This document shows, in pieces, positions 1-64,000 of a stretch of DNA of 64,000 nucleotides. How positions within the stretch are numbered: the first letter of the stretch is position 1; each line of letters begins with the position of its first letter. Below the pieces are notes generated by a model that saw nothing but the letters and a program-made list of their open reading frames with translations, had not been told where the DNA came from and made no database searches. The stretch spans positions 105,423 through 169,422 of IMG/VR virus record IMGVR_UViG_3300042398_000969. One strand, given 5' to 3'. A program made the translations under genes and the position numbers. The stretch is from a virus.

Positions 1-2
1 GG

Positions 3-731
3 CTTGATTTTCCACCAATTAGTGGTTGATGGCCAAGTATTAAATGAAGTGTTGTCATATGTAAAGGATTGACCAGAAACCGAACCTTTTTCTACTCTAC
101 CAGTTTCGAGACTTTTTTTACCTATTGGTTCATTGTATAAACCTTTATTTTTAATATCCCTTAAGATTGAATTAGTATTTATACCACTTGTATATGTTGC
201 GTTATTGTAAAACGCGGTACCAGTACTTGTTGTGGTAAAAGTCCCGTGAGTTGGTATTGATGTACCGCCTAAGGTATTATGCGTTGTGTATGTATATGGT
301 GAACCTGTATTTATCCAAGCTGGATTACTAATTGTTAGTGTAGAACTACCGCTTAAATAAGTTGGTGTAACAATTTCATTATAAAACTTTACTGTTACAT
401 CGCCATTATTGGCAATAGCTTGTTGTACTTCTTCAGTATCACCATTTACTGCGTATGTTTCAAACAAAAACTTCTTTGCCTCGTCAAGATACCTTTCGAG
501 GAAAACACGTTCACCTGGACGAAGTATAATACCATTACCAATGGAATTACCATTCATCTCGATTTTTGCTAAAACTTTATTTTGTGTGGGATTGTAAAGT
601 TCGATTTCGAACTCATCACCGTTATTAAGATAAACGGTATCAACGTGCTGTTTTAATCTTTTTTTACTTTTAGTAATGAAAGATTGTGGTACAGCGAAAC
701 CAGTTGTGTTAACTGAAATTCTTCTGTTCAT
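3..731 (-). CDS. Conserved phage hypothetical protein, 3' end runs off the window (missed by ORF track)
   Basis: Manual translation from ATG at 731: MNRRISVNTTGFAVPQSFITKSKKRLKQHVDTVYLNNGDEFEIELYNPTQNKV...LRPGERVFLERYLD...ETGRVEKGSVSGQSF..., open to the window edge; A-rich leader. Confidence 0.85.
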   Translation of the reverse strand, partial: MNRRISVNTTGFAVPQSFITKSKKRLKQHVDTVYLNNGDEFEIELYNPTQNKVLAKIEMNGNSIGNGIILRPGERVFLERYLDEAKKFLFETYAVNGDTEEVQQAIANNGDVTVKFYNEIVTPTYLSGSSTLTISNPAWINTGSPYTYTTHNTLGGTSIPTHGTFTTTSTGTAFYNNATYTSGINTNSILRDIKNKGLYNEPIGKKSLETGRVEKGSVSGQSFTYDNTSFNTWPSTTNWWKIK

Positions 732-750
732 TTTTCCTTATATTTTTTTT

Positions 751-826
751 GTATTTGAACCCGAATTCGTTGGTATCAATTCCAACTCAAATGCCTCAAG
801 GACACTTCGACTTCAACCACAAGGTC
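751..826 (-). ncRNA. Candidate structured 5' leader or small RNA
   Basis: GC-richer intergenic island right after a TACTTATA promoter-like motif; stems AUUUGA/UCAAAU and GUUGG/CCAAC; shares an 18/26-nt core with 36352-36377. Confidence 0.4.
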
Positions 827-850
827 TATTATAAGTATATGTAAATTAAT

Positions 851-879
851 AAAAAAAGGGAAGCCTAAAAGACTTCCCT
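851..879 (-). terminator. Intrinsic terminator after clpP
   Basis: AGGGAAG-N9-CTTCCCT followed by a T-run on the minus strand. Confidence 0.8.
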
Positions 880-905
880 CCACACACAAAAATGGACACA
901 CAAAA

Positions 906-1577
906 CTATTTCTTTTTAACTATCTCATCAATGATACCATAAGCTAGAGCATCGTCTGCTGATAACCATAAGTCTCTAGATGCATCTTGTTTTACTTGTT
1001 CTCCAGATTTACCACAATATTCACCCAATAAGTCAAATAAAATATTATTTAACTTCTCCCACTCAATCATATCAATCTTAGCGTCTTGAATGTTACCTCT
1101 AAATCCACCAGAAGATTGGTGTAACATAGTTCTTGAGAATCTCAATGATCCACGTTTACCTTTCGTTCCTGCACCCAACAAGATTGAACCCATAGATGCT
1201 GCCATACCTGTATTAATAGTTCTAATATCAGACTTAATATATGCCATAACATCAACCATAGATAAACCAGATTTAACTGATCCGCCAGGACTATCAATAT
1301 GCATTGTAATATCATTATTATCTAAACTATCCAAGAACATTAACTGAGCTTGTACAACAGTTGACATGTGATCATTAACTTCTCCAGCAACCCAAATGAT
1401 TCTTTCCATCATTAATCTACTGAATACATCCATCACCGTTACATTTAAACTTCTTTCTTCAAGAATGTATGGTGTTAAACTGCTTTCAATACTTTTATTG
1501 AAATTGTGGATGTTTAAGGAGCTTACTCCAAAGTCTTTTGCGTAAAGACCGAAATCTTTGTAATCTTTAGGTGTCAT
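906..1577 (-). CDS. clpP: ATP-dependent Clp protease proteolytic subunit (host-like)
   Basis: IDSPGGSV, catalytic Ser in GMAASMGS, His in MLHQ, Asp in RDLWL; TPYILEER..MDVFSRLMM resembles Bacteroidota ClpP; ATG at 1577 preferred over the ORF-track start at 1598. Confidence 0.95.
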   Translation of the reverse strand: MTPKDYKDFGLYAKDFGVSSLNIHNFNKSIESSLTPYILEERSLNVTVMDVFSRLMMERIIWVAGEVNDHMSTVVQAQLMFLDSLDNNDITMHIDSPGGSVKSGLSMVDVMAYIKSDIRTINTGMAASMGSILLGAGTKGKRGSLRFSRTMLHQSSGGFRGNIQDAKIDMIEWEKLNNILFDLLGEYCGKSGEQVKQDASRDLWLSADDALAYGIIDEIVKKK

Positions 1578-1595
1578 ATCTATTAATTGTTTAAG

Positions 1596-1603
1596 CAAAT
1601 ATA
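1596..1603 (-). promoter_or_regulatory. Bacteroidota sigma-A-like -7 element (TATATTTG)
   Basis: Exact TAnnTTTG match 18 nt upstream of the clpP ATG; the upstream TTTG is at non-canonical spacing. Confidence 0.45.
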
Positions 1604-1619
1604 ATTAATGTTTTCCAAA

Positions 1620-3956
1620 TTAAGAAATTTTGGTAGAAATGTAATCGATTGAAGACACGTTTTCCTCTTTTTTAATCATGATAAGGTTATCGGACCAGTT
1701 CCTAATCAATGGGTTATGCGAAATTACGAAAATATGTTCAAAATAATTTTTAATTTTCTTAAAGAACTCACCAACCATCTCTAGGTTCTCATCAGCAACT
1801 TTACCAAATACCTCGTCCATTACAACTATGTTTGGTTTAGGTAGTGAAGATACTTTTGTTAATACACTTCTCAATGCTAAAGATGAAATTGTTCTTTCAT
1901 AACCAGATCCAGCATTTAATGGTTTAATAACTCTGGTTTCAGAATCAATCATGATAAATTCTAATTCGTTCTTATCATTAATGTTTAATTCTAAAATAAA
2001 ATAACAGCTTTCTGATAGTAATCGACTCAATTCCTGATTGATTAGTGGTATCATGTTTTTTAATATCGTTTTTGATATACCATTTTTACCATAAACCAAT
2101 AGGTATGTTTTAAACACTCCCTGTAGTTCTTCCTCGGCTTTAATTTTAGAAATTAAATCATTAGCGGTACCAATCTTTTCTTCCATTGAGGTGATATTGT
2201 TTTTGTTTCTCTCAATAGTTGTGTCAGATATTCTAATGTCAGCGTTTATTGTTTCTATTTTTGTTTTTAAAGTAACCATCTCATTGTGAATCTTTTGGTT
2301 ATCTTCAAGTTTCTTTCTGTTAGCTTCGTAGTTGTCTAACTTTTGCTGCTTAGTGTTGATCTCAAGTTGTTTTTGTTCAACCTCCAACTCGTATCTTTCT
2401 TTACGAAGTTTGTTTCTCTCGTAATTATCAAATTCTGTCTTCAGGGCCTCAAAAGATTCGGACTCTTTTCTTAAAGTTTCCAATTCTTTATCACAATTTT
2501 CTCTATCTTTTTCAATTTGTTCAATTTCTTTCTTTGTCTCTTCAATCTCATCTGTATGATCAACCTCATCTAAGGGTCTATTACACTTAGGACATATCTT
2601 ACCCTCTTCTAATAGCTTAATATGTTTTTCTTTTTCTGTTTTCTCTCTCTCACCTAAACGATTCTCCATAACCAACTGATTGATTTTCTCTTTCAATTGT
2701 CCGTGTTCTTCTTCAAGATAATAACGTGATGGCTCTATAACTGAAATACCGTCAGCATTTTGTTGACTTGCTTGTTTTTGTAATTTTAAGCCAGCAATAT
2801 CTTTTTCTAATGTTGTTGGATTAGTTCTTATTAGTTCTTGATCAATATCATTAGATCTTAAACCTAATATTAATTCTTTTCTATCCTCAAATTCTTTAAG
2901 TGAGATTTTATATTCACCTAATAACCTAGTATGATTTGTTATTTCACCCTTAGAGTTTGTAATTGCATTACCATAAGACTCTATATCGATTTGTAGCTGT
3001 GCAATGTTGTGACTATTACTGATTAATTTCTTAGCCCAATCATTGTAGATGTTTCTACATACTTCTTCCTTTTGCTTTAATGATTCTAAGCCCAAAAATT
3101 TAGTCAATATTTGACCTCTAGCTGTTGGTTTAGATTCAATCAACTCTTCTAAGTTGTAACCTGTTGTAAGAATTGTTGATAAGAAATCTTCTTCGGTACC
3201 AATAGCTGACGCAATAAAGGTTTCTGTTTCTCTTCTTTGTTCTCCAGTTAAATTTTCTAATTCCCCATCAGCTTTTTCTTTATAGAATTCTAATTCACTC
3301 TTAACTGTATAGTCACCAGATCTTCCTTTCTTTCTAGTTAATGTTCTTACAATAACATATTCTTCACCATCAATTGTGATGTATCCTTTAACAGATACTG
3401 TATCAACATCAGTAAACTTGTTAAAGATTTCAGCATTTGTTTTTGTCTTTGTTGTTGAATTAAAAAACAAAAACATTAATAGGTCAACACTAGATGTTGA
3501 CTTACCACCAAAGTTTCTTGGATTGGATTCAATTACAGTAATCCCATCCAGACTTGTAAAATCAATAGTATTATTATCACCAAATGAAAGAAAATTGGAG
3601 AATTCAACCTTCTTAATAAACCACTTATTATACCTGACTTTATTTTCATTTTCTTTATTGATTTCGGTGTTAACACGATTGTCTAATCTATCAACTAATT
3701 CCCACTTAATTTGAACATCATTCTCTGTTAAGAAATCTTTCATTAATTTCTTTTGAAATTGATTGTCCAATATATTATCACTAACCTCTAGAGTTTTAAG
3801 TCTAGTGTCCTGCTTTTGGCTTAACGTCTTGGTGATTACTTGAACATGTGTTGTGTTATACTTTGTTTGAAAGTATGTTTTAACACGTTTGATACGTTCT
3901 GGGGTAAAGTTTTCTGCAACGTCTTCCCACTCTACTTTTATAAAAGGATTGTTCAT
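1620..3956 (-). CDS. SbcC/Rad50/T4 gp46-like ABC ATPase recombination subunit
   Basis: FSNFLSFG, Walker A NFGGKST, coiled coil with CPKC zinc hook, signature GSGYE, Walker B VVMDE, ISH. Confidence 0.93.
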   Translation of the reverse strand: MNNPFIKVEWEDVAENFTPERIKRVKTYFQTKYNTTHVQVITKTLSQKQDTRLKTLEVSDNILDNQFQKKLMKDFLTENDVQIKWELVDRLDNRVNTEINKENENKVRYNKWFIKKVEFSNFLSFGDNNTIDFTSLDGITVIESNPRNFGGKSTSSVDLLMFLFFNSTTKTKTNAEIFNKFTDVDTVSVKGYITIDGEEYVIVRTLTRKKGRSGDYTVKSELEFYKEKADGELENLTGEQRRETETFIASAIGTEEDFLSTILTTGYNLEELIESKPTARGQILTKFLGLESLKQKEEVCRNIYNDWAKKLISNSHNIAQLQIDIESYGNAITNSKGEITNHTRLLGEYKISLKEFEDRKELILGLRSNDIDQELIRTNPTTLEKDIAGLKLQKQASQQNADGISVIEPSRYYLEEEHGQLKEKINQLVMENRLGEREKTEKEKHIKLLEEGKICPKCNRPLDEVDHTDEIEETKKEIEQIEKDRENCDKELETLRKESESFEALKTEFDNYERNKLRKERYELEVEQKQLEINTKQQKLDNYEANRKKLEDNQKIHNEMVTLKTKIETINADIRISDTTIERNKNNITSMEEKIGTANDLISKIKAEEELQGVFKTYLLVYGKNGISKTILKNMIPLINQELSRLLSESCYFILELNINDKNELEFIMIDSETRVIKPLNAGSGYERTISSLALRSVLTKVSSLPKPNIVVMDEVFGKVADENLEMVGEFFKKIKNYFEHIFVISHNPLIRNWSDNLIMIKKEENVSSIDYISTKIS

Positions 3957-3993
3957 GTATTAAAATTACATTATTAAAATTAAAAAACAAAAA

Positions 3994-4308
3994 TTACTTG
4001 ATTCTGGATTCTTCAAAGAATTCCACGATACCATTAATAGCCCATACCATACCACAGGTTGCCATACCATCGAAAAATATCGAGAATAACCAGTTGGTAT
4101 CTAATATTCTACTAGCTAGTCCACCCAAAACGATAGACATAAAAAAACCAACCCAAGTTGATGTACACATCATACATCCAATTAGATCACCGAAAAACTT
4201 TGAGTTTCTCTTTATCCAAGCTCTTGGCTTGTCAAAAATTGAACCGTAAACCAAAATGGTGGTCATACCGTATCCAATAAACGCCCATAATACTACAATA
4301 CTAATCAT
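3994..4308 (-). CDS. Small membrane protein, DUF1360-like
   Basis: Three hydrophobic segments and an LIGCMMCTSTW CxxC..W motif. Confidence 0.6.
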   Translation of the reverse strand: MISIVVLWAFIGYGMTTILVYGSIFDKPRAWIKRNSKFFGDLIGCMMCTSTWVGFFMSIVLGGLASRILDTNWLFSIFFDGMATCGMVWAINGIVEFFEESRIK

Positions 4309-4319
4309 ATATTTAATTT

Positions 4320-4814
4320 TTATTCTTCGTACAAATTATTGAGATCACTTCCTTTAAGATATCTTGCTTTATTCATTTTTTCAAGAGATTCTGTGATCTT
4401 GTTTAACTCGTCTTTTAATTTTTTATTTTCTTCTTTTAGTAATTTATTTTCAGCATCGTCGCTAACGATCTTTTCAACTATAACCTCTTTTATAACTTCT
4501 TTTGTTATTACCTGAGTTTCGCCTTTTATCTCAACCGGTACCTCTTTTATTACTTCAACAATCTTTTCAACAGGAACTTCTTTTATTATTTCAACAATTT
4601 TCTCCACCTCGATAATTTTTTCAATTTCCTTGATGACTTCTTTTTCAATAATAGTTTCTTTCCCTTTTGATGCAACTGGTGTTTCACCAAATTTAAGAAT
4701 TGTGAAACCTCGCTGAAATGTTTTTTTAGCTAGGCCCTCAATATCTACAATTTTATTTAATTCACAATATCTGGTGAATTCATCATCCAGCATTAATGAT
4801 TGTTTCTTTTTCAT
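4320..4814 (-). CDS. Hypothetical protein with EKIVEVIKEVPV (alveolin/articulin-like) repeats and a coiled coil
   Basis: Repeated E/K/V/I/P units in the middle; C-terminal heptads. Confidence 0.75.
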   Translation of the reverse strand: MKKKQSLMLDDEFTRYCELNKIVDIEGLAKKTFQRGFTILKFGETPVASKGKETIIEKEVIKEIEKIIEVEKIVEIIKEVPVEKIVEVIKEVPVEIKGETQVITKEVIKEVIVEKIVSDDAENKLLKEENKKLKDELNKITESLEKMNKARYLKGSDLNNLYEE

Positions 4815-5601
4815 CTTCTATGTCTTTTATATCTGATATGCTAAAGTGCATAAAAGGTTTTTCATTTTGCAAATCAAAAAATTGATAATCATTATTATCA
4901 ACGTCATATACACCGTACCCATGATGTTTTATTGTTTCACCAAAATTCTGTTGAATTAATGACCCAATCATTACAGCTAATCCACCGCCAGGTAATTTAA
5001 ATGTTTGTCTCTTATGAATGTCACCACATAGTAATAAATCCAAACCAACAAAGTTTAAACGGTCATAACCATCTTCAAATTTAAACCCAAGATCAGTTGA
5101 CATTCCTTGAATTGCGCCATGGAATAAACCAACATTTAGTTTATCTTCTGTGTTCTTAAACTCTGGTCTCTGGTTATGTTGGTACAATGAATATACCACC
5201 CAATTAACGTTTTCATCCGGATACACACCCATATCTTTATAATAAACAATATTATCATTGTCTAGTAATTCAACAACAGGTGTGATACTATCTAGTCTTT
5301 GAGTATTATTCTCTAAGAAGTCATGATTACCAGGAATGATAACAACCTTACCATATGAAGTTAATTCTCTTAAGAACCAACTAGTTAAAAGAAGTTGTTC
5401 ATTCGAGATATTAATCTTTTGATGTGCGATGTCACCCGCAATAACAATTCTAATTTCGTTGTGCGATATACCCTCATCTGTCCATTCTAAAAATTTAGCT
5501 CCAATTTCTTTTAACAATTTTTCAAACTGTTCTTTATACAAATCATGTAACTGAATTGTACGAATGTGGAGATCAGCAATGTGTATTATTTTCTTTATCA
5601 T
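4783..5601 (-). CDS. SbcD/Mre11/T4 gp47-like metallophosphoesterase nuclease
   Basis: HIADLH, AGD, PGNHD, FHG, GDIHK motifs. Confidence 0.93.
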   Translation of the reverse strand: MIKKIIHIADLHIRTIQLHDLYKEQFEKLLKEIGAKFLEWTDEGISHNEIRIVIAGDIAHQKINISNEQLLLTSWFLRELTSYGKVVIIPGNHDFLENNTQRLDSITPVVELLDNDNIVYYKDMGVYPDENVNWVVYSLYQHNQRPEFKNTEDKLNVGLFHGAIQGMSTDLGFKFEDGYDRLNFVGLDLLLCGDIHKRQTFKLPGGGLAVMIGSLIQQNFGETIKHHGYGVYDVDNNDYQFFDLQNEKPFMHFSISDIKDIEDEKETIINAG

Positions 5602-6365
5602 TATGCACCATATTTAAACATGTCCTCAATTTCTTTACGCATATCTTGGCACTTGAATACCTTGTATGTATCGTTTCCTTCAAAGAACCAAACAAAATAT
5701 AAGTCACCAACTTTAAGGTTAGTATTTTTTTCGATAATGTATTTGTAAAGACTTGTCTGTAAACTATACGAGTTAAACTCACACTCTTCTAAATGTGAAA
5801 TTGGTCTTTTAAATCTATTACCAAATGCACTCTTTGTGTTGATCGCTTTATTTGTTTTCCAATCCCATATCTGCAATTGATTTGTTTTCTTATTCCAGAA
5901 TATTTGGTCAATCATTCCACAGATACCTAACTCAGCATCACCAATAACAAACTCATTTTTGATTGGTACTAAATTAGCTTTACTGTCATTATAGAACTGA
6001 TCAAATAATTTAACACACTTATCATAAGCGGGTTTAACAATATCTTCACCAAATCTATTCAATGCTGGTGCCGAATCATACGGGAATATTTTATTGTTCC
6101 AATGATTTTCAGCATAGTCATGCACTGCACTACCTTTAATAGTGCTGTAATCTCTTTTGTGATCCCATTCTGCTAACACCTCTTCTTTGATAAGACCGTG
6201 TTTGTTTGCGTATTTTTCCGCTTGACCATCACTGTCGAATTTGTTTTTAAATTGTCCAATAAATGTTGTAGCTGATGTTAACAAACGATCACCAATATAA
6301 TAGTGATGTGGTTCATCATGGTATTTGATGTGATCAAATTTGTTTAATTCTAATAGTAAATCCAT
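5601..6365 (-). CDS. PD-(D/E)xK (RecB/Cas4-like) exonuclease
   Basis: KGSAVH, GMID, DWKT, YSLQ.SLY motifs. Confidence 0.85.
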   Translation of the reverse strand: MDLLLELNKFDHIKYHDEPHHYYIGDRLLTSATTFIGQFKNKFDSDGQAEKYANKHGLIKEEVLAEWDHKRDYSTIKGSAVHDYAENHWNNKIFPYDSAPALNRFGEDIVKPAYDKCVKLFDQFYNDSKANLVPIKNEFVIGDAELGICGMIDQIFWNKKTNQLQIWDWKTNKAINTKSAFGNRFKRPISHLEECEFNSYSLQTSLYKYIIEKNTNLKVGDLYFVWFFEGNDTYKVFKCQDMRKEIEDMFKYGA

Positions 6366-6366
6366 G

Positions 6367-7308
6367 TTAATCTAATTGTATTTTATTTAAGTTTTCAAAA
6401 TTTCCTTGTAAGTCCGCAATATCTTTATCTTCTGGCATTTTAACAACCCATACTTTAAAAAACAGTTTTCCGTTGTTTAATTTATGAAATAGTTTTTCAG
6501 CATCATTCCACGCATCACCATCTAATACTATAATTAATTCCTTTGCTTTATCATATAACTTAGAATATAAAAATTCACTCATTACTTTACCTAATAGTGG
6601 TATTGAGTTTGGAACGAATATACTATCAAATGCCCCTTCAACCAAATAGATTGGTTTATCCCAATCAATCAAATATTCGTTAAAGATAATAATTTCTTTT
6701 TGAACATCTGGGTTCTTGTACTTCATTTTAGTTCTAGGTAGATATGATCTAGCAATAAAGTAATTTAACTTGTTCTCGGCATCATATGATGGTATAATAA
6801 TTCTATTAGCATAATCACCCTCATATGCAAATCCAATATTATATCTAGTAAGCATCTCGTCAGTTATGTTTCTACTTCTGATGTAGTTATATGCTTGTTT
6901 ATAATAATGTGTTAGCTTTAACCCTAGTGATGCTGTTGTAAATGACACAAATTCTTTTGGTAACCCCTTGAGAATCTTTGGTTTAGGTAATGTTGTATCA
7001 ACCTCTTCAGGTCTCATTAATTCATAAAAATGAATTTGTTTCTTATTACCATATTTTTTAATAAGTCTGTATAATGTCCCTCTTGTGTTATGTGTTTCGC
7101 TACAAGACCAACATTTGTATACCCCAAGTTTGTAATTAATTTCTAGATTACCCTTACCATCACCCTCGTCTAAACCCTTGATTTCATGGGAACATACGGG
7201 ACAATCAAAGGATATTTGTCCCTTACCATCGTTGTGCAGTTTGTAGTCTCCAAGAATGTCTTCAAGGATCTCAATAATAGGTTCGAATTCGGTGTCAATT
7301 GTTGCCAT
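6367..7308 (-). CDS. DNA primase (zinc finger + TOPRIM)
   Basis: CPVC..CWSC zinc finger, RIIIP, KYKNP, LVEGAFD, LDGDA, KDIAD. Confidence 0.92.
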   Translation of the reverse strand: MATIDTEFEPIIEILEDILGDYKLHNDGKGQISFDCPVCSHEIKGLDEGDGKGNLEINYKLGVYKCWSCSETHNTRGTLYRLIKKYGNKKQIHFYELMRPEEVDTTLPKPKILKGLPKEFVSFTTASLGLKLTHYYKQAYNYIRSRNITDEMLTRYNIGFAYEGDYANRIIIPSYDAENKLNYFIARSYLPRTKMKYKNPDVQKEIIIFNEYLIDWDKPIYLVEGAFDSIFVPNSIPLLGKVMSEFLYSKLYDKAKELIIVLDGDAWNDAEKLFHKLNNGKLFFKVWVVKMPEDKDIADLQGNFENLNKIQLD

Positions 7309-7335
7309 GGTTTAAATATAGATAAAATATTTGAC

Positions 7336-7370
7336 AAAAAAAAATCCCCAGAGACACCACCCTCTGGGGA
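7336..7370 (-). terminator. Intrinsic terminator upstream of the primase gene
   Basis: TCCCCAGAG-N8-CTCTGGGGA followed by T9. Confidence 0.85.
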
Positions 7371-7415
7371 ACCAACCAAAATGCAGTTTTTCGCTACATT
7401 CCCGCCTACTTACTT
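7336..7415 (-). ncRNA. Candidate ~80-nt small RNA
   Basis: TACTTATA motif (7419-7426), hairpin AAUGUAG/CUGCAUU, then a strong terminator; no credible ORF. Confidence 0.35.
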
Positions 7416-7438
7416 AAATATAAGTAAATTATTTTTGG

Positions 7439-7642
7439 TTACGAAACATTAGTTGCCATATTTTTTTTCTTTACCTGACCAACCGGATAATATGTTGTTT
7501 CACCTATTCTAATTGAATCAATTCTGTTACCTGTTTGTGGATTTAATATAATTGATTTCTTATTCACACTAGTATCATAGATCACATCTTCTAATACAAT
7601 TTTACCATCAGTCATTCTTTTAAATGTTTTTTGCTCTGTCAT
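7439..7642 (-). CDS. Hypothetical protein
   Basis: 67 aa ORF with an A-rich leader, co-oriented with its neighbours. Confidence 0.6.
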   Translation of the reverse strand: MTEQKTFKRMTDGKIVLEDVIYDTSVNKKSIILNPQTGNRIDSIRIGETTYYPVGQVKKKNMATNVS

Positions 7643-7662
7643 TTTTTGTTTTTTAAATAAAT

Positions 7663-8265
7663 TTATTCTGTTTCTTTTAACATATTAATGTAACCAATCA
7701 CACAACATGCAGCATCTGCCATGTCATAATTTTCTTTTTTAAGGGCTCCGGTTTTGCCATATAACCAATTAACATCCGGACAAACCGCATTTACGTGTTC
7801 CCAAATAACATGTTTTTTATCTATGTCTTTTGGGTATCCACCAAATAGAACATTGCGTCCCTTGTCATTTGAACCCACTAAATCGGGAAATGCATATTTT
7901 CTTGAATTATATGTTGAGATGAATGTAGGAACAATACCTAGAATATCATAGACAGCTTTGCAGATCATTGTATTGTAACGCAATAATGTGCCAACCGTAT
8001 AAACGTTATTAGAGTTCAATAATGGCTCTTCAATAATAACCTTAACGATACCCATATCTCTGTATCCTTCTAGTTGTTTTTGGAAAGCAATCGCTTTTTT
8101 GATTAACTCTTCTAGTTTGTCTTCTGGTTGTGGTTTAATCTTTGGTGAAAAATGTGTTAATTCTAACAATTTCTTACCAGTTAAATCAAATAGAGCCCAC
8201 CCAATAGTTTTGGTTGAAATATCCAAGCCTAATATCTTGGATTTGTTTTTAAATTTTACATCCAT
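7663..8265 (-). CDS. RuvC-like Holliday junction resolvase
   Basis: ILGLDISTKTIGWA, VIIEE, DMADA acidic motifs. Confidence 0.85.
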   Translation of the reverse strand: MDVKFKNKSKILGLDISTKTIGWALFDLTGKKLLELTHFSPKIKPQPEDKLEELIKKAIAFQKQLEGYRDMGIVKVIIEEPLLNSNNVYTVGTLLRYNTMICKAVYDILGIVPTFISTYNSRKYAFPDLVGSNDKGRNVLFGGYPKDIDKKHVIWEHVNAVCPDVNWLYGKTGALKKENYDMADAACCVIGYINMLKETE

Positions 8266-8304
8266 AAATCAATTATATGGAAAAATAAAATTATTGTAAA
8301 GTCT

Positions 8305-10443
8305 TTAGAAGTCTAATCTAACAGAAAATACCTGATTTCCAATTCTTTGGATTGGTTTAGGACATTTAGCCATTACTATGGGTTCCTTATTGTCATTTAA
8401 TAAAGCCACTTCGGTAATTCTTTTTTGTTGTCCTGTAACATAAGTAGGGTTCTGTGTTGTAATAAATTGTGAAGATGGTAAGTTTACCATGAAATTTAAC
8501 ACCTGAACATCCGTTGCTCTTGTTAGTTTAATGCTACCTGGGAATGGTTGTTGATCACCAAATTGTGGCGATGTTGTTTGTGTTTTATCTGGTAAAGAAC
8601 CTAAATATGTTTCAAGATTATATGTTGACGCACCATTTACCATATCGCCGGTAACAACAAATTGGTAACCACACATATTTGTGTTAGAAATAAGATTTCC
8701 AACAGTATGGCCAGATATTTGTGATGTTAAATCAATTCGCTTCCAGTTGTTTGGTGAAGGTTGTGATCCAGTTGTTGTTACTTGAACTAACGCAAAAAAC
8801 TTATTAGCAGTAAATCCAGTAAATTGAGAAGATGAACTTAAAAATTTAAATTCACCAGTATTAAACTTGAAGCCAATATTTGAATTGGTTGATCCTGTTA
8901 TCTCACCATAATAGTTACAGTGCATGCCGGTGATACCAGTTGTTGATGTATTTTGGAACATATATGTTACCCAAGCTGTTTGTCCTGTTGTGATTACCGG
9001 ATCTAAATCATAGAAAGTTGGTAAGTCCAAAGGTACAGTACTAAATCTTGGTGCAGGTAATGTCCATTTTCTATTTGTTTTATATTCTAATGCCGCAACT
9101 AATTCTTGATCATCAAAAACAATAATTTTTTTGTCAACAAAAACTTTACCGACATTAACGCCTTGTTGATCAACTAGGTATCTAAACTTAAGGTTGTTTG
9201 AGTTTGGTTTAACGTTTAAAGCGGATGATACATAATAATCAGTTGTCCCCATAGTAAATACTGCTCCAATTGTAGAGCCTGTGTTTCTATGATATAATAA
9301 AAATGGGATATAAACTTCGAAGTATTCCGAGTCAGAAATTGGTTCTCCATATAATGTTTCGTTATCAATTGTACCATGAGCAATATAGTCATCATACTTA
9401 TAAAATCTTTCTGGATCATTTACAATATCACCTAATTCAGAATAATGAATAACAGCAATTGCTCTTTGGTTAGCTGGTTTAACATCAACTTTTTCACCAA
9501 ATGTGTTTGTATATGATGTTGGGTTAGTTATTGTACCACCAGTTGTATTTGTAAATGTTTGGCCAGTATTTGATGTATAACCAAGATATTCTTTTAATGA
9601 TGCAAATTGAGATCCAGTATAACCTGAAATATATTCATCATCATCTGTTGTGTCTAAACCAGCTGGTTCTTGTGTCCAAACTAGTTCTAATTGCCAAGGA
9701 TCATGTTGTGCTAAATTATCTGGTTGGAGTGGTGAACAAACATCAGCAACTTCGGTGTCTTGTGGGTAATCTAATTTACATTTATTACATACCACACGAA
9801 CAATTCCGGTATTTTGTGCAGAAAAATCTGGCATATTTCTATCTAAAGTGATTGTTTGCCCACTAATACTTACAATTTTATAAACTAAACTTTGTGAATT
9901 TCCGCTTATTGTCTTTTCTGAACCAACAAAATCTGATTTAAAAACTAAAGTAATATATTGACAATTTGAAAAATCATTTGTTGTTGCTCCCGTCATTAAT
10001 GATGTTAATAAATCTTTACCACCATTAACTCTATTAAGAAGTATTGCACCAGATACACATTCAACTGTTGATCCAGTACATGGATCAGCAACATATGGAA
10101 TAAATTCTGAAACAAATCCCGCTGGTCCCATTGGGTTTTTTAATGTGTCAACATATGATTGTTGTGCAGCATTACCAAAATTAATTGTCTCATTAGCATT
10201 AATTAAATATGGGTACTTAACATGTTGATCACCATCAACAGGAGATAATACTCTTTGATGTGGTGCTCTCGTGCCACCCGTTATTGCTCCTGTAAATCCA
10301 CTGAATTTTGTGTTATAGTCAAATTCAGAATCTCCGATCTGAAAATATTTTATAATAAAATTACCTTCAGCAATAGATTGTCTACCTCTTCTTGTTATTC
10401 TTGCGGATAAAAACTCTGAATTATTACTATTTAAAAAGCTCAT
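8305..10443 (-). CDS. Virion structural protein (baseplate/tail-associated)
   Basis: N-terminal ARITRRGR..YFQIGDSEFDY and C-terminal ITEVALLN..MAK..KPI resemble baseplate-anchoring domains; located at the end of the structural block. Confidence 0.6.
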   Translation of the reverse strand: MSFLNSNNSEFLSARITRRGRQSIAEGNFIIKYFQIGDSEFDYNTKFSGFTGAITGGTRAPHQRVLSPVDGDQHVKYPYLINANETINFGNAAQQSYVDTLKNPMGPAGFVSEFIPYVADPCTGSTVECVSGAILLNRVNGGKDLLTSLMTGATTNDFSNCQYITLVFKSDFVGSEKTISGNSQSLVYKIVSISGQTITLDRNMPDFSAQNTGIVRVVCNKCKLDYPQDTEVADVCSPLQPDNLAQHDPWQLELVWTQEPAGLDTTDDDEYISGYTGSQFASLKEYLGYTSNTGQTFTNTTGGTITNPTSYTNTFGEKVDVKPANQRAIAVIHYSELGDIVNDPERFYKYDDYIAHGTIDNETLYGEPISDSEYFEVYIPFLLYHRNTGSTIGAVFTMGTTDYYVSSALNVKPNSNNLKFRYLVDQQGVNVGKVFVDKKIIVFDDQELVAALEYKTNRKWTLPAPRFSTVPLDLPTFYDLDPVITTGQTAWVTYMFQNTSTTGITGMHCNYYGEITGSTNSNIGFKFNTGEFKFLSSSSQFTGFTANKFFALVQVTTTGSQPSPNNWKRIDLTSQISGHTVGNLISNTNMCGYQFVVTGDMVNGASTYNLETYLGSLPDKTQTTSPQFGDQQPFPGSIKLTRATDVQVLNFMVNLPSSQFITTQNPTYVTGQQKRITEVALLNDNKEPIVMAKCPKPIQRIGNQVFSVRLDF

Positions 10444-10460
10444 ATTTTATATCATTAATT

Positions 10461-11645
10461 TTATGTTAAACCACCACTACCACTACCACCGCCTCCGGCA
10501 CAATTTCTTAATGCTGTTGATATTATATATCCATCGGTATCAATTTGTATTGCGTTAAATTGTCCATCATTTAGTGTGTTTATATTGTCTGTTGCTACAG
10601 CATACCATAAATTAAAACCATTAAATGGTTCATAATTTGTATTCGCATACACCCTAGTATATGAAATTGCAGCAGGTAGTGTTGCTCCAGTACTGAACCA
10701 TCCTGCTGATGTCTGATAGCCAGGGCTAGAACAGAATGTATCTATAGATGATTGACCACCGCTCCTAAAATACCCATAAAGTGGTGGTGATGTTGGGGTT
10801 GGCGTTGGTGTAGCCGTTGGTGATGGAACCCCAAGACATTGAATACCAACCTCCCAGAAATCATTTACTTCATTAGGCGGAGCTAAGGCCGGAGCTGTTA
10901 ATACATCAATATAATATGTTTTAGTATTATCATATGTGATTGATAATGTTATTGGCCCCATTGCTGTTGGATACCAATAATCCTGTGAATTATATCCAGA
11001 TGAATTACCAAACCATCCCGTACTTTCAAGAACTGTTAAAGATGTTCTAATTGAAATATTATTTGGTCTATCATTTGCAGTACATGTGAAATTAATTATT
11101 GAACCATTTGCTACTCCGGCAAAGTTTAATTGAATGTCATCATAGTTGTTCATTGTTGAGCCAGTGAACGTTCCCGAAACTGTAGAACCACAACCAGGTA
11201 ATGCTGTTGGTGTTGGTGTTGCTGTCGGTGTTATTGGTGTAGCAGTTGGTGTCACCGGTGTTGCTGTCGGTGTTACTGGTGTAGCAGTTGGTGGTACTGG
11301 TGTAGCAGTTGGTGGTACTGGTGTGGCAGTTGGACCAGGACCTGCTGTTGCTGTCGGTGCTGGAGTTGCTGTAGGTGCTGGTGTTGCTGTTGGACCAGGG
11401 AACCCAGTAACTTGTATATTTTGAGTGGTACCACTACAAGCCCCAACAGGTTCTACTTTAAGCCACGTTTTACCATCAGTTATTCCTGTTATTGTATAAG
11501 TTGGGTTAAATAATGACACTGCCACATTACCATAATTTGTTAAAGCAATGCAATTGGTATTGTTACCTTCACATTCATAGAATTTAACAGATGTTATACC
11601 TAAACCTATTGTTGGACCTAATCTTACTGATGCTATATATGCCAT
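10461..11645 (-). CDS. Pro/Thr-linker virion adhesin-like protein
   Basis: N-terminal beta domain, PTATP repeats, two Cys-containing domains, Gly-rich C-terminus. Confidence 0.65.
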   Translation of the reverse strand: MAYIASVRLGPTIGLGITSVKFYECEGNNTNCIALTNYGNVAVSLFNPTYTITGITDGKTWLKVEPVGACSGTTQNIQVTGFPGPTATPAPTATPAPTATAGPGPTATPVPPTATPVPPTATPVTPTATPVTPTATPITPTATPTPTALPGCGSTVSGTFTGSTMNNYDDIQLNFAGVANGSIINFTCTANDRPNNISIRTSLTVLESTGWFGNSSGYNSQDYWYPTAMGPITLSITYDNTKTYYIDVLTAPALAPPNEVNDFWEVGIQCLGVPSPTATPTPTPTSPPLYGYFRSGGQSSIDTFCSSPGYQTSAGWFSTGATLPAAISYTRVYANTNYEPFNGFNLWYAVATDNINTLNDGQFNAIQIDTDGYIISTALRNCAGGGGSGSGGLT

Positions 11646-11649
11646 ATGT

Positions 11650-11657
11650 TATAAATA
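11650..11657 (-). promoter_or_regulatory. TATTTATA late-promoter-like motif (representative copy)
   Basis: Same coding-strand motif at 13864, 14544, 26513, 33880, 36248, 46260, 59145, 60686; TATTTATT variant at 36221, 57166, 63817; all just upstream of starts. Confidence 0.7.
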
Positions 11658-11669
11658 TTCTTATTTAAT

Positions 11670-12314
11670 TTAACGATTAGTGTTATTTAGAAAATAGTTC
11701 TTATCGTTTGACAAAAACTCATTAACGCTAAATGTTGTTATTGTTTCCGAGTTTGGGTTATTTTGAACTTTATTTATCATTTTTTCGGTATGTCTACCGT
11801 TTATACCATAATTTCCTTGAACCAAGTAATCACCCAATAAAATAAAATTTGGATCATTTCTTAAATCCTTCTCTTCAAAATCATCATTAATTTGTTTTTT
11901 ACTATAACCAATTTTTTTATGAATTATATTATCAGGTTTAAACTCGTTTTCAACCATTTCGTCATATATTAAATTTGATGGCCTTTGTTCATACCACGTA
12001 ACATCGACTAAAAGATTATATTCATTTAACCCCATATTCATTATAAAATTTAAATCATTTTCAATTTTTAAATCTGTATGGTTTCCACCAACAATACACA
12101 TATCCAAATCCCACGTGTTGTTAAAGTCAAATAAAACTCCACCCATTAAGTACATATCATATTCTTTTATAATCATTGATTTAACATATAAATTAAATAA
12201 AAAATCATAAACTTTTTGATATGACGGTCTTGTCCAATGACTTGTTGTTGTTACAACCCCTCTTTGAAAAAAAATACTATCTTTTAAATTTGCTACTTTA
12301 TTAAATGTGCTCAT
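11670..12314 (-). CDS. Pol-beta-superfamily nucleotidyltransferase-like protein
   Basis: hG[GS]-x8-DxD pattern YLMGGVLFDFNNTWDLDM, plus a third Asp in LVDV. Confidence 0.6.
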   Translation of the reverse strand: MSTFNKVANLKDSIFFQRGVVTTTSHWTRPSYQKVYDFLFNLYVKSMIIKEYDMYLMGGVLFDFNNTWDLDMCIVGGNHTDLKIENDLNFIMNMGLNEYNLLVDVTWYEQRPSNLIYDEMVENEFKPDNIIHKKIGYSKKQINDDFEEKDLRNDPNFILLGDYLVQGNYGINGRHTEKMINKVQNNPNSETITTFSVNEFLSNDKNYFLNNTNR

Positions 12315-12325
12315 AATTTATATTT

Positions 12326-13858
12326 TTAACCACTATATCCTCCGGAACCTCCTCCAGAACCTCCTCCAGAACCTCCACTGTCTGGAACTGGTGTTGCAGT
12401 TGGACTCGGTGTTGATCCATCGCAAGGTGAACATCCTGTATCTAATATAGTAAATACCGGTGTACTATAAACAACCGATTTATAGTTATCTTTTGCAATT
12501 ACCTTCCAACAGAATGTGTTTAAGAACGAATCGTTAACTCTAAACGTACCATTAATTCCAATTGTTGGTAATGTATCGGACCATACTGTTACACTATAGG
12601 ATGCATTATCACATCTCACACCATCCATTTTATATTTTTTTGGCGTTGCATTACAACTTGAACAATCACCATATCCTTGGAACATTGGTTGACCTAAAAC
12701 AAACGGTCCAGAATCTGTAATTTGATATCCATCAAAACCTTCACTTGGGTCTGTAATTACAAATTGTGGTCCTAGATTTTTATTAATGGTCATACATCTT
12801 GGATTCCCAGCAACAACGCCGTTTTCATATAATTGTATTCCATATGTTCTACCGGTGGTCATACCTAATAGCGAATATGCTATAATATTTTCACCCGTAT
12901 CACAAGTTACACCGCTATATCCAGTTATTGTGAAACCAGTAAATGGCGGGTCACAAGCAGCACAAGGATTTGCACCAGCTACTGGTGAAACACCATCTAA
13001 ATTATATGTATAACCCGTAACATATTGTGTTTGGACTGCAATGATAGATAAACATGAATTACCAACTTGATATACCGTTCCTTCTGTTAACTGTGTTGAA
13101 CTTCTTGCTATTGCCACGCCACCATAATTTTGACCAAAACCACAAGGATCTAGTGGATTTGAAAGTACGTATGATGTCGATGCTGGATTTTGCATTGATA
13201 ATGTTCCAATATTTGCTAAAGTATCACAACCAGGTATTTGTATTGGTGCACTAAATCCAGTTGCAGTTATTGCTGTATATGAATATCTCATATCATTACA
13301 GTCGCCCATTGCGTAATAATAATATGATGGATCAATAACAACATTTGTTGTTGGTGTTGGTGTTGGTGTTGATGTTGGTATCACTGTCGTTGCTGTTGGT
13401 GTAGGAGTTGCTGTTGGGTTAGGTGTTGGCGTTGGGCCAATAACAACAGTCGCTGAACCACCAGAGAAATCGCAATTAGGTGTAGGGCTAGGTGTTGGAC
13501 TAGGTGTTGGTGTTGGTGCAATATATACTGCGCTACCAACATTAGGAAAATAACAATAATTTATACAGTTATCATAAACTTCAGCCTCATTCGTATATAT
13601 ATTTTCTATAACGTAATTAACATCACCGGTATCTCCAGTATATGTTAATTTAAACCAATATTGTGTATCAAAAGATGCGTCTGTAAAAATAATAGGATTT
13701 GTGTTATAGTCTCTACTTGAACTATTAGGATACAAAGAACCATAAGACGTGTATCCTGTTGCTATAACAGAGTCATCACCAGCAGTTTTACCTGTTTTAT
13801 ATGATAAGGTAAAAGCTTTAGGTGAATTAATTCCATATAATCTTATGTTTAATCCCAT
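12326..13858 (-). CDS. Cys-rich Pro/Thr-linker virion protein
   Basis: N-terminal domain, PT linkers, NCDFSGGSATVV module, three Cys-rich repeats, (GGS)n tail. Confidence 0.65.
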   Translation of the reverse strand: MGLNIRLYGINSPKAFTLSYKTGKTAGDDSVIATGYTSYGSLYPNSSSRDYNTNPIIFTDASFDTQYWFKLTYTGDTGDVNYVIENIYTNEAEVYDNCINYCYFPNVGSAVYIAPTPTPSPTPSPTPNCDFSGGSATVVIGPTPTPNPTATPTPTATTVIPTSTPTPTPTTNVVIDPSYYYYAMGDCNDMRYSYTAITATGFSAPIQIPGCDTLANIGTLSMQNPASTSYVLSNPLDPCGFGQNYGGVAIARSSTQLTEGTVYQVGNSCLSIIAVQTQYVTGYTYNLDGVSPVAGANPCAACDPPFTGFTITGYSGVTCDTGENIIAYSLLGMTTGRTYGIQLYENGVVAGNPRCMTINKNLGPQFVITDPSEGFDGYQITDSGPFVLGQPMFQGYGDCSSCNATPKKYKMDGVRCDNASYSVTVWSDTLPTIGINGTFRVNDSFLNTFCWKVIAKDNYKSVVYSTPVFTILDTGCSPCDGSTPSPTATPVPDSGGSGGGSGGGSGGYSG

Positions 13859-13891
13859 ATTACTATAAATACAATAATTAAAAATTTAAAT

Positions 13892-13919
13892 AAAAAACCC
13901 CTTTAAATAAAGGGGTTTT
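13892..13919 (-). terminator. Intrinsic terminator (possibly bidirectional)
   Basis: AAAACCCCTTT-N-AAAGGGGTTTT inverted repeat with flanking A/T runs. Confidence 0.8.
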
Positions 13920-13951
13920 AATAATATTAAATTTAACCTTTTTTTAATTTA

Positions 13952-14527
13952 TTAGACTATCACACCGCCACCACAAGTGTTATCTACATTACATTGGTTC
14001 ATTACTGACTGAGCAACACCATTTAAACCTATTTGGAACATATATCCAGAAGTGTGATAATACCAACCAGCACTTGCATAATTTGAAGGTGATGCTATAT
14101 TTTGTGTATACATAGTACCCTGTAATGATGTTAGATTATTTAAATTAGCTTCAGTTATATAGAATGTAGTATATGATTGTAAGTTATTGTAACCTGAACA
14201 CGCATTAGTACAGTCTTGGTATGGACCTTGTGCTTGCATTCCCGTTAATGCTACACCAGACTCTGTTGCTGTTGGCGTAGGTGTTGGTGTCGGAGGAGCC
14301 ACAGACCAAGACTGAGTTGTTGAGCATGTTCCAGTACTAGCTATTGTACCACCCGTTAATGTTTCAAGCGTTGTGTTTATTGTATAACCTGTTGTTAATT
14401 GTGATTTGGTAACACCAGTGGCCAACCAGTGTGCTGCTCCAGCGCTAGTTGTACCTGAAATATTAAAAGGACCAGCAACAAATGTTGCGCCTGTATAACT
14501 TGGACTTAGTGTGAATGTAATTTGCAT
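13952..14527 (-). CDS. Small two-domain Pro/Thr-linker virion protein
   Basis: N-domain AGPFN..LATGVTKSQL paralogous to 14573-18700; C-domain GWYY..FQI..G paralogous to 10461-11645. Confidence 0.65.
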   Translation of the reverse strand: MQITFTLSPSYTGATFVAGPFNISGTTSAGAAHWLATGVTKSQLTTGYTINTTLETLTGGTIASTGTCSTTQSWSVAPPTPTPTPTATESGVALTGMQAQGPYQDCTNACSGYNNLQSYTTFYITEANLNNLTSLQGTMYTQNIASPSNYASAGWYYHTSGYMFQIGLNGVAQSVMNQCNVDNTCGGGVIV

Positions 14528-14572
14528 TGTTCTTCTTTTTTAATATAAATATCTGTTTATTTTGTTTTTTTT

Positions 14573-17500
14573 TTATACTTGTGCACCACCGCCGCCACCA
14601 AGACAATCATTACATGATGTCCATACACTTGAATATGATCCATCCGTTAAATGTGTCGCCTCTTGATCACATGTAGTACCAACATAATAATCTACTTGTA
14701 AGCACACATTATTTACTTTAACAGCTTTAGTTCCACCTAAGAATGCACTAACCAATAAATCTGGTGATGTCATATATCCAACTAGATTATTTGAACAATT
14801 AATTACTTGATATTTGTAATATGATGCTGGTTCAGGTATCGCTGTTATACCACTGTTTACCACACAACCATTTGCGTCTGTAACCTCTAAACAATACCCA
14901 TATGTTGTTAAATTATCTACATTGAATGTTGTACCAAAAGTTGATGTGCTATATGTTCCAACTAAAGTTCCACCACATGTTGTATATGGTGAACTTGTGT
15001 CAGCATATAATCTATATGTTTTAGGGAATACACCACCACTTGATGTTAATTCTAAAACACCTGAGCTTGGTGAAGCACATGTTGGGTATGTAATAATTGT
15101 TAACGACGCAGATTGTGCCGTTGGTTGGCTAATTCCTTGACCATATGATGCCACACAATTATTACCATCTTTAACAGATATTGTATACGTATCTGATATT
15201 AAATTATTAAATATCTTTGGAGGATAATAATAATTGTAACCATCAATTGAAACTTGTCTAGGTGATGTTCCGCCAACTAATGTTGTCACTTCAATAAAAC
15301 CATTTGAACCACCATAACAAGAAACATTACCAACATCCACTATTCCAAGCGCTGGTGTAGATACTGTTAAGTTATATGATACAATTGCAAAACAACTATT
15401 ATTATCTAAAACTTGTATTGAATGATTACCACTTGGTAAGTTATTAAAAGTATGTGAAAATTTAAATGCTGTTAACGCTGAATATGAACCACCATTACTA
15501 CTAATACAAAATTTATATCCTGAAGCATTTGGTGTTCCACCGCTACCCTGAATTGTTAATGATCCATTTGTTGAATTGTAACAAGTTGGAAAAGATGCAC
15601 TAGTAATAGTGCCAGCCACCGCTGACGGTATAGTTACGGTTGCTGAATATGATTGTTCACAACCGGCACCATCTTTAATAAAAATACTATATGTACCGCC
15701 ACCTAATGATGAATAAGTTACTGGTAAGTTTGCATATGTTCCACCAGAGCCAAGTTTTGCTTGATAACCAGACCCAGATCCTCCAGATCCACTAGAAACA
15801 CCAATGGTGCCTGTTCCCGCATTACAATCTGGATTTGTAACAGATATTGTTGCATTCGGAGCTGATTTGGATAATAACACATAATCTATGGCCACACAAC
15901 CATTACTGTCTTTAGCATATAAAGTATATAATCCTGTACCTAAACTACTAAAAGTTCCGCTGGCTTGATAATTTGAACCATCTCTTGAATATGTAAAACC
16001 ACCCACACCGCCTGAACCTGAAGCTGTTATTGAACCATTTGTACCATTCCAACATGTTGGATTTGTACCAGATACTGATATAGATACCGCACTTGGTTGT
16101 GTTACTGTTTGATTATATGTTTGAACACAACCCGCGCCGTCTTTAATATATATTGTGTATGTTCCCGCAGATAATGGGTTGGAGTATGTAACTGGTAAAT
16201 TTGCATAAGTTCCACCTACTCCGTTTTTAGCTTGGTATCCTGAACCACTTCCTCCAGTTCCATCACTAACCGTGATTGCACCTGTTCCACCACCATTACA
16301 AGCTACATTTGTAATTGAAAAAGTTGCATTAGGTGCTGATTTAGATAAAGTTGTTGCCGCTGAAGTTACACAGTCATTTGCATCCTTAATATAAATTGTT
16401 TTAGTCCCAACGGTTTGCCCAGTAAATGTTGCACTAGATTGATATGTTAAACCATCTGAAGAATATGTGTATGGTGATGTACCACCTGTAGGAGATGCTG
16501 TAACGCTACCATCACTACCATTATAACATGTTGGATTTGTTGATGAAGATATTGAACCAAAAAGTTGTGTTGGCTCTGTTATTGTTACAGAATATGTTCT
16601 AGAACAAGCAGATTGATCAATAACAGTTACTGTGTATGTTCCAGCAGTTGGTACACCAAACGTTGCTGGTAAATTCTGATATTGAAATGCACCATAATTT
16701 ACTTTTGCTTGATATGTTCCACCGTTACCACCACTACCATTTGAAATTGTTATTGAACCGCCTCCATTTTGATAACATGGTAAATTTGTTTGTGAAATAG
16801 TTGCACTTACTTGTGTTTTATTTAAACCGGTTGTATTTGTTCTAATACATCCACTAGCATCTTTAACATATGTGGTATATGTACCATTTGTTAAACCTGT
16901 AAATGTTAAACCAGATTGATAATTTGAACCATCTATTGAATATGTATATGGCGAAACACCACCACTTACACTAGATAATGTTATTGAACCGTTTGAATTA
17001 CCATTACAAGTTGGTTCTGTACCTGTAGCAGTGAAACTAATAATTGCAGGTTCTGTTATCGTTAATGATGTTAATTGACCAACTTCATTATTTGAATCTT
17101 TAACATATAATGAATATGTTTGTGCTGTTAAACCTGTAAATACGTTACTTGATTGATAGGTAGTACCATTTATTGAATATGTATAACTACCTGAACCACC
17201 ACTTGGACTAGTTATTGTTATTGTACCATTAGATCCTCCATTACATGTAACATTTGTTGAAGATCTAGATGCTGTTATAACAACATTGGTTATATTGATA
17301 GTTATAACCACATCAAAATATAAACCTAAAGCATCAGTTGATCTAACTTTAATTAGATATGTACTTTTTGTTTCATAATCAAATACTACTTTAGATTTTA
17401 AAACATTTCCAGCAATAGTAAAACTAGTATAATCTGGATATGATGAAGTATCTACAAATGAATATGTAAAAGTATCACCCGCATCAGGATCTGCTGTTGA

Positions 17501-18700
17501 AAAAGTACCAATTGTTGTACCAGTTGCAACATTTTCAGATATTGAAGATGATGATAAATCAATTCCTGTTGGAGCCTCATTAACACTAGTTACGGTAACT
17601 GAAACAAGACCATCATATGTTAATCCACCAGCATCTGTTGTTCTTATATTTAATAGATACGAACTTTTTGTTTCAACATCGAAAACTTCTTTTGATGTTA
17701 ATTGACCGCCAGAACTTAAATTAAAACTATTATTGTCTGGATATGAACCAGTATTAACAAATGAATATGTAAATGTATCACCGGCATCTGGATCTAACGT
17801 TGATAGTGTACCAGCGTTTGTACCAATTCCACTATTCTCAGGTATTGTGCCAGATATGCTAATACCAAATGGTGCTTCATTTACGTTATCAATATAAATT
17901 GTAAATTGTTTATCAAAGAATTGACCAACACTATCGGTAGTACGAATTGCCACTGTATATGAAGTTCCTGTTTCATAGTTAAATAATATTGAGTTAACTA
18001 AAGTATTACCACTAGTAGTGAAAGGTGCAGAATTTACTATAGAATATGTATGGGCATCATTACTATCACTTGACGCTGTTGCTAAATAACCAATCACCGT
18101 ACCAATAGCTGAATTTTCGTTTATTCTATCATAACTTAATGAAAGATCTGTTGGTGCATAATTAACTGTTGTATCAATTAAAAATAAACAATTAGGTGTT
18201 GAAGTTGGACTCGGTGTTGGCGTCGCTGTTGATGTCGGTGATGGTGTTGGTGTAGGTGTGGCGGTTGAACTCGGTGTTGGAGTTGGTGTTGCTGTTATAA
18301 TATTTGTATCTATTCCAAAATCACAATTAGGTGTTGGAGTAGGACTAGGTGTAGGACTAGGACTTGGAGTTGGACTTGGAGTTGGACTTGGTGATGGACT
18401 TGGAGTTGGTGTTGGACTCGTTGTTGGAGTTGGTGTAGGTAATATAGTTTCATCAATATTTGATTGACATTCTGCAATAACCCTAGCATTTGTATTGTAT
18501 ACAATTATTTTAGTTGCACTATCTGGTACACTAACGTGTAAACCTAAATTTGATATTAATTCAGTGCGTGTAACACCACTAGCAAGAAATGATGTATCAA
18601 AATTGGTTGCAAGATTTGCAGCGTTAACTTGGTCATAATAAACATTATAAGGACCCGCGTCAGTACCAGAAACAATCTTTACATAAAACTTCTTTGCCAT
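14573..18700 (-). CDS. Large adhesin-like protein: N-domain, PT linkers, 3 cadherin-like repeats, ~10 SprB-like repeats
   Basis: Cadherin signatures ENxxxGT, DPDAGD, DYET, VNEAP; repeats TNxTCxGxSNGxITx..GGxxPYTYS..YxxYVKDxxxC. Confidence 0.8.
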
Positions 18701-18707
18701 CTATAAT

Positions 18708-18986
18708 TTATTTTCCGCAACCACAATCTGATTCATTATTTGTTGTGATTAACGATTTTGTTACACTATTAAAATAGTTTTTATTATTTTCAATGAAATC
18801 ATTCGCTTTCTCCATTAATAACTCATTTACTTGATCATTGATATAGCTAATGTACATCTCATCATTTAAAGTAAATAGTTCTCTAACCATAACTTTAACA
18901 CCATTAATTGTAAATAAATCATTTATATCAATGGTATAACCGTCATTTGTGTATGTTAAAATTTTATTTGTTATTATTACTTCCAT
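18708..18986 (-). CDS. Hypothetical protein with C-terminal CGC motif
   Basis: 92 aa, ends SDCGCGK, tightly coupled to flanking genes. Confidence 0.7.
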   Translation of the reverse strand: MEVIITNKILTYTNDGYTIDINDLFTINGVKVMVRELFTLNDEMYISYINDQVNELLMEKANDFIENNKNYFNSVTKSLITTNNESDCGCGK

Positions 18987-18987
18987 A

Positions 18988-20712
18988 TTAAACTACTTGA
19001 CCTGTACAAGGATTTATTGTTAAGAAATTATTGTTTGGACAACCACTATAAATTGTTTCATTATTAAGTTTTAACGTAACCCAGGTTACGTTAGTGTGAC
19101 ATTGTCCATTTCCAAAACCAAGATTTACATTTATTGGTGTTGCACAAACTAATGCAAAACTTATATTACCACCAGTTGATGATGCTGCAATATCTTGTGC
19201 TTGTTGCGTTGTTAGTGTTAATGAGTTATATCTAGCATTACCACTAGTAACCCCAGGAGGATAATTAAATTGATCATTTGACCCACCAGTGTTACTTAAA
19301 TAAACTGTACCTATATTAATATTATTACCTCTTAAATAAAAAGTTGCAGCATTACATGTGTGTCCACCAGGACAAGGTCCTAATGTTGGGCTATATTGAA
19401 CAATAAATTCCATATTAGCCAAACAGTTTACTACTTCAGTTAATTCAGGTGTAATTGTTGTATCTAAAGCGCAATCAATAGTTGCTGTAGGTGTTGGACT
19501 TGGAGTTGGTGTTGGACTCGTTGTTGGAGTCGGTGACGGTGATGGGCTAGGACTAGGCGTTGGCGTTGGTGTAGCCGTTATAATATTAGTATCAACACCA
19601 AAATCACAATTCTCGGTAGGAGATGGTGTTGGTGTTGGTGTCGCTGTTGCTGTTGGGCTCGGCGTTGGGCTAGGAGTTGGTGTTGGGCTTGTTGTTGGAG
19701 TTGGCGTTGCTGTTATTATATTAGTATCAATACCAAAGTCACAATTAGGTGTTGGGCTAGGTGTTGGAGTTGGTGTACTAGTTGGTGTTGAGCTTGGTGT
19801 TGGTGTTGGACTAGGACTTGGGCTAGGTGTTGGGGTTGGTGTGGCAGTAATAATATTTGTATCAATACCGAAATCGCAATTAGGTGTTGGACTCGGTGTT
19901 GGAGTTGGTGTACTAGTTGGTGTTGAGCTTGGTGTTGGACTCGGTGTTGGTGTAGGTGTAGCTGTAATAATATTTACACCAACGTTAATATCACAATTAG
20001 GGGTTGGACTTGGGCTCGGAGTTGGACTAGGACTAGGTGTTGGGCTCGTTGTTGGTGTTGGTGTTGCTGTAATAACATTAACTCCCATTCCAAAGTCACA
20101 ATTAGGTGTAGGGCTTGGAGTTGGTGTAGGACTAGTTGTTGGTGTTGGCGTTGCTGTTATAATAATAACACCAACGTTAATATCACAATTAGGGGTTGGG
20201 CTTGGAGTCGGTGTTGGTGTAGCTGTAATAATATTTACACCCACACCAAATGTACAATCATTGGTCGGTGTAGGAGTTGGTGTTGGTGTGGCAGTAATAA
20301 CATTTGATGTTACTTGAAAAGTACAATCAGATGTTGGCGTTGGTGTTGGGGTTGGCGTTGCTGTAACAACATTAGTATTAACACCAAAATTACAATTTGC
20401 TGTTGGACTTGGTGTTGGTGTAGGTGTGGCAGTTGGACTTGTTGTTGGTGTTGGGGTTGGTGTTGCGGTTGGTAATGGACAGCTACCCAAATTAAGATTT
20501 ATTGATGTAACACTACTTGTCCCATTAATTGTCCATCCAGTATTTGGTGAATCACTTGTTGTTGTATTTCTAGGTTCTCCACCATATGGCCATGGATTTA
20601 TTGTCCAATAGTCACTACCATTCCATCTAACATTACATGTAATGCCACTAAGACTACCTTGCCAAGAAGGTTTTCCGTTATAGTGCCCGTTATATGTAAA
20701 GGTTGTTAACAT
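18988..20712 (-). CDS. Repeat scaffold-like virion protein (9-10 Cys-strand modules separated by Pro/Thr/Ser linkers)
   Basis: Tandem xxC[DNT][FI]xhxxxhhTAT modules alternating with (PT/PS)n; Cys-rich C-terminal domain. Confidence 0.75.
19480..20470 (-). repeat. Coding tandem repeat (Pro/Thr linker + Cys-strand module)
   Basis: GTTGGT/GTTGGA hexamer-rich DNA on the + strand with recurring CAATTAGG module junctions. Confidence 0.9.
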
Positions 20713-20733
20713 TTTTTTATTTTATTTTTAAGT

Positions 20734-23700
20734 TTAAGGACACGCACCAAGATAACATGCAACACTTAGAGTTATTGTATCACCACTATTAATTACCACT
20801 CCAGTTATTTGTGGGAATGGATTAGATGTGAAATATGATGTATATGATGGACTTGTTGATCCATTTTTATATATGAAAATCACACCACAATTTCCGTTAC
20901 CTGGTAAATTGGTTGTAACATTACATTGGATTGTATTTGTTGATCCATAATTAATACCACCAGGATTTGTTTTACCACCAGCTAGTGTTGATGTTAATGG
21001 GAATGTAGATGGCCCATTTAATGTGTTCATAAATGTACCATTAATACCAACATCATTTAACGTCCCATTACCACAATCATTGTTTCTAACCGTCCAAATT
21101 GATGTTGGTGGATTAGTTGCTGTTGGTGTTGGTGTTGGTGTTGAAAACGAAATATCAACACAGAAATCATCAGCTGCTGTTGGTGTAGGTGTTGCTGTTG
21201 GCGTTTGAGTAGGTGTTGCTGTTGGTGGCACCGGAGTCGCTGTTGGACTTGGGGTTGGTGTTGGAGTCCTAGTAGGTGTTGGTGTAGGAGTTCTAGTTGG
21301 TGTAGGTGTAGGTGTTTGTGTAGGAGTTGGTGGCGGTGTTACTATTGGATATGACCCCACACAAGTATATGCCGCAGCACCGGTACAAACATTTGAATAA
21401 TTTCTTAGTAAAGATCCTATTGATGGTACTGTTGTACAAGCAATATTATCAGTGTAATATTGTTGCATTGATGAACCAATAACCTCAAAACCAACATATT
21501 CATGTTCTACTAAAGCTAAATAATTAGAATTACCATTAAAGGTTATTAAATTTGTTGGTTTAGTTCCTGCTACATTTATGTTATAATACATATTAATGTT
21601 ACAGTAATTTAAATCAACGGCGGTTACTTCAATTAGTTCTCCTTTCTCTGTTATAATATAATCACCAGTGTCATAATAATCAGATGGATAATCACAACAT
21701 GGCTCTATTGGTGTTTCTGGTTTTATTTGTAAAAATTCTGGTGATCTTGTATCAAAAACATAACCACTTCTTTTTGTGACCTTGCCCGTATTTTCGTTAA
21801 CATCTTTATTTGTATAGATTCTAAATTTAGTTGTTGGTAAAACATCAAAAACAACTGTTGTACCACTATTTGTAACACCACTAATTACACTAGTTTTAAC
21901 GGAACCTAGTGAATCCATATCATGTATTGTGTATGTTGTATATGTGTATGAAAAAGAATAATTGTTTGTTGATTCAGCAAAATCAAACGCACTACTTGAT
22001 AGTGATGAGCATGAAAGATAATTTGCGGATACAACTACATTTCCATTAGAAAGATCTTTAACAGATCTCTTTACTAAAGTACCTGCAGTAATATAATTTT
22101 GTATATCAGCCGATGTTGTTGAACTATTAATTGTTGCGCCGCTTACTACTAAAACTTTGGTATCATGTTTTAAACCATAATTGTATGAATTTCTATATTG
22201 AACCCTTGGATGTATAGTAAAACCAGTATTAACAACAATTGGTTGATCCGGTACTTCTGTTGGAAATTCAACATATTGTAAATTCAAACCATCAATTCTC
22301 ACTTTTTTATCACAGTTAGCCGCATCAGTAAATAATAAATCTATAACCTCATCTTCATACACGTTTGATATTTTAAATTGACATGTATTCCCGCTAACTT
22401 GTGCAAAGGTTGTATCGGTGTATACTGGGTTATATCCAGAAAATGCATTTATAACCGGTATTGAGTTTCTTTGTACATAAATTCCCCAACCATATGTTTC
22501 ACCAGATTGGACAGTAGCACCAGTAATATTAACAATAATATCAGATTTTAATTTACATGCGGTAGATCCAGTATAAACTGGGTGTAAAACACCATCTGGA
22601 CAAACTGTTGTGAATTCTAAATCTAAACTACATTTTGGTAATGAATAGTTATAATCAGCATCAAAATAAAAATCTAAATATCTTTTTTCTGAACAGTCTG
22701 AATTGCTATGTGCAATAAATTTAACCTTTTCAATACCATCATTATCAGTAAAAAATTCATAAGATATTAATTGTGTATAACCAGAACAGTTAACGCCACA
22801 ACCGTATGTTACACCACTATATGGTGATACACTTGGTAAGTGACCAGCAACCGGATCGTTATATGTTGAATTAATTTTATTAACTAAGTTAATAACAGCT
22901 GTTCTCCAAAGCGTTTTTGTTGTTGAAGTATTTAATTTAATCCAATTTTTATAATCACAAATTAAAGGTATGCTTGTCGATGAACTACTTAAAACACTGC
23001 AACTATTTGTTGCGGTATAACCAGTATCAAATAATGTACTCCCAGTTATTTTAACTTGTGATGTTGTTCCACTATATTCAACACCGTCAACATCCATCTT
23101 TAATGTGAATGTTACACCAGTAAGATACATTAAACCCCTAAGATGATCTGGTTCACCAACAATGGTTTCCACATCTTCTTCAATAAAGGTTTCAAAGTCT
23201 GGATAAAGATTTTCAACTATCTCAATTGGTTTACATGGTTTTCTGTATGCATATTTAGGTCTTGCAAATATATTATTTTCAATTAAGTTACCACCCATCC
23301 ATAATGTTGTTGATGGAATAACTTGTTCTAACACATTTGACCAATATGGGCTCATTTGATTTACGAAATCAGTTGAGTCAATCATATCATATGGTGTATA
23401 TCCTGAAGATATTAATTGATTAATATAATCTTGATAAACATCTTCTAGATGAATATAATTTTTTTTGTATTTTACTACATTTGAATTTATAACTTGTTTA
23501 GAAAACGTCATCTCAAGGTACTCAGCAAAACTGGTTTGATCTTGAACCTCTAAACTATTTTTTCCGAAAACAACTTCTAGCTCTCTAGATTTTCTCCAAA
23601 TATCATAGTTACTTGCATTAGCTGGGCTAACAAAGACGCTAATATTTTTTCTATTTAATATTAAACCGGTACCAGTTAGATCATCAACAACTTGACTTTT

Positions 23701-25587
23701 GACATTATCAATTTTACTTTCTAATGTATAGCCATAATCTAATCCTGGGAATGTTCTGTATATGTCAAAAAACTCTTCACCATATGAATATGGTTTTGAT
23801 TTTGTTAATATTGTTTTTGTTCTACCTGTTAAAATAAACTCACCATCAACAAATGTACCACTAGAATTATCTGTATCAATCATATCTGAAGATCTATGAT
23901 CTAAAGTAACATCGTGCCAACCAGATCCCATTTGGAAAAATATATTATCCTGATTTGTTGTTGGTGTTTTAGGTAAATAAGTGTCAGTATCAATTGGGTA
24001 GTCAGTAGTATTACTGAACGTTGTTAATCCTGTTACAGCAGATAAACTATATGTGTAAGTTGATGGATTAAATGTTACTTTATTATTGAATGAAACATTA
24101 TTAATGACCTTAAATAAATCATCCTCAACTGATGTTTTTGGAATGGCGGTTTTTACACTATAAACATATTCGTTTATTTTAACCATTGGATCTGGAGCAC
24201 CAATAAATTTTAAGTAAAATTCAATACAGCTTCTAGTTCCTTTTGATTTATATATAAATGCTAGGTTAACTAATAATCTTCTATAAAATTCCAACTCAGC
24301 ATCAACTAAATTTTTACCAATGGATGAACCATTATAAACCGATTTAGATGCTTTATATAATTCTTCTTCTAATGATTTTTGATCAAATAATTTAATGGTA
24401 TTTAAACCTAAAGTATTTGCTAAGTTTTTAAGAAAAACATCAGGTATATTATTAATAGCATCATAAGAAACATTTCTCATGTGTGCTATGTTATCAATAT
24501 ATGATTTTACCTTATCAAAACTTTGACCATATAGTTGAAATATTTTATCAATTTTTTGATCTTCAGTATCAAACTCAAATAATTGTGGTGCAACTAAAAA
24601 CCTTGTAACTAAGTTTGATTTATAATTGTCAATTTCTGTTGCTAAATCATTTAATTTAGTTAAATAGTCATCAAAATTTAAACCTGTTGTTTGTGGATTC
24701 CAACCATCTTTAGAAACAGGCCATTCAGCTGTTACATAAATTAAATCTGTTCTTGTTTCATCTAAGCTTGTTCTTGGAACCTTAAATGATGATTGAAATA
24801 TTGGATATGTATCTCTGTTTAATAGGGTTTGTTCCAATTCATCTAAACCTAGATAAAATTCTTCAACAACAGAGTCGTTTGGTCTAATAATATAACTTGT
24901 AGAATATGTTACCCCAGTAAACGGTTTGCCATAAACTTCTAATGAAATTGTACTATCTGTGTTTGGTTGAGTATATTTTGAAATATTGTACGTTTTGTTA
25001 TCAATAACGATTGAATATTTGCTATATGATGAATATAAATTTCTAATTTTATTTTCAACTGGTAATAAATTATTTCCAGTCAATTCAGATAAAACTATAT
25101 CAAATGGATTAAAGAACTTACTTGCTTTGGTTGTAAATGTTGTTTTATCACTTGTAGCACTGTAAACAATATTCTCGGCTGTATAATTTGTTGTTGAGGA
25201 TAAACCTTCAGAATCAACATAAATGGCAGCAGGGTAGTTTTTAACAATTCTACCAATAGAAACTCTAATACGTTCTCTAAGAGATCCAAATAAAGATTTA
25301 GAACCCTCTGTTTTATCAGAGTTAAATCTTATTGGTCTTTTTTCACCAGTAGATTGCTTAACTGTTGTTGGAACATCATTTTCTATTTTAAGATCTTCTA
25401 ATGTTAGAAAATCAGAAAATGGTGCTGTTTTGAAGCTTTTTGCGTCTTGCTCAGGTATAACTCTATCAAGAGCAAAATTGGTATTAGTTAATTGACTAGT
25501 ACCGTCAGTAATTTGTCTTCCAACAATACTGTCGCTAAAAGTTTCATATCCACTAGCAGCCTGACTTGGTACTTTTCTTGTTGCCAT
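20734..25587 (-). CDS. Large baseplate wedge/tail protein (P2 gpI/T4 gp7-like core) with a C-terminal PT-linked domain
   Basis: NIPDVFLKNLANTLG and IYKSKGTRSCIEF resemble the tail-I KGT motif; located in the structural block. Confidence 0.6.
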   Translation of the reverse strand: MATRKVPSQAASGYETFSDSIVGRQITDGTSQLTNTNFALDRVIPEQDAKSFKTAPFSDFLTLEDLKIENDVPTTVKQSTGEKRPIRFNSDKTEGSKSLFGSLRERIRVSIGRIVKNYPAAIYVDSEGLSSTTNYTAENIVYSATSDKTTFTTKASKFFNPFDIVLSELTGNNLLPVENKIRNLYSSYSKYSIVIDNKTYNISKYTQPNTDSTISLEVYGKPFTGVTYSTSYIIRPNDSVVEEFYLGLDELEQTLLNRDTYPIFQSSFKVPRTSLDETRTDLIYVTAEWPVSKDGWNPQTTGLNFDDYLTKLNDLATEIDNYKSNLVTRFLVAPQLFEFDTEDQKIDKIFQLYGQSFDKVKSYIDNIAHMRNVSYDAINNIPDVFLKNLANTLGLNTIKLFDQKSLEEELYKASKSVYNGSSIGKNLVDAELEFYRRLLVNLAFIYKSKGTRSCIEFYLKFIGAPDPMVKINEYVYSVKTAIPKTSVEDDLFKVINNVSFNNKVTFNPSTYTYSLSAVTGLTTFSNTTDYPIDTDTYLPKTPTTNQDNIFFQMGSGWHDVTLDHRSSDMIDTDNSSGTFVDGEFILTGRTKTILTKSKPYSYGEEFFDIYRTFPGLDYGYTLESKIDNVKSQVVDDLTGTGLILNRKNISVFVSPANASNYDIWRKSRELEVVFGKNSLEVQDQTSFAEYLEMTFSKQVINSNVVKYKKNYIHLEDVYQDYINQLISSGYTPYDMIDSTDFVNQMSPYWSNVLEQVIPSTTLWMGGNLIENNIFARPKYAYRKPCKPIEIVENLYPDFETFIEEDVETIVGEPDHLRGLMYLTGVTFTLKMDVDGVEYSGTTSQVKITGSTLFDTGYTATNSCSVLSSSSTSIPLICDYKNWIKLNTSTTKTLWRTAVINLVNKINSTYNDPVAGHLPSVSPYSGVTYGCGVNCSGYTQLISYEFFTDNDGIEKVKFIAHSNSDCSEKRYLDFYFDADYNYSLPKCSLDLEFTTVCPDGVLHPVYTGSTACKLKSDIIVNITGATVQSGETYGWGIYVQRNSIPVINAFSGYNPVYTDTTFAQVSGNTCQFKISNVYEDEVIDLLFTDAANCDKKVRIDGLNLQYVEFPTEVPDQPIVVNTGFTIHPRVQYRNSYNYGLKHDTKVLVVSGATINSSTTSADIQNYITAGTLVKRSVKDLSNGNVVVSANYLSCSSLSSSAFDFAESTNNYSFSYTYTTYTIHDMDSLGSVKTSVISGVTNSGTTVVFDVLPTTKFRIYTNKDVNENTGKVTKRSGYVFDTRSPEFLQIKPETPIEPCCDYPSDYYDTGDYIITEKGELIEVTAVDLNYCNINMYYNINVAGTKPTNLITFNGNSNYLALVEHEYVGFEVIGSSMQQYYTDNIACTTVPSIGSLLRNYSNVCTGAAAYTCVGSYPIVTPPPTPTQTPTPTPTRTPTPTPTRTPTPTPSPTATPVPPTATPTQTPTATPTPTAADDFCVDISFSTPTPTPTATNPPTSIWTVRNNDCGNGTLNDVGINGTFMNTLNGPSTFPLTSTLAGGKTNPGGINYGSTNTIQCNVTTNLPGNGNCGVIFIYKNGSTSPSYTSYFTSNPFPQITGVVINSGDTITLSVACYLGACP

Positions 25588-26501
25588 TATTCGGTAATAT
25601 CGTCAAAGTTTAATGTTTGGTCTATATCAGTTTTTTCCTCACGAATCTCATATAATGTTTCGTTAAGATCATCTTTAACCTCATAAAGATTGAACTGTTT
25701 ATAAATCGCGTTATTGTTGTTCTTGTCATAAATTGTGTAAATACCAGAATTTAACGCCTTACTTTGATTACCATAAAGTGCATGTGCAAGTGTTGATGCA
25801 TCATGTTCAACCATTTCAACCTCAACTGTAGTTGGGTTAAAGTAACTATTGGTTAAAATAATGTTTTGAGATGGTTGGCCAATAAATGGTACTACATTGG
25901 GTCTATTGCTAGGTGCAGAAGACGGTGTAACTGTTAAGAATACCAAATTGGTTGGTGCATCTGAATATCTATATCGAATTGCTTTTTGTGTTGTATTTGT
26001 TAAGTTTGTTGTTACTGGTTCACAATAAAAAGAAGATGTTACTATTCTGTAAAAATTAGGTACTTTTTTATTGTTTAAGGAATCAATATATTCAACCCTA
26101 TAACCCACCAAACCTTGTGGAACAAATTTATTTGTATCTTCTGTTGAAACATTTCCCAAATCAATAACTAATCCTCTAACTGAAGGTAATGAAGCTAAAA
26201 CACCACAATCTGTGATTTCAGTTCTAACCTGTTTTGGTCTAAGATGTAATGTGTAGATACCTAAATCACTAAAAACATCACTATTTAGTCTAAGATTGTA
26301 TAATCCACCTAAAATTTCAGTACCTGAAGTACCGCCAGTTTCTGAGTTATGAAAAACAGGTGTCAAAATATCAGCAGAATCCAACTTTGTTAGTGTTGGT
26401 TCTGTTGTTGACGCTCTATTAGCCACATAGTGAAGTAGAATTTCTACATCTTCTGGGGACACATCTGCTGGTCTTATTGTTCCGTAACTTCCTACTGCCA
26501 T
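25587..26501 (-). CDS. Putative virion structural protein
   Basis: 304 aa ORF in the structural operon, preceded by TATTTATA. Confidence 0.6.
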   Translation of the reverse strand: MAVGSYGTIRPADVSPEDVEILLHYVANRASTTEPTLTKLDSADILTPVFHNSETGGTSGTEILGGLYNLRLNSDVFSDLGIYTLHLRPKQVRTEITDCGVLASLPSVRGLVIDLGNVSTEDTNKFVPQGLVGYRVEYIDSLNNKKVPNFYRIVTSSFYCEPVTTNLTNTTQKAIRYRYSDAPTNLVFLTVTPSSAPSNRPNVVPFIGQPSQNIILTNSYFNPTTVEVEMVEHDASTLAHALYGNQSKALNSGIYTIYDKNNNNAIYKQFNLYEVKDDLNETLYEIREEKTDIDQTLNFDDITE

Positions 26502-26525
26502 GTTCTTTTAATTATAAATATAATT

Positions 26526-27467
26526 TTATTGTTTTTTCACCAAGAAAAATCCATTTCCGTAGATATCTAATTCACCTATATTATCAATTTCACCTAATCT
26601 TAGGTTAAATTCTGCTACACCCAATTTTCCTCTTTCAACAAAAATATCAGAATACACCAACGGTTCAGAAACAAAACCAAGATAATGTTCATTTCTGGTT
26701 AATTTTTTAGTGAATTGACTTTCAGATGCAAAAGTTGCTGTGTTGCCAGTAATATAGGTAGTTCCATCTGATAAATCAAGGTAAGTTAGTCCATCAATTT
26801 CGTATTTATCACAATTGTATGATGTTCCCTCAATTGTGATTGTTGTTCCAGTAACACCACTATATGTGCTACCACCATATAATTTTTTTTCAATTTTTCT
26901 ACTTTTACCTAAAGCTAAAAATGTTGTTGTTCCAGTAAAAGAATTTCCAGAATAATCATAATTGTTATTATAATTCTGAGTTCTACCAGATTGTAGATAG
27001 GTTTCACCACTAACATTAAAATATGGTAATGTTGTACCTGTATATGTGAAAGTCGCTAAATTAGTGGGATTGTTGGTGGTTAACGGTAATTTAATTTGTT
27101 TTGTCACCGTTTCTGTTTTCCATGATGCTACCATGGTGATAGAAACATTTTTAAAACCTGGTGTTGAATATGTTTTTGTTTTTCCACTCAATATACTAAT
27201 AGCTTCTGCTGGTGATCCATCACCCCAATTAATTGTGAATGTGGCGTCAATAATTCTTTTTAATTTTATATTACTAGCTGAGTTATATACTGTAAGGGTG
27301 TTTCCAGTATTGGCGGAATAAACAAAATTGCATAATTGTTCTGCTTGTTCAATATCACCATCAAAACCAACCATAACACCCAACTCATCAGCTTTTGCTT
27401 CTAAAAATAATGGTAGGTTATATGTTAAACCGGTTTTTCTTAATATTTCGTATTTTAACTTTTTCAT
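26526..27467 (-). CDS. Putative virion protein with a PKD-like domain
   Basis: INWGDGS..KTYSTPG..VSI PKD signature. Confidence 0.6.
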   Translation of the reverse strand: MKKLKYEILRKTGLTYNLPLFLEAKADELGVMVGFDGDIEQAEQLCNFVYSANTGNTLTVYNSASNIKLKRIIDATFTINWGDGSPAEAISILSGKTKTYSTPGFKNVSITMVASWKTETVTKQIKLPLTTNNPTNLATFTYTGTTLPYFNVSGETYLQSGRTQNYNNNYDYSGNSFTGTTTFLALGKSRKIEKKLYGGSTYSGVTGTTITIEGTSYNCDKYEIDGLTYLDLSDGTTYITGNTATFASESQFTKKLTRNEHYLGFVSEPLVYSDIFVERGKLGVAEFNLRLGEIDNIGELDIYGNGFFLVKKQ

Positions 27468-27468
27468 T

Positions 27469-28296
27469 TTATAGTTTTATTGCACTTCCTCCTCCGAAAT
27501 CACAATTACCTCCAAGCCCTCTTATTATTGTATATGTATGTTCAGGTCTTTTAAATAAAACCCTGTAGTAAACATTTTCCTCTGGATTTGTATTAACGTT
27601 GGGATTCATTTCATAAAACATAACTGGATTTGACGTTGTACCAACTCTTGTTCCATCAACTAATCCAGAATTATTTACTGTTAAATCTCTATTTAAAAAT
27701 CTAAGAATTGATCCATCTTCAGCATTGAAAAATCTAGCTGTCATATAAAATGTGGTACCCGTATAAACTGTATTATCTGGAAACCAGAACAAATACATAT
27801 TTTCCGTATTTCTATAATTGTTTCCGTTGAATACTGGAATAAAAATATCATCCCTCAAATTCATATCAAAAACTTTCTGACCTAACGGAATTGATAAATT
27901 TTTTGCAAAAACTAATTTTTGTGTTTCTCTATATGGTGTTGTATAAAATTCTAACCTAAAAAAACTATTAACAGTATGTTTTAATAGTTTAACGTTTTCT
28001 TTTGGACTAATCCCTATTAAATTATAATCCAAGCCATTTGAATACGTGTTACCACTATTAAGAAAGTTAAAATAAAACCAGATATCACATTGTAGTGTTT
28101 GAACACTAGATATTGTAACATTATATGGCTCATGAATATATCTTGTTGTCTCGTAGTTTTCAATAGGGTTTATAATACTTTTTAAAATATTATCTTGCTG
28201 TTCTAAAAAATTCTCCTCCCAACCAGCATTTGTTCTAAATTCTGTTTCTGGATTGAATACCAAAGATTGATCAATATTTTTATATAATATTTTCAT
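27469..28296 (-). CDS. Putative virion protein ending in a Cys-strand module
   Basis: Structural operon; C-terminus GNCDFGGGSAIKL. Confidence 0.6.
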   Translation of the reverse strand: MKILYKNIDQSLVFNPETEFRTNAGWEENFLEQQDNILKSIINPIENYETTRYIHEPYNVTISSVQTLQCDIWFYFNFLNSGNTYSNGLDYNLIGISPKENVKLLKHTVNSFFRLEFYTTPYRETQKLVFAKNLSIPLGQKVFDMNLRDDIFIPVFNGNNYRNTENMYLFWFPDNTVYTGTTFYMTARFFNAEDGSILRFLNRDLTVNNSGLVDGTRVGTTSNPVMFYEMNPNVNTNPEENVYYRVLFKRPEHTYTIIRGLGGNCDFGGGSAIKL

Positions 28297-28297
28297 T

Positions 28298-30049
28298 TTA
28301 ACAATTTATATTACCAAACCCTTTAAATCCATTAGATTTATTATTGTATTCTCTTTCATTTAAAAAATAAAAATTTATATCCGTTTTTACATAATGCTGA
28401 CCATTAATAAATGGGTAATCTGTTCCGTTACCATTTTCGTCAATATATCCATGGTCAAAAACATCTCTCCATTTCCATAGCCCCTGATCTGGAAAATACT
28501 TAGCATTATCCGGTAGATCAAGAATATTATTTGTATTAGATGTTTCCACATAATCAGATAATTGTCTCAACTTAACCCTATAATGTGGTTGATATAATAA
28601 TCCCATTTTATTGTTTGCTGTTGCACCACTAAATTCAACAACAGTTTGATCTTGATCATGATCAAAAATTGTTAAAGGGTTAACTATCTTATGTAATGAT
28701 TCTGAAATTATTCTTTCTTTTAAATCTACATCATTGTATTCAACAAATGCGCCAGTTGATATTGTACCGACAGATAATGGTAATCCAGCAGTAAATCCTG
28801 TAATACCGGTATTACCAGTGATGCCTGTTGATGGGAATGTTGTTTCTAATGATGTTGATCCGCTGAAATGATTGTCAATCCAATCATTATGTAAGTTAAA
28901 TTTATATCCAACCTTGGGCGGGTACTCAAAATAACCAGAACCATTTCTGAAAACAACACTAATGTAAACTTCACTAGGTGTATAACCTAAATTATTTGTT
29001 AAACCAGTTAATACAAATGGTTCTCTAAAATCATATATTAATGATTCACCCCTATTTCTTTCAACCAAAACATCGTTAACCCCGGCACTATTCTCAAATA
29101 ATAATTTTTTTTCATCTTCAAATATTGAGGACTCAAAACCAGCTTTATCTAAAATATAATCTTTTTCTTTTGTTAATATTTTGTGTTTGTGTACATAATA
29201 TGATGAAGTAGTTCCACTTACATTTTTATCATCAACACATCTTTTTATCGTTATAATTCCAGGTAGTGTTGTTGACCCACTAAATTGTTGTTTATTTAAA
29301 TTGATAACATAATTTTGAGAATCATACTTATCATCACCTAAACTTGAAATAGAATATGTTTTACCACTAATAAGAACAAATTCATTATCATTAATTCCGT
29401 GCTTAACTGGAGACGTTAATTTATAGTAACCCGTTTTACTTTCTACTCTACATGGAATACCATCACCACTAACAAAAGTTTTAATATTTGTTCCCTCAAC
29501 TTTGGTTGTACCACTCAATGTATATTTCATTGGGAAGTTTGAATCACTAGAATAAACATAACTTAAATATAAATTCCAATTATGATATGGCGCATTCATG
29601 TTTGATATATTCTGATGCCTATTTCTAGGATTTGTTGGTAAAGAAAATGTTGGTGTATATGTACCATAAGTTGCACCACTAACAGACGGAACACTTATAT
29701 CTTGTCTATATGTATCTTTTCTGATAAACGCAAATTCGTCATATGGTAAATAACCGGTATTATCACCAGAAGAACCATCACCACTTAAATAAAGATATTC
29801 AGCTAAGTTTGCATAGCTAGTATTACCGCTATACATATTTCTGAAAACCATTCTTATTTTACCATATATCTTATAGTTTTTTATTTCGTTTCTTTCGTCA
29901 CTAAATTGTTGTTCTAAATCTAATATAATAGATCTATCACCTTCTCTTAAAAGTTCCTCATTAGTTTCTAGTGCAACCCTTGTTGTTAAATCAACAGAAG
30001 GTGCTTTGTAATATTCTAGCCCTGGTAATATGATTGTTTTCTTTTCCAT
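28298..30049 (-). CDS. Putative virion/baseplate protein
   Basis: 583 aa, translationally coupled, rich in [ST]GxT. Confidence 0.6.
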   Translation of the reverse strand: MEKKTIILPGLEYYKAPSVDLTTRVALETNEELLREGDRSIILDLEQQFSDERNEIKNYKIYGKIRMVFRNMYSGNTSYANLAEYLYLSGDGSSGDNTGYLPYDEFAFIRKDTYRQDISVPSVSGATYGTYTPTFSLPTNPRNRHQNISNMNAPYHNWNLYLSYVYSSDSNFPMKYTLSGTTKVEGTNIKTFVSGDGIPCRVESKTGYYKLTSPVKHGINDNEFVLISGKTYSISSLGDDKYDSQNYVINLNKQQFSGSTTLPGIITIKRCVDDKNVSGTTSSYYVHKHKILTKEKDYILDKAGFESSIFEDEKKLLFENSAGVNDVLVERNRGESLIYDFREPFVLTGLTNNLGYTPSEVYISVVFRNGSGYFEYPPKVGYKFNLHNDWIDNHFSGSTSLETTFPSTGITGNTGITGFTAGLPLSVGTISTGAFVEYNDVDLKERIISESLHKIVNPLTIFDHDQDQTVVEFSGATANNKMGLLYQPHYRVKLRQLSDYVETSNTNNILDLPDNAKYFPDQGLWKWRDVFDHGYIDENGNGTDYPFINGQHYVKTDINFYFLNEREYNNKSNGFKGFGNINC

Positions 30050-33000
30050 TATTCAGCAGAAGGGAACGCACCTTTATCCCCAAAGTATTCTATAAATTTA
30101 TCCACACCTGTTTTACCGACCCTTAAGCCAAAATAAAACATAAATGGTGTTGATAGTATTTGTTTATTTCCAGTATAATAATCTTGCGTTTTTCTTATTA
30201 TAAAGTCATCAGTATAATCCCATGATTGTGAATGCCAAGTTCCGCCATTACCATATCTAGTATACAAAGTTCCTGTTGTTGGATTATCAACATTATTAGT
30301 TGAAGATTTTAATACTGTAAATCCAGGGTATTCTGAATCATAAATTGTATGTGTAGACCCTGATGGTATTATCGCGTCGAATTCAAGATCATTAGTTGTA
30401 TTACCAGTTGTATTAATACTAAGACCGCTAAATGTATATGTCATAGGTAATAACAAATACTTGTCTGATGGATCACTGGTTGTTCCAGTCAAATTGTACC
30501 CATAAGTCATACCCTGTAATGGTTGAACTTGTACTCCACTATAATCCCACGATTGATTATCTAAAGTGGTTGCATTGTATGGGCCAAAACCTGTTCCTTT
30601 TTTATCCCATAAAAAGAATGGTACTTTTTGTGACGATTCTGTTAATCTACCTGGTTCATTTAAACAAGCCCTAACTCTTTCACCATCTTCATTAAGAAAC
30701 ATTGTAACTGGTAGTGGGCCATAAACTGAAGTTCCGTTTTTAAACACATTTGGATAAACTTCAGGGTCTAAAATTTGATATGAATAACCCAAGTATCTTG
30801 GATTTTGTAGATCAAATTCTTCAATACCAGCCTCATTATTAATTGAAATTAATTGTAAAATATCTCCATCTAGAACTTCGTTTGTGTAGGCAAACCCTTC
30901 ATTATCAAAAAACTTTTCTAATTCAAAGTCATTATTACTAACATCCATTCTATAGTTTATTGCTAAACCTAAAATTTCACCAAAATTTTGATAAGATGTT
31001 GAGCCAATCGATCTAGTAACAGAACAATTAGGATCTAATGATGGATCAGTGCAAATTTCTTTTATAAATTCATCTCTTGGCCCTAAATCAACCATTGTAG
31101 TTGGTCTACCAATTCTTTTTGAGTTTGTTTTATTTTCACCCCAACTGCTTTCAGAAACATATGGCGCCGATCTATAATAGAATTTATCTTGTGATTGAAC
31201 ATATCTAACAACATCTTCGCAATATTTTCCTTTTTTACCTTTAAATTGGAAAAAATATAACGAACCAGATAACCAATTATCAATAAATGAATAATTTACT
31301 ATTCCACCACAAAAAAGTTTACCAACTCTTTTTCTTCTATAATATTCTCTCAATATTCCCCAAACTCTTGTTGTTTTTTGTGTACCTGGAACTATTGTGA
31401 ATACACCATTTTGAAACTCAGACATACCACTTCTGGTAAATTTATCATATTGTTCGCCTTCCCAAAATGGTATTAATGGTACCCCACTACTATTATAATA
31501 TTTAATATCATCAGATAGTGTTGAACCGTATGTCCTAAGCCCTTCACCATATAATGTACCGCTAATATTTGTTGCAACAACCGATGTTGAACCCGGCACA
31601 TAACTTGTTGGTGCTATAGTACCAGTCCACCCATAACTTGTATAACCAGTATTAGGATAATACCAGCTAACTAAAGCTTCATCATATGGTGTATCATATA
31701 TATCACAACCTTCTTCAACCGGATCAGTTATTGGTAAGTCGATAGATTCTTTATCCGTTGTACTTCTTATTGTTAATGTATATGAACCGGGTTCACTAAA
31801 AAGAACACCGTCATCTTGAAATTTAACAGATGTGTAACTTATGGTATTACCACTACCATTTAAAACGGGTGTTCCAGAAAATTGTGTACTTAAAGATGTG
31901 TTACCATATGTGTCACTACTTAATTGATAATCTGATTGGTTATTAATAAAATACAGTATACCATCACCGCCTGATATTAAAGCTGCACCTAACGCATCTA
32001 AATCTTCACCTGGACAATCGCCGGTTGTGTCTGGAGTAAATGTTAATGATGTTACTGATAATGTTCTACTATTTTCTAAGTAATCACCAGTAATAGTCAC
32101 ACTACCAACAGAACAAAAAGCACTAGAATTACCACTATCCTGTTGAAGGAAAGAACCTAAAGTGTTATTACCATTACATTCTTCACATTCCGGATAATTT
32201 ATTAAATATAATCTTCTTTGGCCATTTTCTTGTGCTCTGAATGCTGCTCTTTTTATACTTCTTGCTAATTGTCTAATAGGTCTAAAATCCGCAGCATCAC
32301 CAATTGTAAACAATAAACGCACTAAAGAATTTGTAAACGTTAATGTTAATAGATTTATTAAATGTTCAATAAATAATAATACTGTTGCTATTAATAAATT
32401 AAAAGTAAAATTTCTTTTTGCAAAATTAACGGGTGGTGTTACAATATCATTAGAACAATCTTCTTCTTCTGGTGGCGCAATTTCTTTAATGCCAACATAT
32501 TTATCATTTGTAAATGTCGATCCATTATAATGGATATTTTGAAAAGAAGAAATTGTATAAACTTTATTATATGATACTCTATAAAAATAATCTCTAGGAT
32601 AATATTGTCCATAAACATCATATAAAATACCTCTATTTGAATCCATAGAAACTGCTGCTGTTGGATAATCAGACCAATTTACCGAGAAAGTATATGATTC
32701 ATTTTTTTGAGTTGAATATTCTCTAATATTTGGCACAAGATAACTTGCGGTTTTTCTTGTCCTTTCATTACCGGCGTCATCTAAACTAAATCTAAATCTA
32801 TAACACGCTGCTGTTGCAACACCTTTATTTGGATCGTTTGTTATTTCATTTTCACCAAATTCATTTGTATACACATATTCCATATTCATTGGGACTGGTA
32901 ACACAAAAGAACCATCATCTGGTATGTCTTCATCTATTTCATATATTTCTAATATTGGTCTATTTTGACTATCTTTTTCTGAAGTAAATCTAATTGCCTC

Positions 33001-33873
33001 AATCCTACCAGTTTTTGTTGTTAGATCACATTTTCTACCCATTTTTCTTCTGGGTTGACAATTTTTGTTAAGGGAATTACTTCCTTTATCAGTATATGTT
33101 CCACCAATAATAAATGCCTTTGGTTCTATTTTAATTCCTTGATCTGATAAATCAAAATCTGTTCTAGATATACCTATTTGACATAAATCAACGTTACCCC
33201 AAAATGGACTCACTTCAATTGTTCTATCAAATGAAACTATTTGTGGTAATGCATCTAAATCTGTAGAAGATTTAAAGCTATATGTATTTTTAAATGAATC
33301 AACACCGAAACCTTGTCTAGAAAAATCATAAGGTCTTAAAGAAAAACAACCAACATCTGACAAATCAACATCTACGTGTATTGTTTGTTCACCTAAAGGA
33401 ACACCCCAGATCATGAAGTCCCCAGAACTGTTGGTTTTTACTGTATACTTGTAATATTTTTCAAAAACTTCAAGATATTCTTCTCTAGATATAATATCTA
33501 GTTGGTCAGGGAACGTGCCGGTTGGTTCATGTCCACCGTGTTGTTTTCTTGATGGTAAAAGATTATATCTAATACCTTGTTCATTTTTATCTTGTGCAAC
33601 TTTGTAGGGGTATAATGCGGAGATTACTGGATCATTTTCATCTTCCTCTCTTAATGGTACAAATATTGAAACTCTGGCATTTGGAACACCTAGTCCGTTA
33701 TTTACTGTGATTCTACCGCACACAACGCCATAATCAGCACATAAAGACGTGTACGCGTCTTGTTGAGTAAACTTTAAAGAAAGGATCTCTAATAGATCAT
33801 AATCCTGTTTAAGTTCAACAACAACCTTCTTGTCCGTTTGTAATTGGGTATTAATTCTGTGCTTCTGAATCAT
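30049..33873 (-). CDS. Large virion protein with an N-terminal carboxypeptidase-regulatory-like beta-sandwich
   Basis: VCGRI..GVPNARVSI..TNSSGDFMIWGVPLG pattern; internal hydrophobic segment (LLIATVLLFIEHLINLLTL). Confidence 0.6.
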   Translation of the reverse strand: MIQKHRINTQLQTDKKVVVELKQDYDLLEILSLKFTQQDAYTSLCADYGVVCGRITVNNGLGVPNARVSIFVPLREEDENDPVISALYPYKVAQDKNEQGIRYNLLPSRKQHGGHEPTGTFPDQLDIISREEYLEVFEKYYKYTVKTNSSGDFMIWGVPLGEQTIHVDVDLSDVGCFSLRPYDFSRQGFGVDSFKNTYSFKSSTDLDALPQIVSFDRTIEVSPFWGNVDLCQIGISRTDFDLSDQGIKIEPKAFIIGGTYTDKGSNSLNKNCQPRRKMGRKCDLTTKTGRIEAIRFTSEKDSQNRPILEIYEIDEDIPDDGSFVLPVPMNMEYVYTNEFGENEITNDPNKGVATAACYRFRFSLDDAGNERTRKTASYLVPNIREYSTQKNESYTFSVNWSDYPTAAVSMDSNRGILYDVYGQYYPRDYFYRVSYNKVYTISSFQNIHYNGSTFTNDKYVGIKEIAPPEEEDCSNDIVTPPVNFAKRNFTFNLLIATVLLFIEHLINLLTLTFTNSLVRLLFTIGDAADFRPIRQLARSIKRAAFRAQENGQRRLYLINYPECEECNGNNTLGSFLQQDSGNSSAFCSVGSVTITGDYLENSRTLSVTSLTFTPDTTGDCPGEDLDALGAALISGGDGILYFINNQSDYQLSSDTYGNTSLSTQFSGTPVLNGSGNTISYTSVKFQDDGVLFSEPGSYTLTIRSTTDKESIDLPITDPVEEGCDIYDTPYDEALVSWYYPNTGYTSYGWTGTIAPTSYVPGSTSVVATNISGTLYGEGLRTYGSTLSDDIKYYNSSGVPLIPFWEGEQYDKFTRSGMSEFQNGVFTIVPGTQKTTRVWGILREYYRRKRVGKLFCGGIVNYSFIDNWLSGSLYFFQFKGKKGKYCEDVVRYVQSQDKFYYRSAPYVSESSWGENKTNSKRIGRPTTMVDLGPRDEFIKEICTDPSLDPNCSVTRSIGSTSYQNFGEILGLAINYRMDVSNNDFELEKFFDNEGFAYTNEVLDGDILQLISINNEAGIEEFDLQNPRYLGYSYQILDPEVYPNVFKNGTSVYGPLPVTMFLNEDGERVRACLNEPGRLTESSQKVPFFLWDKKGTGFGPYNATTLDNQSWDYSGVQVQPLQGMTYGYNLTGTTSDPSDKYLLLPMTYTFSGLSINTTGNTTNDLEFDAIIPSGSTHTIYDSEYPGFTVLKSSTNNVDNPTTGTLYTRYGNGGTWHSQSWDYTDDFIIRKTQDYYTGNKQILSTPFMFYFGLRVGKTGVDKFIEYFGDKGAFPSAE

Positions 33874-33933
33874 ATTAACTATAAATAGAAACTCATACGT
33901 TTTCCATTAAGAAAAAGATAAGTAAAATATCTG

Positions 33934-35763
33934 TTAATATGTAGTCGTTCCTAAGGTTTTAACTCTAATTTGAATGTCTTTATTAGGGAATCTAATTTGA
34001 AATATTTGATTTGATTTCATAAACACCGTCATATCTGATTGTGTGATTAGTCCACTTGTTGCGTCTAGTGTTTGTGAAACCTTAGCTGATGAATACTCAC
34101 CGCCGGTTTTATTGTACACCCTAACATCAATAACGTTAACGACACCTGGAACATCATTTACTTCTTTCATTAATTCCCCAACAAACAATGGGTCGCCCAT
34201 TTTTCTTTTATCAATTGAGAAATAAGCTGTTGTTGCACTAATAATTTCACGAAGAACTTCTGTTTGGTTTTGATTTTTGTCTAAAAGTATGTCTATCTGT
34301 AATCCAAGATCAATTACCTCACCGCTAACTATATCAATATAGTCATTTACCATTCTGTATTCAGAAAGATAAGAAACTATATTTTGTTTTAATGTGTTAG
34401 ATACAACATCTGTTAAATTACCATTTTCATCATATGATAATAGTTTGATTCTCACTTTATTGTCTTCCTCCATTACATTAACTTTAGCTGGAGCACCATA
34501 CGTTGATGGCATGGTTTCAATCATAGACTTATAATCATTTAATGTTACCGCTCTATTTTGTGCAGCAAAATTATATGCTATCATACCTCTTAATTCTTCC
34601 AAAACTGGTTGATCTGATCCACCAACAGCCGGTGTAATATTTGTAACAACTAAAGATTGTAATGTCTGGTCATTAAAAGATTGGTTTGGTCCGTTTATAC
34701 TAAAATCAATATTTTCAATATTATTTATAACACCAACACCCAAATTACTTTCTTTACCTCCACCAATTCTATATTTGATGAACAATGTACTATCTTGTTT
34801 AGGTATTGCACCTAATGACATATTGTTTAGATATGTTGATAAATTAACTTTTAAATTATTTGTAATGTAATTATCTAAGTTGTCTAATGGATCTACGTTA
34901 CCAGAACCGAATGTAACAAAGAAGTATCCTTCTGGTGTATATTCGGTAATAAACTTATTATTCACTCTAATGTATTCACCGGCCTTAAAATTCTTTCTAT
35001 CAGAATTAGCTGTTTTACTAGGTACGAAAACTTTATCTTGAACTAACGATTGAACTTCATACCATTTATTAGCCTCTGTAATAAATTCACTATTTGTTGG
35101 GTTTCCGGCAAAAGAAGTACCATCTTTATGTATTATTGTTGTAACACCAAGTATATTTCTTTCTGGTAGGTATATTTTCATAAATGGTTTTTGGTCTCTT
35201 TGACTTATAACCTTTCTGAATATTTTTGTTACCCCATTCACTACTGGCTCTCTCTTTGTGATTGTATATGATATTATCTTGTTGTTTCCATCGCGATTAG
35301 GTATTTTCAATCTATTTGATTCTCCCTTTTCATTAAATGGATTAGAGAAATCAATATCAGATATTGTTTCAAATATTTGTCCACCACCAGATACTTGTGC
35401 TCCAGCTCTTAATATACCTTCATATCTATCATCATCTTTATCACCCTTTACTGGCACATTAATACTAAAATCACATAATGCAACCGAAGGTCTAGACCCA
35501 GGTATTCTAATACCATATGTTTTAGCAATATGAAATAAAGATTGCTTTTGTTGTGCAAAATCAAGCATAGTTTCTTGCCAAACTCTATCAATATGAAAAT
35601 GTAGATTATCTGCAATCGCAGCGTTTAAGTCTAACAATACTGAATATATTGAAGCGTCGTTAGTATTCTGAATTAATTCAGGATAATATTCTTTAGTAAA
35701 GTTTACTAGGTCCTGTCTTAAACCAGCAAAGTCTCTGTTGGTATATGCTATTTTTTTGCTCAT
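33934..35763 (-). CDS. Baseplate wedge subunit (T4 gp6/baseplate J-like)
   Basis: YTNRDF, AVGGSD, AQNRAVTLNDY motifs; adjacent to the gp25-like gene. Confidence 0.88.
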   Translation of the reverse strand: MSKKIAYTNRDFAGLRQDLVNFTKEYYPELIQNTNDASIYSVLLDLNAAIADNLHFHIDRVWQETMLDFAQQKQSLFHIAKTYGIRIPGSRPSVALCDFSINVPVKGDKDDDRYEGILRAGAQVSGGGQIFETISDIDFSNPFNEKGESNRLKIPNRDGNNKIISYTITKREPVVNGVTKIFRKVISQRDQKPFMKIYLPERNILGVTTIIHKDGTSFAGNPTNSEFITEANKWYEVQSLVQDKVFVPSKTANSDRKNFKAGEYIRVNNKFITEYTPEGYFFVTFGSGNVDPLDNLDNYITNNLKVNLSTYLNNMSLGAIPKQDSTLFIKYRIGGGKESNLGVGVINNIENIDFSINGPNQSFNDQTLQSLVVTNITPAVGGSDQPVLEELRGMIAYNFAAQNRAVTLNDYKSMIETMPSTYGAPAKVNVMEEDNKVRIKLLSYDENGNLTDVVSNTLKQNIVSYLSEYRMVNDYIDIVSGEVIDLGLQIDILLDKNQNQTEVLREIISATTAYFSIDKRKMGDPLFVGELMKEVNDVPGVVNVIDVRVYNKTGGEYSSAKVSQTLDATSGLITQSDMTVFMKSNQIFQIRFPNKDIQIRVKTLGTTTY

Positions 35764-35764
35764 A

Positions 35765-36217
35765 TTAGATATTAATAATTACGAAGTCTGAACTAGAAAA
35801 AGCTCCGTTATTTGTTGTGTAATCGATTCTTATTTTAGCTGTATATGGTTTTGAGGCTGAATCGCTAACTCTAAACAGTCTAATATCCTCATCTTCACTA
35901 ATACTAGACCCTTCTGATGGATCTAATTCTGGGTTTGTTATTTTTATTGAGTTTATCTCTAAATTAGGAATATATGTTCTAATACTTTCTCTAATCTCAT
36001 CTTCAATACTATTATATGTAACAACATCATTCATATCAAAAATGTACTCATACAATCTAGTACCAAAATCAGGTAAAAAATACCTGCTACCCTTTCTTGT
36101 CAATAACAAATGAATCAAGTTAGCACGAATCTCTTCGTCTCTTGTTAGGGTCATTCTGGTGTAGTCACCTATTGTACTGTCTCTAAACGGAAAGTCTAAT
36201 CCATACTTTGTAGCCAT
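35765..36217 (-). CDS. Baseplate wedge protein gp25/GPW-like
   Basis: NLIHLLLTRKGSRYFLPDFGT.L..YIF; likely start MATKYG at 36217. Confidence 0.9.
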   Translation of the reverse strand: MATKYGLDFPFRDSTIGDYTRMTLTRDEEIRANLIHLLLTRKGSRYFLPDFGTRLYEYIFDMNDVVTYNSIEDEIRESIRTYIPNLEINSIKITNPELDPSEGSSISEDEDIRLFRVSDSASKPYTAKIRIDYTTNNGAFSSSDFVIINI

Positions 36218-36254
36218 ACCAATAAATATAAACAATACTAAAATGGATATAAAT

Positions 36255-36291
36255 AAAAAATCGCGACACCTTCATAAAAAAGAGTCGCGAA
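36255..36291 (-). terminator. Probable intrinsic terminator downstream of nrdA
   Basis: TCGCGAC...GTCGCGA stem followed by T6 on the minus strand. Confidence 0.65.
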
Positions 36292-36300
36292 ATTTAAATA

Positions 36301-36390
36301 GTGACTTGACATTTACACCCTTCATTAAATCAAGTCCTGGATGCTCAAGGTACGCCTTGACGACAGTTAGACTTTGAGGGTGCCACCCAT
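36301..36390 (-). ncRNA. Candidate structured RNA with possible pseudoknot, 3' of nrdA
   Basis: Stems UGGGUG/CAUCCA, UCAAGG/CCUUGA, GACUUGA/UCAAGUC; loop AGGGUG complementary to upstream CACCCU. Confidence 0.55.
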
Positions 36391-36394
36391 TATC

Positions 36395-38839
36395 TTAAGA
36401 TCCACACCCCTCACATTCAAATGGGGAATCCGTTGGTCTTTCTGTTGTCATAACAACCTCCGGAGTTTCTTCACTTATAATAGATTTTTGTGTTGTCTGA
36501 TATGTAACCGATTGTAACGGTGATTCAACTGGTTTGTTGGTTGAAGTATCGACACCTAATCCTTTTATTGGATCTACTGCAGAACGAGTTCTTAGGTAGT
36601 ACATACCGGTTTTTAAACCAAGTTTCCAACCAAATAAGTGTGCTGCTAATAATTTTGGTTTTGTTGCATTATCAATGAATAAATTCAAAGATTGTGACTG
36701 ATCGATAAACACACTCCTATTTGCAGCCATTTGTAAAATTCTCTTCTGAGACATTTCCCAAACAGTCTTATACACTTCTTTGATTTCAACCGGTATTTCT
36801 GGGATATTTTGAATTGAACCATTTTCCATGATTAACTTCTTTTTAAGATCATCATTCCATAAGTTCAATTTTAATAACTCATTAACCAGGTGTTTGTTAA
36901 CAACAACGAATTCACCACCTAATGTTCTTCTTGAATACATGTTAGTTGTAAATGGTTCAAACGCTTCGTTGTTACCAAGGATTTGTGCTGTTGATGCTGT
37001 TGGCATAGGAGCAATTAACAAAGAATTTCTAACACCATTGTTAACAACCTCTTTTCTTAATTTTTTCCAATTCCATCTACCAGATAAATCTTTATCTTTT
37101 AATCCCCACATTTCAAATTGGAATATACCCTTTTCAATAGGTGAACCAACAATAGATTCATAAGGACCATATTCTTTTGCTAAATCATTTGATGATGTCA
37201 TAGCAGCAAAATAAATCGTTTCGAAAATATCCGTTTGTAATTTATCAGCTTCTTCTGATTCAAATGGTAGTCCTAACATACAGAATACATCAGCTAAACC
37301 TTGAACACCTAAACCAATTGGTCTGTGTTTAAAATTAGAATTTTTAGTTTCTTCTGTTGGATAGAAATTTAAATTAATTACATTATTCAAGTTCTTTACA
37401 ACTTGATATGTGTACTCATATAACATATTGTGACTGAATTCACCATCAACAATATATTTCGGTAACGCGATAGATGCTAAATTACAAACAGCTTGTTCAG
37501 TTGGTGAACTATATTCAATAATCTCAGTACATAAATTTGAAGATTTAATAGTGCCTAAATTCTTTTGATTTGATTTGTAGTTAGCTGGATCTTTATATAA
37601 CATATAAGGTGTTCCAGTTTCTATTTGTGCAGTTAAAATTGCGTCCATTAACTTTCTAGCCTTAATTGTTTTTCTAGCTAAACCTTGTTGTTCGTAAGAT
37701 TCATATAATCTAGTGAATGCTTTATCTTCTGGACTATCATATGCATCAGATAAACCTGGGGCTTCGTCTGGAGAGAATAACGACCAATCACCATCTTGCT
37801 CAACACGTTGCATAAACAAATCTGGTGTCCACATAGCTAAGAATAAATCTCTTGCACGCATTTCTTCTTTACCATGATTTTTTCTTAAATCAATAAATTC
37901 AAAAACATCTGCATGCCATGGTTCTAGATAGATAGCAAAAGATCCTTTTCTTTTACCACCTTGATTAATCCAACGAGCAACTTCATTATAAGTCTTCATC
38001 ATCGGTAGAAGTCCATCGGACATACCACCGGTTCCTTTAATATACGCACCTTTAGCTCTTACATCATGAACGTGAAGACCAATACCGCCAGCCCATTTAG
38101 AAATCTTTGCAACGTCTTTAATTGTATCAAACAATCCATCAATATCATCACCCTTGTTTCCAATTAAGAAACAAGATGACATTTGTGCTCTACGTGTACC
38201 AGCATTAAATAATGTTGGTGTTGCGTGAGTATAAAAATGTTGTGATAAATCATCATAAATTCTAAGTGCCATTTGTACATCACCACCACAAATACCAACG
38301 GCAACTCTCATATACATATACTGTGGTCTTTCAACAACTCTTTCACTAATCTTTAATAGGTATGATCTTTCTAATGTTTTAAATCCAAAATACTCAAAAT
38401 CAAAATCTCTATTAAAAACAATTGCACCATCAATCACCTCCTTATTTTCCATAACAAACTTGTAAACACTATCATCAATTAGCGATGATTCCTTACCAGT
38501 TTTTGGTTCAACAAATGAATGTAGTTCTTTAATTGCTTGAGAGAATTTCTTTGGTGTTGTTTTATGTAAATTAGTAACCGCCAATCTCCCCGCTAACTTT
38601 GCATAATCTGGATGTGTTGTTGTCATAGAAGCTGCTGTCTCTGCTGCTAATGTATCCAACTCTGTTGTAGTGATCCCATTATAAATTCCTTGAGTTACTT
38701 TTAATGTAATAAAAGTTGGATCAACATAATCCATGTTTAAATCTTCACAAAGAGCACTAATTCTTTTAGTGATCTTGTCATATCTCATTTCTTCTAACGT
38801 ACCGTCTCTCTTTAATACTTTCATTTTTCTCTTATTCAA
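36395..38839 (-). CDS. nrdA: Ribonucleotide reductase class Ia alpha subunit with ATP cone
   Basis: VLKRDG ATP cone, ATPTLFNAG, SSCFL, SNLCTEI, PTAST, KTGMYYLR, C-terminal CEGC. Confidence 0.97.
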   Translation of the reverse strand: MNKRKMKVLKRDGTLEEMRYDKITKRISALCEDLNMDYVDPTFITLKVTQGIYNGITTTELDTLAAETAASMTTTHPDYAKLAGRLAVTNLHKTTPKKFSQAIKELHSFVEPKTGKESSLIDDSVYKFVMENKEVIDGAIVFNRDFDFEYFGFKTLERSYLLKISERVVERPQYMYMRVAVGICGGDVQMALRIYDDLSQHFYTHATPTLFNAGTRRAQMSSCFLIGNKGDDIDGLFDTIKDVAKISKWAGGIGLHVHDVRAKGAYIKGTGGMSDGLLPMMKTYNEVARWINQGGKRKGSFAIYLEPWHADVFEFIDLRKNHGKEEMRARDLFLAMWTPDLFMQRVEQDGDWSLFSPDEAPGLSDAYDSPEDKAFTRLYESYEQQGLARKTIKARKLMDAILTAQIETGTPYMLYKDPANYKSNQKNLGTIKSSNLCTEIIEYSSPTEQAVCNLASIALPKYIVDGEFSHNMLYEYTYQVVKNLNNVINLNFYPTEETKNSNFKHRPIGLGVQGLADVFCMLGLPFESEEADKLQTDIFETIYFAAMTSSNDLAKEYGPYESIVGSPIEKGIFQFEMWGLKDKDLSGRWNWKKLRKEVVNNGVRNSLLIAPMPTASTAQILGNNEAFEPFTTNMYSRRTLGGEFVVVNKHLVNELLKLNLWNDDLKKKLIMENGSIQNIPEIPVEIKEVYKTVWEMSQKRILQMAANRSVFIDQSQSLNLFIDNATKPKLLAAHLFGWKLGLKTGMYYLRTRSAVDPIKGLGVDTSTNKPVESPLQSVTYQTTQKSIISEETPEVVMTTERPTDSPFECEGCGS

Positions 38840-38847
38840 TTGTTTTT

Positions 38848-39825
38848 TTAGAAATCAACATCACCGAATGCAGAATTTAAATCTTCTGACTCTGTTGTTT
38901 TATTTACACCCGCTTTTTGATATTCAGCAACTCTTTTCTCAAAGAAATTTGTTTTACCTTGTAATGCAATATTTTGCATAAAATCAAATGGGTTTTCTGC
39001 ATTATAAACTTTAGAGCAACCTAATGCAACTAATAATCTATCTGTTACAAATTCCAAATATTGTGCCATTAAATCTGAATTCATACCAATCAAACGAACT
39101 GGTAATGCTTCAAGAATAAATTCCTTTTCGATTTCTAGTGCACCACAGATAATTTCTTTAACTCTTTTTTCAGAAATTTTATTTTCAATATGGTTATTGA
39201 ATAAGTGACAAGCATAATCGCAGTGCATACCTTCATCACGAGAAATTAATTCATTCGAGAAAGTTAAACCTGGCATTAATCCTCTTTTCTTTAACCAGAA
39301 AATAGAACAGAATGAACCAGAAAAGAAAATACCTTCAACAGCAGCAAATGCAACTAATCTATCAACAAAAGATTCAGAATTAATCCATTTAATTGCCCAA
39401 TCAGCTTTCTTCTTGATTGCTGGGATGGTTTCAATAGCATTAAATAATTTATGTTGTTCTTCTTTATCTTTAATGTATGTGTCAATTAATAACGAATATG
39501 TTTCGCTATGGATGTTTTCCATCATAATCTGGAAACCATAGAAAAATTTAGCTTCAGTATATTGAACCTCATTAACAAAGTTCATTGCTAAGTTTTCATT
39601 GACAATACCATCCGACGCAGCAAAAAATGCTAGAACGTGTTTAACAAAATGTTGTTCATCTGCATTTAACTTATTATCCCAATCATAAACATCTTGTCCA
39701 AGATCAATCTCTTCAGCAGTCCAAAAACACGCTTCTTGTTGTTTAAATAATCTCCATAAATCATGATGCTGAATTGGAAAAAGCACAAAGCGACCTGGAT
39801 TGTCAATTAAAATTTTTTCTGTCAT
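38848..39825 (-). CDS. nrdB: Ribonucleotide reductase class Ia beta subunit
   Basis: [38 protein letters not shown]. Confidence 0.97.
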
Positions 39826-39837
39826 TTTTTTTATTTT

Positions 39838-41229
39838 TTATTTTGTTGTTGTATTTTTTTCTAAGAATTCTTGATAAACAGTATTTTTTCTGTTTCTTTT
39901 TTGTTCTTCTTTTTCTTCTTTGTAACCAAGAAGTGTGTTTTGATATTCTGTATCAATAGTTAAGAACTCGTTATTGAATTTACAATTGTTAAAGATAACA
40001 CCATCTTTACCAATTCTAGATTTTAATAGTGTTAATGTTGCTAGGTTTTGTTCTTTTTGCTCAATCGTTTTACCGATAGATAGAACTACGTGACCAATTT
40101 GTGCTTTCTTAATTGATCCACCCATTTGATCTGTTGTTACAACTTCACTCTTAATAGATTCTCTATTACCTTGTGTTGCTGTCCATATAGCCACATCAAA
40201 TTCAGATGTCATAGATTCTAATTGTCTCATAATTGCACCATCACCTTTCCATTCTTCGTTATAATTCGTTTTCTCTGGTGTGATACAATCAACATAATCC
40301 AAAGTTACTAAATCTATTCTAAATCCATCTGCCTGAAGCTTTCTTAATTTAGATTTTATTTCGGAAATGGTAACAGAGTCACTAGGTAACTTTAATAATC
40401 TAAGTTCACCTTGTGATTGTTTTCTTCTTTCTGCAACAATTTCTTCAATTTTATCAGCCTCTAATGGTTGATCTTTAGGTGAAATACCTGTCCAAATGGT
40501 AAAGTGCTTTCTTTTGATATTATTAATGTTATCTTCAAAAAAGATCTGTACAACATTATACCCAGAATTGTATGCCTCGTTAGAGAACTTGGTTAATAAT
40601 GTAGTTTTACCAGTTCCTGTTGGCGCCAAAACAACGCCAAGTTCACCTCTACCTAAACCACCGTCTAATAGCCCATCAATTCCAACAATACCGGTAGGTA
40701 TTGGTCTTCTGTTGTCAGCCTGTAACGCCATCATGATATTGTCGAATACATCTTCAACCTCATGACCCATTACACCAACCTGAAGAGCGTCTTGTATAAT
40801 TTTTTCAATAGTATTATACTGTTCAAAATCACCCTTCTTAGTAATCTCTTCGATTTTCTTAATTGCCTTTTTTACTACCTGTTGTTTACAAAACTTAATT
40901 GCCCTGTCCTTAGTTCCCGGAACGCTTCCAGGCTCTATTACGTGGTTTTTAACATTTGATAACATATCAAGGTTAGATTTTCTGTTTGTATCAGAAATAC
41001 TTTCAGCCTTTATCTGCTCTTCAATAGCGTTGTATTGTGGTACGGTTTTCCCGTATGTCTCAAAATATTCTTTAATATTTTGAACGATAAATTTCATACC
41101 GCTATTATCAAAATAATCAGGTTCAATAACCTCAATTATTGTTTCAGAAAATTTCCTGTCTTCTATGATCAATTTAAGGAGAGATAACTGATAGTTGCTC
41201 CCTAAATGACCAAAATTTATGTCATTCAT
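39838..41229 (-). CDS. Replicative DnaB/gp41-like helicase
   Basis: APTGTGKTT Walker A, LDYVD, WTATQGNR, KSRIG. Confidence 0.92.
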   Translation of the reverse strand: MNDINFGHLGSNYQLSLLKLIIEDRKFSETIIEVIEPDYFDNSGMKFIVQNIKEYFETYGKTVPQYNAIEEQIKAESISDTNRKSNLDMLSNVKNHVIEPGSVPGTKDRAIKFCKQQVVKKAIKKIEEITKKGDFEQYNTIEKIIQDALQVGVMGHEVEDVFDNIMMALQADNRRPIPTGIVGIDGLLDGGLGRGELGVVLAPTGTGKTTLLTKFSNEAYNSGYNVVQIFFEDNINNIKRKHFTIWTGISPKDQPLEADKIEEIVAERRKQSQGELRLLKLPSDSVTISEIKSKLRKLQADGFRIDLVTLDYVDCITPEKTNYNEEWKGDGAIMRQLESMTSEFDVAIWTATQGNRESIKSEVVTTDQMGGSIKKAQIGHVVLSIGKTIEQKEQNLATLTLLKSRIGKDGVIFNNCKFNNEFLTIDTEYQNTLLGYKEEKEEQKRNRKNTVYQEFLEKNTTTK

Positions 41230-41258
41230 ATGTCTATTGTTTCAAATAATAAAAAAAA

Positions 41259-41717
41259 TTAAAGTTCGTACTGAAGGTAAGTTGTCTCAGGATCACTAAG
41301 TGACAAAACTTCAGTCAAATCTGCCAAAATCTTCCTCAGCTTTGGTCTGATGTCTACAGCATATCTAACCTTTGGATGATAGTAATGCGCAGGGAAAATT
41401 CTTTCAATAAATACCTCGTCAAGTTGCTTAATTTGCAACAAAAAATACTGTTCATCCAATTCTTTAGGGTCTTCCACAATCTCGCTATTCATGAAAAATG
41501 CTTGATTTTCGGATAGATAATCAGAACTTTTTATTTTCAAATCTTCAGAAATTTCAGCACAAATATATTTTACTTCTTCGTGTAAATTCATAGATTTTTT
41601 TGTCTTTGGATTGAAATCCCTTACGTTGAAATATCTTTGACAAATAATATTTCCGTCTAATGTTAGTAAAAACTCAAATTTGTTTGGGTCTTGCATGTTA
41701 CTATTCATAAATCTCAC
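41259..41717 (-). CDS. Hypothetical protein in the replication operon
   Basis: 152 aa ORF overlapping the upstream stop; start uncertain. Confidence 0.7.
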   Translation of the reverse strand: MRFMNSNMQDPNKFEFLLTLDGNIICQRYFNVRDFNPKTKKSMNLHEEVKYICAEISEDLKIKSSDYLSENQAFFMNSEIVEDPKELDEQYFLLQIKQLDEVFIERIFPAHYYHPKVRYAVDIRPKLRKILADLTEVLSLSDPETTYLQYEL

Positions 41718-42736
41718 TTTTTAATATTAAATTTTATTATTTTTTTATTTTTTTCTTTTCTTGTTAATCTTAAGAATGGGTTTAGAAAATTTACCAAGCC
41801 GTCGTCTGATTTAGGTATTAAGCTGAATATCCCATCTTCCTGCATCAATCTCATCATATTCTTATATGACCGACCTTCTGAGTCTAAATTCTCCTTTATC
41901 AATGAAATGATCCCAATTTTAGCATCGTCTGTTAATATGGGGTCATCTAGGCATACCATTTTATTATTTATCTCGAAGAATTCATCTCCAAAGACTCCTA
42001 ATTTAGTAACGCCTGTTAGAAAATTTTGAATGAGTCTATTATGTCTATCAGATTCAAATAATATATCACCCTGATTTCTTACTTCTTGTAAAGTTAATTG
42101 TTTTGTTTTAATTTCTGGGAACATACTGATAAGTCTTTTTATCCCCAAGTTTTTGATACCAAATATATTGTCAGATGGATCACCACATAAGATCTTTATG
42201 AGCTTTACGTTTTCAATTAAAACGTCTTCGTGGTCATATTGTATAATATCATTTCTAGAATATAATTTTCTATGAGATGGATTATATAAAACAACGTCAT
42301 CATTAATTAATTGTACTAAATCTCTATCAGATGAATAGATGATCTTTTTCTCAGATGTTGAGGATTGTGTATAAAAAGCTATACAATCGTCAGCTTCGCA
42401 GTATTCAAACTCTGCCTGTCTAACATATAACTCTTCCAGATATTGTTTGATTCTGTTTCTTTGGTATTGATACGAATTGATCTCCTCCTCAGTTCTGTTT
42501 CTTTGTTTTCTATTTTCTTTGTATTGATGGTATATTTTCTTTCTTGATAAAGAGCCTTCTCTACCATCCCAAAATACACAGATTTTGTCTAACTGATATG
42601 TTTCGAAAGATCTTCTAAGGGTGTCGATAAAGTGGAATAAACCCCCAATATGTTGACCCTTATAAAATCTATTCTTCTGACCGTAAAAACCTATGGTTAA
42701 CAAATTATCACCGTCAACCAACAATGTTTTAGACAT
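41714..42736 (-). CDS. 5'-3' exonuclease / flap endonuclease (T4 RNase H-like)
   Basis: LLVDGDN, YKENR, EADD, SSDRD, GDPSDNI.G..G.K helix-hairpin-helix. Confidence 0.92.
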   Translation of the reverse strand: MSKTLLVDGDNLLTIGFYGQKNRFYKGQHIGGLFHFIDTLRRSFETYQLDKICVFWDGREGSLSRKKIYHQYKENRKQRNRTEEEINSYQYQRNRIKQYLEELYVRQAEFEYCEADDCIAFYTQSSTSEKKIIYSSDRDLVQLINDDVVLYNPSHRKLYSRNDIIQYDHEDVLIENVKLIKILCGDPSDNIFGIKNLGIKRLISMFPEIKTKQLTLQEVRNQGDILFESDRHNRLIQNFLTGVTKLGVFGDEFFEINNKMVCLDDPILTDDAKIGIISLIKENLDSEGRSYKNMMRLMQEDGIFSLIPKSDDGLVNFLNPFLRLTRKEKNKKIIKFNIKK

Positions 42737-42772
42737 TTCGTCTATTGTATTAAAAGTTAAAAAATAAAAACA

Positions 42773-43786
42773 CTATTCTCCACCAATTTCTTCATCCTCA
42801 GATTCAGAAAATTCAATATCACCATCACCAAATCCACCTAGTACTTGATTCCAATAATCAGAATAATCTTTCTTATATGTATCTAATGCTTCTTTCGTAT
42901 CGTGGATGTATCCTTGTGGTACTGCAATAATTTTTCCATCTCTATATGCTAAACCATTTACGTGGTTCTTAAGGATTGAGATTTTAGTTCTAATTGCATA
43001 TGTAACTTTTCTGCCACCCTTAACTGCATCAATGTGATTGATACCAGCTTTCTTTTGGTTACCGAATAAGAATACAATTGATGATGCTAACCATAATGCT
43101 TCACCACCTTTTGCTTTGATTTCTGGTTGTCCAAATGGATTATCAGGAAGCTCAACCCATGGTTGGTTAACAACAATCATTGTAACGTATAACGGATTCT
43201 CTTTAGTTGGATAATCTTCTTTTTTAGATTTAGAAATTCTTGAGTGAATACCCATACCAATTTTATCTGCTAAAGCTGATGCATTATGTTGCTTACCACC
43301 TTTACCTTCAAAGGTCATTTTACATGGAACAGATCCAACAGAATCCCAACAAATCAATAAGTTTTTACTTAATTTACCAGATGCCTGCGCATCAATTAAT
43401 TTGTTAATAAAATCTGTAATTTCTTCAATGTAATCAAATCCATCATTAAAGATAAAATTACCATGCCATTCTCCATCTTCATCTTGTTCAGCTTGAAGAC
43501 CTAATTGAACAGCGTGCTCCCAGTTCCATTTCTTTTCTGTAATAATGAAAACAGGTAAGTGTCCTTTCTTTTGTGCATCTACAGCAGCTAAAATCATTGC
43601 TGTTGTCTTAGATGAGTTAGAGTGACCTAGAAACATGTTAATACCACCCATAACCGGACCAGGCATACCACAAGCATCTAAAAATGCTTGACCACAATAA
43701 TAGTAGTTGGTTTCTTTATATTTTGTCTTCGTTGAAAACTCCTTCAGGATGTCTTCGTCGTTAAATTGTTTTTTCTTAATAGCCAT
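42773..43786 (-). CDS. RecA/UvsX-like recombinase
   Basis: P-loop-like GHSNSSKTT, ITE, WDSVG, VNQ, GGEA, KNH. Confidence 0.85.
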   Translation of the reverse strand: MAIKKKQFNDEDILKEFSTKTKYKETNYYYCGQAFLDACGMPGPVMGGINMFLGHSNSSKTTAMILAAVDAQKKGHLPVFIITEKKWNWEHAVQLGLQAEQDEDGEWHGNFIFNDGFDYIEEITDFINKLIDAQASGKLSKNLLICWDSVGSVPCKMTFEGKGGKQHNASALADKIGMGIHSRISKSKKEDYPTKENPLYVTMIVVNQPWVELPDNPFGQPEIKAKGGEALWLASSIVFLFGNQKKAGINHIDAVKGGRKVTYAIRTKISILKNHVNGLAYRDGKIIAVPQGYIHDTKEALDTYKKDYSDYWNQVLGGFGDGDIEFSESEDEEIGGE

Positions 43787-43800
43787 GTTATAGTTTTTTT

Positions 43801-43834
43801 AAAAATGGGGCTTGTGACGTTATCTCCGCCCCTT
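43801..43834 (-). terminator. Weak terminator-like hairpin between the SSB and RecA genes
   Basis: GGGGC...GCCCC followed by ATTTTT. Confidence 0.4.
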
Positions 43835-43840
43835 GTATAA

Positions 43841-44677
43841 TTAGAACGGTAAGTTCTCGTCCGCATCATCTTCCTCCTGTGGATCTTCGATTGGTGCAGA
43901 AGGTGCTTTGAAAACCTCTTCACCTTGTGAGTTAGACACCCACTTCTTAGTATCACTATCCCAACGTGGAGTTTCACCCTTAGCAACCATTTCAAGATAC
44001 TCCTCTGGTTTCTTAGAATAAACGTCAGACCATACTGTTTCTTCATTAACCCACGCACTAGCTGTTGCTCCGTCTGTGTGTAATGGAGATGGATCCTCAG
44101 GCATTACTGAACTGATTGAAGTATATTCTTTACCGTTACCAGACTTGGTTAATGTTAAGAAAATTGTTAAATCTCTACCAGTTTCAACATCGGTAATATC
44201 ACCTTTCTTTTGGAAAATCGGGAAGATCTTATCAATGATACCATCACCCTTAGCGTTGTGCTTAAATCTCCAGAATTTAGGTCCGTCTTGTTCGTTATCT
44301 CTATCAATAACTTTAACGATGTAGAACTTACGTGAACGGTACTGACGAGCTAATTCAGCATCAGATTGAACTTTAGTAGCATATAATGCATCCTTAACCT
44401 CATTTAATGGTGAACGTTTACCTTCTTGAGCTGGATCATATAATTTAGTCCAATTACCATCAATTTGAATCTCGTGGAAGTAACCTTCTTTAAATGGTGT
44501 TTCACCATCTTTAGTTGGTAGGATTCTAATACGTCTTTCACCAGACTTAGAACCTTTAGGAAGAACAGTTGTAAAATACTTTTTCATTCTGTCTTCTTGT
44601 GAAATCTTGTTCGCGTTGCTACTTGTAGCGTTTTTGTTTTTTTCGTACTGTGCTAGTACTGAATCTACTGTTGCCAT
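43841..44677 (-). CDS. Single-stranded DNA-binding protein (T4 gp32-like)
   Basis: RIRILP, GDITDVETGRD, acidic C-tail ending ENLPF. Confidence 0.85.
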   Translation of the reverse strand: MATVDSVLAQYEKNKNATSSNANKISQEDRMKKYFTTVLPKGSKSGERRIRILPTKDGETPFKEGYFHEIQIDGNWTKLYDPAQEGKRSPLNEVKDALYATKVQSDAELARQYRSRKFYIVKVIDRDNEQDGPKFWRFKHNAKGDGIIDKIFPIFQKKGDITDVETGRDLTIFLTLTKSGNGKEYTSISSVMPEDPSPLHTDGATASAWVNEETVWSDVYSKKPEEYLEMVAKGETPRWDSDTKKWVSNSQGEEVFKAPSAPIEDPQEEDDADENLPF

Positions 44678-44722
44678 AATAGTTTTTTTTAATTGTTAAT
44701 AATCTTATGATAAAAGATACAT

Positions 44723-44752
44723 AAAAAAACCCAGATTAAAAAATCTGGGCTT
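44723..44752 (-). terminator. Intrinsic terminator
   Basis: GCCCAGATT-TTTT-AATCTGGGT followed by a T-run. Confidence 0.85.
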
Positions 44753-44777
44753 AATATTTTTTTAAATTTTTTATTTG

Positions 44778-45023
44778 TTAGCTATCAATATCACCCCAAC
44801 TTACAATATAATCATCATAAGTACCCATAAAAGAATTTTTAGCGGTAACGGTATAACCATATGTATTTCTTAATTCATCCGCCATTGACTCGTTCATATG
44901 GTTATTACCAACAAGAATTCTATATAGACCTTGTGAAGTAGCACCGGTAACTAACGAGTTAATATACGAAAGAGATCCGGTTGTTGTATTTGATGCTGTT
45001 AATGCTGCTGATCCTGATATCAT
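44778..45023 (-). CDS. Hypothetical protein
   Basis: 81 aa ORF at the end of the operon. Confidence 0.65.
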   Translation of the reverse strand: MISGSAALTASNTTTGSLSYINSLVTGATSQGLYRILVGNNHMNESMADELRNTYGYTVTAKNSFMGTYDDYIVSWGDIDS

Positions 45024-45036
45024 TTTTTAAATAGTT

Positions 45037-45423
45037 TTATTCTAAAGTTAGAAGGTAGGCTAATTTATTAACCTCGCCAAGCATTTCATCTCTTAAGTTT
45101 AATAAGTCTGTATCACTTTCTGGTGATAATTCTGAGCTTAAGCCGATTAAAAATTCTTTTATTTTTTGTAAAAATTTAACAATTTCAATGTCTAATAAAT
45201 TAAAAATTTCAATTGTTCTATTTGATTCATCAATTGTAAATCTTCCAAACTTACCCATCGATATTTCTACATATTGGTCAATAAGACCATCTAGTGTGTC
45301 ATATATGTTACCAAAAGCCATGTGTCTAGCATAACCCTTTGTCTGCCAATGCATTATCTTAAATTGACATTGTAGACCTAAAAATAGGTTAACATTAGAA
45401 CCTAGATTGTTGTTCGTCTTCAT
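45037..45423 (-). CDS. Ferritin/Dps-like four-helix protein (DUF5856-like)
   Basis: HWQT..YARH.AFG..YD.L..LID..VE...G, LLNLRDEM...NKL.YLLTL. Confidence 0.75.
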   Translation of the reverse strand: MKTNNNLGSNVNLFLGLQCQFKIMHWQTKGYARHMAFGNIYDTLDGLIDQYVEISMGKFGRFTIDESNRTIEIFNLLDIEIVKFLQKIKEFLIGLSSELSPESDTDLLNLRDEMLGEVNKLAYLLTLE

Positions 45424-46039
45424 AAGGGTTAAATGACTGACTTAAGTCTTCTTTAGAATAATTTTCAATGTCGCTCTTAGTTAAAACATATTCGTTTTTA
45501 CCACTAGCTCTCATTTCTTGTTGTTTATGTGCGAAAAATTCTTGAGGTTTTTCATTAAAAGGATATGAATCCAATGAACGCATCTCTAATTTTTCTTGAG
45601 GTGTTTGTGGTTTAACGTCATCTATCTTTGCCCCTAATTGGTCAATTTTAGCAATAACCGCATCCATGTTGCTTAATTTAGCTTCAAGATCATCTAGTTT
45701 GCTGAATACCGCATCCATTTGTTGCATAACACCACTTTGTTCACCTTTAGAAGCTTCTAATTCGTTTTTGATGTTCTTGGTCATATTAACCAAATCTGTA
45801 ACGTCCACTTCTTCAGTATTTTCCGCACCTTCTGGTGAATCTGGTAATGCTGGAGCGTCTGCTGGCATTCCTGCTGGATCAGCTGGTGGCATATCTAAAG
45901 CCGCACCAGGTTCTGCTGGGGCGTCAGTAGGTGCTGGAGCTGCTGGTAATTCTTGCTCAGTAATCACATAAAGTGATTTTGCATTTTTATTAATAGATTT
46001 ATATCTATTGATTTCTTCTAAAAGTTTTTGCTCTAACAT
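45395..46039 (-). CDS. Hypothetical protein (Pro/Ala/Asp-rich linker, coiled coil)
   Basis: LLEEINRY N-terminus, low-complexity linker, heptads. Confidence 0.75.
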   Translation of the reverse strand: MLEQKLLEEINRYKSINKNAKSLYVITEQELPAAPAPTDAPAEPGAALDMPPADPAGMPADAPALPDSPEGAENTEEVDVTDLVNMTKNIKNELEASKGEQSGVMQQMDAVFSKLDDLEAKLSNMDAVIAKIDQLGAKIDDVKPQTPQEKLEMRSLDSYPFNEKPQEFFAHKQQEMRASGKNEYVLTKSDIENYSKEDLSQSFNPYEDEQQSRF

Positions 46040-46043
46040 AGTA

Positions 46044-46241
46044 TTAGTCTTGTAATAATTGTCTACCGTCTTCGGTAATGTATTTTTTATTTATTCTTTC
46101 AACGATACCGTCTTTTGATCTAATAACATAGCATTCGCCAGTTTGTAAATCGCACTCCTCTCTTTCCATTGAGTCATTTGATACTTGTCTAGAAACCTTT
46201 GGGTTTAAGAACTGATCTACTGATTTATTTAATTTTTCCAT
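46044..46241 (-). CDS. Hypothetical protein
   Basis: 65 aa, preceded by TATTTATA at 46260-46267. Confidence 0.7.
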   Translation of the reverse strand: MEKLNKSVDQFLNPKVSRQVSNDSMEREECDLQTGECYVIRSKDGIVERINKKYITEDGRQLLQD

Positions 46242-46279
46242 AATGTTAAAATATATACCTATAAATACTTTAATAATTA

Positions 46280-49200
46280 CTATTTTCTAATGTTTAGTCT
46301 AAAATAGACCACATCTCCTTCATTTAGTTTTAATTTTTTCATAAGCTTAGCAGACATTGCTATTCCGTATTGACTAGCTTTACTGTCTGTTATTGATGGG
46401 CCATTGTGTACGGGGCCGTCAAATCTTCCAGTTGATGGGTTAACATCTGTTGTTAACTTGTAAGTCAAACGTAAGCTAGGGTTATAAAACTCAGTATCAT
46501 ATTTGAAAATTTCTTCTTTGTTGTTATTCAAAACCATTCTAACTGCATAATAATCATAAAGACTATCTTTAATGTCGGTATATTTCTTAATGACATTTGG
46601 ATATGCTTTCCATCCGCTAACTAACTCTAATTCACCTGTTGGATCATACTTTGATCCGCCAAATAAAACTACTCTAGTTCTAAGCCAGAATTCACCCTTA
46701 GCTGGTTCAATATATTGAATATACTTTTCTGTTCCGCTGCCCACCTTGGCACCATTATATGGAATCATATCATATAACAATCCAGATTGATTAACTATGA
46801 TTTTTGATAAATCTTCATTACCTACAGCAGATCCTGGATCAATACTAAAGCTTTGTTTATCTTTTGTTGTTATTGTTCTTTCCGTTGTAACACCTGGGTT
46901 AGTTTGTTGTTTCTTCTTAACCGCCGATGATAGTAATCTACTAAACAATGGTCTATAGCTAGACATAAATGTGCTGTCTAATGAAGGTAAGCTACTGTTT
47001 GAAATTCTGACGCCAGTAAATGATGTTTCAAACTGTCCAGCTTTTATAGAATGACTAACATCAAATATTAAGTATGTACCATTAAACATGGGGACATTAG
47101 CTAGATAGAAGTACATTGTTGGTTGTAACATAACATTACCCATACAAGTTACACTACATTGATATGACGCAGTTTTGTAAATGTCAAATAAACCAATATC
47201 AACAGAATGTGATCCACCACCACCTTGTGATCTGGCTAATCTTTCTTGTGCAAGTGCACTTTCTGTTGTATTTTTATAAGTGCTTTGATCTAATGATATA
47301 CTTTTAAAAACTCCTTGTGCTTGATCACCAAAATTAACTTCAAATGAAACAACCCTATTTGAATTAGCAGTATCGGTTTCCATGAATATTCTTGGTTCAA
47401 CAATTAAAGGATTGTTATTTGTGTCTTTAATATCAAAGCTATCGCTTTTAAATTTATATTCTTTGTTAACTCTAGACATATCCAAATATTGTGATGTCTT
47501 GTTAATGTATTGTAAAATAATTTTTGGTGAAGATTCTTGATAATCCACATCTAAAAATGTACCAAATAAATTTCTGGCTAAATTCTTAGACGGTATTATT
47601 CTTTTCTTGTTACTTGTATTTGTTCCGTAAAAATTAATGTAAGCCGGTAAAGGTCTCATATCAAAATTAGTACCTTGAATTAAAGTTGATATTGCGCTAT
47701 ATAAATCTATCTTGGCGTTTCTTTCGTTACCCAATGAAATAAGTCTCTCTAAACTAATATAAGACGTTTTACCAATATCTCTATTTGCTCTATCTAAAAA
47801 TAAAAACTCATCCATTAAATGTCTTTGACCAATAGCATTACCTGCTATCCATTTGTCATTAAATGATTTAAAGTATTGATATAAATCTAGCTTTGTTGTC
47901 TTCGCCTCATTATAACCATGATATATGGTGATTTTTTCTTTCTTTTTTTCTTGTGCTAAATTTTTAAATTTCTTTATAAAATTTTGTAAAAAAATTGAAA
48001 GCCTATTGTCTTGTGGATCAAATATATTTGTTTTTACATATAATTTAAATTCATTATAATTTGGAACAAATAAGTTATCTTTTGTTTTATTATCTTTAAC
48101 CCAACCAGCATATATTCTAGCCAATTCTCTGTGCGAGTATATATTTTCTTCAGTTACCTCAATGTTACTTACTTGGAAAAAGTTTTCATATAGGTTTGTT
48201 ATACCACTATATGTTGTACCAGTTATATTTTGACCAATATATAATTTTATTAAGTCTTTTGTTCCTGGAGTGTACACACCGCCAATTGTTGAGCCAGTTG
48301 TTAGTTGTGAAACATCATATTTGTTTGGTAAATATGATTTTGAATTACCAACAAACCCATTAATTATATAATCATCAATTTGTTTTGGGTTACCAATAAC
48401 TAATTTTCTTAAATTTTTATTATCTAACATGCTTTTTGTCAAAGCTTCTAGTTTTGTTTTTTGTGCATCAATAACCTTTTCTCTGGCACCATCAACTGCT
48501 AGGTTAATACCCGTTTTTTCTATACTACATATTTCTTTTAATATTTCTTGAAAAGAAGTATAATCGTGGGTACTACCTTTTAAGGAGTCAACATCTAAAT
48601 CTAAAGATGAGTACTCTAAAAACATAGACTCGAACTCATCCAATAATTTTGGACTGAAAGTGGCAATTAAATCAATTACTTTTTTCTTATTACCTGTTAA
48701 TGAAAATAAGTTTCTAGTTGTTTTGAACATTTCATCAGGTCCTGGGAAGTATAAAACATTATATGTTGGATGTTTAGTTAAATCGCTATCGTCCAATATA
48801 ATTCTAAAAGAATCCTGTAATAGACTTGGAAAACTATCAACTATATTGCTAATTTTTGATGCGCCATTAGATGGTAAAATTGTATACCTATTATCTGTAG
48901 CTTTAAACCTTGAATTATCCACTAAAGATGTTAATGTGAATCCACTTTTGCTTGTTGGTTTCTCTAAAATATATTTTGTAATTCCAGTTGCAACTGCACT
49001 ATTATATTGTGAACTTGCGTTAACAGCTGTTGCACTTGTTTTTGTAAATCCAGATGGGTTATAAAAACTATACCCATTTACTATTTGATGGAATATACCA
49101 TGATAATATGGATAAACCCCAACATAAGAATTTGATGAATATGTGACAGCACTCATTGATGGGGTAACGGCACTAAGATTAAACGGTACGTTTGTCCCGT

Positions 49201-52069
49201 TGTCAAAAAACGTTGATCCATTTATTGAAACAGTAACCCCACTTAAAATGTCAACACCTTCTTTAAGGTATTTTTTATATCTATGATATATCGCACCCCA
49301 TTTTAACATTAAGTAATATGGAACATAGTGTGTTGCTGCAACCTCTTTAAATAAAGATGACATAAGAACCTTATTACCATCAAATTCAATAACATCGTCC
49401 AGATCTTTATATGGCAAAGAATTTAATAAAATGTAAGCAGAACCAACATATCTTTCAGAAACACCTCCCTTGAAGAAGTCATTAAATAATTGTTTGTGAA
49501 AGTATGGTGTGTTTAATAAGTTTCTTGTTTGGCCACTAAGTGTTATTTTTTGACTAAATATATTTTTAGTATATGCACTTAATATCCAGGATTCTGAATT
49601 AATAGGTGAACTAATGAAATTGTCATTCTGATTTACCTTAAAGATATTCGTGAACTTATAATCATTAGTATTTAAAACCTTATTACCAAGATATGATTGA
49701 TATAACTCTGAATTAAATGGAAACTCTTTTAATCTATATGGATCAATTTTATAATCGTCAAGAGCAGCTTGTAATTTTGTATATGTTGTATCGGTAGTGC
49801 TACCTGAAACAACATTATTATATTCTACAATATCAAAATCTCTATCAACAAATTCTTTTATATACTCAACTGTTGGTAACCTATCTTGATAATATGGATA
49901 CCTTTCTCTCTGTGAATATGAATACATAAAATTAACTAAAGTTTGTGTACTCTTAACTTGTTGATTTAACACCTCTCTAACATCAATATCACTTTCAATT
50001 GCGCTATCTAATGTTTCAAATTCTTTAGCGCAAATTTCATCTAATCCTTTATCATATATAAAATTACTATATGATGTTATATATTGTGCTCTTTCAAATA
50101 TTTCATAAAATATAGATGCTAATGATTTATCAGTATATGGATATTTTTCACCAATTTTAAATAAAGTACTTACATTTCTAACTTCTCTTTTTTCGTCCTT
50201 ACCATCAAATACAAACATTAAATCTGATGGGAATATTTCTTTACCGCTTTCAGCATCAACTCGTTTGGTTGCTACACTGTTATATGTTTCAATAAACTCA
50301 ACTTCTGGCCAAAGTGAAAAATTATTACCTTGCGTTGTTTTTATAACTTCAGTATCTGCTGGATAATAGTGTGTATATGATTCTTTGTTACCCTTTTTCT
50401 TAACTTCTGGCCAAGGATATATAACTTCATTTTTATTATTGCTGATTTCGCCAACGATTGCTTCTTTTCTAAAATTAGATCTTTGAATTGCTTTTCTATG
50501 CACATCCTGCATTAATCTAATATAAGTGTCAGCATTGGCCAAAATAACAGCAAAAATGTTTCTTATTGTTGGGTCAAAACCAAATCCATTGTCATTATTT
50601 CTAATAACCTCATTCATTTTAGCTTCAACAGCTTTTTCAACATTGTCTCTACTTTTAATGAATGCGTTTTGTATATCTTTAATTCTTTGTATTAATTTTT
50701 CATTAGCAACACCAAACTTACCACCTTCTGTTGTATAAAAATCTTTTATATTTCTTATTGAATCTAATGATATTGTTTTTGTTTTAATTTCTTTTTTGTT
50801 TTCAATTTTTTTACCAAACGCCAAATTGTTTTCTAAATCAGCAATACCTTTATCTATAATACTTTTTAATGAAAGGTTATTTGTTGTTCCAGTAATAATA
50901 TCCGCGCTTGCAGCTCCGTTTGATGTTTGTGTTCTATCATTTGTTACTTTATTTAAAGCATAATAAATAACATCACCATCTTCTTTAACAGTATCAGTGG
51001 AATTTAAATATCTATTACCCCATGATATAATTCTTTTTTCTAGGTTATCTAACACTTTATCATATTCTGCCACATCACTTAAAACATTTGGATTAACAGT
51101 TTCTGAAAACAATGTTGATTCAATTATACTTTCTAAGCCGCTGGCTGTCATTAAAAGTTCTCTAAGTGTTTTAACCGGAAAATCTTTGTCGATATATCCC
51201 TTTGCTTTATAATCAGAATAAACCGATTTTAAAATAGAATAACCCTTTGTAGTTTTAGATATTTTCTTTTCTACAAATCCTGTCTTGGGATTTGTTTTAT
51301 ATGGCTCAGTTGATTCAACCATATACATATATGGTGCATTAACAATGTTCTGAAGTAATATGTCATTTAGAAAAGCGTATGTTGAACCAACAAATTTTGT
51401 TGATATTTCAAAGTTACCGGTGTTACCATTAAATCTGGTTTTAAAATCAACAAGTTGTATTCTATATCTAATAGCTTTACCATAATACCCTTTAACCGTT
51501 AAATAAAATATTGGCCAAGGTTGGTGAAAAAACGCTTTATATGGAGAATTCTCTGGTGAGTCAAATAATGTTTTACCTCTTACATCAATAAAGTTAATTG
51601 ATACTTGCGGTATATTACTAGCACCCTTAACAACAATATTAATACTTTCAATTCCAAATGTCTGAGCAGTTGGATCGTAGCTTTTTGCTCTATTTAAATT
51701 AGTTCCCGCAAATGCATTTACCACAGCATTTATTGCATCTTGCTTTGATGATATTGGAACAAACGTTTCGGTCCAGTTTGTATCAAAGTTGTTTTGAAAC
51801 TCATCTTTATCACCCTGGTTTCTCATCATATTAAATGTACCAGATGCTAATGATGTTAATGTACTTTTTTCGGATTCAGAATAAAGAACACTTCTGGGAA
51901 CTAAATCAGCTTCCAAATTAACATACATAACTAGATTCTCATGATCAACCAATCTACTTTGTAACTGACCATCTTGATCCAATACTGTATTAGGGTCAAC
52001 GTGAACTACATTCTGTTGATCGACTACTACAAGTATGTTTTCATTCTGACTTATTTTATTATTCCCCAT
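46280..52069 (-). CDS. Giant baseplate hub-like protein
   Basis: 1929 aa; N-terminal FGIESI.I..PQV.I.F.DVRG and late V.CMGN.MLQP..YF...PMFNG.Y.I..V.H.I...F.T.F.G.R resemble gp27/gpD-type hub strands; follows TMP and LysM-like genes. Confidence 0.65.
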   Translation of the reverse strand: MGNNKISQNENILVVVDQQNVVHVDPNTVLDQDGQLQSRLVDHENLVMYVNLEADLVPRSVLYSESEKSTLTSLASGTFNMMRNQGDKDEFQNNFDTNWTETFVPISSKQDAINAVVNAFAGTNLNRAKSYDPTAQTFGIESINIVVKGASNIPQVSINFIDVRGKTLFDSPENSPYKAFFHQPWPIFYLTVKGYYGKAIRYRIQLVDFKTRFNGNTGNFEISTKFVGSTYAFLNDILLQNIVNAPYMYMVESTEPYKTNPKTGFVEKKISKTTKGYSILKSVYSDYKAKGYIDKDFPVKTLRELLMTASGLESIIESTLFSETVNPNVLSDVAEYDKVLDNLEKRIISWGNRYLNSTDTVKEDGDVIYYALNKVTNDRTQTSNGAASADIITGTTNNLSLKSIIDKGIADLENNLAFGKKIENKKEIKTKTISLDSIRNIKDFYTTEGGKFGVANEKLIQRIKDIQNAFIKSRDNVEKAVEAKMNEVIRNNDNGFGFDPTIRNIFAVILANADTYIRLMQDVHRKAIQRSNFRKEAIVGEISNNKNEVIYPWPEVKKKGNKESYTHYYPADTEVIKTTQGNNFSLWPEVEFIETYNSVATKRVDAESGKEIFPSDLMFVFDGKDEKREVRNVSTLFKIGEKYPYTDKSLASIFYEIFERAQYITSYSNFIYDKGLDEICAKEFETLDSAIESDIDVREVLNQQVKSTQTLVNFMYSYSQRERYPYYQDRLPTVEYIKEFVDRDFDIVEYNNVVSGSTTDTTYTKLQAALDDYKIDPYRLKEFPFNSELYQSYLGNKVLNTNDYKFTNIFKVNQNDNFISSPINSESWILSAYTKNIFSQKITLSGQTRNLLNTPYFHKQLFNDFFKGGVSERYVGSAYILLNSLPYKDLDDVIEFDGNKVLMSSLFKEVAATHYVPYYLMLKWGAIYHRYKKYLKEGVDILSGVTVSINGSTFFDNGTNVPFNLSAVTPSMSAVTYSSNSYVGVYPYYHGIFHQIVNGYSFYNPSGFTKTSATAVNASSQYNSAVATGITKYILEKPTSKSGFTLTSLVDNSRFKATDNRYTILPSNGASKISNIVDSFPSLLQDSFRIILDDSDLTKHPTYNVLYFPGPDEMFKTTRNLFSLTGNKKKVIDLIATFSPKLLDEFESMFLEYSSLDLDVDSLKGSTHDYTSFQEILKEICSIEKTGINLAVDGAREKVIDAQKTKLEALTKSMLDNKNLRKLVIGNPKQIDDYIINGFVGNSKSYLPNKYDVSQLTTGSTIGGVYTPGTKDLIKLYIGQNITGTTYSGITNLYENFFQVSNIEVTEENIYSHRELARIYAGWVKDNKTKDNLFVPNYNEFKLYVKTNIFDPQDNRLSIFLQNFIKKFKNLAQEKKKEKITIYHGYNEAKTTKLDLYQYFKSFNDKWIAGNAIGQRHLMDEFLFLDRANRDIGKTSYISLERLISLGNERNAKIDLYSAISTLIQGTNFDMRPLPAYINFYGTNTSNKKRIIPSKNLARNLFGTFLDVDYQESSPKIILQYINKTSQYLDMSRVNKEYKFKSDSFDIKDTNNNPLIVEPRIFMETDTANSNRVVSFEVNFGDQAQGVFKSISLDQSTYKNTTESALAQERLARSQGGGGSHSVDIGLFDIYKTASYQCSVTCMGNVMLQPTMYFYLANVPMFNGTYLIFDVSHSIKAGQFETSFTGVRISNSSLPSLDSTFMSSYRPLFSRLLSSAVKKKQQTNPGVTTERTITTKDKQSFSIDPGSAVGNEDLSKIIVNQSGLLYDMIPYNGAKVGSGTEKYIQYIEPAKGEFWLRTRVVLFGGSKYDPTGELELVSGWKAYPNVIKKYTDIKDSLYDYYAVRMVLNNNKEEIFKYDTEFYNPSLRLTYKLTTDVNPSTGRFDGPVHNGPSITDSKASQYGIAMSAKLMKKLKLNEGDVVYFRLNIRK

Positions 52070-52379
52070 AATATAGTTTATACAATTCTACGTTCTTTTT
52101 GTATTCTTGTAAAGAATTAATAAGAGGAAACGGAATTCTGATTATTGAATTATCTGGGATGTCAAACTCAATAGACCCAACCTTTGGATTGGCTAGCATA
52201 ATTAACCAACCAAAAAGTGGTGTATTATAGTATTCTTGAGACATCTTATCTAATCTATCTTTACCCTTTATATACTTTACGTACTTATCGGTTGATTTTG
52301 CTGATATTTCAATTCCTGGTACAATTTTAAATTCACCGTCCTCTAAGAAATACTCATATCTGTTAAAATATTGATTCAT
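52059..52379 (-). CDS. LysM-like baseplate protein (gp53/tail X-like)
   Basis: DRLDKMSQEYY....GWLIMLANP......IP....IRIP. Confidence 0.8.
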   Translation of the reverse strand: MNQYFNRYEYFLEDGEFKIVPGIEISAKSTDKYVKYIKGKDRLDKMSQEYYNTPLFGWLIMLANPKVGSIEFDIPDNSIIRIPFPLINSLQEYKKNVELYKLYYGE

Positions 52380-55300
52380 TACTTAATAACTTTAGAAAAG
52401 TTTAACTTTGATTCTGTTGAATTATCTTTTAAACCATGTACGTTGTTCAGTTTTTCTTGTTGTGGACCTGTTATTGATCCAGTAATTGTAACTGCGTATG
52501 GTTTAAAATCCTTTTTATTCTGTACCTTTTTATATTTAAATTTCTTCTCGTCAATATCTAATGCTTTTTTAATAAATTTATTTAATCTTCTTTCTATTTT
52601 GTTAATAGCATTTTTATCAAATAATTTATTATCTGGTGAATTCTCGTATTCTTTTAAAATTTTATCAACGTTGTTTTTAATTATGAACGCCAATAGTTGT
52701 TTATAAAGGTCGTCTGTAAATGATGGGTCAGCAAAATCAATTGATGTATTTAATTCAGCGGTAAACATTGAATGTTTATCTTTTACAAGTTTAATTGCTT
52801 CATCATACTGTTCATAGAATTTTTGAACGTTAAAATCTGTTAAGCTAACAATAGTTGGTGTTTCTCCGTCTATTCTTGCATCTTTACCATTTGTTTCCAT
52901 AATAAAATTAAAACCATCAACTAATTCAATGAATTTGTTTCTATTAGTTTCAAGTTCTTTTATCATTTGTTCATCCTTAATACTGTTTAAGAATTCAGTT
53001 ACCGTTTTTTTAATATATGGGTCAATAATCGCTCTTGATCTTTCGTATTTTGTAGAACCAGAATCCATATCCAAGTCTAAAATAATATTATGATCAGATG
53101 CTGAAACTTTTTCTAAAAGCTTTGTTTCTAATCTACCATATAAGTTTATAAAATCTCTTGTCTTCTTATAGTTTCCTAATAAGGTTATTTGTGTTGTTGT
53201 GTTAAGAGTATCCTGAACATCTAATTGATTTGTTGTTCTATATGTTGGTGAAATAAATAAAGGTAGAATTTCATTACCATATGTTTTTAATAACTTATTA
53301 TACGTTTCTTTAAATTTATCAAAATACTCATTTGTTGCAGCTAATAAATTGTCTCTATTTTGCTGGTAACTCATTTGCGCTGCTGATAAAGTACCAATAT
53401 ATTTTCCTTCTTTTTTAGGGTTTTGTGATGTATTGATTCCAGGTATTTTTGGTGTTTCAACTTTACCTATTAATTTTTCTAAGAAGTCTATATTGAATGC
53501 TTGTAGATCTTTTTGATTTACTGTTGAATCTGCTCTATAGTCATATATTTCAGTATTAGCATAGAAGTTAGAACTTAATGCATTTTGTAATTTTGCAACT
53601 GGTTCTTTAATACCTTGACCACCAATAAAGTTTATTTGTAATGTCACATCCGCAATCATTGGTTGAACACCAATACCTTCAGGATTTAAATCCCAGGTAG
53701 AGTTTTCAAATGTAATGTTTAGGTTTGTTATTACAATTTTTGAATGATAAAAATCACCAATTCTTAAAACACATACTGGTGGTGGTCCAAATGTTGTATT
53801 TCTAGCATCAAGAGATCCACCATTACCTTCAGCGCTTAACCCTTTAATTGGTATTGTGTCACCCGGTCTAATACATTGTTGTAAGAATGTTAATCTAGTA
53901 TTTAAACCTTCAGGTGTCATTGAGTGAAATGCTGGATGAAAGTATCTAAACTTTTGTTTAAGTGAATTAAAAACAACAGGATCTGTTTCTTCTAATTTCT
54001 TAAAGTAAAAACATTCAGATAATGTTTTCATTATTAATTTCTTAACAATATCTAAAGGTGGTTTTCTATTTTTTGGTACCTTGTTAACGGTTATATCAAT
54101 TGTTTCTGAACCAACAGATGTTGTACCTGGGGTTTCAGTTCCTGGTTTAGCTGGAATTTGTGTTGGTTTAGTATACGCATTAATTTTAACATCAACCGAT
54201 CTACAATAAAATGTTACTGGTGCATATTTTTTTAACCCTCCAGTATTTTTTATTTCTTGTTTGTGACAATCATAACCTTCCGGTCCTGTTCTTGTTGCAT
54301 TTTCTCCTTTGTTTGTGAAATTAATAATAATATCACCATTCATATCTTCACCATAACCCAAATCTTTTAAATTTAATATTTTCTTTTCTTTAGTTTGTGC
54401 TGGATTTGAGTTTAATTCACTTATAGTTTTTGTCCAATATTTGGAAAGAGTTGATGGTACATCATTATTTTTTGATAATGTTTTTAAAATGTGTTTAACA
54501 ATACTATCTGATCTTCTGTATGATAATTTAATATTATACTTATCATCAGCAACAAATGATGTTGATGATTCCAAATCAATCTCAATACTTTTTAAATTAT
54601 TTTTTACTAATTCAGCTTTTATTGCATTTAATGTTGTTGTTAATGATGTATAGTTACCTTCTAGTAATTGAAACGCAGATGTTATTTGACCTTGAGTTCT
54701 TGTAACTAAATCTGCTACTGTTCCTGTTGGTACTTCACCATAAATTGTTTTTCTATCTGAAATATTATTTGGTGTGTTAACTGTTAATATCTGAGTTAAT
54801 TCACTATTAAGTTTTGTATTAAATAATGTTTTAGTCTCCGCTTTTGTATAACCAGAATAGACGTCACCATAAGTCTGATTAGCATAGATGTCGTCTTGTG
54901 GAAATGGTATGTCATTAGGGAAAAATAAAAAGCCAGTATATTTGATTGGTGTAGGAAGTTCTTCACTAGCTTCTTTTCCTTCTGTTTTTGTTCCTGGTGT
55001 TGTTGTTGATTCTCCAGCAATCTTTCTAAATTCAATAGAATCTAATTCATCAACTGTTTTACCGTCTCTATAATATTCAAGATATGCTTGTATTAATTCT
55101 AAATCACTTCTATCTAATGTTGTATATTTTCTAACTAATGTATAAAAATCAATATCTTGACAGCCAGCAAAGACAGAATTTAAATATTCTTCTGCTTGTT
55201 CGTCCGTTATTTCTTTTATTAATAAATTTAATATACTTGGATGGTCAACAATAACTTTAAATGATACTGTTCCACTTCTTTCTGTATTTTGATATGTGTA

Positions 55301-57151
55301 TATTGGTTCTGGTCTACCTAAAAAACTATTTTTATCCCAATTGACACTATTTGTTTCATTAACTTTTAAATCATATGGTGGAAACCACATTACACGTCCA
55401 CCGTTTGGACCTCTTTCGCAATATGGTAAATCATCATATGTATAACCAAACTTGTTTGATGTTTTCCATGAAAGATTCTCAAGAGAAAACATATATTTTT
55501 TAACCTTACCTGCAACGGCATCAATATTAGTTGAACTCTTATCAAAAGAACCATTACCATTAGACATTGGGGCTATATTCAAATTCCAAGGTGTCGATAA
55601 AACACTATCTTCTACTTTTCTTATTAACCCAGTTCTTTTCATTGTATCAGAATAGTTCATGTAAGATCTATCCTTTGTCCATACTCTACAATATTCAGTA
55701 CCGTCTTGTTTACCTGTTGCTTTGTCAATATATTTTATTGCAGAACCTCTAGAAATAAATGTATCACCTTCTCTGAATATTCTACTTGTTTGATCAATAA
55801 CATTAGCAACATGTGACCTTGATTGACCACCATCTTTAGGTAATGAATTTAATAACTCTTGTGTTTTACCTAAAATAGAATCATCTCTGAAAGTGTGTTT
55901 CGTAGATAATGTACCTTCAAATACAGAGCTCTCACTTTGATATTCTAGATTATGTACACCTAATTTATTTTTACTATTAGGACTGTACCATGTTAACTTA
56001 CCAGGTATTGCTCCTCTTTCTGAAATGTTTCTTTCACTATGAAATAATCTTGTTGCAGTTTCATCAAATAGTAATGAGAGATAATATGGACTTCTTGTTT
56101 TATTACCATTAAAGTCTGCTATTGTATCTTTTACATCATTCCCTCTATCATCACCAATGTATGCTTTACCTGCTGGTGCTTCTCTACCTATAACTTTATT
56201 AATTCCAGCAGCAACCTTATCTACAAAATTAAATAATTTACTAGAGTTTTGTGATCTAGCTGTTGTTGTATAGTTTGGTGCATATGTTGAAAAAGATAAG
56301 TTATCATATAATATACCTTTTTGACCATCACTTAAGTATTCAATCATCAAGTCTGATGGTTTTCTACTAGCTTTTGGTCTTCTTTGAATACCTAATAAAG
56401 AACCTAGTACACCAGTTGCATCTTGAAATATTTTACCTAATTCACTTTTTGGAACTGGTCTATTAATAACGGGATTTGCTGGGTTACTTAAGTAATCACC
56501 AGGTATTTCAGAAAATGGAAATTCTACACCAGCGACTGTTTGAACAAAATCAATAGCTTTACCAGCTAATGTTTTTGCAACAGTTATTTTATAATTTCTT
56601 TCAATTAGTTTTTCTTTACCTGTTACTATATTAATTGCTGTAGATAAATTACCATTTAAAGCATCTAATGCTCTAACTCTTCCTAATGTTGCGGTTTCTA
56701 AGTTTTGTCTAATTCTAGCTTGAACTGGTCCATCTGGACTTTCAGATAAATGATAGTTTGCAAATTTTGCTAATTTAGATTCAAATTCGTAGTTTTTGGT
56801 ATCTAACGCACCTATTAAGCCTCTACCTAATATGTTTCCAGCAATTGGGAAGTATGGATATACACCAACATTGTCAGTAGATACAATGTTTCTAACATTT
56901 TCAACAACAACATAATTACTTTCTTCAGGACTAAATCTATTACTGTTTTCTGTTGCTATTATTTGTTTATCTCTAGATGTCTCTGAATTTAAAACAACAT
57001 CACCTTGATCCTTATTAGAAAAACTGTTGGTTTTTTGGATAGAATAGTTTGTGCTACCAAAAGTCTGAGGACCATTGGGAACGTTTAGGGTTTTTAATAA
57101 TAATTCATCCCTAAACTTTTTTGTTGCATTGAAATCTAAGTAGCTTGGCAT
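52379..57151 (-). CDS. Large tube-initiator/baseplate protein with an inserted OmpA-like domain
   Basis: W....FLGRPEPIYTYQNTERSG and PPVCVLRIGD..PMIADVTL tube-fold motifs; FFPND..YNIKLSYRRSDS..RSVDV OmpA-C pattern. Confidence 0.7.
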   Translation of the reverse strand: MPSYLDFNATKKFRDELLLKTLNVPNGPQTFGSTNYSIQKTNSFSNKDQGDVVLNSETSRDKQIIATENSNRFSPEESNYVVVENVRNIVSTDNVGVYPYFPIAGNILGRGLIGALDTKNYEFESKLAKFANYHLSESPDGPVQARIRQNLETATLGRVRALDALNGNLSTAINIVTGKEKLIERNYKITVAKTLAGKAIDFVQTVAGVEFPFSEIPGDYLSNPANPVINRPVPKSELGKIFQDATGVLGSLLGIQRRPKASRKPSDLMIEYLSDGQKGILYDNLSFSTYAPNYTTTARSQNSSKLFNFVDKVAAGINKVIGREAPAGKAYIGDDRGNDVKDTIADFNGNKTRSPYYLSLLFDETATRLFHSERNISERGAIPGKLTWYSPNSKNKLGVHNLEYQSESSVFEGTLSTKHTFRDDSILGKTQELLNSLPKDGGQSRSHVANVIDQTSRIFREGDTFISRGSAIKYIDKATGKQDGTEYCRVWTKDRSYMNYSDTMKRTGLIRKVEDSVLSTPWNLNIAPMSNGNGSFDKSSTNIDAVAGKVKKYMFSLENLSWKTSNKFGYTYDDLPYCERGPNGGRVMWFPPYDLKVNETNSVNWDKNSFLGRPEPIYTYQNTERSGTVSFKVIVDHPSILNLLIKEITDEQAEEYLNSVFAGCQDIDFYTLVRKYTTLDRSDLELIQAYLEYYRDGKTVDELDSIEFRKIAGESTTTPGTKTEGKEASEELPTPIKYTGFLFFPNDIPFPQDDIYANQTYGDVYSGYTKAETKTLFNTKLNSELTQILTVNTPNNISDRKTIYGEVPTGTVADLVTRTQGQITSAFQLLEGNYTSLTTTLNAIKAELVKNNLKSIEIDLESSTSFVADDKYNIKLSYRRSDSIVKHILKTLSKNNDVPSTLSKYWTKTISELNSNPAQTKEKKILNLKDLGYGEDMNGDIIINFTNKGENATRTGPEGYDCHKQEIKNTGGLKKYAPVTFYCRSVDVKINAYTKPTQIPAKPGTETPGTTSVGSETIDITVNKVPKNRKPPLDIVKKLIMKTLSECFYFKKLEETDPVVFNSLKQKFRYFHPAFHSMTPEGLNTRLTFLQQCIRPGDTIPIKGLSAEGNGGSLDARNTTFGPPPVCVLRIGDFYHSKIVITNLNITFENSTWDLNPEGIGVQPMIADVTLQINFIGGQGIKEPVAKLQNALSSNFYANTEIYDYRADSTVNQKDLQAFNIDFLEKLIGKVETPKIPGINTSQNPKKEGKYIGTLSAAQMSYQQNRDNLLAATNEYFDKFKETYNKLLKTYGNEILPLFISPTYRTTNQLDVQDTLNTTTQITLLGNYKKTRDFINLYGRLETKLLEKVSASDHNIILDLDMDSGSTKYERSRAIIDPYIKKTVTEFLNSIKDEQMIKELETNRNKFIELVDGFNFIMETNGKDARIDGETPTIVSLTDFNVQKFYEQYDEAIKLVKDKHSMFTAELNTSIDFADPSFTDDLYKQLLAFIIKNNVDKILKEYENSPDNKLFDKNAINKIERRLNKFIKKALDIDEKKFKYKKVQNKKDFKPYAVTITGSITGPQQEKLNNVHGLKDNSTESKLNFSKVIK

Positions 57152-57190
57152 CTATTCGTTTATCTAATAAATAGATAATTTATAATTTTA

Positions 57191-59140
57191 TTATGTGTAG
57201 TTGTTAGTACTCTTAACTATATTAGAAGCTAGAGTAGCTTTTAATTGTGGGTTTCTGTCTATTTCGTTAACCACAATACCAGCTAATTCAGGACTATTGC
57301 TGTTGATATCAACTTTTACAGTAAGTTCACCAAAGAATTTTTTAATTTCATCATATGCTTCTTTTACTTTTTCACCTCCCTTTTCAAGCATATTTCCTCC
57401 TTTATTTTTAAGATCTTCAACATTTATATCTTTTGCTGCTTCACTAAGTTTTTTCTTAAGTAAACCAAGTGTTTCCATCATCTCTGGACTTAAATTTTTC
57501 ATATAATCTGCAACTGCAGACATTGCCTCACCACCAGCATCTATTGCTGCGCCAGCTAATTTTTTAACCGTTTCTCCACTACTATCTTCAGATGGGTTAA
57601 ATGTTTTTTGCATAAAATTAGCTGCTGCTTCCATACCTTTTGATGCTGTTTGACCTATTGGTCCCTTTCTTCCATCATCCATCATCCTTAAGTAAATTGC
57701 TGTTGCAACATTTAATATTTTTGTTGTTTCATTAAATTGATTTCTTGCGATGTCTATTGGTTTTTCATCTGCTGCACTTTTTTGCATCGCTTGTAGTTGC
57801 ACAATTTGTTTATCTGATAAATCACTTAATCCAACGAAACCATCTTTAACGTTATCTAAACCAAGTCTTTCGACCATACTTTTAGGAATATCAAAACCAA
57901 CTTTACCATCTTTCATTGTGGCTAAATTTGAAACAAATTCTTTTTGTTCATCATTTAAAGATGGGAATATGTCTAATTGACTCATCGCTTCAAACTTGGC
58001 AGCCCCTTTAACAGCCATATTAGTTAATTCACCCATTGATATACCTAAAGCATCAGACATAGCTTTAGCACGTCTTAAATTGACTCCTGTTACTTCAAAC
58101 CTACCTTGTTCAACATTATATGTTGCTAAACTTCTAGCTGCACCAATAATACTTGTTTGTAATGATTCAACATTGTTTGTAGCATCATACATTAATTTAA
58201 TTGGGTCACCTAAATCACCAAACGCACCTCCAACAACTTGTAGATTTGCAGCAAGGTTAATTGCACTTTCTGGATCATATAATTTATCAGCAACCTTTAG
58301 CACATCATCCATATTGATTTTAAGTGATTGTGCCTCTTGGACCATTTTACCTAAACCTTTAATTCCGTTTTGGAATCCGTATGCATTTAAGCTACCTAAA
58401 TTTTTAATTAATGTTTCAGAAGTTGCTTTAGCGCTTAAACCTAACTTTACCGAATCCATACCTATGGCTGTAATTGATTTAGATGCATCATCTAAACCTA
58501 TACCAACGTTTCTAAAGTTTTCAGCATTTTCTAATATTGTTCTAGCATTTTTGGTAAAAGCAACGGAAGCTAGCATTCCATCTGAAATTGTTTTTTCTGC
58601 ATAGATAGACATTCTTTCAGAGTTTTCCATTAGGCTTTTTACTGCCCCTAATGTATCATCTGTAGATGCTCCAGCTTCTTGAGCTGCAATCATGGCAACC
58701 CTAACTGATCTCATCATGTCTGTTGCAGCATCCCCCACATATCCTCCTGCACCTCTAACTCGTTCTAGTAATTCTTTGTCTAATTCAGCTAAATCCCCAA
58801 GTATGGCTTCACCACCTTTTAATGCACCATCTAATACACCTTTTATAATTGTTACTGGATTAAGTGAAGCGCTTTTGGTAATACCCTCAAGTATTGCCTT
58901 ACCTGTACTTGTACTAATTCTACCTAATGTATTTACTTGTTGGTCAATAAAACCGGCACCTAATGCATTAATAACACTACCAGTACCACTAGTGGTGCTT
59001 GTTGATCTAGATGATCTAGCTGCTTTTGATGCTACTTCATCAATAGATTTTTGATACCTATCTGCACCTGCTTTTGCATCATCATCTGCGATACCTAAAC
59101 TTTTGAGATACTCATAAAACCCTTTTCTATCTTCTGCCAT
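57191..59140 (-). CDS. Tail tape measure protein
   Basis: Ala/Gly/Leu-rich helical 649 aa protein directly after the tail chaperone. Confidence 0.75.
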   Translation of the reverse strand: MAEDRKGFYEYLKSLGIADDDAKAGADRYQKSIDEVASKAARSSRSTSTTSGTGSVINALGAGFIDQQVNTLGRISTSTGKAILEGITKSASLNPVTIIKGVLDGALKGGEAILGDLAELDKELLERVRGAGGYVGDAATDMMRSVRVAMIAAQEAGASTDDTLGAVKSLMENSERMSIYAEKTISDGMLASVAFTKNARTILENAENFRNVGIGLDDASKSITAIGMDSVKLGLSAKATSETLIKNLGSLNAYGFQNGIKGLGKMVQEAQSLKINMDDVLKVADKLYDPESAINLAANLQVVGGAFGDLGDPIKLMYDATNNVESLQTSIIGAARSLATYNVEQGRFEVTGVNLRRAKAMSDALGISMGELTNMAVKGAAKFEAMSQLDIFPSLNDEQKEFVSNLATMKDGKVGFDIPKSMVERLGLDNVKDGFVGLSDLSDKQIVQLQAMQKSAADEKPIDIARNQFNETTKILNVATAIYLRMMDDGRKGPIGQTASKGMEAAANFMQKTFNPSEDSSGETVKKLAGAAIDAGGEAMSAVADYMKNLSPEMMETLGLLKKKLSEAAKDINVEDLKNKGGNMLEKGGEKVKEAYDEIKKFFGELTVKVDINSNSPELAGIVVNEIDRNPQLKATLASNIVKSTNNYT

Positions 59141-59155
59141 ATTATATAAATAGTT

Positions 59156-59296
59156 TTATCCGTTATTTTCTAATAAAGCATTAATGATATTACTTCTTTC
59201 GTGTATTGGTAATATTAATATGTCTTGATAGGTAAATCCTTTTGTTAAAAGAAATAAAATAATCTGTATTTGGTTTTTCTTATATTCCGTAGAAGG
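59156..59296 (-). CDS. Frameshift extension (gpT-like) of the tail assembly chaperone, no ATG of its own
   Basis: +1 frame reads PSTEYKKNQIQIILFLLTKGFTYQDILILPIHERSNIINALLENNG*, overlapping the chaperone end at TTT TTT CGT CCC TTC. Confidence 0.65.
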   Translation of the reverse strand, partial: PSTEYKKNQIQIILFLLTKGFTYQDILILPIHERSNIINALLENNG

Positions 59297-60020
59297 GACG
59301 AAAAAACTCCACCCCAAAGTCAACCAAAACTGGGACTTTTTCTCCTGACGGGGCGATTACATCAACTATTAGGTCTAAACCTGGTTTATTTTCAGAAACA
59401 AACTTTTTAAAATCTTGTGAATCTTTGATTGGTAGATTTTGAATAAATTGATATATTGCCATTTGATCTCGCTGACCATCAACAGATTTAATCATCATTT
59501 CAAGTTTTTTAGTGTTGAGTGGTGAAACTGTTGTTCCGCTTGAATCTTTAATATTCTGTAATTCTTTTTCTTGTGTGTTTGTTAAGAAGTTGAATGTTAT
59601 ATTTTTCTTAGACATTGGTAATATATATGAATATTCACCATTTGAATCTGCAACTAATTTAAATTCTTTAACTTTTAATACTGATAAATCCAATGTTCCT
59701 TCAAAAGATTTCTTGGTTGCCGGATCTGTTAATGTTAATGTATATTCCGTACCAAACGCAGTATTTCTTAAAAAGATTAAAATAGCTTGTTTATCTTCCT
59801 CAACAAGATCATCATAACTAAGATCTTTATCTAATATCTTTCTTTTTAACAATTCATCAACTACCGTTTCAGATTGTATTAAATTTGGTGACATTAGAAT
59901 ATTTTCATCAGCAGCTGTAAGATAAGCTACTCTTAATGTTTTCTTTCCATTGGAATAGTGTACACCTTGTGATGGTAGAGATACCACATCATATGCAACC
60001 ATTGGGTTAATATTATCCAT
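59280..60020 (-). CDS. Tail assembly chaperone / T4 gp26-like baseplate hub assembly protein
   Basis: VSLPSQG..Y, YLTAADENIL, D..AILIFLR...FG, ends EFFRPF; lies between tube and TMP. Confidence 0.8.
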   Translation of the reverse strand: MDNINPMVAYDVVSLPSQGVHYSNGKKTLRVAYLTAADENILMSPNLIQSETVVDELLKRKILDKDLSYDDLVEEDKQAILIFLRNTAFGTEYTLTLTDPATKKSFEGTLDLSVLKVKEFKLVADSNGEYSYILPMSKKNITFNFLTNTQEKELQNIKDSSGTTVSPLNTKKLEMMIKSVDGQRDQMAIYQFIQNLPIKDSQDFKKFVSENKPGLDLIVDVIAPSGEKVPVLVDFGVEFFRPFYGI

Positions 60021-60087
60021 AATAAATTAAATTAGTTTGTATTAATATAAGTATAATTTATTAGAAAATCAATGGATTATAGAAAAG

Positions 60088-60101
60088 GTTCCACGTGGAA
60101 C
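60088..60101. promoter_or_regulatory. parS-like palindrome GTTCCACGTGGAAC
   Basis: Perfect 14-bp palindrome matching the core of the bacterial parS consensus TGTTNCACGTGNAACA; intergenic. Confidence 0.7.
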
Positions 60102-60102
60102 G

Positions 60103-60135
60103 AAAAATCCACCACCCAAAAGGGATGATGGATTT
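60103..60135 (-). terminator. Intrinsic terminator after the tail tube gene
   Basis: AAATCCATCATCC..GGGTGGTGGATTT followed by T. Confidence 0.75.
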
Positions 60136-60160
60136 AAATAAATCTATTTTAAAATTAATA

Positions 60161-60649
60161 TTAGTATACTTGGATACATCTATCCATTCTCAATTCAGCA
60201 TCAATTGTTGCTAATTCATCTTGAGAATAGTTCAAATCACCAAAGTTTAGACTAGTCAGAAAACAACCTTCAAGAATCCATTTTTCGACTACTACTCCTG
60301 TTGGATCTAACATTTCTAATTCTACATTCTTTTTATAACCAGCGGCGTAGCCCATTCTACCGGTTACGGATTCAGCATGAAGACGGAACCATTCCATAAG
60401 AGCTTGTGATGCTGAAGGACCAATTGGGTCTTTAAATGTAACCTTGATTGGGTCCCAAGTGAATCTACCAGCTACATATGTTGAAGTATTTAAAAATGGT
60501 ATTTCTGTTGAGTTAATTTTAGCACTAGGACGAGCAGTAGATGTTACATACCATTCGTTAATACCTAAAGATGATGGGAATCTTAAGATAAACCTATTTT
60601 TACGTTTCGGTTCATATGGAACCGGCATTTTCATTAATAAATCTGCCAT
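60161..60649 (-). CDS. Tail tube protein (T4 gp19-like)
   Basis: EPKRKNRF, YVAGR.TW, YKKN..L..LDPTG..VE.W.L.G. Confidence 0.92.
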   Translation of the reverse strand: MADLLMKMPVPYEPKRKNRFILRFPSSLGINEWYVTSTARPSAKINSTEIPFLNTSTYVAGRFTWDPIKVTFKDPIGPSASQALMEWFRLHAESVTGRMGYAAGYKKNVELEMLDPTGVVVEKWILEGCFLTSLNFGDLNYSQDELATIDAELRMDRCIQVY

Positions 60650-60765
60650 TGTTTTTGTATTATGTTTTTGTGTTTATTTCTTTCCTATAAATATATCAAT
60701 ATGTGAAATAAAATTTATTTACCGAAATACTTGATTTTCTCGTTTTTTTTCGTTAGCTTTTTGCT

Positions 60766-60887
60766 ACTAACTTACTAAAATACTAATATACTAATACTAC
60801 TAATATACTAATGTACTAATATTCTTGTATTCTATTGTTCTAATATTCTTTTATTCTAATAATTCTAATTTACTGATATTCAATATA
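60766..60887. repeat. Degenerate 8-bp tandem array (~15 copies of WCTAATAT)
   Basis: actaactt actaaaat actaatat actaatact actaatat actaatgt actaatat tcttgtat tctattgt tctaatat ... actgatat. Confidence 0.85.
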
Positions 60888-60890
60888 ATA

Positions 60891-60925
60891 AATAAAAATG
60901 GGGAGGTTTTTAGCCGTCCCCATTT
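60891..60925 (-). terminator. Intrinsic terminator after the sheath gene
   Basis: AAATGGGGA...TCCCCATTT stem followed by a T-rich tail. Confidence 0.75.
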
Positions 60926-60942
60926 CTATTTCTATTGTAATA

Positions 60943-63780
60943 TTAGATATTTTCAAAAGAAGCACCTGTTGGAGTGATGATGAATTCTACATCAATAAAT
61001 TCCAATGCTCTTGTAGGTTTGATATAAATTTTACCTCTCAATGTGTTTGCATCAATATCTTCTGGATCGTTTGATACACTTACACGGAAGTCATATAAAC
61101 CTCTTTCTTTCTTAATTGACTCAAGAATTGGATTAACCAATCTTAAGAATTCTTGTCTAACTTGCTCATCGTTTTGTTCAAACAATAATCTTACAGCTAC
61201 TGCAGAAATTAACTTTCTAGCTCTTAATAATAATCTTCTCACGTTGATTCTATCTAAAGCTGATTCTCTAACTTGTAACGTTTTGTTACCCCAGATAATT
61301 GTACCTGTATCAGAGAATGTTGCAATAGGGTTGATTCTAGCTTTGTAAAGATCATCTCTTTCATCAAGAGTAAGTTTCTTTTGAGCTTTAATAGCGTTAA
61401 CAAGACCTCTTGAGTAACCAGCGACTGCAAACCAAGGGTAAGAAACATTATCTGTTAATGCAATGTTCTTCAATACTTCACCTGTTGGTGGAATGAAAAG
61501 TTGTGTTGCGTTATCAGTATCTCTTACTTGAATCCAAGGCCAATAAGTTGCTGAATAGTTACTATCAAGACCTAAATCATCTAGAGATGATATTGTTTCA
61601 TCTGCTGTTGTGTAATTAGGCGAGTTAACAATGTATAATGAGTCAGCTCTATCATTCTCAATAATATCAATTGCTTGATTTACTAAAGAACTGTGGTTAT
61701 TCCAATCAATACCTGGAGTTGCAAATATGTTAATATCTACTGCTTCAGGGTTTGCGTATGTTTCAATACCTTGTAAGAATGCATAGTAATCTGAGTTTCC
61801 AACAGCGTTGCTGAATACACCACCATTACCAGTGTGACCACTTACATAAGTTGACTTACCAAATATATAACCGTCACCATTTGTTCTAGTGTTTCTGTAG
61901 ATGTCCCATCCATCAAAACCACCAAATACTGGCATTGTGAATTTTCTATATGGTGTAGTTGCTAATTTACCTTTACTAGTTCCTTCTAAATCATATGCTG
62001 TTGTTTTAAACAAGTAATGACCAGTTATACCAGTTATTGTAGAAGCATTTGTTGATAAGTGGAAACCAAATGTGGCTCCAGCAGCATTACTGCTTTTAAA
62101 TTTCAACATATCTCTATCATATTCAAAGTGATTATCAGTAGAGAAACCTAAAGTAACTTTTTTAACTTTATCACCATTTGTTGTGTTTGGATTTCCGCTA
62201 GCATCATAATATAATACATCACCTGCATCATAATATTTTGTTTTATAAAGAATCTCGCCTATTTCAGATCTTGTTGTTACACCCTTGAAACCAGCTGGGA
62301 ATGCATCTGTTGGATGTTCTTCAGCTAAAACAAGCATAATATATTTAGATCTTAATTCGTATTCACCGTCAGATGTACCAACCTTTCTACCAACATAACC
62401 AGGTAGATCTGGATTCATTGTACATCTTGTAAACTTCTCCAAAACAACTGGATTTGCATCAGTATCATTAAAATCACGAACAAGAATATCAAATTCTGCT
62501 GTGTCAATGTCAATATTTGCAATTGTAATTTTAACCTCATAGTTAGAAGCGTCTCCATCTGATACAGTTAAGAAATTGAATAGATCGAAAACTTTTCCAC
62601 CTCTAACTTCAGAAACTACTGTTGATGATCCAGCCATATCCCATTGTGTAACAAAGTTATCACTTTCAGTTAAAACTTGTTCATCTGTACTTAAACCTCT
62701 AATTAAACCTTGTTCAAACAAGTTGTTTATTAAATTTGGATATACTTCATGAACATAAACTGGGTATTCAATAATATTCTTATCAAAAACATCTGTACCA
62801 AGTATTTTGGTAATGTATTTTGAAGAAGACATGTCAAATGAACAGTTAAAGCTATGTGCAACTGATGCAATATCAGTAACAGATAAGTTAAATTCAGATA
62901 ATGGGTTGGTATCAATAGTTGCTCCCGTAATTTGAACAGCTGTTGATCCAGTTACTCTATGTACAAGAGCATTTGATATGTATGAACCTCTAGATCTTAA
63001 TAAACATACAGTTCTACCAGCATAATCAGCATTTAATGAAGCTGAATACTTGTATCTTGTAACACTAAATGAAGATGCACCAGTTAAAACAAAAAGGTAT
63101 GAATAAACACCATGAATTGTTGAATCAGTAGAACCGCTTTTTACAAAGAAGTTGTTGTACCAGTTTTTGTTAGCATTTCCAATTGGTGATAATAACTGTG
63201 TTCCAGTTAATCCACTTGTTGCAGATGCAGGTACTGTACCGATTGTAAACCATCCGTTAACAGAGTATGCTCCATTAGAATTTGATCCAGCAAGAATATA
63301 ATCAGTAATTGATGTACCTTCTGTTGATGTTTTACCTGAAAGCTCACCATAGAATGTTGAACCTGTTATTGTTGTTAAAGATGTAGGATTTAATGTGCTA
63401 CCGCTTGTTGTTGGTGTACTTGTTAGATCAACAGTAACACCGCCTAATGTTTTAATTCCATAGGTTTTGCCTGGTTTGTAACCAGTTAATCCTAAAACTC
63501 TAGTTACAAACAATTGATTTGATTCTTGTAAATATGATTTAGCGACATATGGAAGTTCGTATTTTGGGTTACCATCTCCGTATTTTGCTGGACTGGTAGT
63601 ACCAAAATATGTTTTAAATTCGTCAAAATTAGAAATCAAGATTGGCTCGAATGCTGGACCTTTTAAAGTCTCACCTACTAGACCCAATGTTGTAACTCCA
63701 ACGCTTTGCGCTACGAATGTTAGATCCTTCTCTGATGTGTACACACCCGGAGACACGAATACTCTGTTTGAATTTGCCAT
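60943..63780 (-). CDS. Tail sheath protein (gp18-like) with an S/T/G-rich insertion
   Basis: SPGVYTSEKD, KGPAFEP, YWPW, PWFAVAG..RG, INPI, WGNKTL, RINVRRL, FEQND. Confidence 0.95.
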   Translation of the reverse strand: MANSNRVFVSPGVYTSEKDLTFVAQSVGVTTLGLVGETLKGPAFEPILISNFDEFKTYFGTTSPAKYGDGNPKYELPYVAKSYLQESNQLFVTRVLGLTGYKPGKTYGIKTLGGVTVDLTSTPTTSGSTLNPTSLTTITGSTFYGELSGKTSTEGTSITDYILAGSNSNGAYSVNGWFTIGTVPASATSGLTGTQLLSPIGNANKNWYNNFFVKSGSTDSTIHGVYSYLFVLTGASSFSVTRYKYSASLNADYAGRTVCLLRSRGSYISNALVHRVTGSTAVQITGATIDTNPLSEFNLSVTDIASVAHSFNCSFDMSSSKYITKILGTDVFDKNIIEYPVYVHEVYPNLINNLFEQGLIRGLSTDEQVLTESDNFVTQWDMAGSSTVVSEVRGGKVFDLFNFLTVSDGDASNYEVKITIANIDIDTAEFDILVRDFNDTDANPVVLEKFTRCTMNPDLPGYVGRKVGTSDGEYELRSKYIMLVLAEEHPTDAFPAGFKGVTTRSEIGEILYKTKYYDAGDVLYYDASGNPNTTNGDKVKKVTLGFSTDNHFEYDRDMLKFKSSNAAGATFGFHLSTNASTITGITGHYLFKTTAYDLEGTSKGKLATTPYRKFTMPVFGGFDGWDIYRNTRTNGDGYIFGKSTYVSGHTGNGGVFSNAVGNSDYYAFLQGIETYANPEAVDINIFATPGIDWNNHSSLVNQAIDIIENDRADSLYIVNSPNYTTADETISSLDDLGLDSNYSATYWPWIQVRDTDNATQLFIPPTGEVLKNIALTDNVSYPWFAVAGYSRGLVNAIKAQKKLTLDERDDLYKARINPIATFSDTGTIIWGNKTLQVRESALDRINVRRLLLRARKLISAVAVRLLFEQNDEQVRQEFLRLVNPILESIKKERGLYDFRVSVSNDPEDIDANTLRGKIYIKPTRALEFIDVEFIITPTGASFENI

Positions 63781-63906
63781 TGATAAATGTTTGGTTAAAT
63801 AATTTTATTCTTACCAAATAAATATCTTTGTTTTCAGCAAAGATTTCTCAAATTTTCTGTATTTAGATAGTATTTTATCCTTTTTTATCATTATTTATCT
63901 TTACAC

Positions 63907-64000
63907 ATGGAAAACAAAACTAAAAACGTAAAAATCAGTGAAAAACATCACGAAATGCTCAAATCTTATTGTGATAAGAAAGGATTAAAAATTTATAAAA
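63907..64000 (+). CDS. Small ribbon-helix-helix-like DNA-binding protein, truncated by the window end
   Basis: ATG at 63907: MENKTKNVKISEKHHEMLKSYCDKKGLKIYK..., a strand-helix-G-helix pattern; divergent from the sheath gene. Confidence 0.6.
   Translation, partial: MENKTKNVKISEKHHEMLKSYCDKKGLKIYK

Follow-up and report, generated by a model that had tools for sequence, protein, structure and literature searches.

What keeps a single four-residue pattern, [S/T]-G-x-T, recurring in apparently unrelated tail proteins of one phage was addressed in a stretch of 64,000 nucleotides (the window; positions 105,423 to 169,422 of IMG/VR record IMGVR_UViG_3300042398_000969). Translations of 12 tail-module open reading frames (ORFs; Table 1) were pooled, and each Ser-Gly or Thr-Gly dipeptide ([ST]G) was scored for Thr at +3, the Ser/Thr being position 0. 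Thr was found at +3 in 109 of 238 dipeptides (46%), against a Thr frequency of 0.109 (binomial p ~7e-42); the remaining 28 ORFs of the window gave 9/73 (0.12). Enrichment after [ST]G was restricted to this offset (0.46 vs 0.07-0.14 elsewhere from -4 to +7) and to S-G (0.42) and T-G (0.49), N, D, G, A or other residues before Gly giving ~0.1. Ser was not favoured at +3 (16, vs 109 for Thr). Hand counts in the earlier note on this DNA, which had proposed the motif as a sequon for surface modification, were exact when recounted from the translations of the 313-, 712-, 583-, 1617- and 1929-aa proteins and the sheath. In each of these six, the observed count was reached in 0/500 global composition-preserving shuffles, as the enrichment proposed in that note would predict, and counts were also above those of local 20-residue block shuffles.

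Table 1. Motif-bearing proteins of the tail module (positions in the window).
Feature	Position	Strand	[ST]G with T at +3	Remarks
712-aa tail/baseplate-region protein	8305..10443	-	14/24	no Pfam/PHROG match
394-aa protein	10461..11645	-	4/11	two (PT/PA)n linkers
510-aa protein	12326..13858	-	7/19	one PT linker
191-aa protein	13952..14527	-	5/10	
1375-aa fibre/adhesin-like protein	14573..18700	-	11/43	weakly enriched
1617-aa protein	20734..25587	-	19/33	
313-aa protein, PKD-like beta-sandwich	26526..27467	-	10/11	densest; 11th = SGNS
275-aa protein	27469..28296	-	2/3	L024 homologue 7/9
583-aa protein	28298..30049	-	13/20	includes period-3 run TGITGNTGITGFT
1274-aa protein	30049..33873	-	5/24	weakly enriched
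1929-aa baseplate-region protein (putative; 'hub' of the earlier note)	46280..52069	-	10/23	no PHROG match
Contractile tail sheath, 945 aa	60943..63780	-	9/18	PF04984, PF17482

The signal is carried at the protein level and not at the DNA level. When every gapped tri-residue pattern was ranked in an unbiased scan, SG.T and TG.T were the top dispersed patterns (z = 12.4 each); higher scores were reached only by linker repeats of the (PT)n type and by a small NC.F repeat. The DNA word for the motif was counted 59 times in frame vs 1-3 times per other frame where present, and the bias for NNT before GGN was a general codon-pair effect across the genome; a DNA-level motif or codon artefact was rejected on these two grounds. 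A wider statistical or compositional artefact, arising from Thr/Ser/Gly richness, collagen-like G-x-T repeats, repeated domains or a DNA word, could appeal to the Thr content of the motif-bearing proteins (8-18%), to the repeats in some of them and to genome G028, in which apparent richness was due to long collagen-like (GxT)n arrays that inflated the DNA pattern used as a proxy for richness. That explanation is already refuted by the controls, and its probability is negligible: global and local shuffles were exceeded, composition was controlled by the conditional statistics, the DNA word was confined to the reading frame, and equally S/T/G-rich proteins of the same genome were not enriched. 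Period-3 tandems held <5% of motif sites in every downloaded genome, >95% being isolated tetrads (8/182 sites with a neighbour at +/-3 in G000; 0-6 in other genomes). No conservation was found in the sequence flanking the motif sites, which therefore do not belong to one shared repeated domain, and most motif proteins were without a Pfam or PHROG family. Tandem exceptions were a head-to-tail (SGxT)x9 tract of period 4 in G014 and the STGITGNTGITGFT run that is taken into the count for the 583-aa protein.

The earlier note had described the motif as virion-wide. This held for exposed tail, baseplate and fibre proteins and was otherwise too broad a term, the motif being limited to those proteins. 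The tail tube had 0 motifs, and none of the ORFs examined on the contig fragment was recognisable as a capsid gene. The gp6-like wedge, thought to be free of the motif, was found to carry one site (SGET at residue 521 of ORF 57191-59140). Several giant S/T/G-rich proteins encoded upstream in the genome were not enriched (e.g., genome 29200-34329, 8/94). Giant Ser/Thr-rich fibres adjoining tailoring islands would be obvious glycosylation targets, yet showed no motif enrichment. The 712-aa family was confined to motif-rich lineages (66/113 over six genomes); it was missing from the nested motif-poor genomes G019 and G020, and none was detected in G024 and G026-G029. Enrichment in the 394-aa protein was weak, its count being equalled in 29/500 shuffles. 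SprB repeats (PF13573, 3e-40) and cadherin domains (PF00028, 6e-17) were identified in the 1375-aa protein. In some homologues nearly every [ST]G was followed by x-T (15/19, 27/33); homologues of the 1617-aa protein gave 27/33 in L024 and 4/18 in G019, and its partial homologues in G024 and G026-G029 gave 17/58 in total.

A logo was prepared from 297 sites of three divergent genomes. Position -1 was hydrophobic in 60% of sites (background, 33%), with V, I, Y, F and L dominant and Asp in 6/297 (0.32x background). Position +4 was hydrophobic in 44%, with Y, F and I favoured, and K and E were depleted. Pro was absent at x (0 sites), which was otherwise free, in agreement with the earlier description of a free x and a strongly preferred Thr. 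Gly was not enriched at -2 of the motif. In an alignment of 24 sequences of the 583-aa family, three sites were invariant and one was present in 23/24; x was free at all four (e.g., SGNT/SGAT/SGST/SGTT). Beside these, sites were gained and lost by lineage, and coordinated lineage-specific switches were seen at aligned positions (NGYP<->SGKT, SADT<->SGDT, TYGT<->TGIT). Gains and losses at aligned positions, with sister-clade orthologues devoid of the motif, sustain the earlier argument that shared ancestry is no explanation. The pattern has what is generally expected of a sequon, namely a short consensus, a hydroxyl acceptor, a free position and enrichment on exposed proteins, including the insertion domains of the sheath, and the sequon reading is plausible on the strength of the sequences.

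The sheath was identified as T4-type by Pfam (PF04984 and PF17482) and by tblastn matches to annotated sheaths of Mel-JY01, immuto and cyanophages, and was modelled confidently (AF2, pLDDT 85.8). Seven of its nine motifs fell within residues 126-288 (insertion domains). Site 647 falls within the part of the protein alignable with other T4-like sheaths, and the earlier claim of none in the conserved core was therefore not strictly true. Secondary structure was assigned to the predicted model by DSSP: site 126 was inside a strand, 139 before a helix, 148, 189 and 647 after helices, 215 and 285 after strands, 277 in an inter-strand loop and 583 at a bridge. In six of the nine, the Ser/Thr closed a strand or helix in the model and Gly began a loop, and the non-motif [ST]G sites had similar contexts. 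No local secondary-structure context common to all sheath sites was found by DSSP on this model, so a single structural role is unlikely; judged from the heterogeneous contexts predicted, the motif looks like a linear recognition element. That the motifs might be ordinary beta-turns, an objection foreseen in the earlier note, was not borne out as far as turns are concerned, the sites on the sheath model being not of one turn type. The model of the 313-aa protein was poor (pLDDT 46); its confident part placed T54-G-N-T57 at a tight beta-hairpin between strands 42-53 and 57-64.

Motif enrichment, roughly 5-fold over unrelated proteins, is restricted to particular lineages and is not a generic property of the folds. 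Protein-level richness was fully scored for 12 genomes, and more than 5,000 sheath homologues were retrieved from IMG/VR at E <= 1e-20. Tail modules of Mel-JY01 (17/285), T4 (11/169), Flavobacterium phage immuto (41/278) and five jumbo-phage relatives with complete or near-complete genomes gave a background of 6-15%. Whole proteomes were likewise at background in complete G004 and G005, in G008, and in complete G019 and G020 (P, the fraction of [ST]G with T at +3, was 0.09 for G019/G020). For sheaths at least 70% identical, P was ~0.44. The P0181 family/G014, with a sheath of ~40% identity, was strongly enriched (717/2055 over loci; single proteins 34/65, 21/35 and 14/19). G016 was poor around the sheath and rich at other loci, so scoring of richness from the sheath alone is unreliable. 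No relatives of P0140 were found in IMG/VR. The 'Moraphage' (PMC12619734) is of a different lineage from the phage described here.

Glycosyltransferase and sugar-pathway genes, for which a genome search had been proposed, were present in large numbers. Recognisable transferases of the contig comprised two GT1, two or three GT2, a GT7-lectin, radical SAMs and methyltransferases; each of them has homologues in motif-poor genomes and hence fails to track the motif. Candidates rejected as the writer (the modifying enzyme) because of such homologues were the GT7 + ConA-lectin fusion (genome 60420-61847; 55%, 40% and 40% identity in poor G004, G005 and G008), the GT1 pair, the GT2s, the radical-SAM/SPASM cluster, the methyltransferase, and the SGNH, sulfotransferase-like and 2OG oxygenase genes. 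The flanks of GT7-lectin genes were at background (P = 0.08). The catalytic-plus-lectin layout of this fusion recalls polypeptide GalNAc-transferases. Also set aside were a DUF2827 glycosyltransferase (present in G014 alone among 15 genomes), a 241-aa protein adjoining the GT block (missing from distant rich genomes), a RuvC-like 200-aa neighbour of the 712-aa protein (kept in poor G019 and G020) and a 414-aa TacA1-like protein, which co-varies with the motif but is fast-evolving and regulator-like.

The best candidate, GT-X, is a GT4-type GT-B glycosyltransferase encoded off this contig, and no other enzyme tracks the motif to any degree; it lies ~13.5 kb beyond the sheath gene in the closest relative and is predicted ~13 kb past the window end in this phage. 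In G001, a relative with a sheath of 94% identity, GT-X occupies 94093-95322. The G014 orthologue matched PF00534 (Glycos_transf_1; 39.9 bits, cut-off 26.4); that of G001 was under the Pfam cut-off and matched PHROG 7162 'glycosyltransferase' (8e-42). PDB profile matches covered the C-terminal half only, and resemblance to known enzymes (PglA, BshA) was limited to the nucleotide-sugar half. At least 532 GT-X matches were obtained from IMG/VR; P was 0.22 in the flanks of 80 GT-X loci. Eleven gene families were common to all rich lineages and missing from the poor sister clade, and among these GT-X was the sole recognisable enzyme besides nucleic-acid enzymes (RuvC-like, PD-(D/E)XK, SNF2). In the nested poor genomes G019 and G020, the sigma, GT2 and 356-aa GT-B neighbours were kept and GT-X alone was missing. 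Among genomes at least 80% complete, 5/5 without GT-X were motif-poor and 0 motif-rich genomes were without it; GT-X was absent from all motif-lacking genomes of two separate clades. Its absence from G000, G002 and G003 is accounted for by contig ends. GT-X was, in turn, intact-looking in a poor clade with no dispersed enrichment (G024-G029, including three genomes that are at least 93% complete), and no residue separating GT-X of rich from poor genomes was found. Absence of GT-X, predicted beforehand for 3 contigs, was wrong in 3/3. The link between GT-X and motif comes down to about two contrasts that are independent in evolution. What looked like in-frame stops in the GT-X genes of G040-G042 are their natural stop codons.

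On this evidence, we tentatively favour, at somewhat less than even confidence, a motif held under selection as the sequon of a trans-acting enzyme, probably an O-glycosyltransferase, with GT-X as the best candidate writer. Hydrophobic-[S/T]-G-x-T-hydrophobic (x never Pro) would then be a short linear motif under selection on exposed tail, baseplate and fibre proteins; the uncultured T4-like jumbo phages that carry it are aquatic and make up a large clade. An enzyme acting in trans would read it and modify the Ser/Thr; it would probably be a cytoplasmic O-glycosyltransferase, at work before the tail is assembled or while it assembles, and GT-X may be that enzyme. Three steps of this reading are separate inferences: an enzyme as reader of the motif, a glycan as the modification, and GT-X as the writer. 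The fully specified version, in which GT-X itself is the cytoplasmic enzyme that O-glycosylates this sequon on the exposed surfaces of tail, baseplate and fibres, is doubtful, and from its sequence GT-X could equally act on DNA, lipid or polysaccharide. The interpretation in the earlier note is, overall, partly supported.

Selection might instead act on folding or stability, with no enzyme involved, if hydrophobic-[ST]-G-x-T-hydrophobic is an element that this lineage favours at strand ends, turns or caps and uses repeatedly in its beta-rich surface domains, such as a two-residue Gly-x hairpin whose exposed face bears Ser/Thr and Thr paired across the strands. The logo accommodates this: the hydrophobic preferences at -1 and +4, with Gly and a beta-branched Thr, are also expected of a strand-turn-strand element, Gly is obligatory, Pro is barred at x, charged residues are depleted, and Thr, with its high beta propensity, is chosen over Ser at +3. 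So do the single confident site of the PKD-like domain, modelled as a tight hairpin, and the six sheath sites predicted at strand or helix ends. A structural preference of general kind is not seen, however: the orthologous and analogous beta-rich tail proteins of T4, Mel-JY01, immuto, G004, G005, G008, G019 and G020 are at or near background Thr; the N-G, D-G and G-G turns of the very proteins that bear the motif lack the +3 Thr. On the sheath model the sites occupy at least five secondary-structure contexts, like non-motif [ST]G, and the tandem tracts (SGxT)x9 and TGITGNTGITGFT cannot all form hairpins. We regard this explanation as unlikely, though deserving of real weight.

Rather improbable is a reader other than a phage glycosyltransferase, such as a host cytoplasmic enzyme (glycosyltransferase, kinase or other Ser/Thr modifier), a phage protein serving as assembly chaperone or decoration, or a ligand from the environment bound by the tail surface; the GT-X correlation would then be merely phylogenetic, and the substrate of GT-X would be DNA or polysaccharide. 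Hypermodification of DNA by phage glycosyltransferases is well documented (PMC13326640; bioRxiv 10.1101/2023.12.21.572611), GT-X adjoins nucleotide-metabolism-type genes (dUTPase- and PhoH-like), and clade G024-G029 has GT-X without enrichment. The fast-evolving TacA1-like protein follows the motif no less closely than GT-X does, so phylogeny easily yields such correlations, and the SprB and cadherin domains and low GC fit a Bacteroidota host with enzymes of its own. Against such a reader, no candidate host enzyme or binding partner can be named, short motifs scattered over many unrelated proteins, with 10-30 copies in each, typify enzyme sequons and not protein-protein interfaces, and in the nested poor clade GT-X is the only gene missing from an otherwise conserved cluster.

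A phage sequon read by GT-X would have partial counterparts. The general O-glycosylation of Bacteroidota (D-[S/T]-[A/I/L/V/M/T]) likewise places a short sequon on many unrelated surface proteins, in what is, judged from the SprB-repeat protein, probably the host phylum of this phage. It requires Asp before the acceptor, which was depleted here, and acts in the periplasm on proteins that have been exported, whereas the assembly of phage tails is cytoplasmic. The serine-rich-repeat adhesin enzymes GtfA/GtfB and the heptosyltransferases Aah/TibC are cytoplasmic GT-B enzymes whose targets are numerous Ser/Thr of beta-rich surface proteins, modified ahead of export or assembly; the autotransporter heptosyltransferases are described as recognising a short strand-loop-strand element and not a strict sequence. 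To our knowledge no [ST]GxT consensus has been reported for either group, and GT-X is related to them in sequence only in the generic GT4 donor-binding half. Thr is O-glycosylated in BclA-type collagen-like GPT repeats. Collagen-like (G-x-T)n and phage collagen-like fibres share G-x-T units with the short period-3 run of the 583-aa protein and the arrays of G028, but their uninterrupted period-3 Gly was not found here, where isolated tetrads without Gly at -2 prevail. Glycosylation in chlorovirus PBCV-1, a eukaryotic virus, is cytoplasmic and N-linked on Asn at an atypical short sequon with x-T. The PBCV-1 major capsid protein is modified at non-canonical sequons by virus-encoded enzymes (review PMC9614988); an atypical x-T sequon of the virus's own is thus shared with the present proposal, and N-linkage on capsid, not tail, is the difference. 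For mycobacteriophages, PMC12619734 (citing Freeman et al. 2023, Cell Host Microbe) places glycans at the C-termini of capsid and tail-tube subunits. The likeness to the present proposal lies in phage-encoded, cytoplasmic glycosyltransferases and proposed shielding, and the difference in the motif-free tube, the dispersal of sites within tail, baseplate and fibre proteins and the four-residue consensus seen here.

Should the GT-X sequon reading be true, phage virion glycosylation would have its first sequon defined by sequence. The jumbo phages using it would be a very abundant aquatic clade, probably infecting Bacteroidota, and would gain and lose sites in the manner of viral glycan shields. 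A sequon would offer a readable code for tail decoration, from which shielding, adhesion or stabilisation could be predicted, and a portable tag-and-enzyme pair for engineering; a structural four-residue element would still be unusual and a useful clade marker. The strict choice of Thr over Ser at +3, while Ser and Thr are equivalent at position 0, is unusual compared with known O-glycosylation sequons.

Across 12 enriched ORFs of the window, where Thr makes up 0.109 of residues, [ST]G was followed by Thr at +3 in 109 of 238 instances (p about 7e-42); the remaining 28 ORFs gave 9/73. The hand counts of [S/T]-G-x-T in the earlier note were exact on recount, and the motif proved stronger and more widespread than could have been known from that reading. 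Only offset +3 was enriched, and only where Ser or Thr preceded Gly: Thr at +3 stayed near 0.1 after N-G, D-G, G-G and all other residue-Gly pairs, and Ser at +3 after [ST]G was not preferred. Motif counts exceeded both local block shuffles and the conditional local-Thr expectation, and SG.T and TG.T ranked top among dispersed patterns in an unbiased gapped tri-residue scan. A DNA-level origin of the motif was rejected, the corresponding DNA word being in-frame only. The ACT/AGT preference before GGN is a codon-pair effect across the whole genome. A logo built from 297 sites in three divergent genomes read hydrophobic(-1)-[S=T]-G-{not P}-T-[Y/F/I], with hydrophobic residues at -1 in 60% vs 33% and Lys and Glu depleted around the motif.

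The large ORFs of the window are all on the minus strand (GC ~32%), and the window is the final 64 kb of a single viral contig of 169,422 bp, ending 220 bp beyond the sheath gene (63780-64000). Close relatives reach 251 kb at an estimated completeness of 75%, so the contig is a fragment of a ~330 kb jumbo phage, of which roughly half is assembled. A T4-type contractile sheath (PF04984/PF17482) and tube are coded alongside replication and nucleotide-metabolism proteins (an RNR small subunit and gp32-like, ClpP-like, primase-like and PD-(D/E)XK proteins); a series of large proteins had no family match in Pfam or PHROG. Even the closest named phages are distant, the sheath being 34% identical to that of Mel-JY01 and 38% to that of Flavobacterium phage immuto across the C-terminal third. 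Gliding-motility adhesins of Bacteroidota typically carry SprB repeats and cadherin domains; the presence of both in a fibre-like protein (Table) fits a Bacteroidota host and suggests that the phage captured these domains from its host's phylum.

Coordinates and content of features in the window, its contig ("genome") and related genomes
Feature	Coordinates	Content
313-aa protein	window 26526-27467	
583-aa protein	window 28298-30049	
Sheath	window 60943-63780	945 aa
(PT/PS/PA)n linker ORFs	window 10461-11645, 12326-13858, 13952-14527, 14573-18700, 18988-20712, 20734-25587	
Fibre-like protein	window 14573-18700	four SprB repeats, two cadherin domains
Glycosyltransferases on contig		two GT1/GT4, two or three GT2
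GT7-like pair, adjacent (L030/L031)	genome 59014-61847	one fused to ConA-like lectin domain
Sugar/methyl genes on contig		one NAD-dependent sugar epimerase/dehydratase, three Methyltransf_24
Other tailoring genes on contig		sulfotransferase-like, 2OG-oxygenase, SGNH, Asp/Asn hydroxylase
Radical-SAM enzymes, upstream of window	genome 48153-59017 (L030), 23226-24227 (L029, ninth gene)	about nine, two with SPASM domains
TacA1-like block (L033)	genome 101013-103372	414-aa TacA1-like fast-evolving protein, 97-aa ORF, sigma-70-like gene
Thymidylate-synthase-family protein (L028)	genome 7834-8937	367 aa, insertion of about 100 residues
Cluster beyond sheath, conserved in relatives	G001 88.9-95.3 kb	GT-X, 205-aa, PhoH-like 242-aa, 210-aa, 356-aa GT-B, GT2, sigma-like 232-aa
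SGxT tract (L267)	G014 137304-138587	residues 205-240
Collagen-like arrays	G028 12-2744, 182611-182952	(G-x-T)n, T-G-P-T-G-A-T type

The best single explanation, at a little under even chances, is a sequon-like recognition motif; its main rival, a structural element peculiar to certain lineages, we regard as less likely. In an alignment of 24 members of the 583-aa family, three motif sites were invariant and a fourth was kept in 23/24, with x varying freely in all four. Many other sites switched between the full motif and unrelated turn-like tetrads, each switch requiring two or three coordinated substitutions, and almost all [ST]G in the 313-aa family were motifs (10/11, 11/12, 9/9, 15/19). 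These patterns of sequence indicate selection on the tetrad. The 313-aa protein was modelled poorly (pLDDT 46), its sole confident motif site being a tight hairpin. In the good sheath model (pLDDT 85.8, pTM 0.81) the nine motif sites were spread over five or more distinct contexts, and [ST]G sites lacking the motif looked no different from them; seven of the nine lay within residues 126-288, which, if comparable to domains I and II of T4 gp18, would form the outer tail surface. In one related genome (G014), nine SGxT units run head-to-tail with period 4 after one further unit, which is an amplification of the whole tetrad as a low-complexity linker. Hairpins at all sites are impossible for this tract and for short T-rich linker runs, and we read the motif as probably linear rather than a single structural element.

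The 583-aa protein has 27 relatives in IMG/VR at 50-84% identity, and these share the enrichment, mostly with 0.3-0.65 of [ST]G carrying Thr at +3 (P); one of them (L024) has 77/119. It was absent from the tail modules of Mel-JY01 (P = 0.06), T4 (0.065) and immuto (0.15) and from the proteomes of G008 and the complete genomes G004, G005, G019 and G020. Mapped onto a tree of 148 representative sheaths, enrichment was clustered yet patchy (19 changes vs 32 with shuffled labels). The basal P0181 family (G014; GC 27%, sheath identity about 40%) was strongly enriched (717/2055 across 23 loci; individual proteins 34/65, 21/35 and 14/19). G016 (P0122 family) was poor around the sheath but rich elsewhere, so motif-bearing proteins differ between lineages; enrichment is lineage-specific, not fold-specific.

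The earlier note had called for a search of the rest of the genome for glycosyltransferases and sugar-pathway genes. A large repertoire was found (Table), but none on the contig tracks the motif: all those with relatives in other rich genomes also have homologues in motif-poor genomes. One GT7-like gene, conserved in 45 IMG/VR contigs, joins a Glyco_transf_7N + 7C catalytic part to Laminin_G_3, an architecture recalling polypeptide GalNAc-transferases; it was rejected as writer, with a 55% identical homologue in complete, motif-poor G004. About eight radical-SAM genes stand in tandem, two with N-terminal SPASM, adjoining an Asp/Asn beta-hydroxylase and a DUF6734 gene. Such a cluster is unusual in phage and hints at chemistry that tailors peptides or sugars; motif-poor relatives have homologues too. 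The TacA1-like block is specific to the motif-rich clade, though the nested poor genomes G019 and G020 lack its TacA1-like gene and 97-aa ORF. The thymidylate-synthase family includes phage dCMP/dUMP hydroxymethylases, and by this analogy L028 may reflect hypermodified DNA, hence a DNA role for some glycosyltransferases.

A gene-family profile of six rich vs four poor genomes returned 11 rich-only families; three were the motif-rich structural proteins themselves and only one, GT-X, was a glycosyltransferase (GT-B; PF00534; PHROG 7162, 8e-42). In G001, GT-X lies 13.5 kb past the sheath, and by synteny the contigs of G000 and G002 break off at precisely that point. Searches of ten proteomes with the GT-X HMM gave no other matches, even at E <= 10. 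The four poor genomes all fall within a single sister clade, so this contrast counts as one evolutionary event. The complete, motif-poor G019 and G020 (P0174 clade) provided a second, nested contrast: placed in the rich clade by retained clade-specific genes, they lack GT-X and keep its neighbours (sigma, GT2, 356-aa GT-B). A prediction fixed beforehand for nine further long contigs failed in 3/3 predicted-absent cases, GT-X being present in all three. GT-X presence and a calibrated DNA proxy (rich, 0.36-0.59 hits/kb; poor, 0.09-0.22 hits/kb) were scored on the same 42 genomes, with counts for those at least 80% complete. DNA-level counts are inflated by collagen-like arrays, as in the related complete 361-kb genome G028, whose richness was only apparent. 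On present data GT-X appears necessary but not sufficient for motif richness, with few independent events, because GT-X-negative genomes were poor (5/5) while GT-X-positive ones comprised seven rich genomes and the poor G024 and G029. No residue of GT-X separated rich from poor genomes and homology gave no acceptor; DNA glycosylation is a live alternative role. The phage-encoded transferase proposed in the earlier note as writer is unproven, one candidate, GT-X, having partial support.

In secreted proteins of bacteria, PT linkers are a classic target of O-glycosylation, and the long low-complexity linkers of six tail-module proteins could form a second substrate class. In ORF 18988-20712, nine linkers of one 12-residue type alternate with short spacers, and a short N-C-x-F motif (NCDF-like) occurs five times between them, a recurrence that suggests a small Cys-containing repeat module.

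Follow-up and report, generated by a model that had tools for sequence, protein, structure and literature searches.

In chaperone-usher pili, an incomplete Ig-like fold is completed by a strand of another chain: strand G is absent from the pilins, the donated strand is an N-terminal extension, assembly depends on a chaperone and an usher, and the products are linear fibres. Cellulosomal scaffoldins carry repeated docking sites on Pro/Thr linkers, with typed cohesin-dockerin interactions and adaptor scaffolds. Among phages, an extension of the Tuc2009 baseplate protein BppU completes the beta-sheet of the titin-like domain of the accessory adhesin BppA (PDB 5E7T; PMC4742702), trimeric tailspikes of CBA120, G7C and phiKp24 dock on folded T4 gp10-like domains (PMC9700779), and inter-chain disulfides occur in the fibre hubs of crAss001 (PMC10172136). 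Here, we analysed a phage gene cluster in which C-x-F strands on some proteins probably complete the N-terminal domains (N-domains, or sockets) of others that are made without strand A, giving an adhesin brush at the baseplate.

The window, a stretch of 64,000 nucleotides, is the end of a 169-kb virus record (G000) that is about half complete. It encodes a tail sheath, a tube and gp6- and gp25-like wedge genes (33934-36235), with the putative docking cluster downstream on the same strand. All ORFs named in the original prediction were found, on the minus strand, and promoter and terminator scans gave chance-level results only. Relatives of the window are uncultured IMG/VR contigs of up to 333 kb, no cultured phage relative was found, and together they represent a large, uncultured family of freshwater jumbo myophages. 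Two near-complete relatives encode bS21, as do Bacteroidetes myophages of compatible genome size and habitat (PMC9723584), which suggests a Bacteroidetes host for the window's phage; the half-complete record itself has no bS21 match, and the searched part of that paper's text does not describe the strand and socket proteins presented here. Outside the window, at about 34000-65000 of G000, a long run of genes between fibre genes looks by eye glycosyltransferase-, radical SAM- and other tailoring-enzyme-like, and Pro/Thr stalks could be substrates of such enzymes.

The scaffold (18988..20712, 574 aa) consists of an F-type N-terminal domain (20473-20712), nine V-class strands (20365-20397 down to 19579-19611), a tenth, diverged strand of the AT class (19444-19476) and a C-terminal domain. 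The nine modules and one diverged copy originally described, each set apart by Pro/Thr linkers, are thus present, as are all the copies described in 14573-18700, in 12326-13858 and at the C-terminus of 27469-28296. The 252 linker-isolated copies in related loci yield the module consensus [DN]-C-x-F-x-[VI]-x-[VT]-x-[VI]-[VI], in which Phe reaches 98%. With a profile trained on 114 modules from other lineages only, leaving out the window's subclade, the nine scaffold and two adhesin copies rank 1-11 of the 55,822 sequence windows in the 169-kb record (score ≥ 12), while each of 20 shuffled sequences gave 0-1 matches at that score. Lower scores on the same profile, 10.1 for the Gly-rich copy in 12326-13858 and just 3.2 for the module in 27469-28296, point to a separate class, and we take these two as putative strands because of their conservation, not their profile score. 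Modules are conserved throughout the family. Identical module peptides are written with different codons, indicating that selection acts on the protein, and the same peptide is found, identical, in both scaffold and adhesin. Within a genome the module sequence is homogenised, and among relatives the spacing between modules varies freely.

In the window scaffold, the Cys-to-Cys spacing is 23, 23, 23, 29, 35, 39, 45, 45 and 45 residues, so that the strand spacing (19444-20397) climbs steadily from 23 to 45 residues toward the C-terminus. Array recombination is evident in locus L112 and when the window scaffold is compared with L003 and L127. In each of these two close relatives, a 405-aa gene separates two scaffolds (L003:16804-18018, L127:11145-12362), and the window scaffold looks like a recombinant of the two scaffolds; the A-type gene was lost in L112 in a similar way. 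A 92-aa gene ending in two Cys (18708-18986) always lies between scaffold and adhesin and occurs only in the split-scaffold clade.

The adhesin (14573..18700, 1375 aa) begins with an A-type socket (18440-18700), followed by two V-class strands (18296-18328 and 18161-18193), and has cadherin and SprB repeats recognized by Pfam. A B-type socket (14300-14527), a short stalk and a small tip domain make up the 191-aa protein (13952..14527), which has no strand; the 394-aa protein (10461..11645), also strand-free, has a C-type socket (11397-11645; Cys25, Cys32 and Cys70), a stalk and two domains. The original prediction had grouped these three N-domains as related and noted a Cys near their end. Both observations held, as the A and B profiles match with a probability of 94% and C more weakly, and the late Cys is invariant (140/140, 115/115 and 120/120). 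The D-type domain (13565-13858) of the 510-aa protein (12326..13858), a distant homologue (E about 0.01), is without this otherwise invariant Cys, and is followed directly by a strand (13526-13558) and then by a GG-class strand (13445-13477). Finally, the conserved 275-aa protein (27469..28296) has a GG-class strand at its C-terminus (about 27472-27507); this strand, present in 12 of 35 distinct C-termini, was gained in a single subclade.

A profile search with the N-domain returned 1,151 clusters, with the domain N-terminal in 147 of the best 150 matches; no sequence match was found in the PDB or the Atlas. All 120 B-type homologues keep the Cys and none has a linker-isolated strand, at a median of 191 aa. 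Being small and strand-free, as expected of leaves, the 191-aa protein is a predicted terminal leaf. Most A-type proteins have no strand in cis either. B and C domains are internal, and without a C-x-F strand in cis, in the strand-poor relatives L087, L090 and L047, where few donors are recognisable. A 116-aa protein of L087 (6688-7038), made up of a socket-like domain and a single strand at the C-terminus, might be a minimal adaptor or the subunit of a head-to-tail polymer. We also noticed, in a strand-poor relative, one ORF of several thousand residues of almost pure Pro/Thr repeats, running from L057:15253 through L117 to L087:3141. Amid the adhesin genes of the window, a 214-aa gene (11670-12314) shows by eye a nucleotidyltransferase-like GG..DLD pattern and has no family match; it is missing from the closest relatives, and a similar gene follows the D-type gene in L130 (14580-15221).

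Fusions link the strand to the N-domain. All three internal N-domain copies among the best 150 matches are preceded by a C-x-F strand, about 8-14 residues before the domain. A targeted search gave two further strand/N-domain fusions (five in all) and many unfused orthologues, and in four unfused loci the strand is in the upstream gene and the next gene begins with the N-domain. The AlphaFold model of the fusion P0098 (pLDDT 89.9, pTM 0.83) is a seven-stranded Ig/FN3-like sandwich with the module as its first strand (pLDDT about 92), and it aligns across whole Ig/FN3 domains at Z of about 6, a match of arrangement only. Such arrangements are common, and the fold matches lie at Z 4-7; Foldseek at E ≤ 0.001 gave no match. 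On the same chains, the window N-domain starts to align 12-17 residues later than the fusion model (1ccz, 106 versus 94; 2dru, 116 versus 104; 1qr4, 100 versus 87; 5lsp, 670 versus 654), which suggests that strand A is missing. The N-domain is predicted to be a beta-sandwich without this part of a sheet. In the AlphaFold model of residues 1-142 of the window's A-type adhesin, the protein's own module is a paired strand (pLDDT about 70), in a cis arrangement and by a program that tends to put amphipathic strands into an open groove. C2-domain matches of this model extend across the module, which would fit a circular permutant with the module in the vacant position. Strands A and G of the FN3 topology begin at the same end and are adjacent, which would bring strand Cys and socket Cys close together and makes a disulfide between them topologically plausible. 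The original proposal of strand complementation is thus favoured by fusions, two AlphaFold models, fold alignments and the independent lineage described below, with the change that the strand would be the core strand A and not an addition to a complete domain.

We distinguish the strand classes V (with a large residue four positions after Cys), AT and GG. Across 33 loci, several partial and from related lineages, N-terminal C sockets are accompanied by a GG strand (12/12) and N-terminal B sockets by V strands (16/17). There is roughly one AT strand per A socket: AT is missing from all loci that lack an A socket (6/6), and the strict pattern detects it in 17 of the about 25 loci that have one, some copies needing a relaxed pattern. 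Every fusion, and every split in the podophages described below, pairs an A socket with a small-residue strand, and L112, with 10-11 strands, has strands and sockets on different proteins only. Three strand classes thus track three socket classes, in agreement with the expected co-occurrence of strands and N-domains across related phages. This suggests a pairing code, and the modules probably form at least three classes that are not interchangeable. Complex prediction of the window's A-type N-domain with a V-class scaffold peptide scored 0.24 and 0.27 (mark 0.32), which we take as evidence neither for nor against docking; the co-occurrence suggests that these two may not be cognate. The charges of strand and socket do not covary (rho -0.06), and among the top 120 there was no B-type fusion with a V strand. 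We considered the tenth module and the pre-cadherin strand as parts of adjoining domains and rejected this, since the same classes occur isolated or C-terminal and the cadherin begins after the strand.

In the original prediction, an anchored protein recruited scaffold and adhesins alike through the strands. The scaffold has no socket, its N-terminal domain belonging to a different family, so the same strand cannot recruit it. A likely anchor is instead a second split domain, with its strand on a conserved baseplate-region protein (20734..25587, 1617 aa) that is weakly gp7/P2 gpI-like and has a Pro/Thr stalk near its C-terminus. In this family, Tail_P2_I is matched in 4 of 15 members (best E 0.012), along with Baseplate_wedge and DUF2612, all weakly; three related Pfam families appear at E 0.004-0.05 in some homologues and none in the window copy. 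The stalk holds an isolated D-F-C-V-x-I strand (21139..21171), which we predict to be the first strand that the scaffold's N-terminal domain lacks. Where this type of domain is internal elsewhere, a hydrophobic-Cys-hydrophobic strand precedes it in cis (37/37); in the window's clade the domain starts at Met and the strand is absent. The isolated stalk strand is confined to loci in which the strand-less domain opens the following gene; the 24 other loci all lack it. The anchor motif is short and the scaffold split is one event; in the genome-wide score the anchor strand is not prominent, the second-domain strand profile being too short. The 1617-type protein itself bears 2-12 strands in many relatives, and the sister clade and most of the deeper branches have the V array directly on it, so that the window's clade appears to have moved the array to a gene of its own and re-attached it through the second split domain. 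The GG strand, on 27469-28296 in one subclade, likewise sits at the end of the 1617-type (gp7-like) core in other lineages. A third split is possible in L122-L125, where the gene for a 1000-aa gp7-like protein terminates in Cys-x and is followed by a gene that opens with an SprB-like repeat containing Cys.

We then picked sockets for the absence of a strand in cis and inspected their gene context. Two were in family members with strands in neighbouring genes, and one was in a smaller crAss-like phage. The muzzle-type tail(-tip) protein of this lineage normally continues into an adhesin part, with neither strand nor socket (about 31 proteins). In L129, L131 and L168, which form one clade, it stops in a C-x-F strand ten residues past the shared part, and an A-type socket opens the gene that follows. 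Here the strand/socket pair seems to stand in for a covalent linker. The fusions, the splits in podophages and the scaffold split are each confined to one or two clades and so represent few independent events.

We propose that the N-domain supplies strands B-G of an Ig/FN3-like sandwich and that each C-x-F module would be a free strand A, binding in trans. Insertion would complete the fold and bring the strand Cys, at the start of A, near the socket Cys in the F-G loop, allowing a disulfide lock after lysis. The gp7-like protein would be the root and hold the scaffold through the second split domain. The nine V-class strands of the scaffold would then take up 191-aa B-type leaves, and its AT-class strand the 1375-aa cadherin/SprB adhesin, whose two V strands could hold two more leaves. 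The GG-class strands of 27469-28296 and 12326-13858 would receive the C-type 394-aa protein and possibly the D-type protein. The product would be a multivalent brush at the baseplate of the virion, presumably for host binding, that is retuned via recombination in the arrays. The branched display originally proposed follows from this architecture, with the wiring corrected for the strand classes.

Alternatively, the modules could self-associate, between the chains of a homo-oligomeric fibre or within one chain, as small Cys- or metal-tied beta knots that stiffen the Pro/Thr stalk, while the N-domain binds a conserved virion protein. The strands are amphipathic, their sequence is homogenised within a genome, and about 11 V strands face a single B-type gene, all of which would fit. 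We nevertheless consider self-association unlikely, as it explains neither the fusions and podophage splits nor the missing strand A and the single C-terminal strands, and the module spacing varies freely among relatives. Docking might also occur without a class code and partly in cis, with A-type proteins capping themselves with their first strand or chaining head to tail into pilus-like or hyperbranched polymers. Self-capping is geometrically possible (Cys-Cys spacing 19-81 residues), as the cis model illustrates, an identical peptide is shared by scaffold and adhesin, and some proteins have one socket and one C-terminal strand (L087:6688-7038). The lack of a strand in cis in most A-type and all B-type proteins, together with the class co-occurrence, makes such uncoded docking improbable. 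Least probable, and in our view very unlikely, is that a six-stranded N-domain is complete alone and the strands bind a host protein or a modifying enzyme or serve as recombination handles. Internal copies without a strand do exist and array recombination is evident; against this, the codon differences between identical peptides indicate selection on the protein, and strand and socket turn up together in an unrelated lineage.

Completion of the N-domain by strands in trans would provide an assembly rule, open to testing, for the family of 1,151 protein clusters that lack annotation and for the region that varies most in abundant freshwater jumbo phages, and suggests how adhesins get added, multiplied and swapped with the baseplate unchanged. 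We put forward more tentatively, at somewhat less than even chances, that this is a portable, disulfide-locked, class-coded tag/catcher system, with at least three orthogonal strand-socket pairs and a second split fold, that builds hierarchical multivalent adhesin trees on the virions of widespread phages of Bacteroidetes and travels between the myophage and the crAss-like lineages. If true, a 10-residue tag and an 80-residue catcher of several specificities would be the natural equivalent of engineered tag-catcher pairs and might be redox-reversible.

Unlike in chaperone-usher pili, the missing strand maps to A and the donors are internal or C-terminal; neither signal peptides (by inspection) nor chaperone or usher families (Pfam, NCBIfam) were found in the cluster proteins. 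The scaffold resembles that of cellulosomes in its architecture alone, with repeated docking sites on Pro/Thr linkers, whereas here one partner would be an unfolded strand, the system is viral, and cohesin and dockerin have no Pfam or NCBIfam match in the cluster. With CBA120, G7C and phiKp24 it would share the hierarchical display of many adhesins at a jumbo-phage baseplate (PMC9700779), but the docking sites are predicted peptide strands on stalks and the adhesins have cadherin/SprB or small tip domains; a family-profile search gave no match to gp10-like docking domains or trimeric beta-helix tailspikes. BppU and BppA were not among the matches listed in the sequence and fold comparisons of the N-domain. 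As in Tuc2009, the predicted missing part lies on another tail protein; relatives of the window carry fused forms. The Tuc2009 donor is a 25-residue C-terminal hairpin, with one site per chain and no disulfide reported for it (PMC4742702), whereas we predict a single 10-residue strand A, in up to 9-16 copies per cluster on stalks, with Cys on both sides and several classes. A literature search of incomplete coverage found no published description of this strand/socket family. Strand complementation between phage tail proteins is thus already known from Tuc2009, while the multivalent, class-coded strand arrays and the Cys pair appear to be new.
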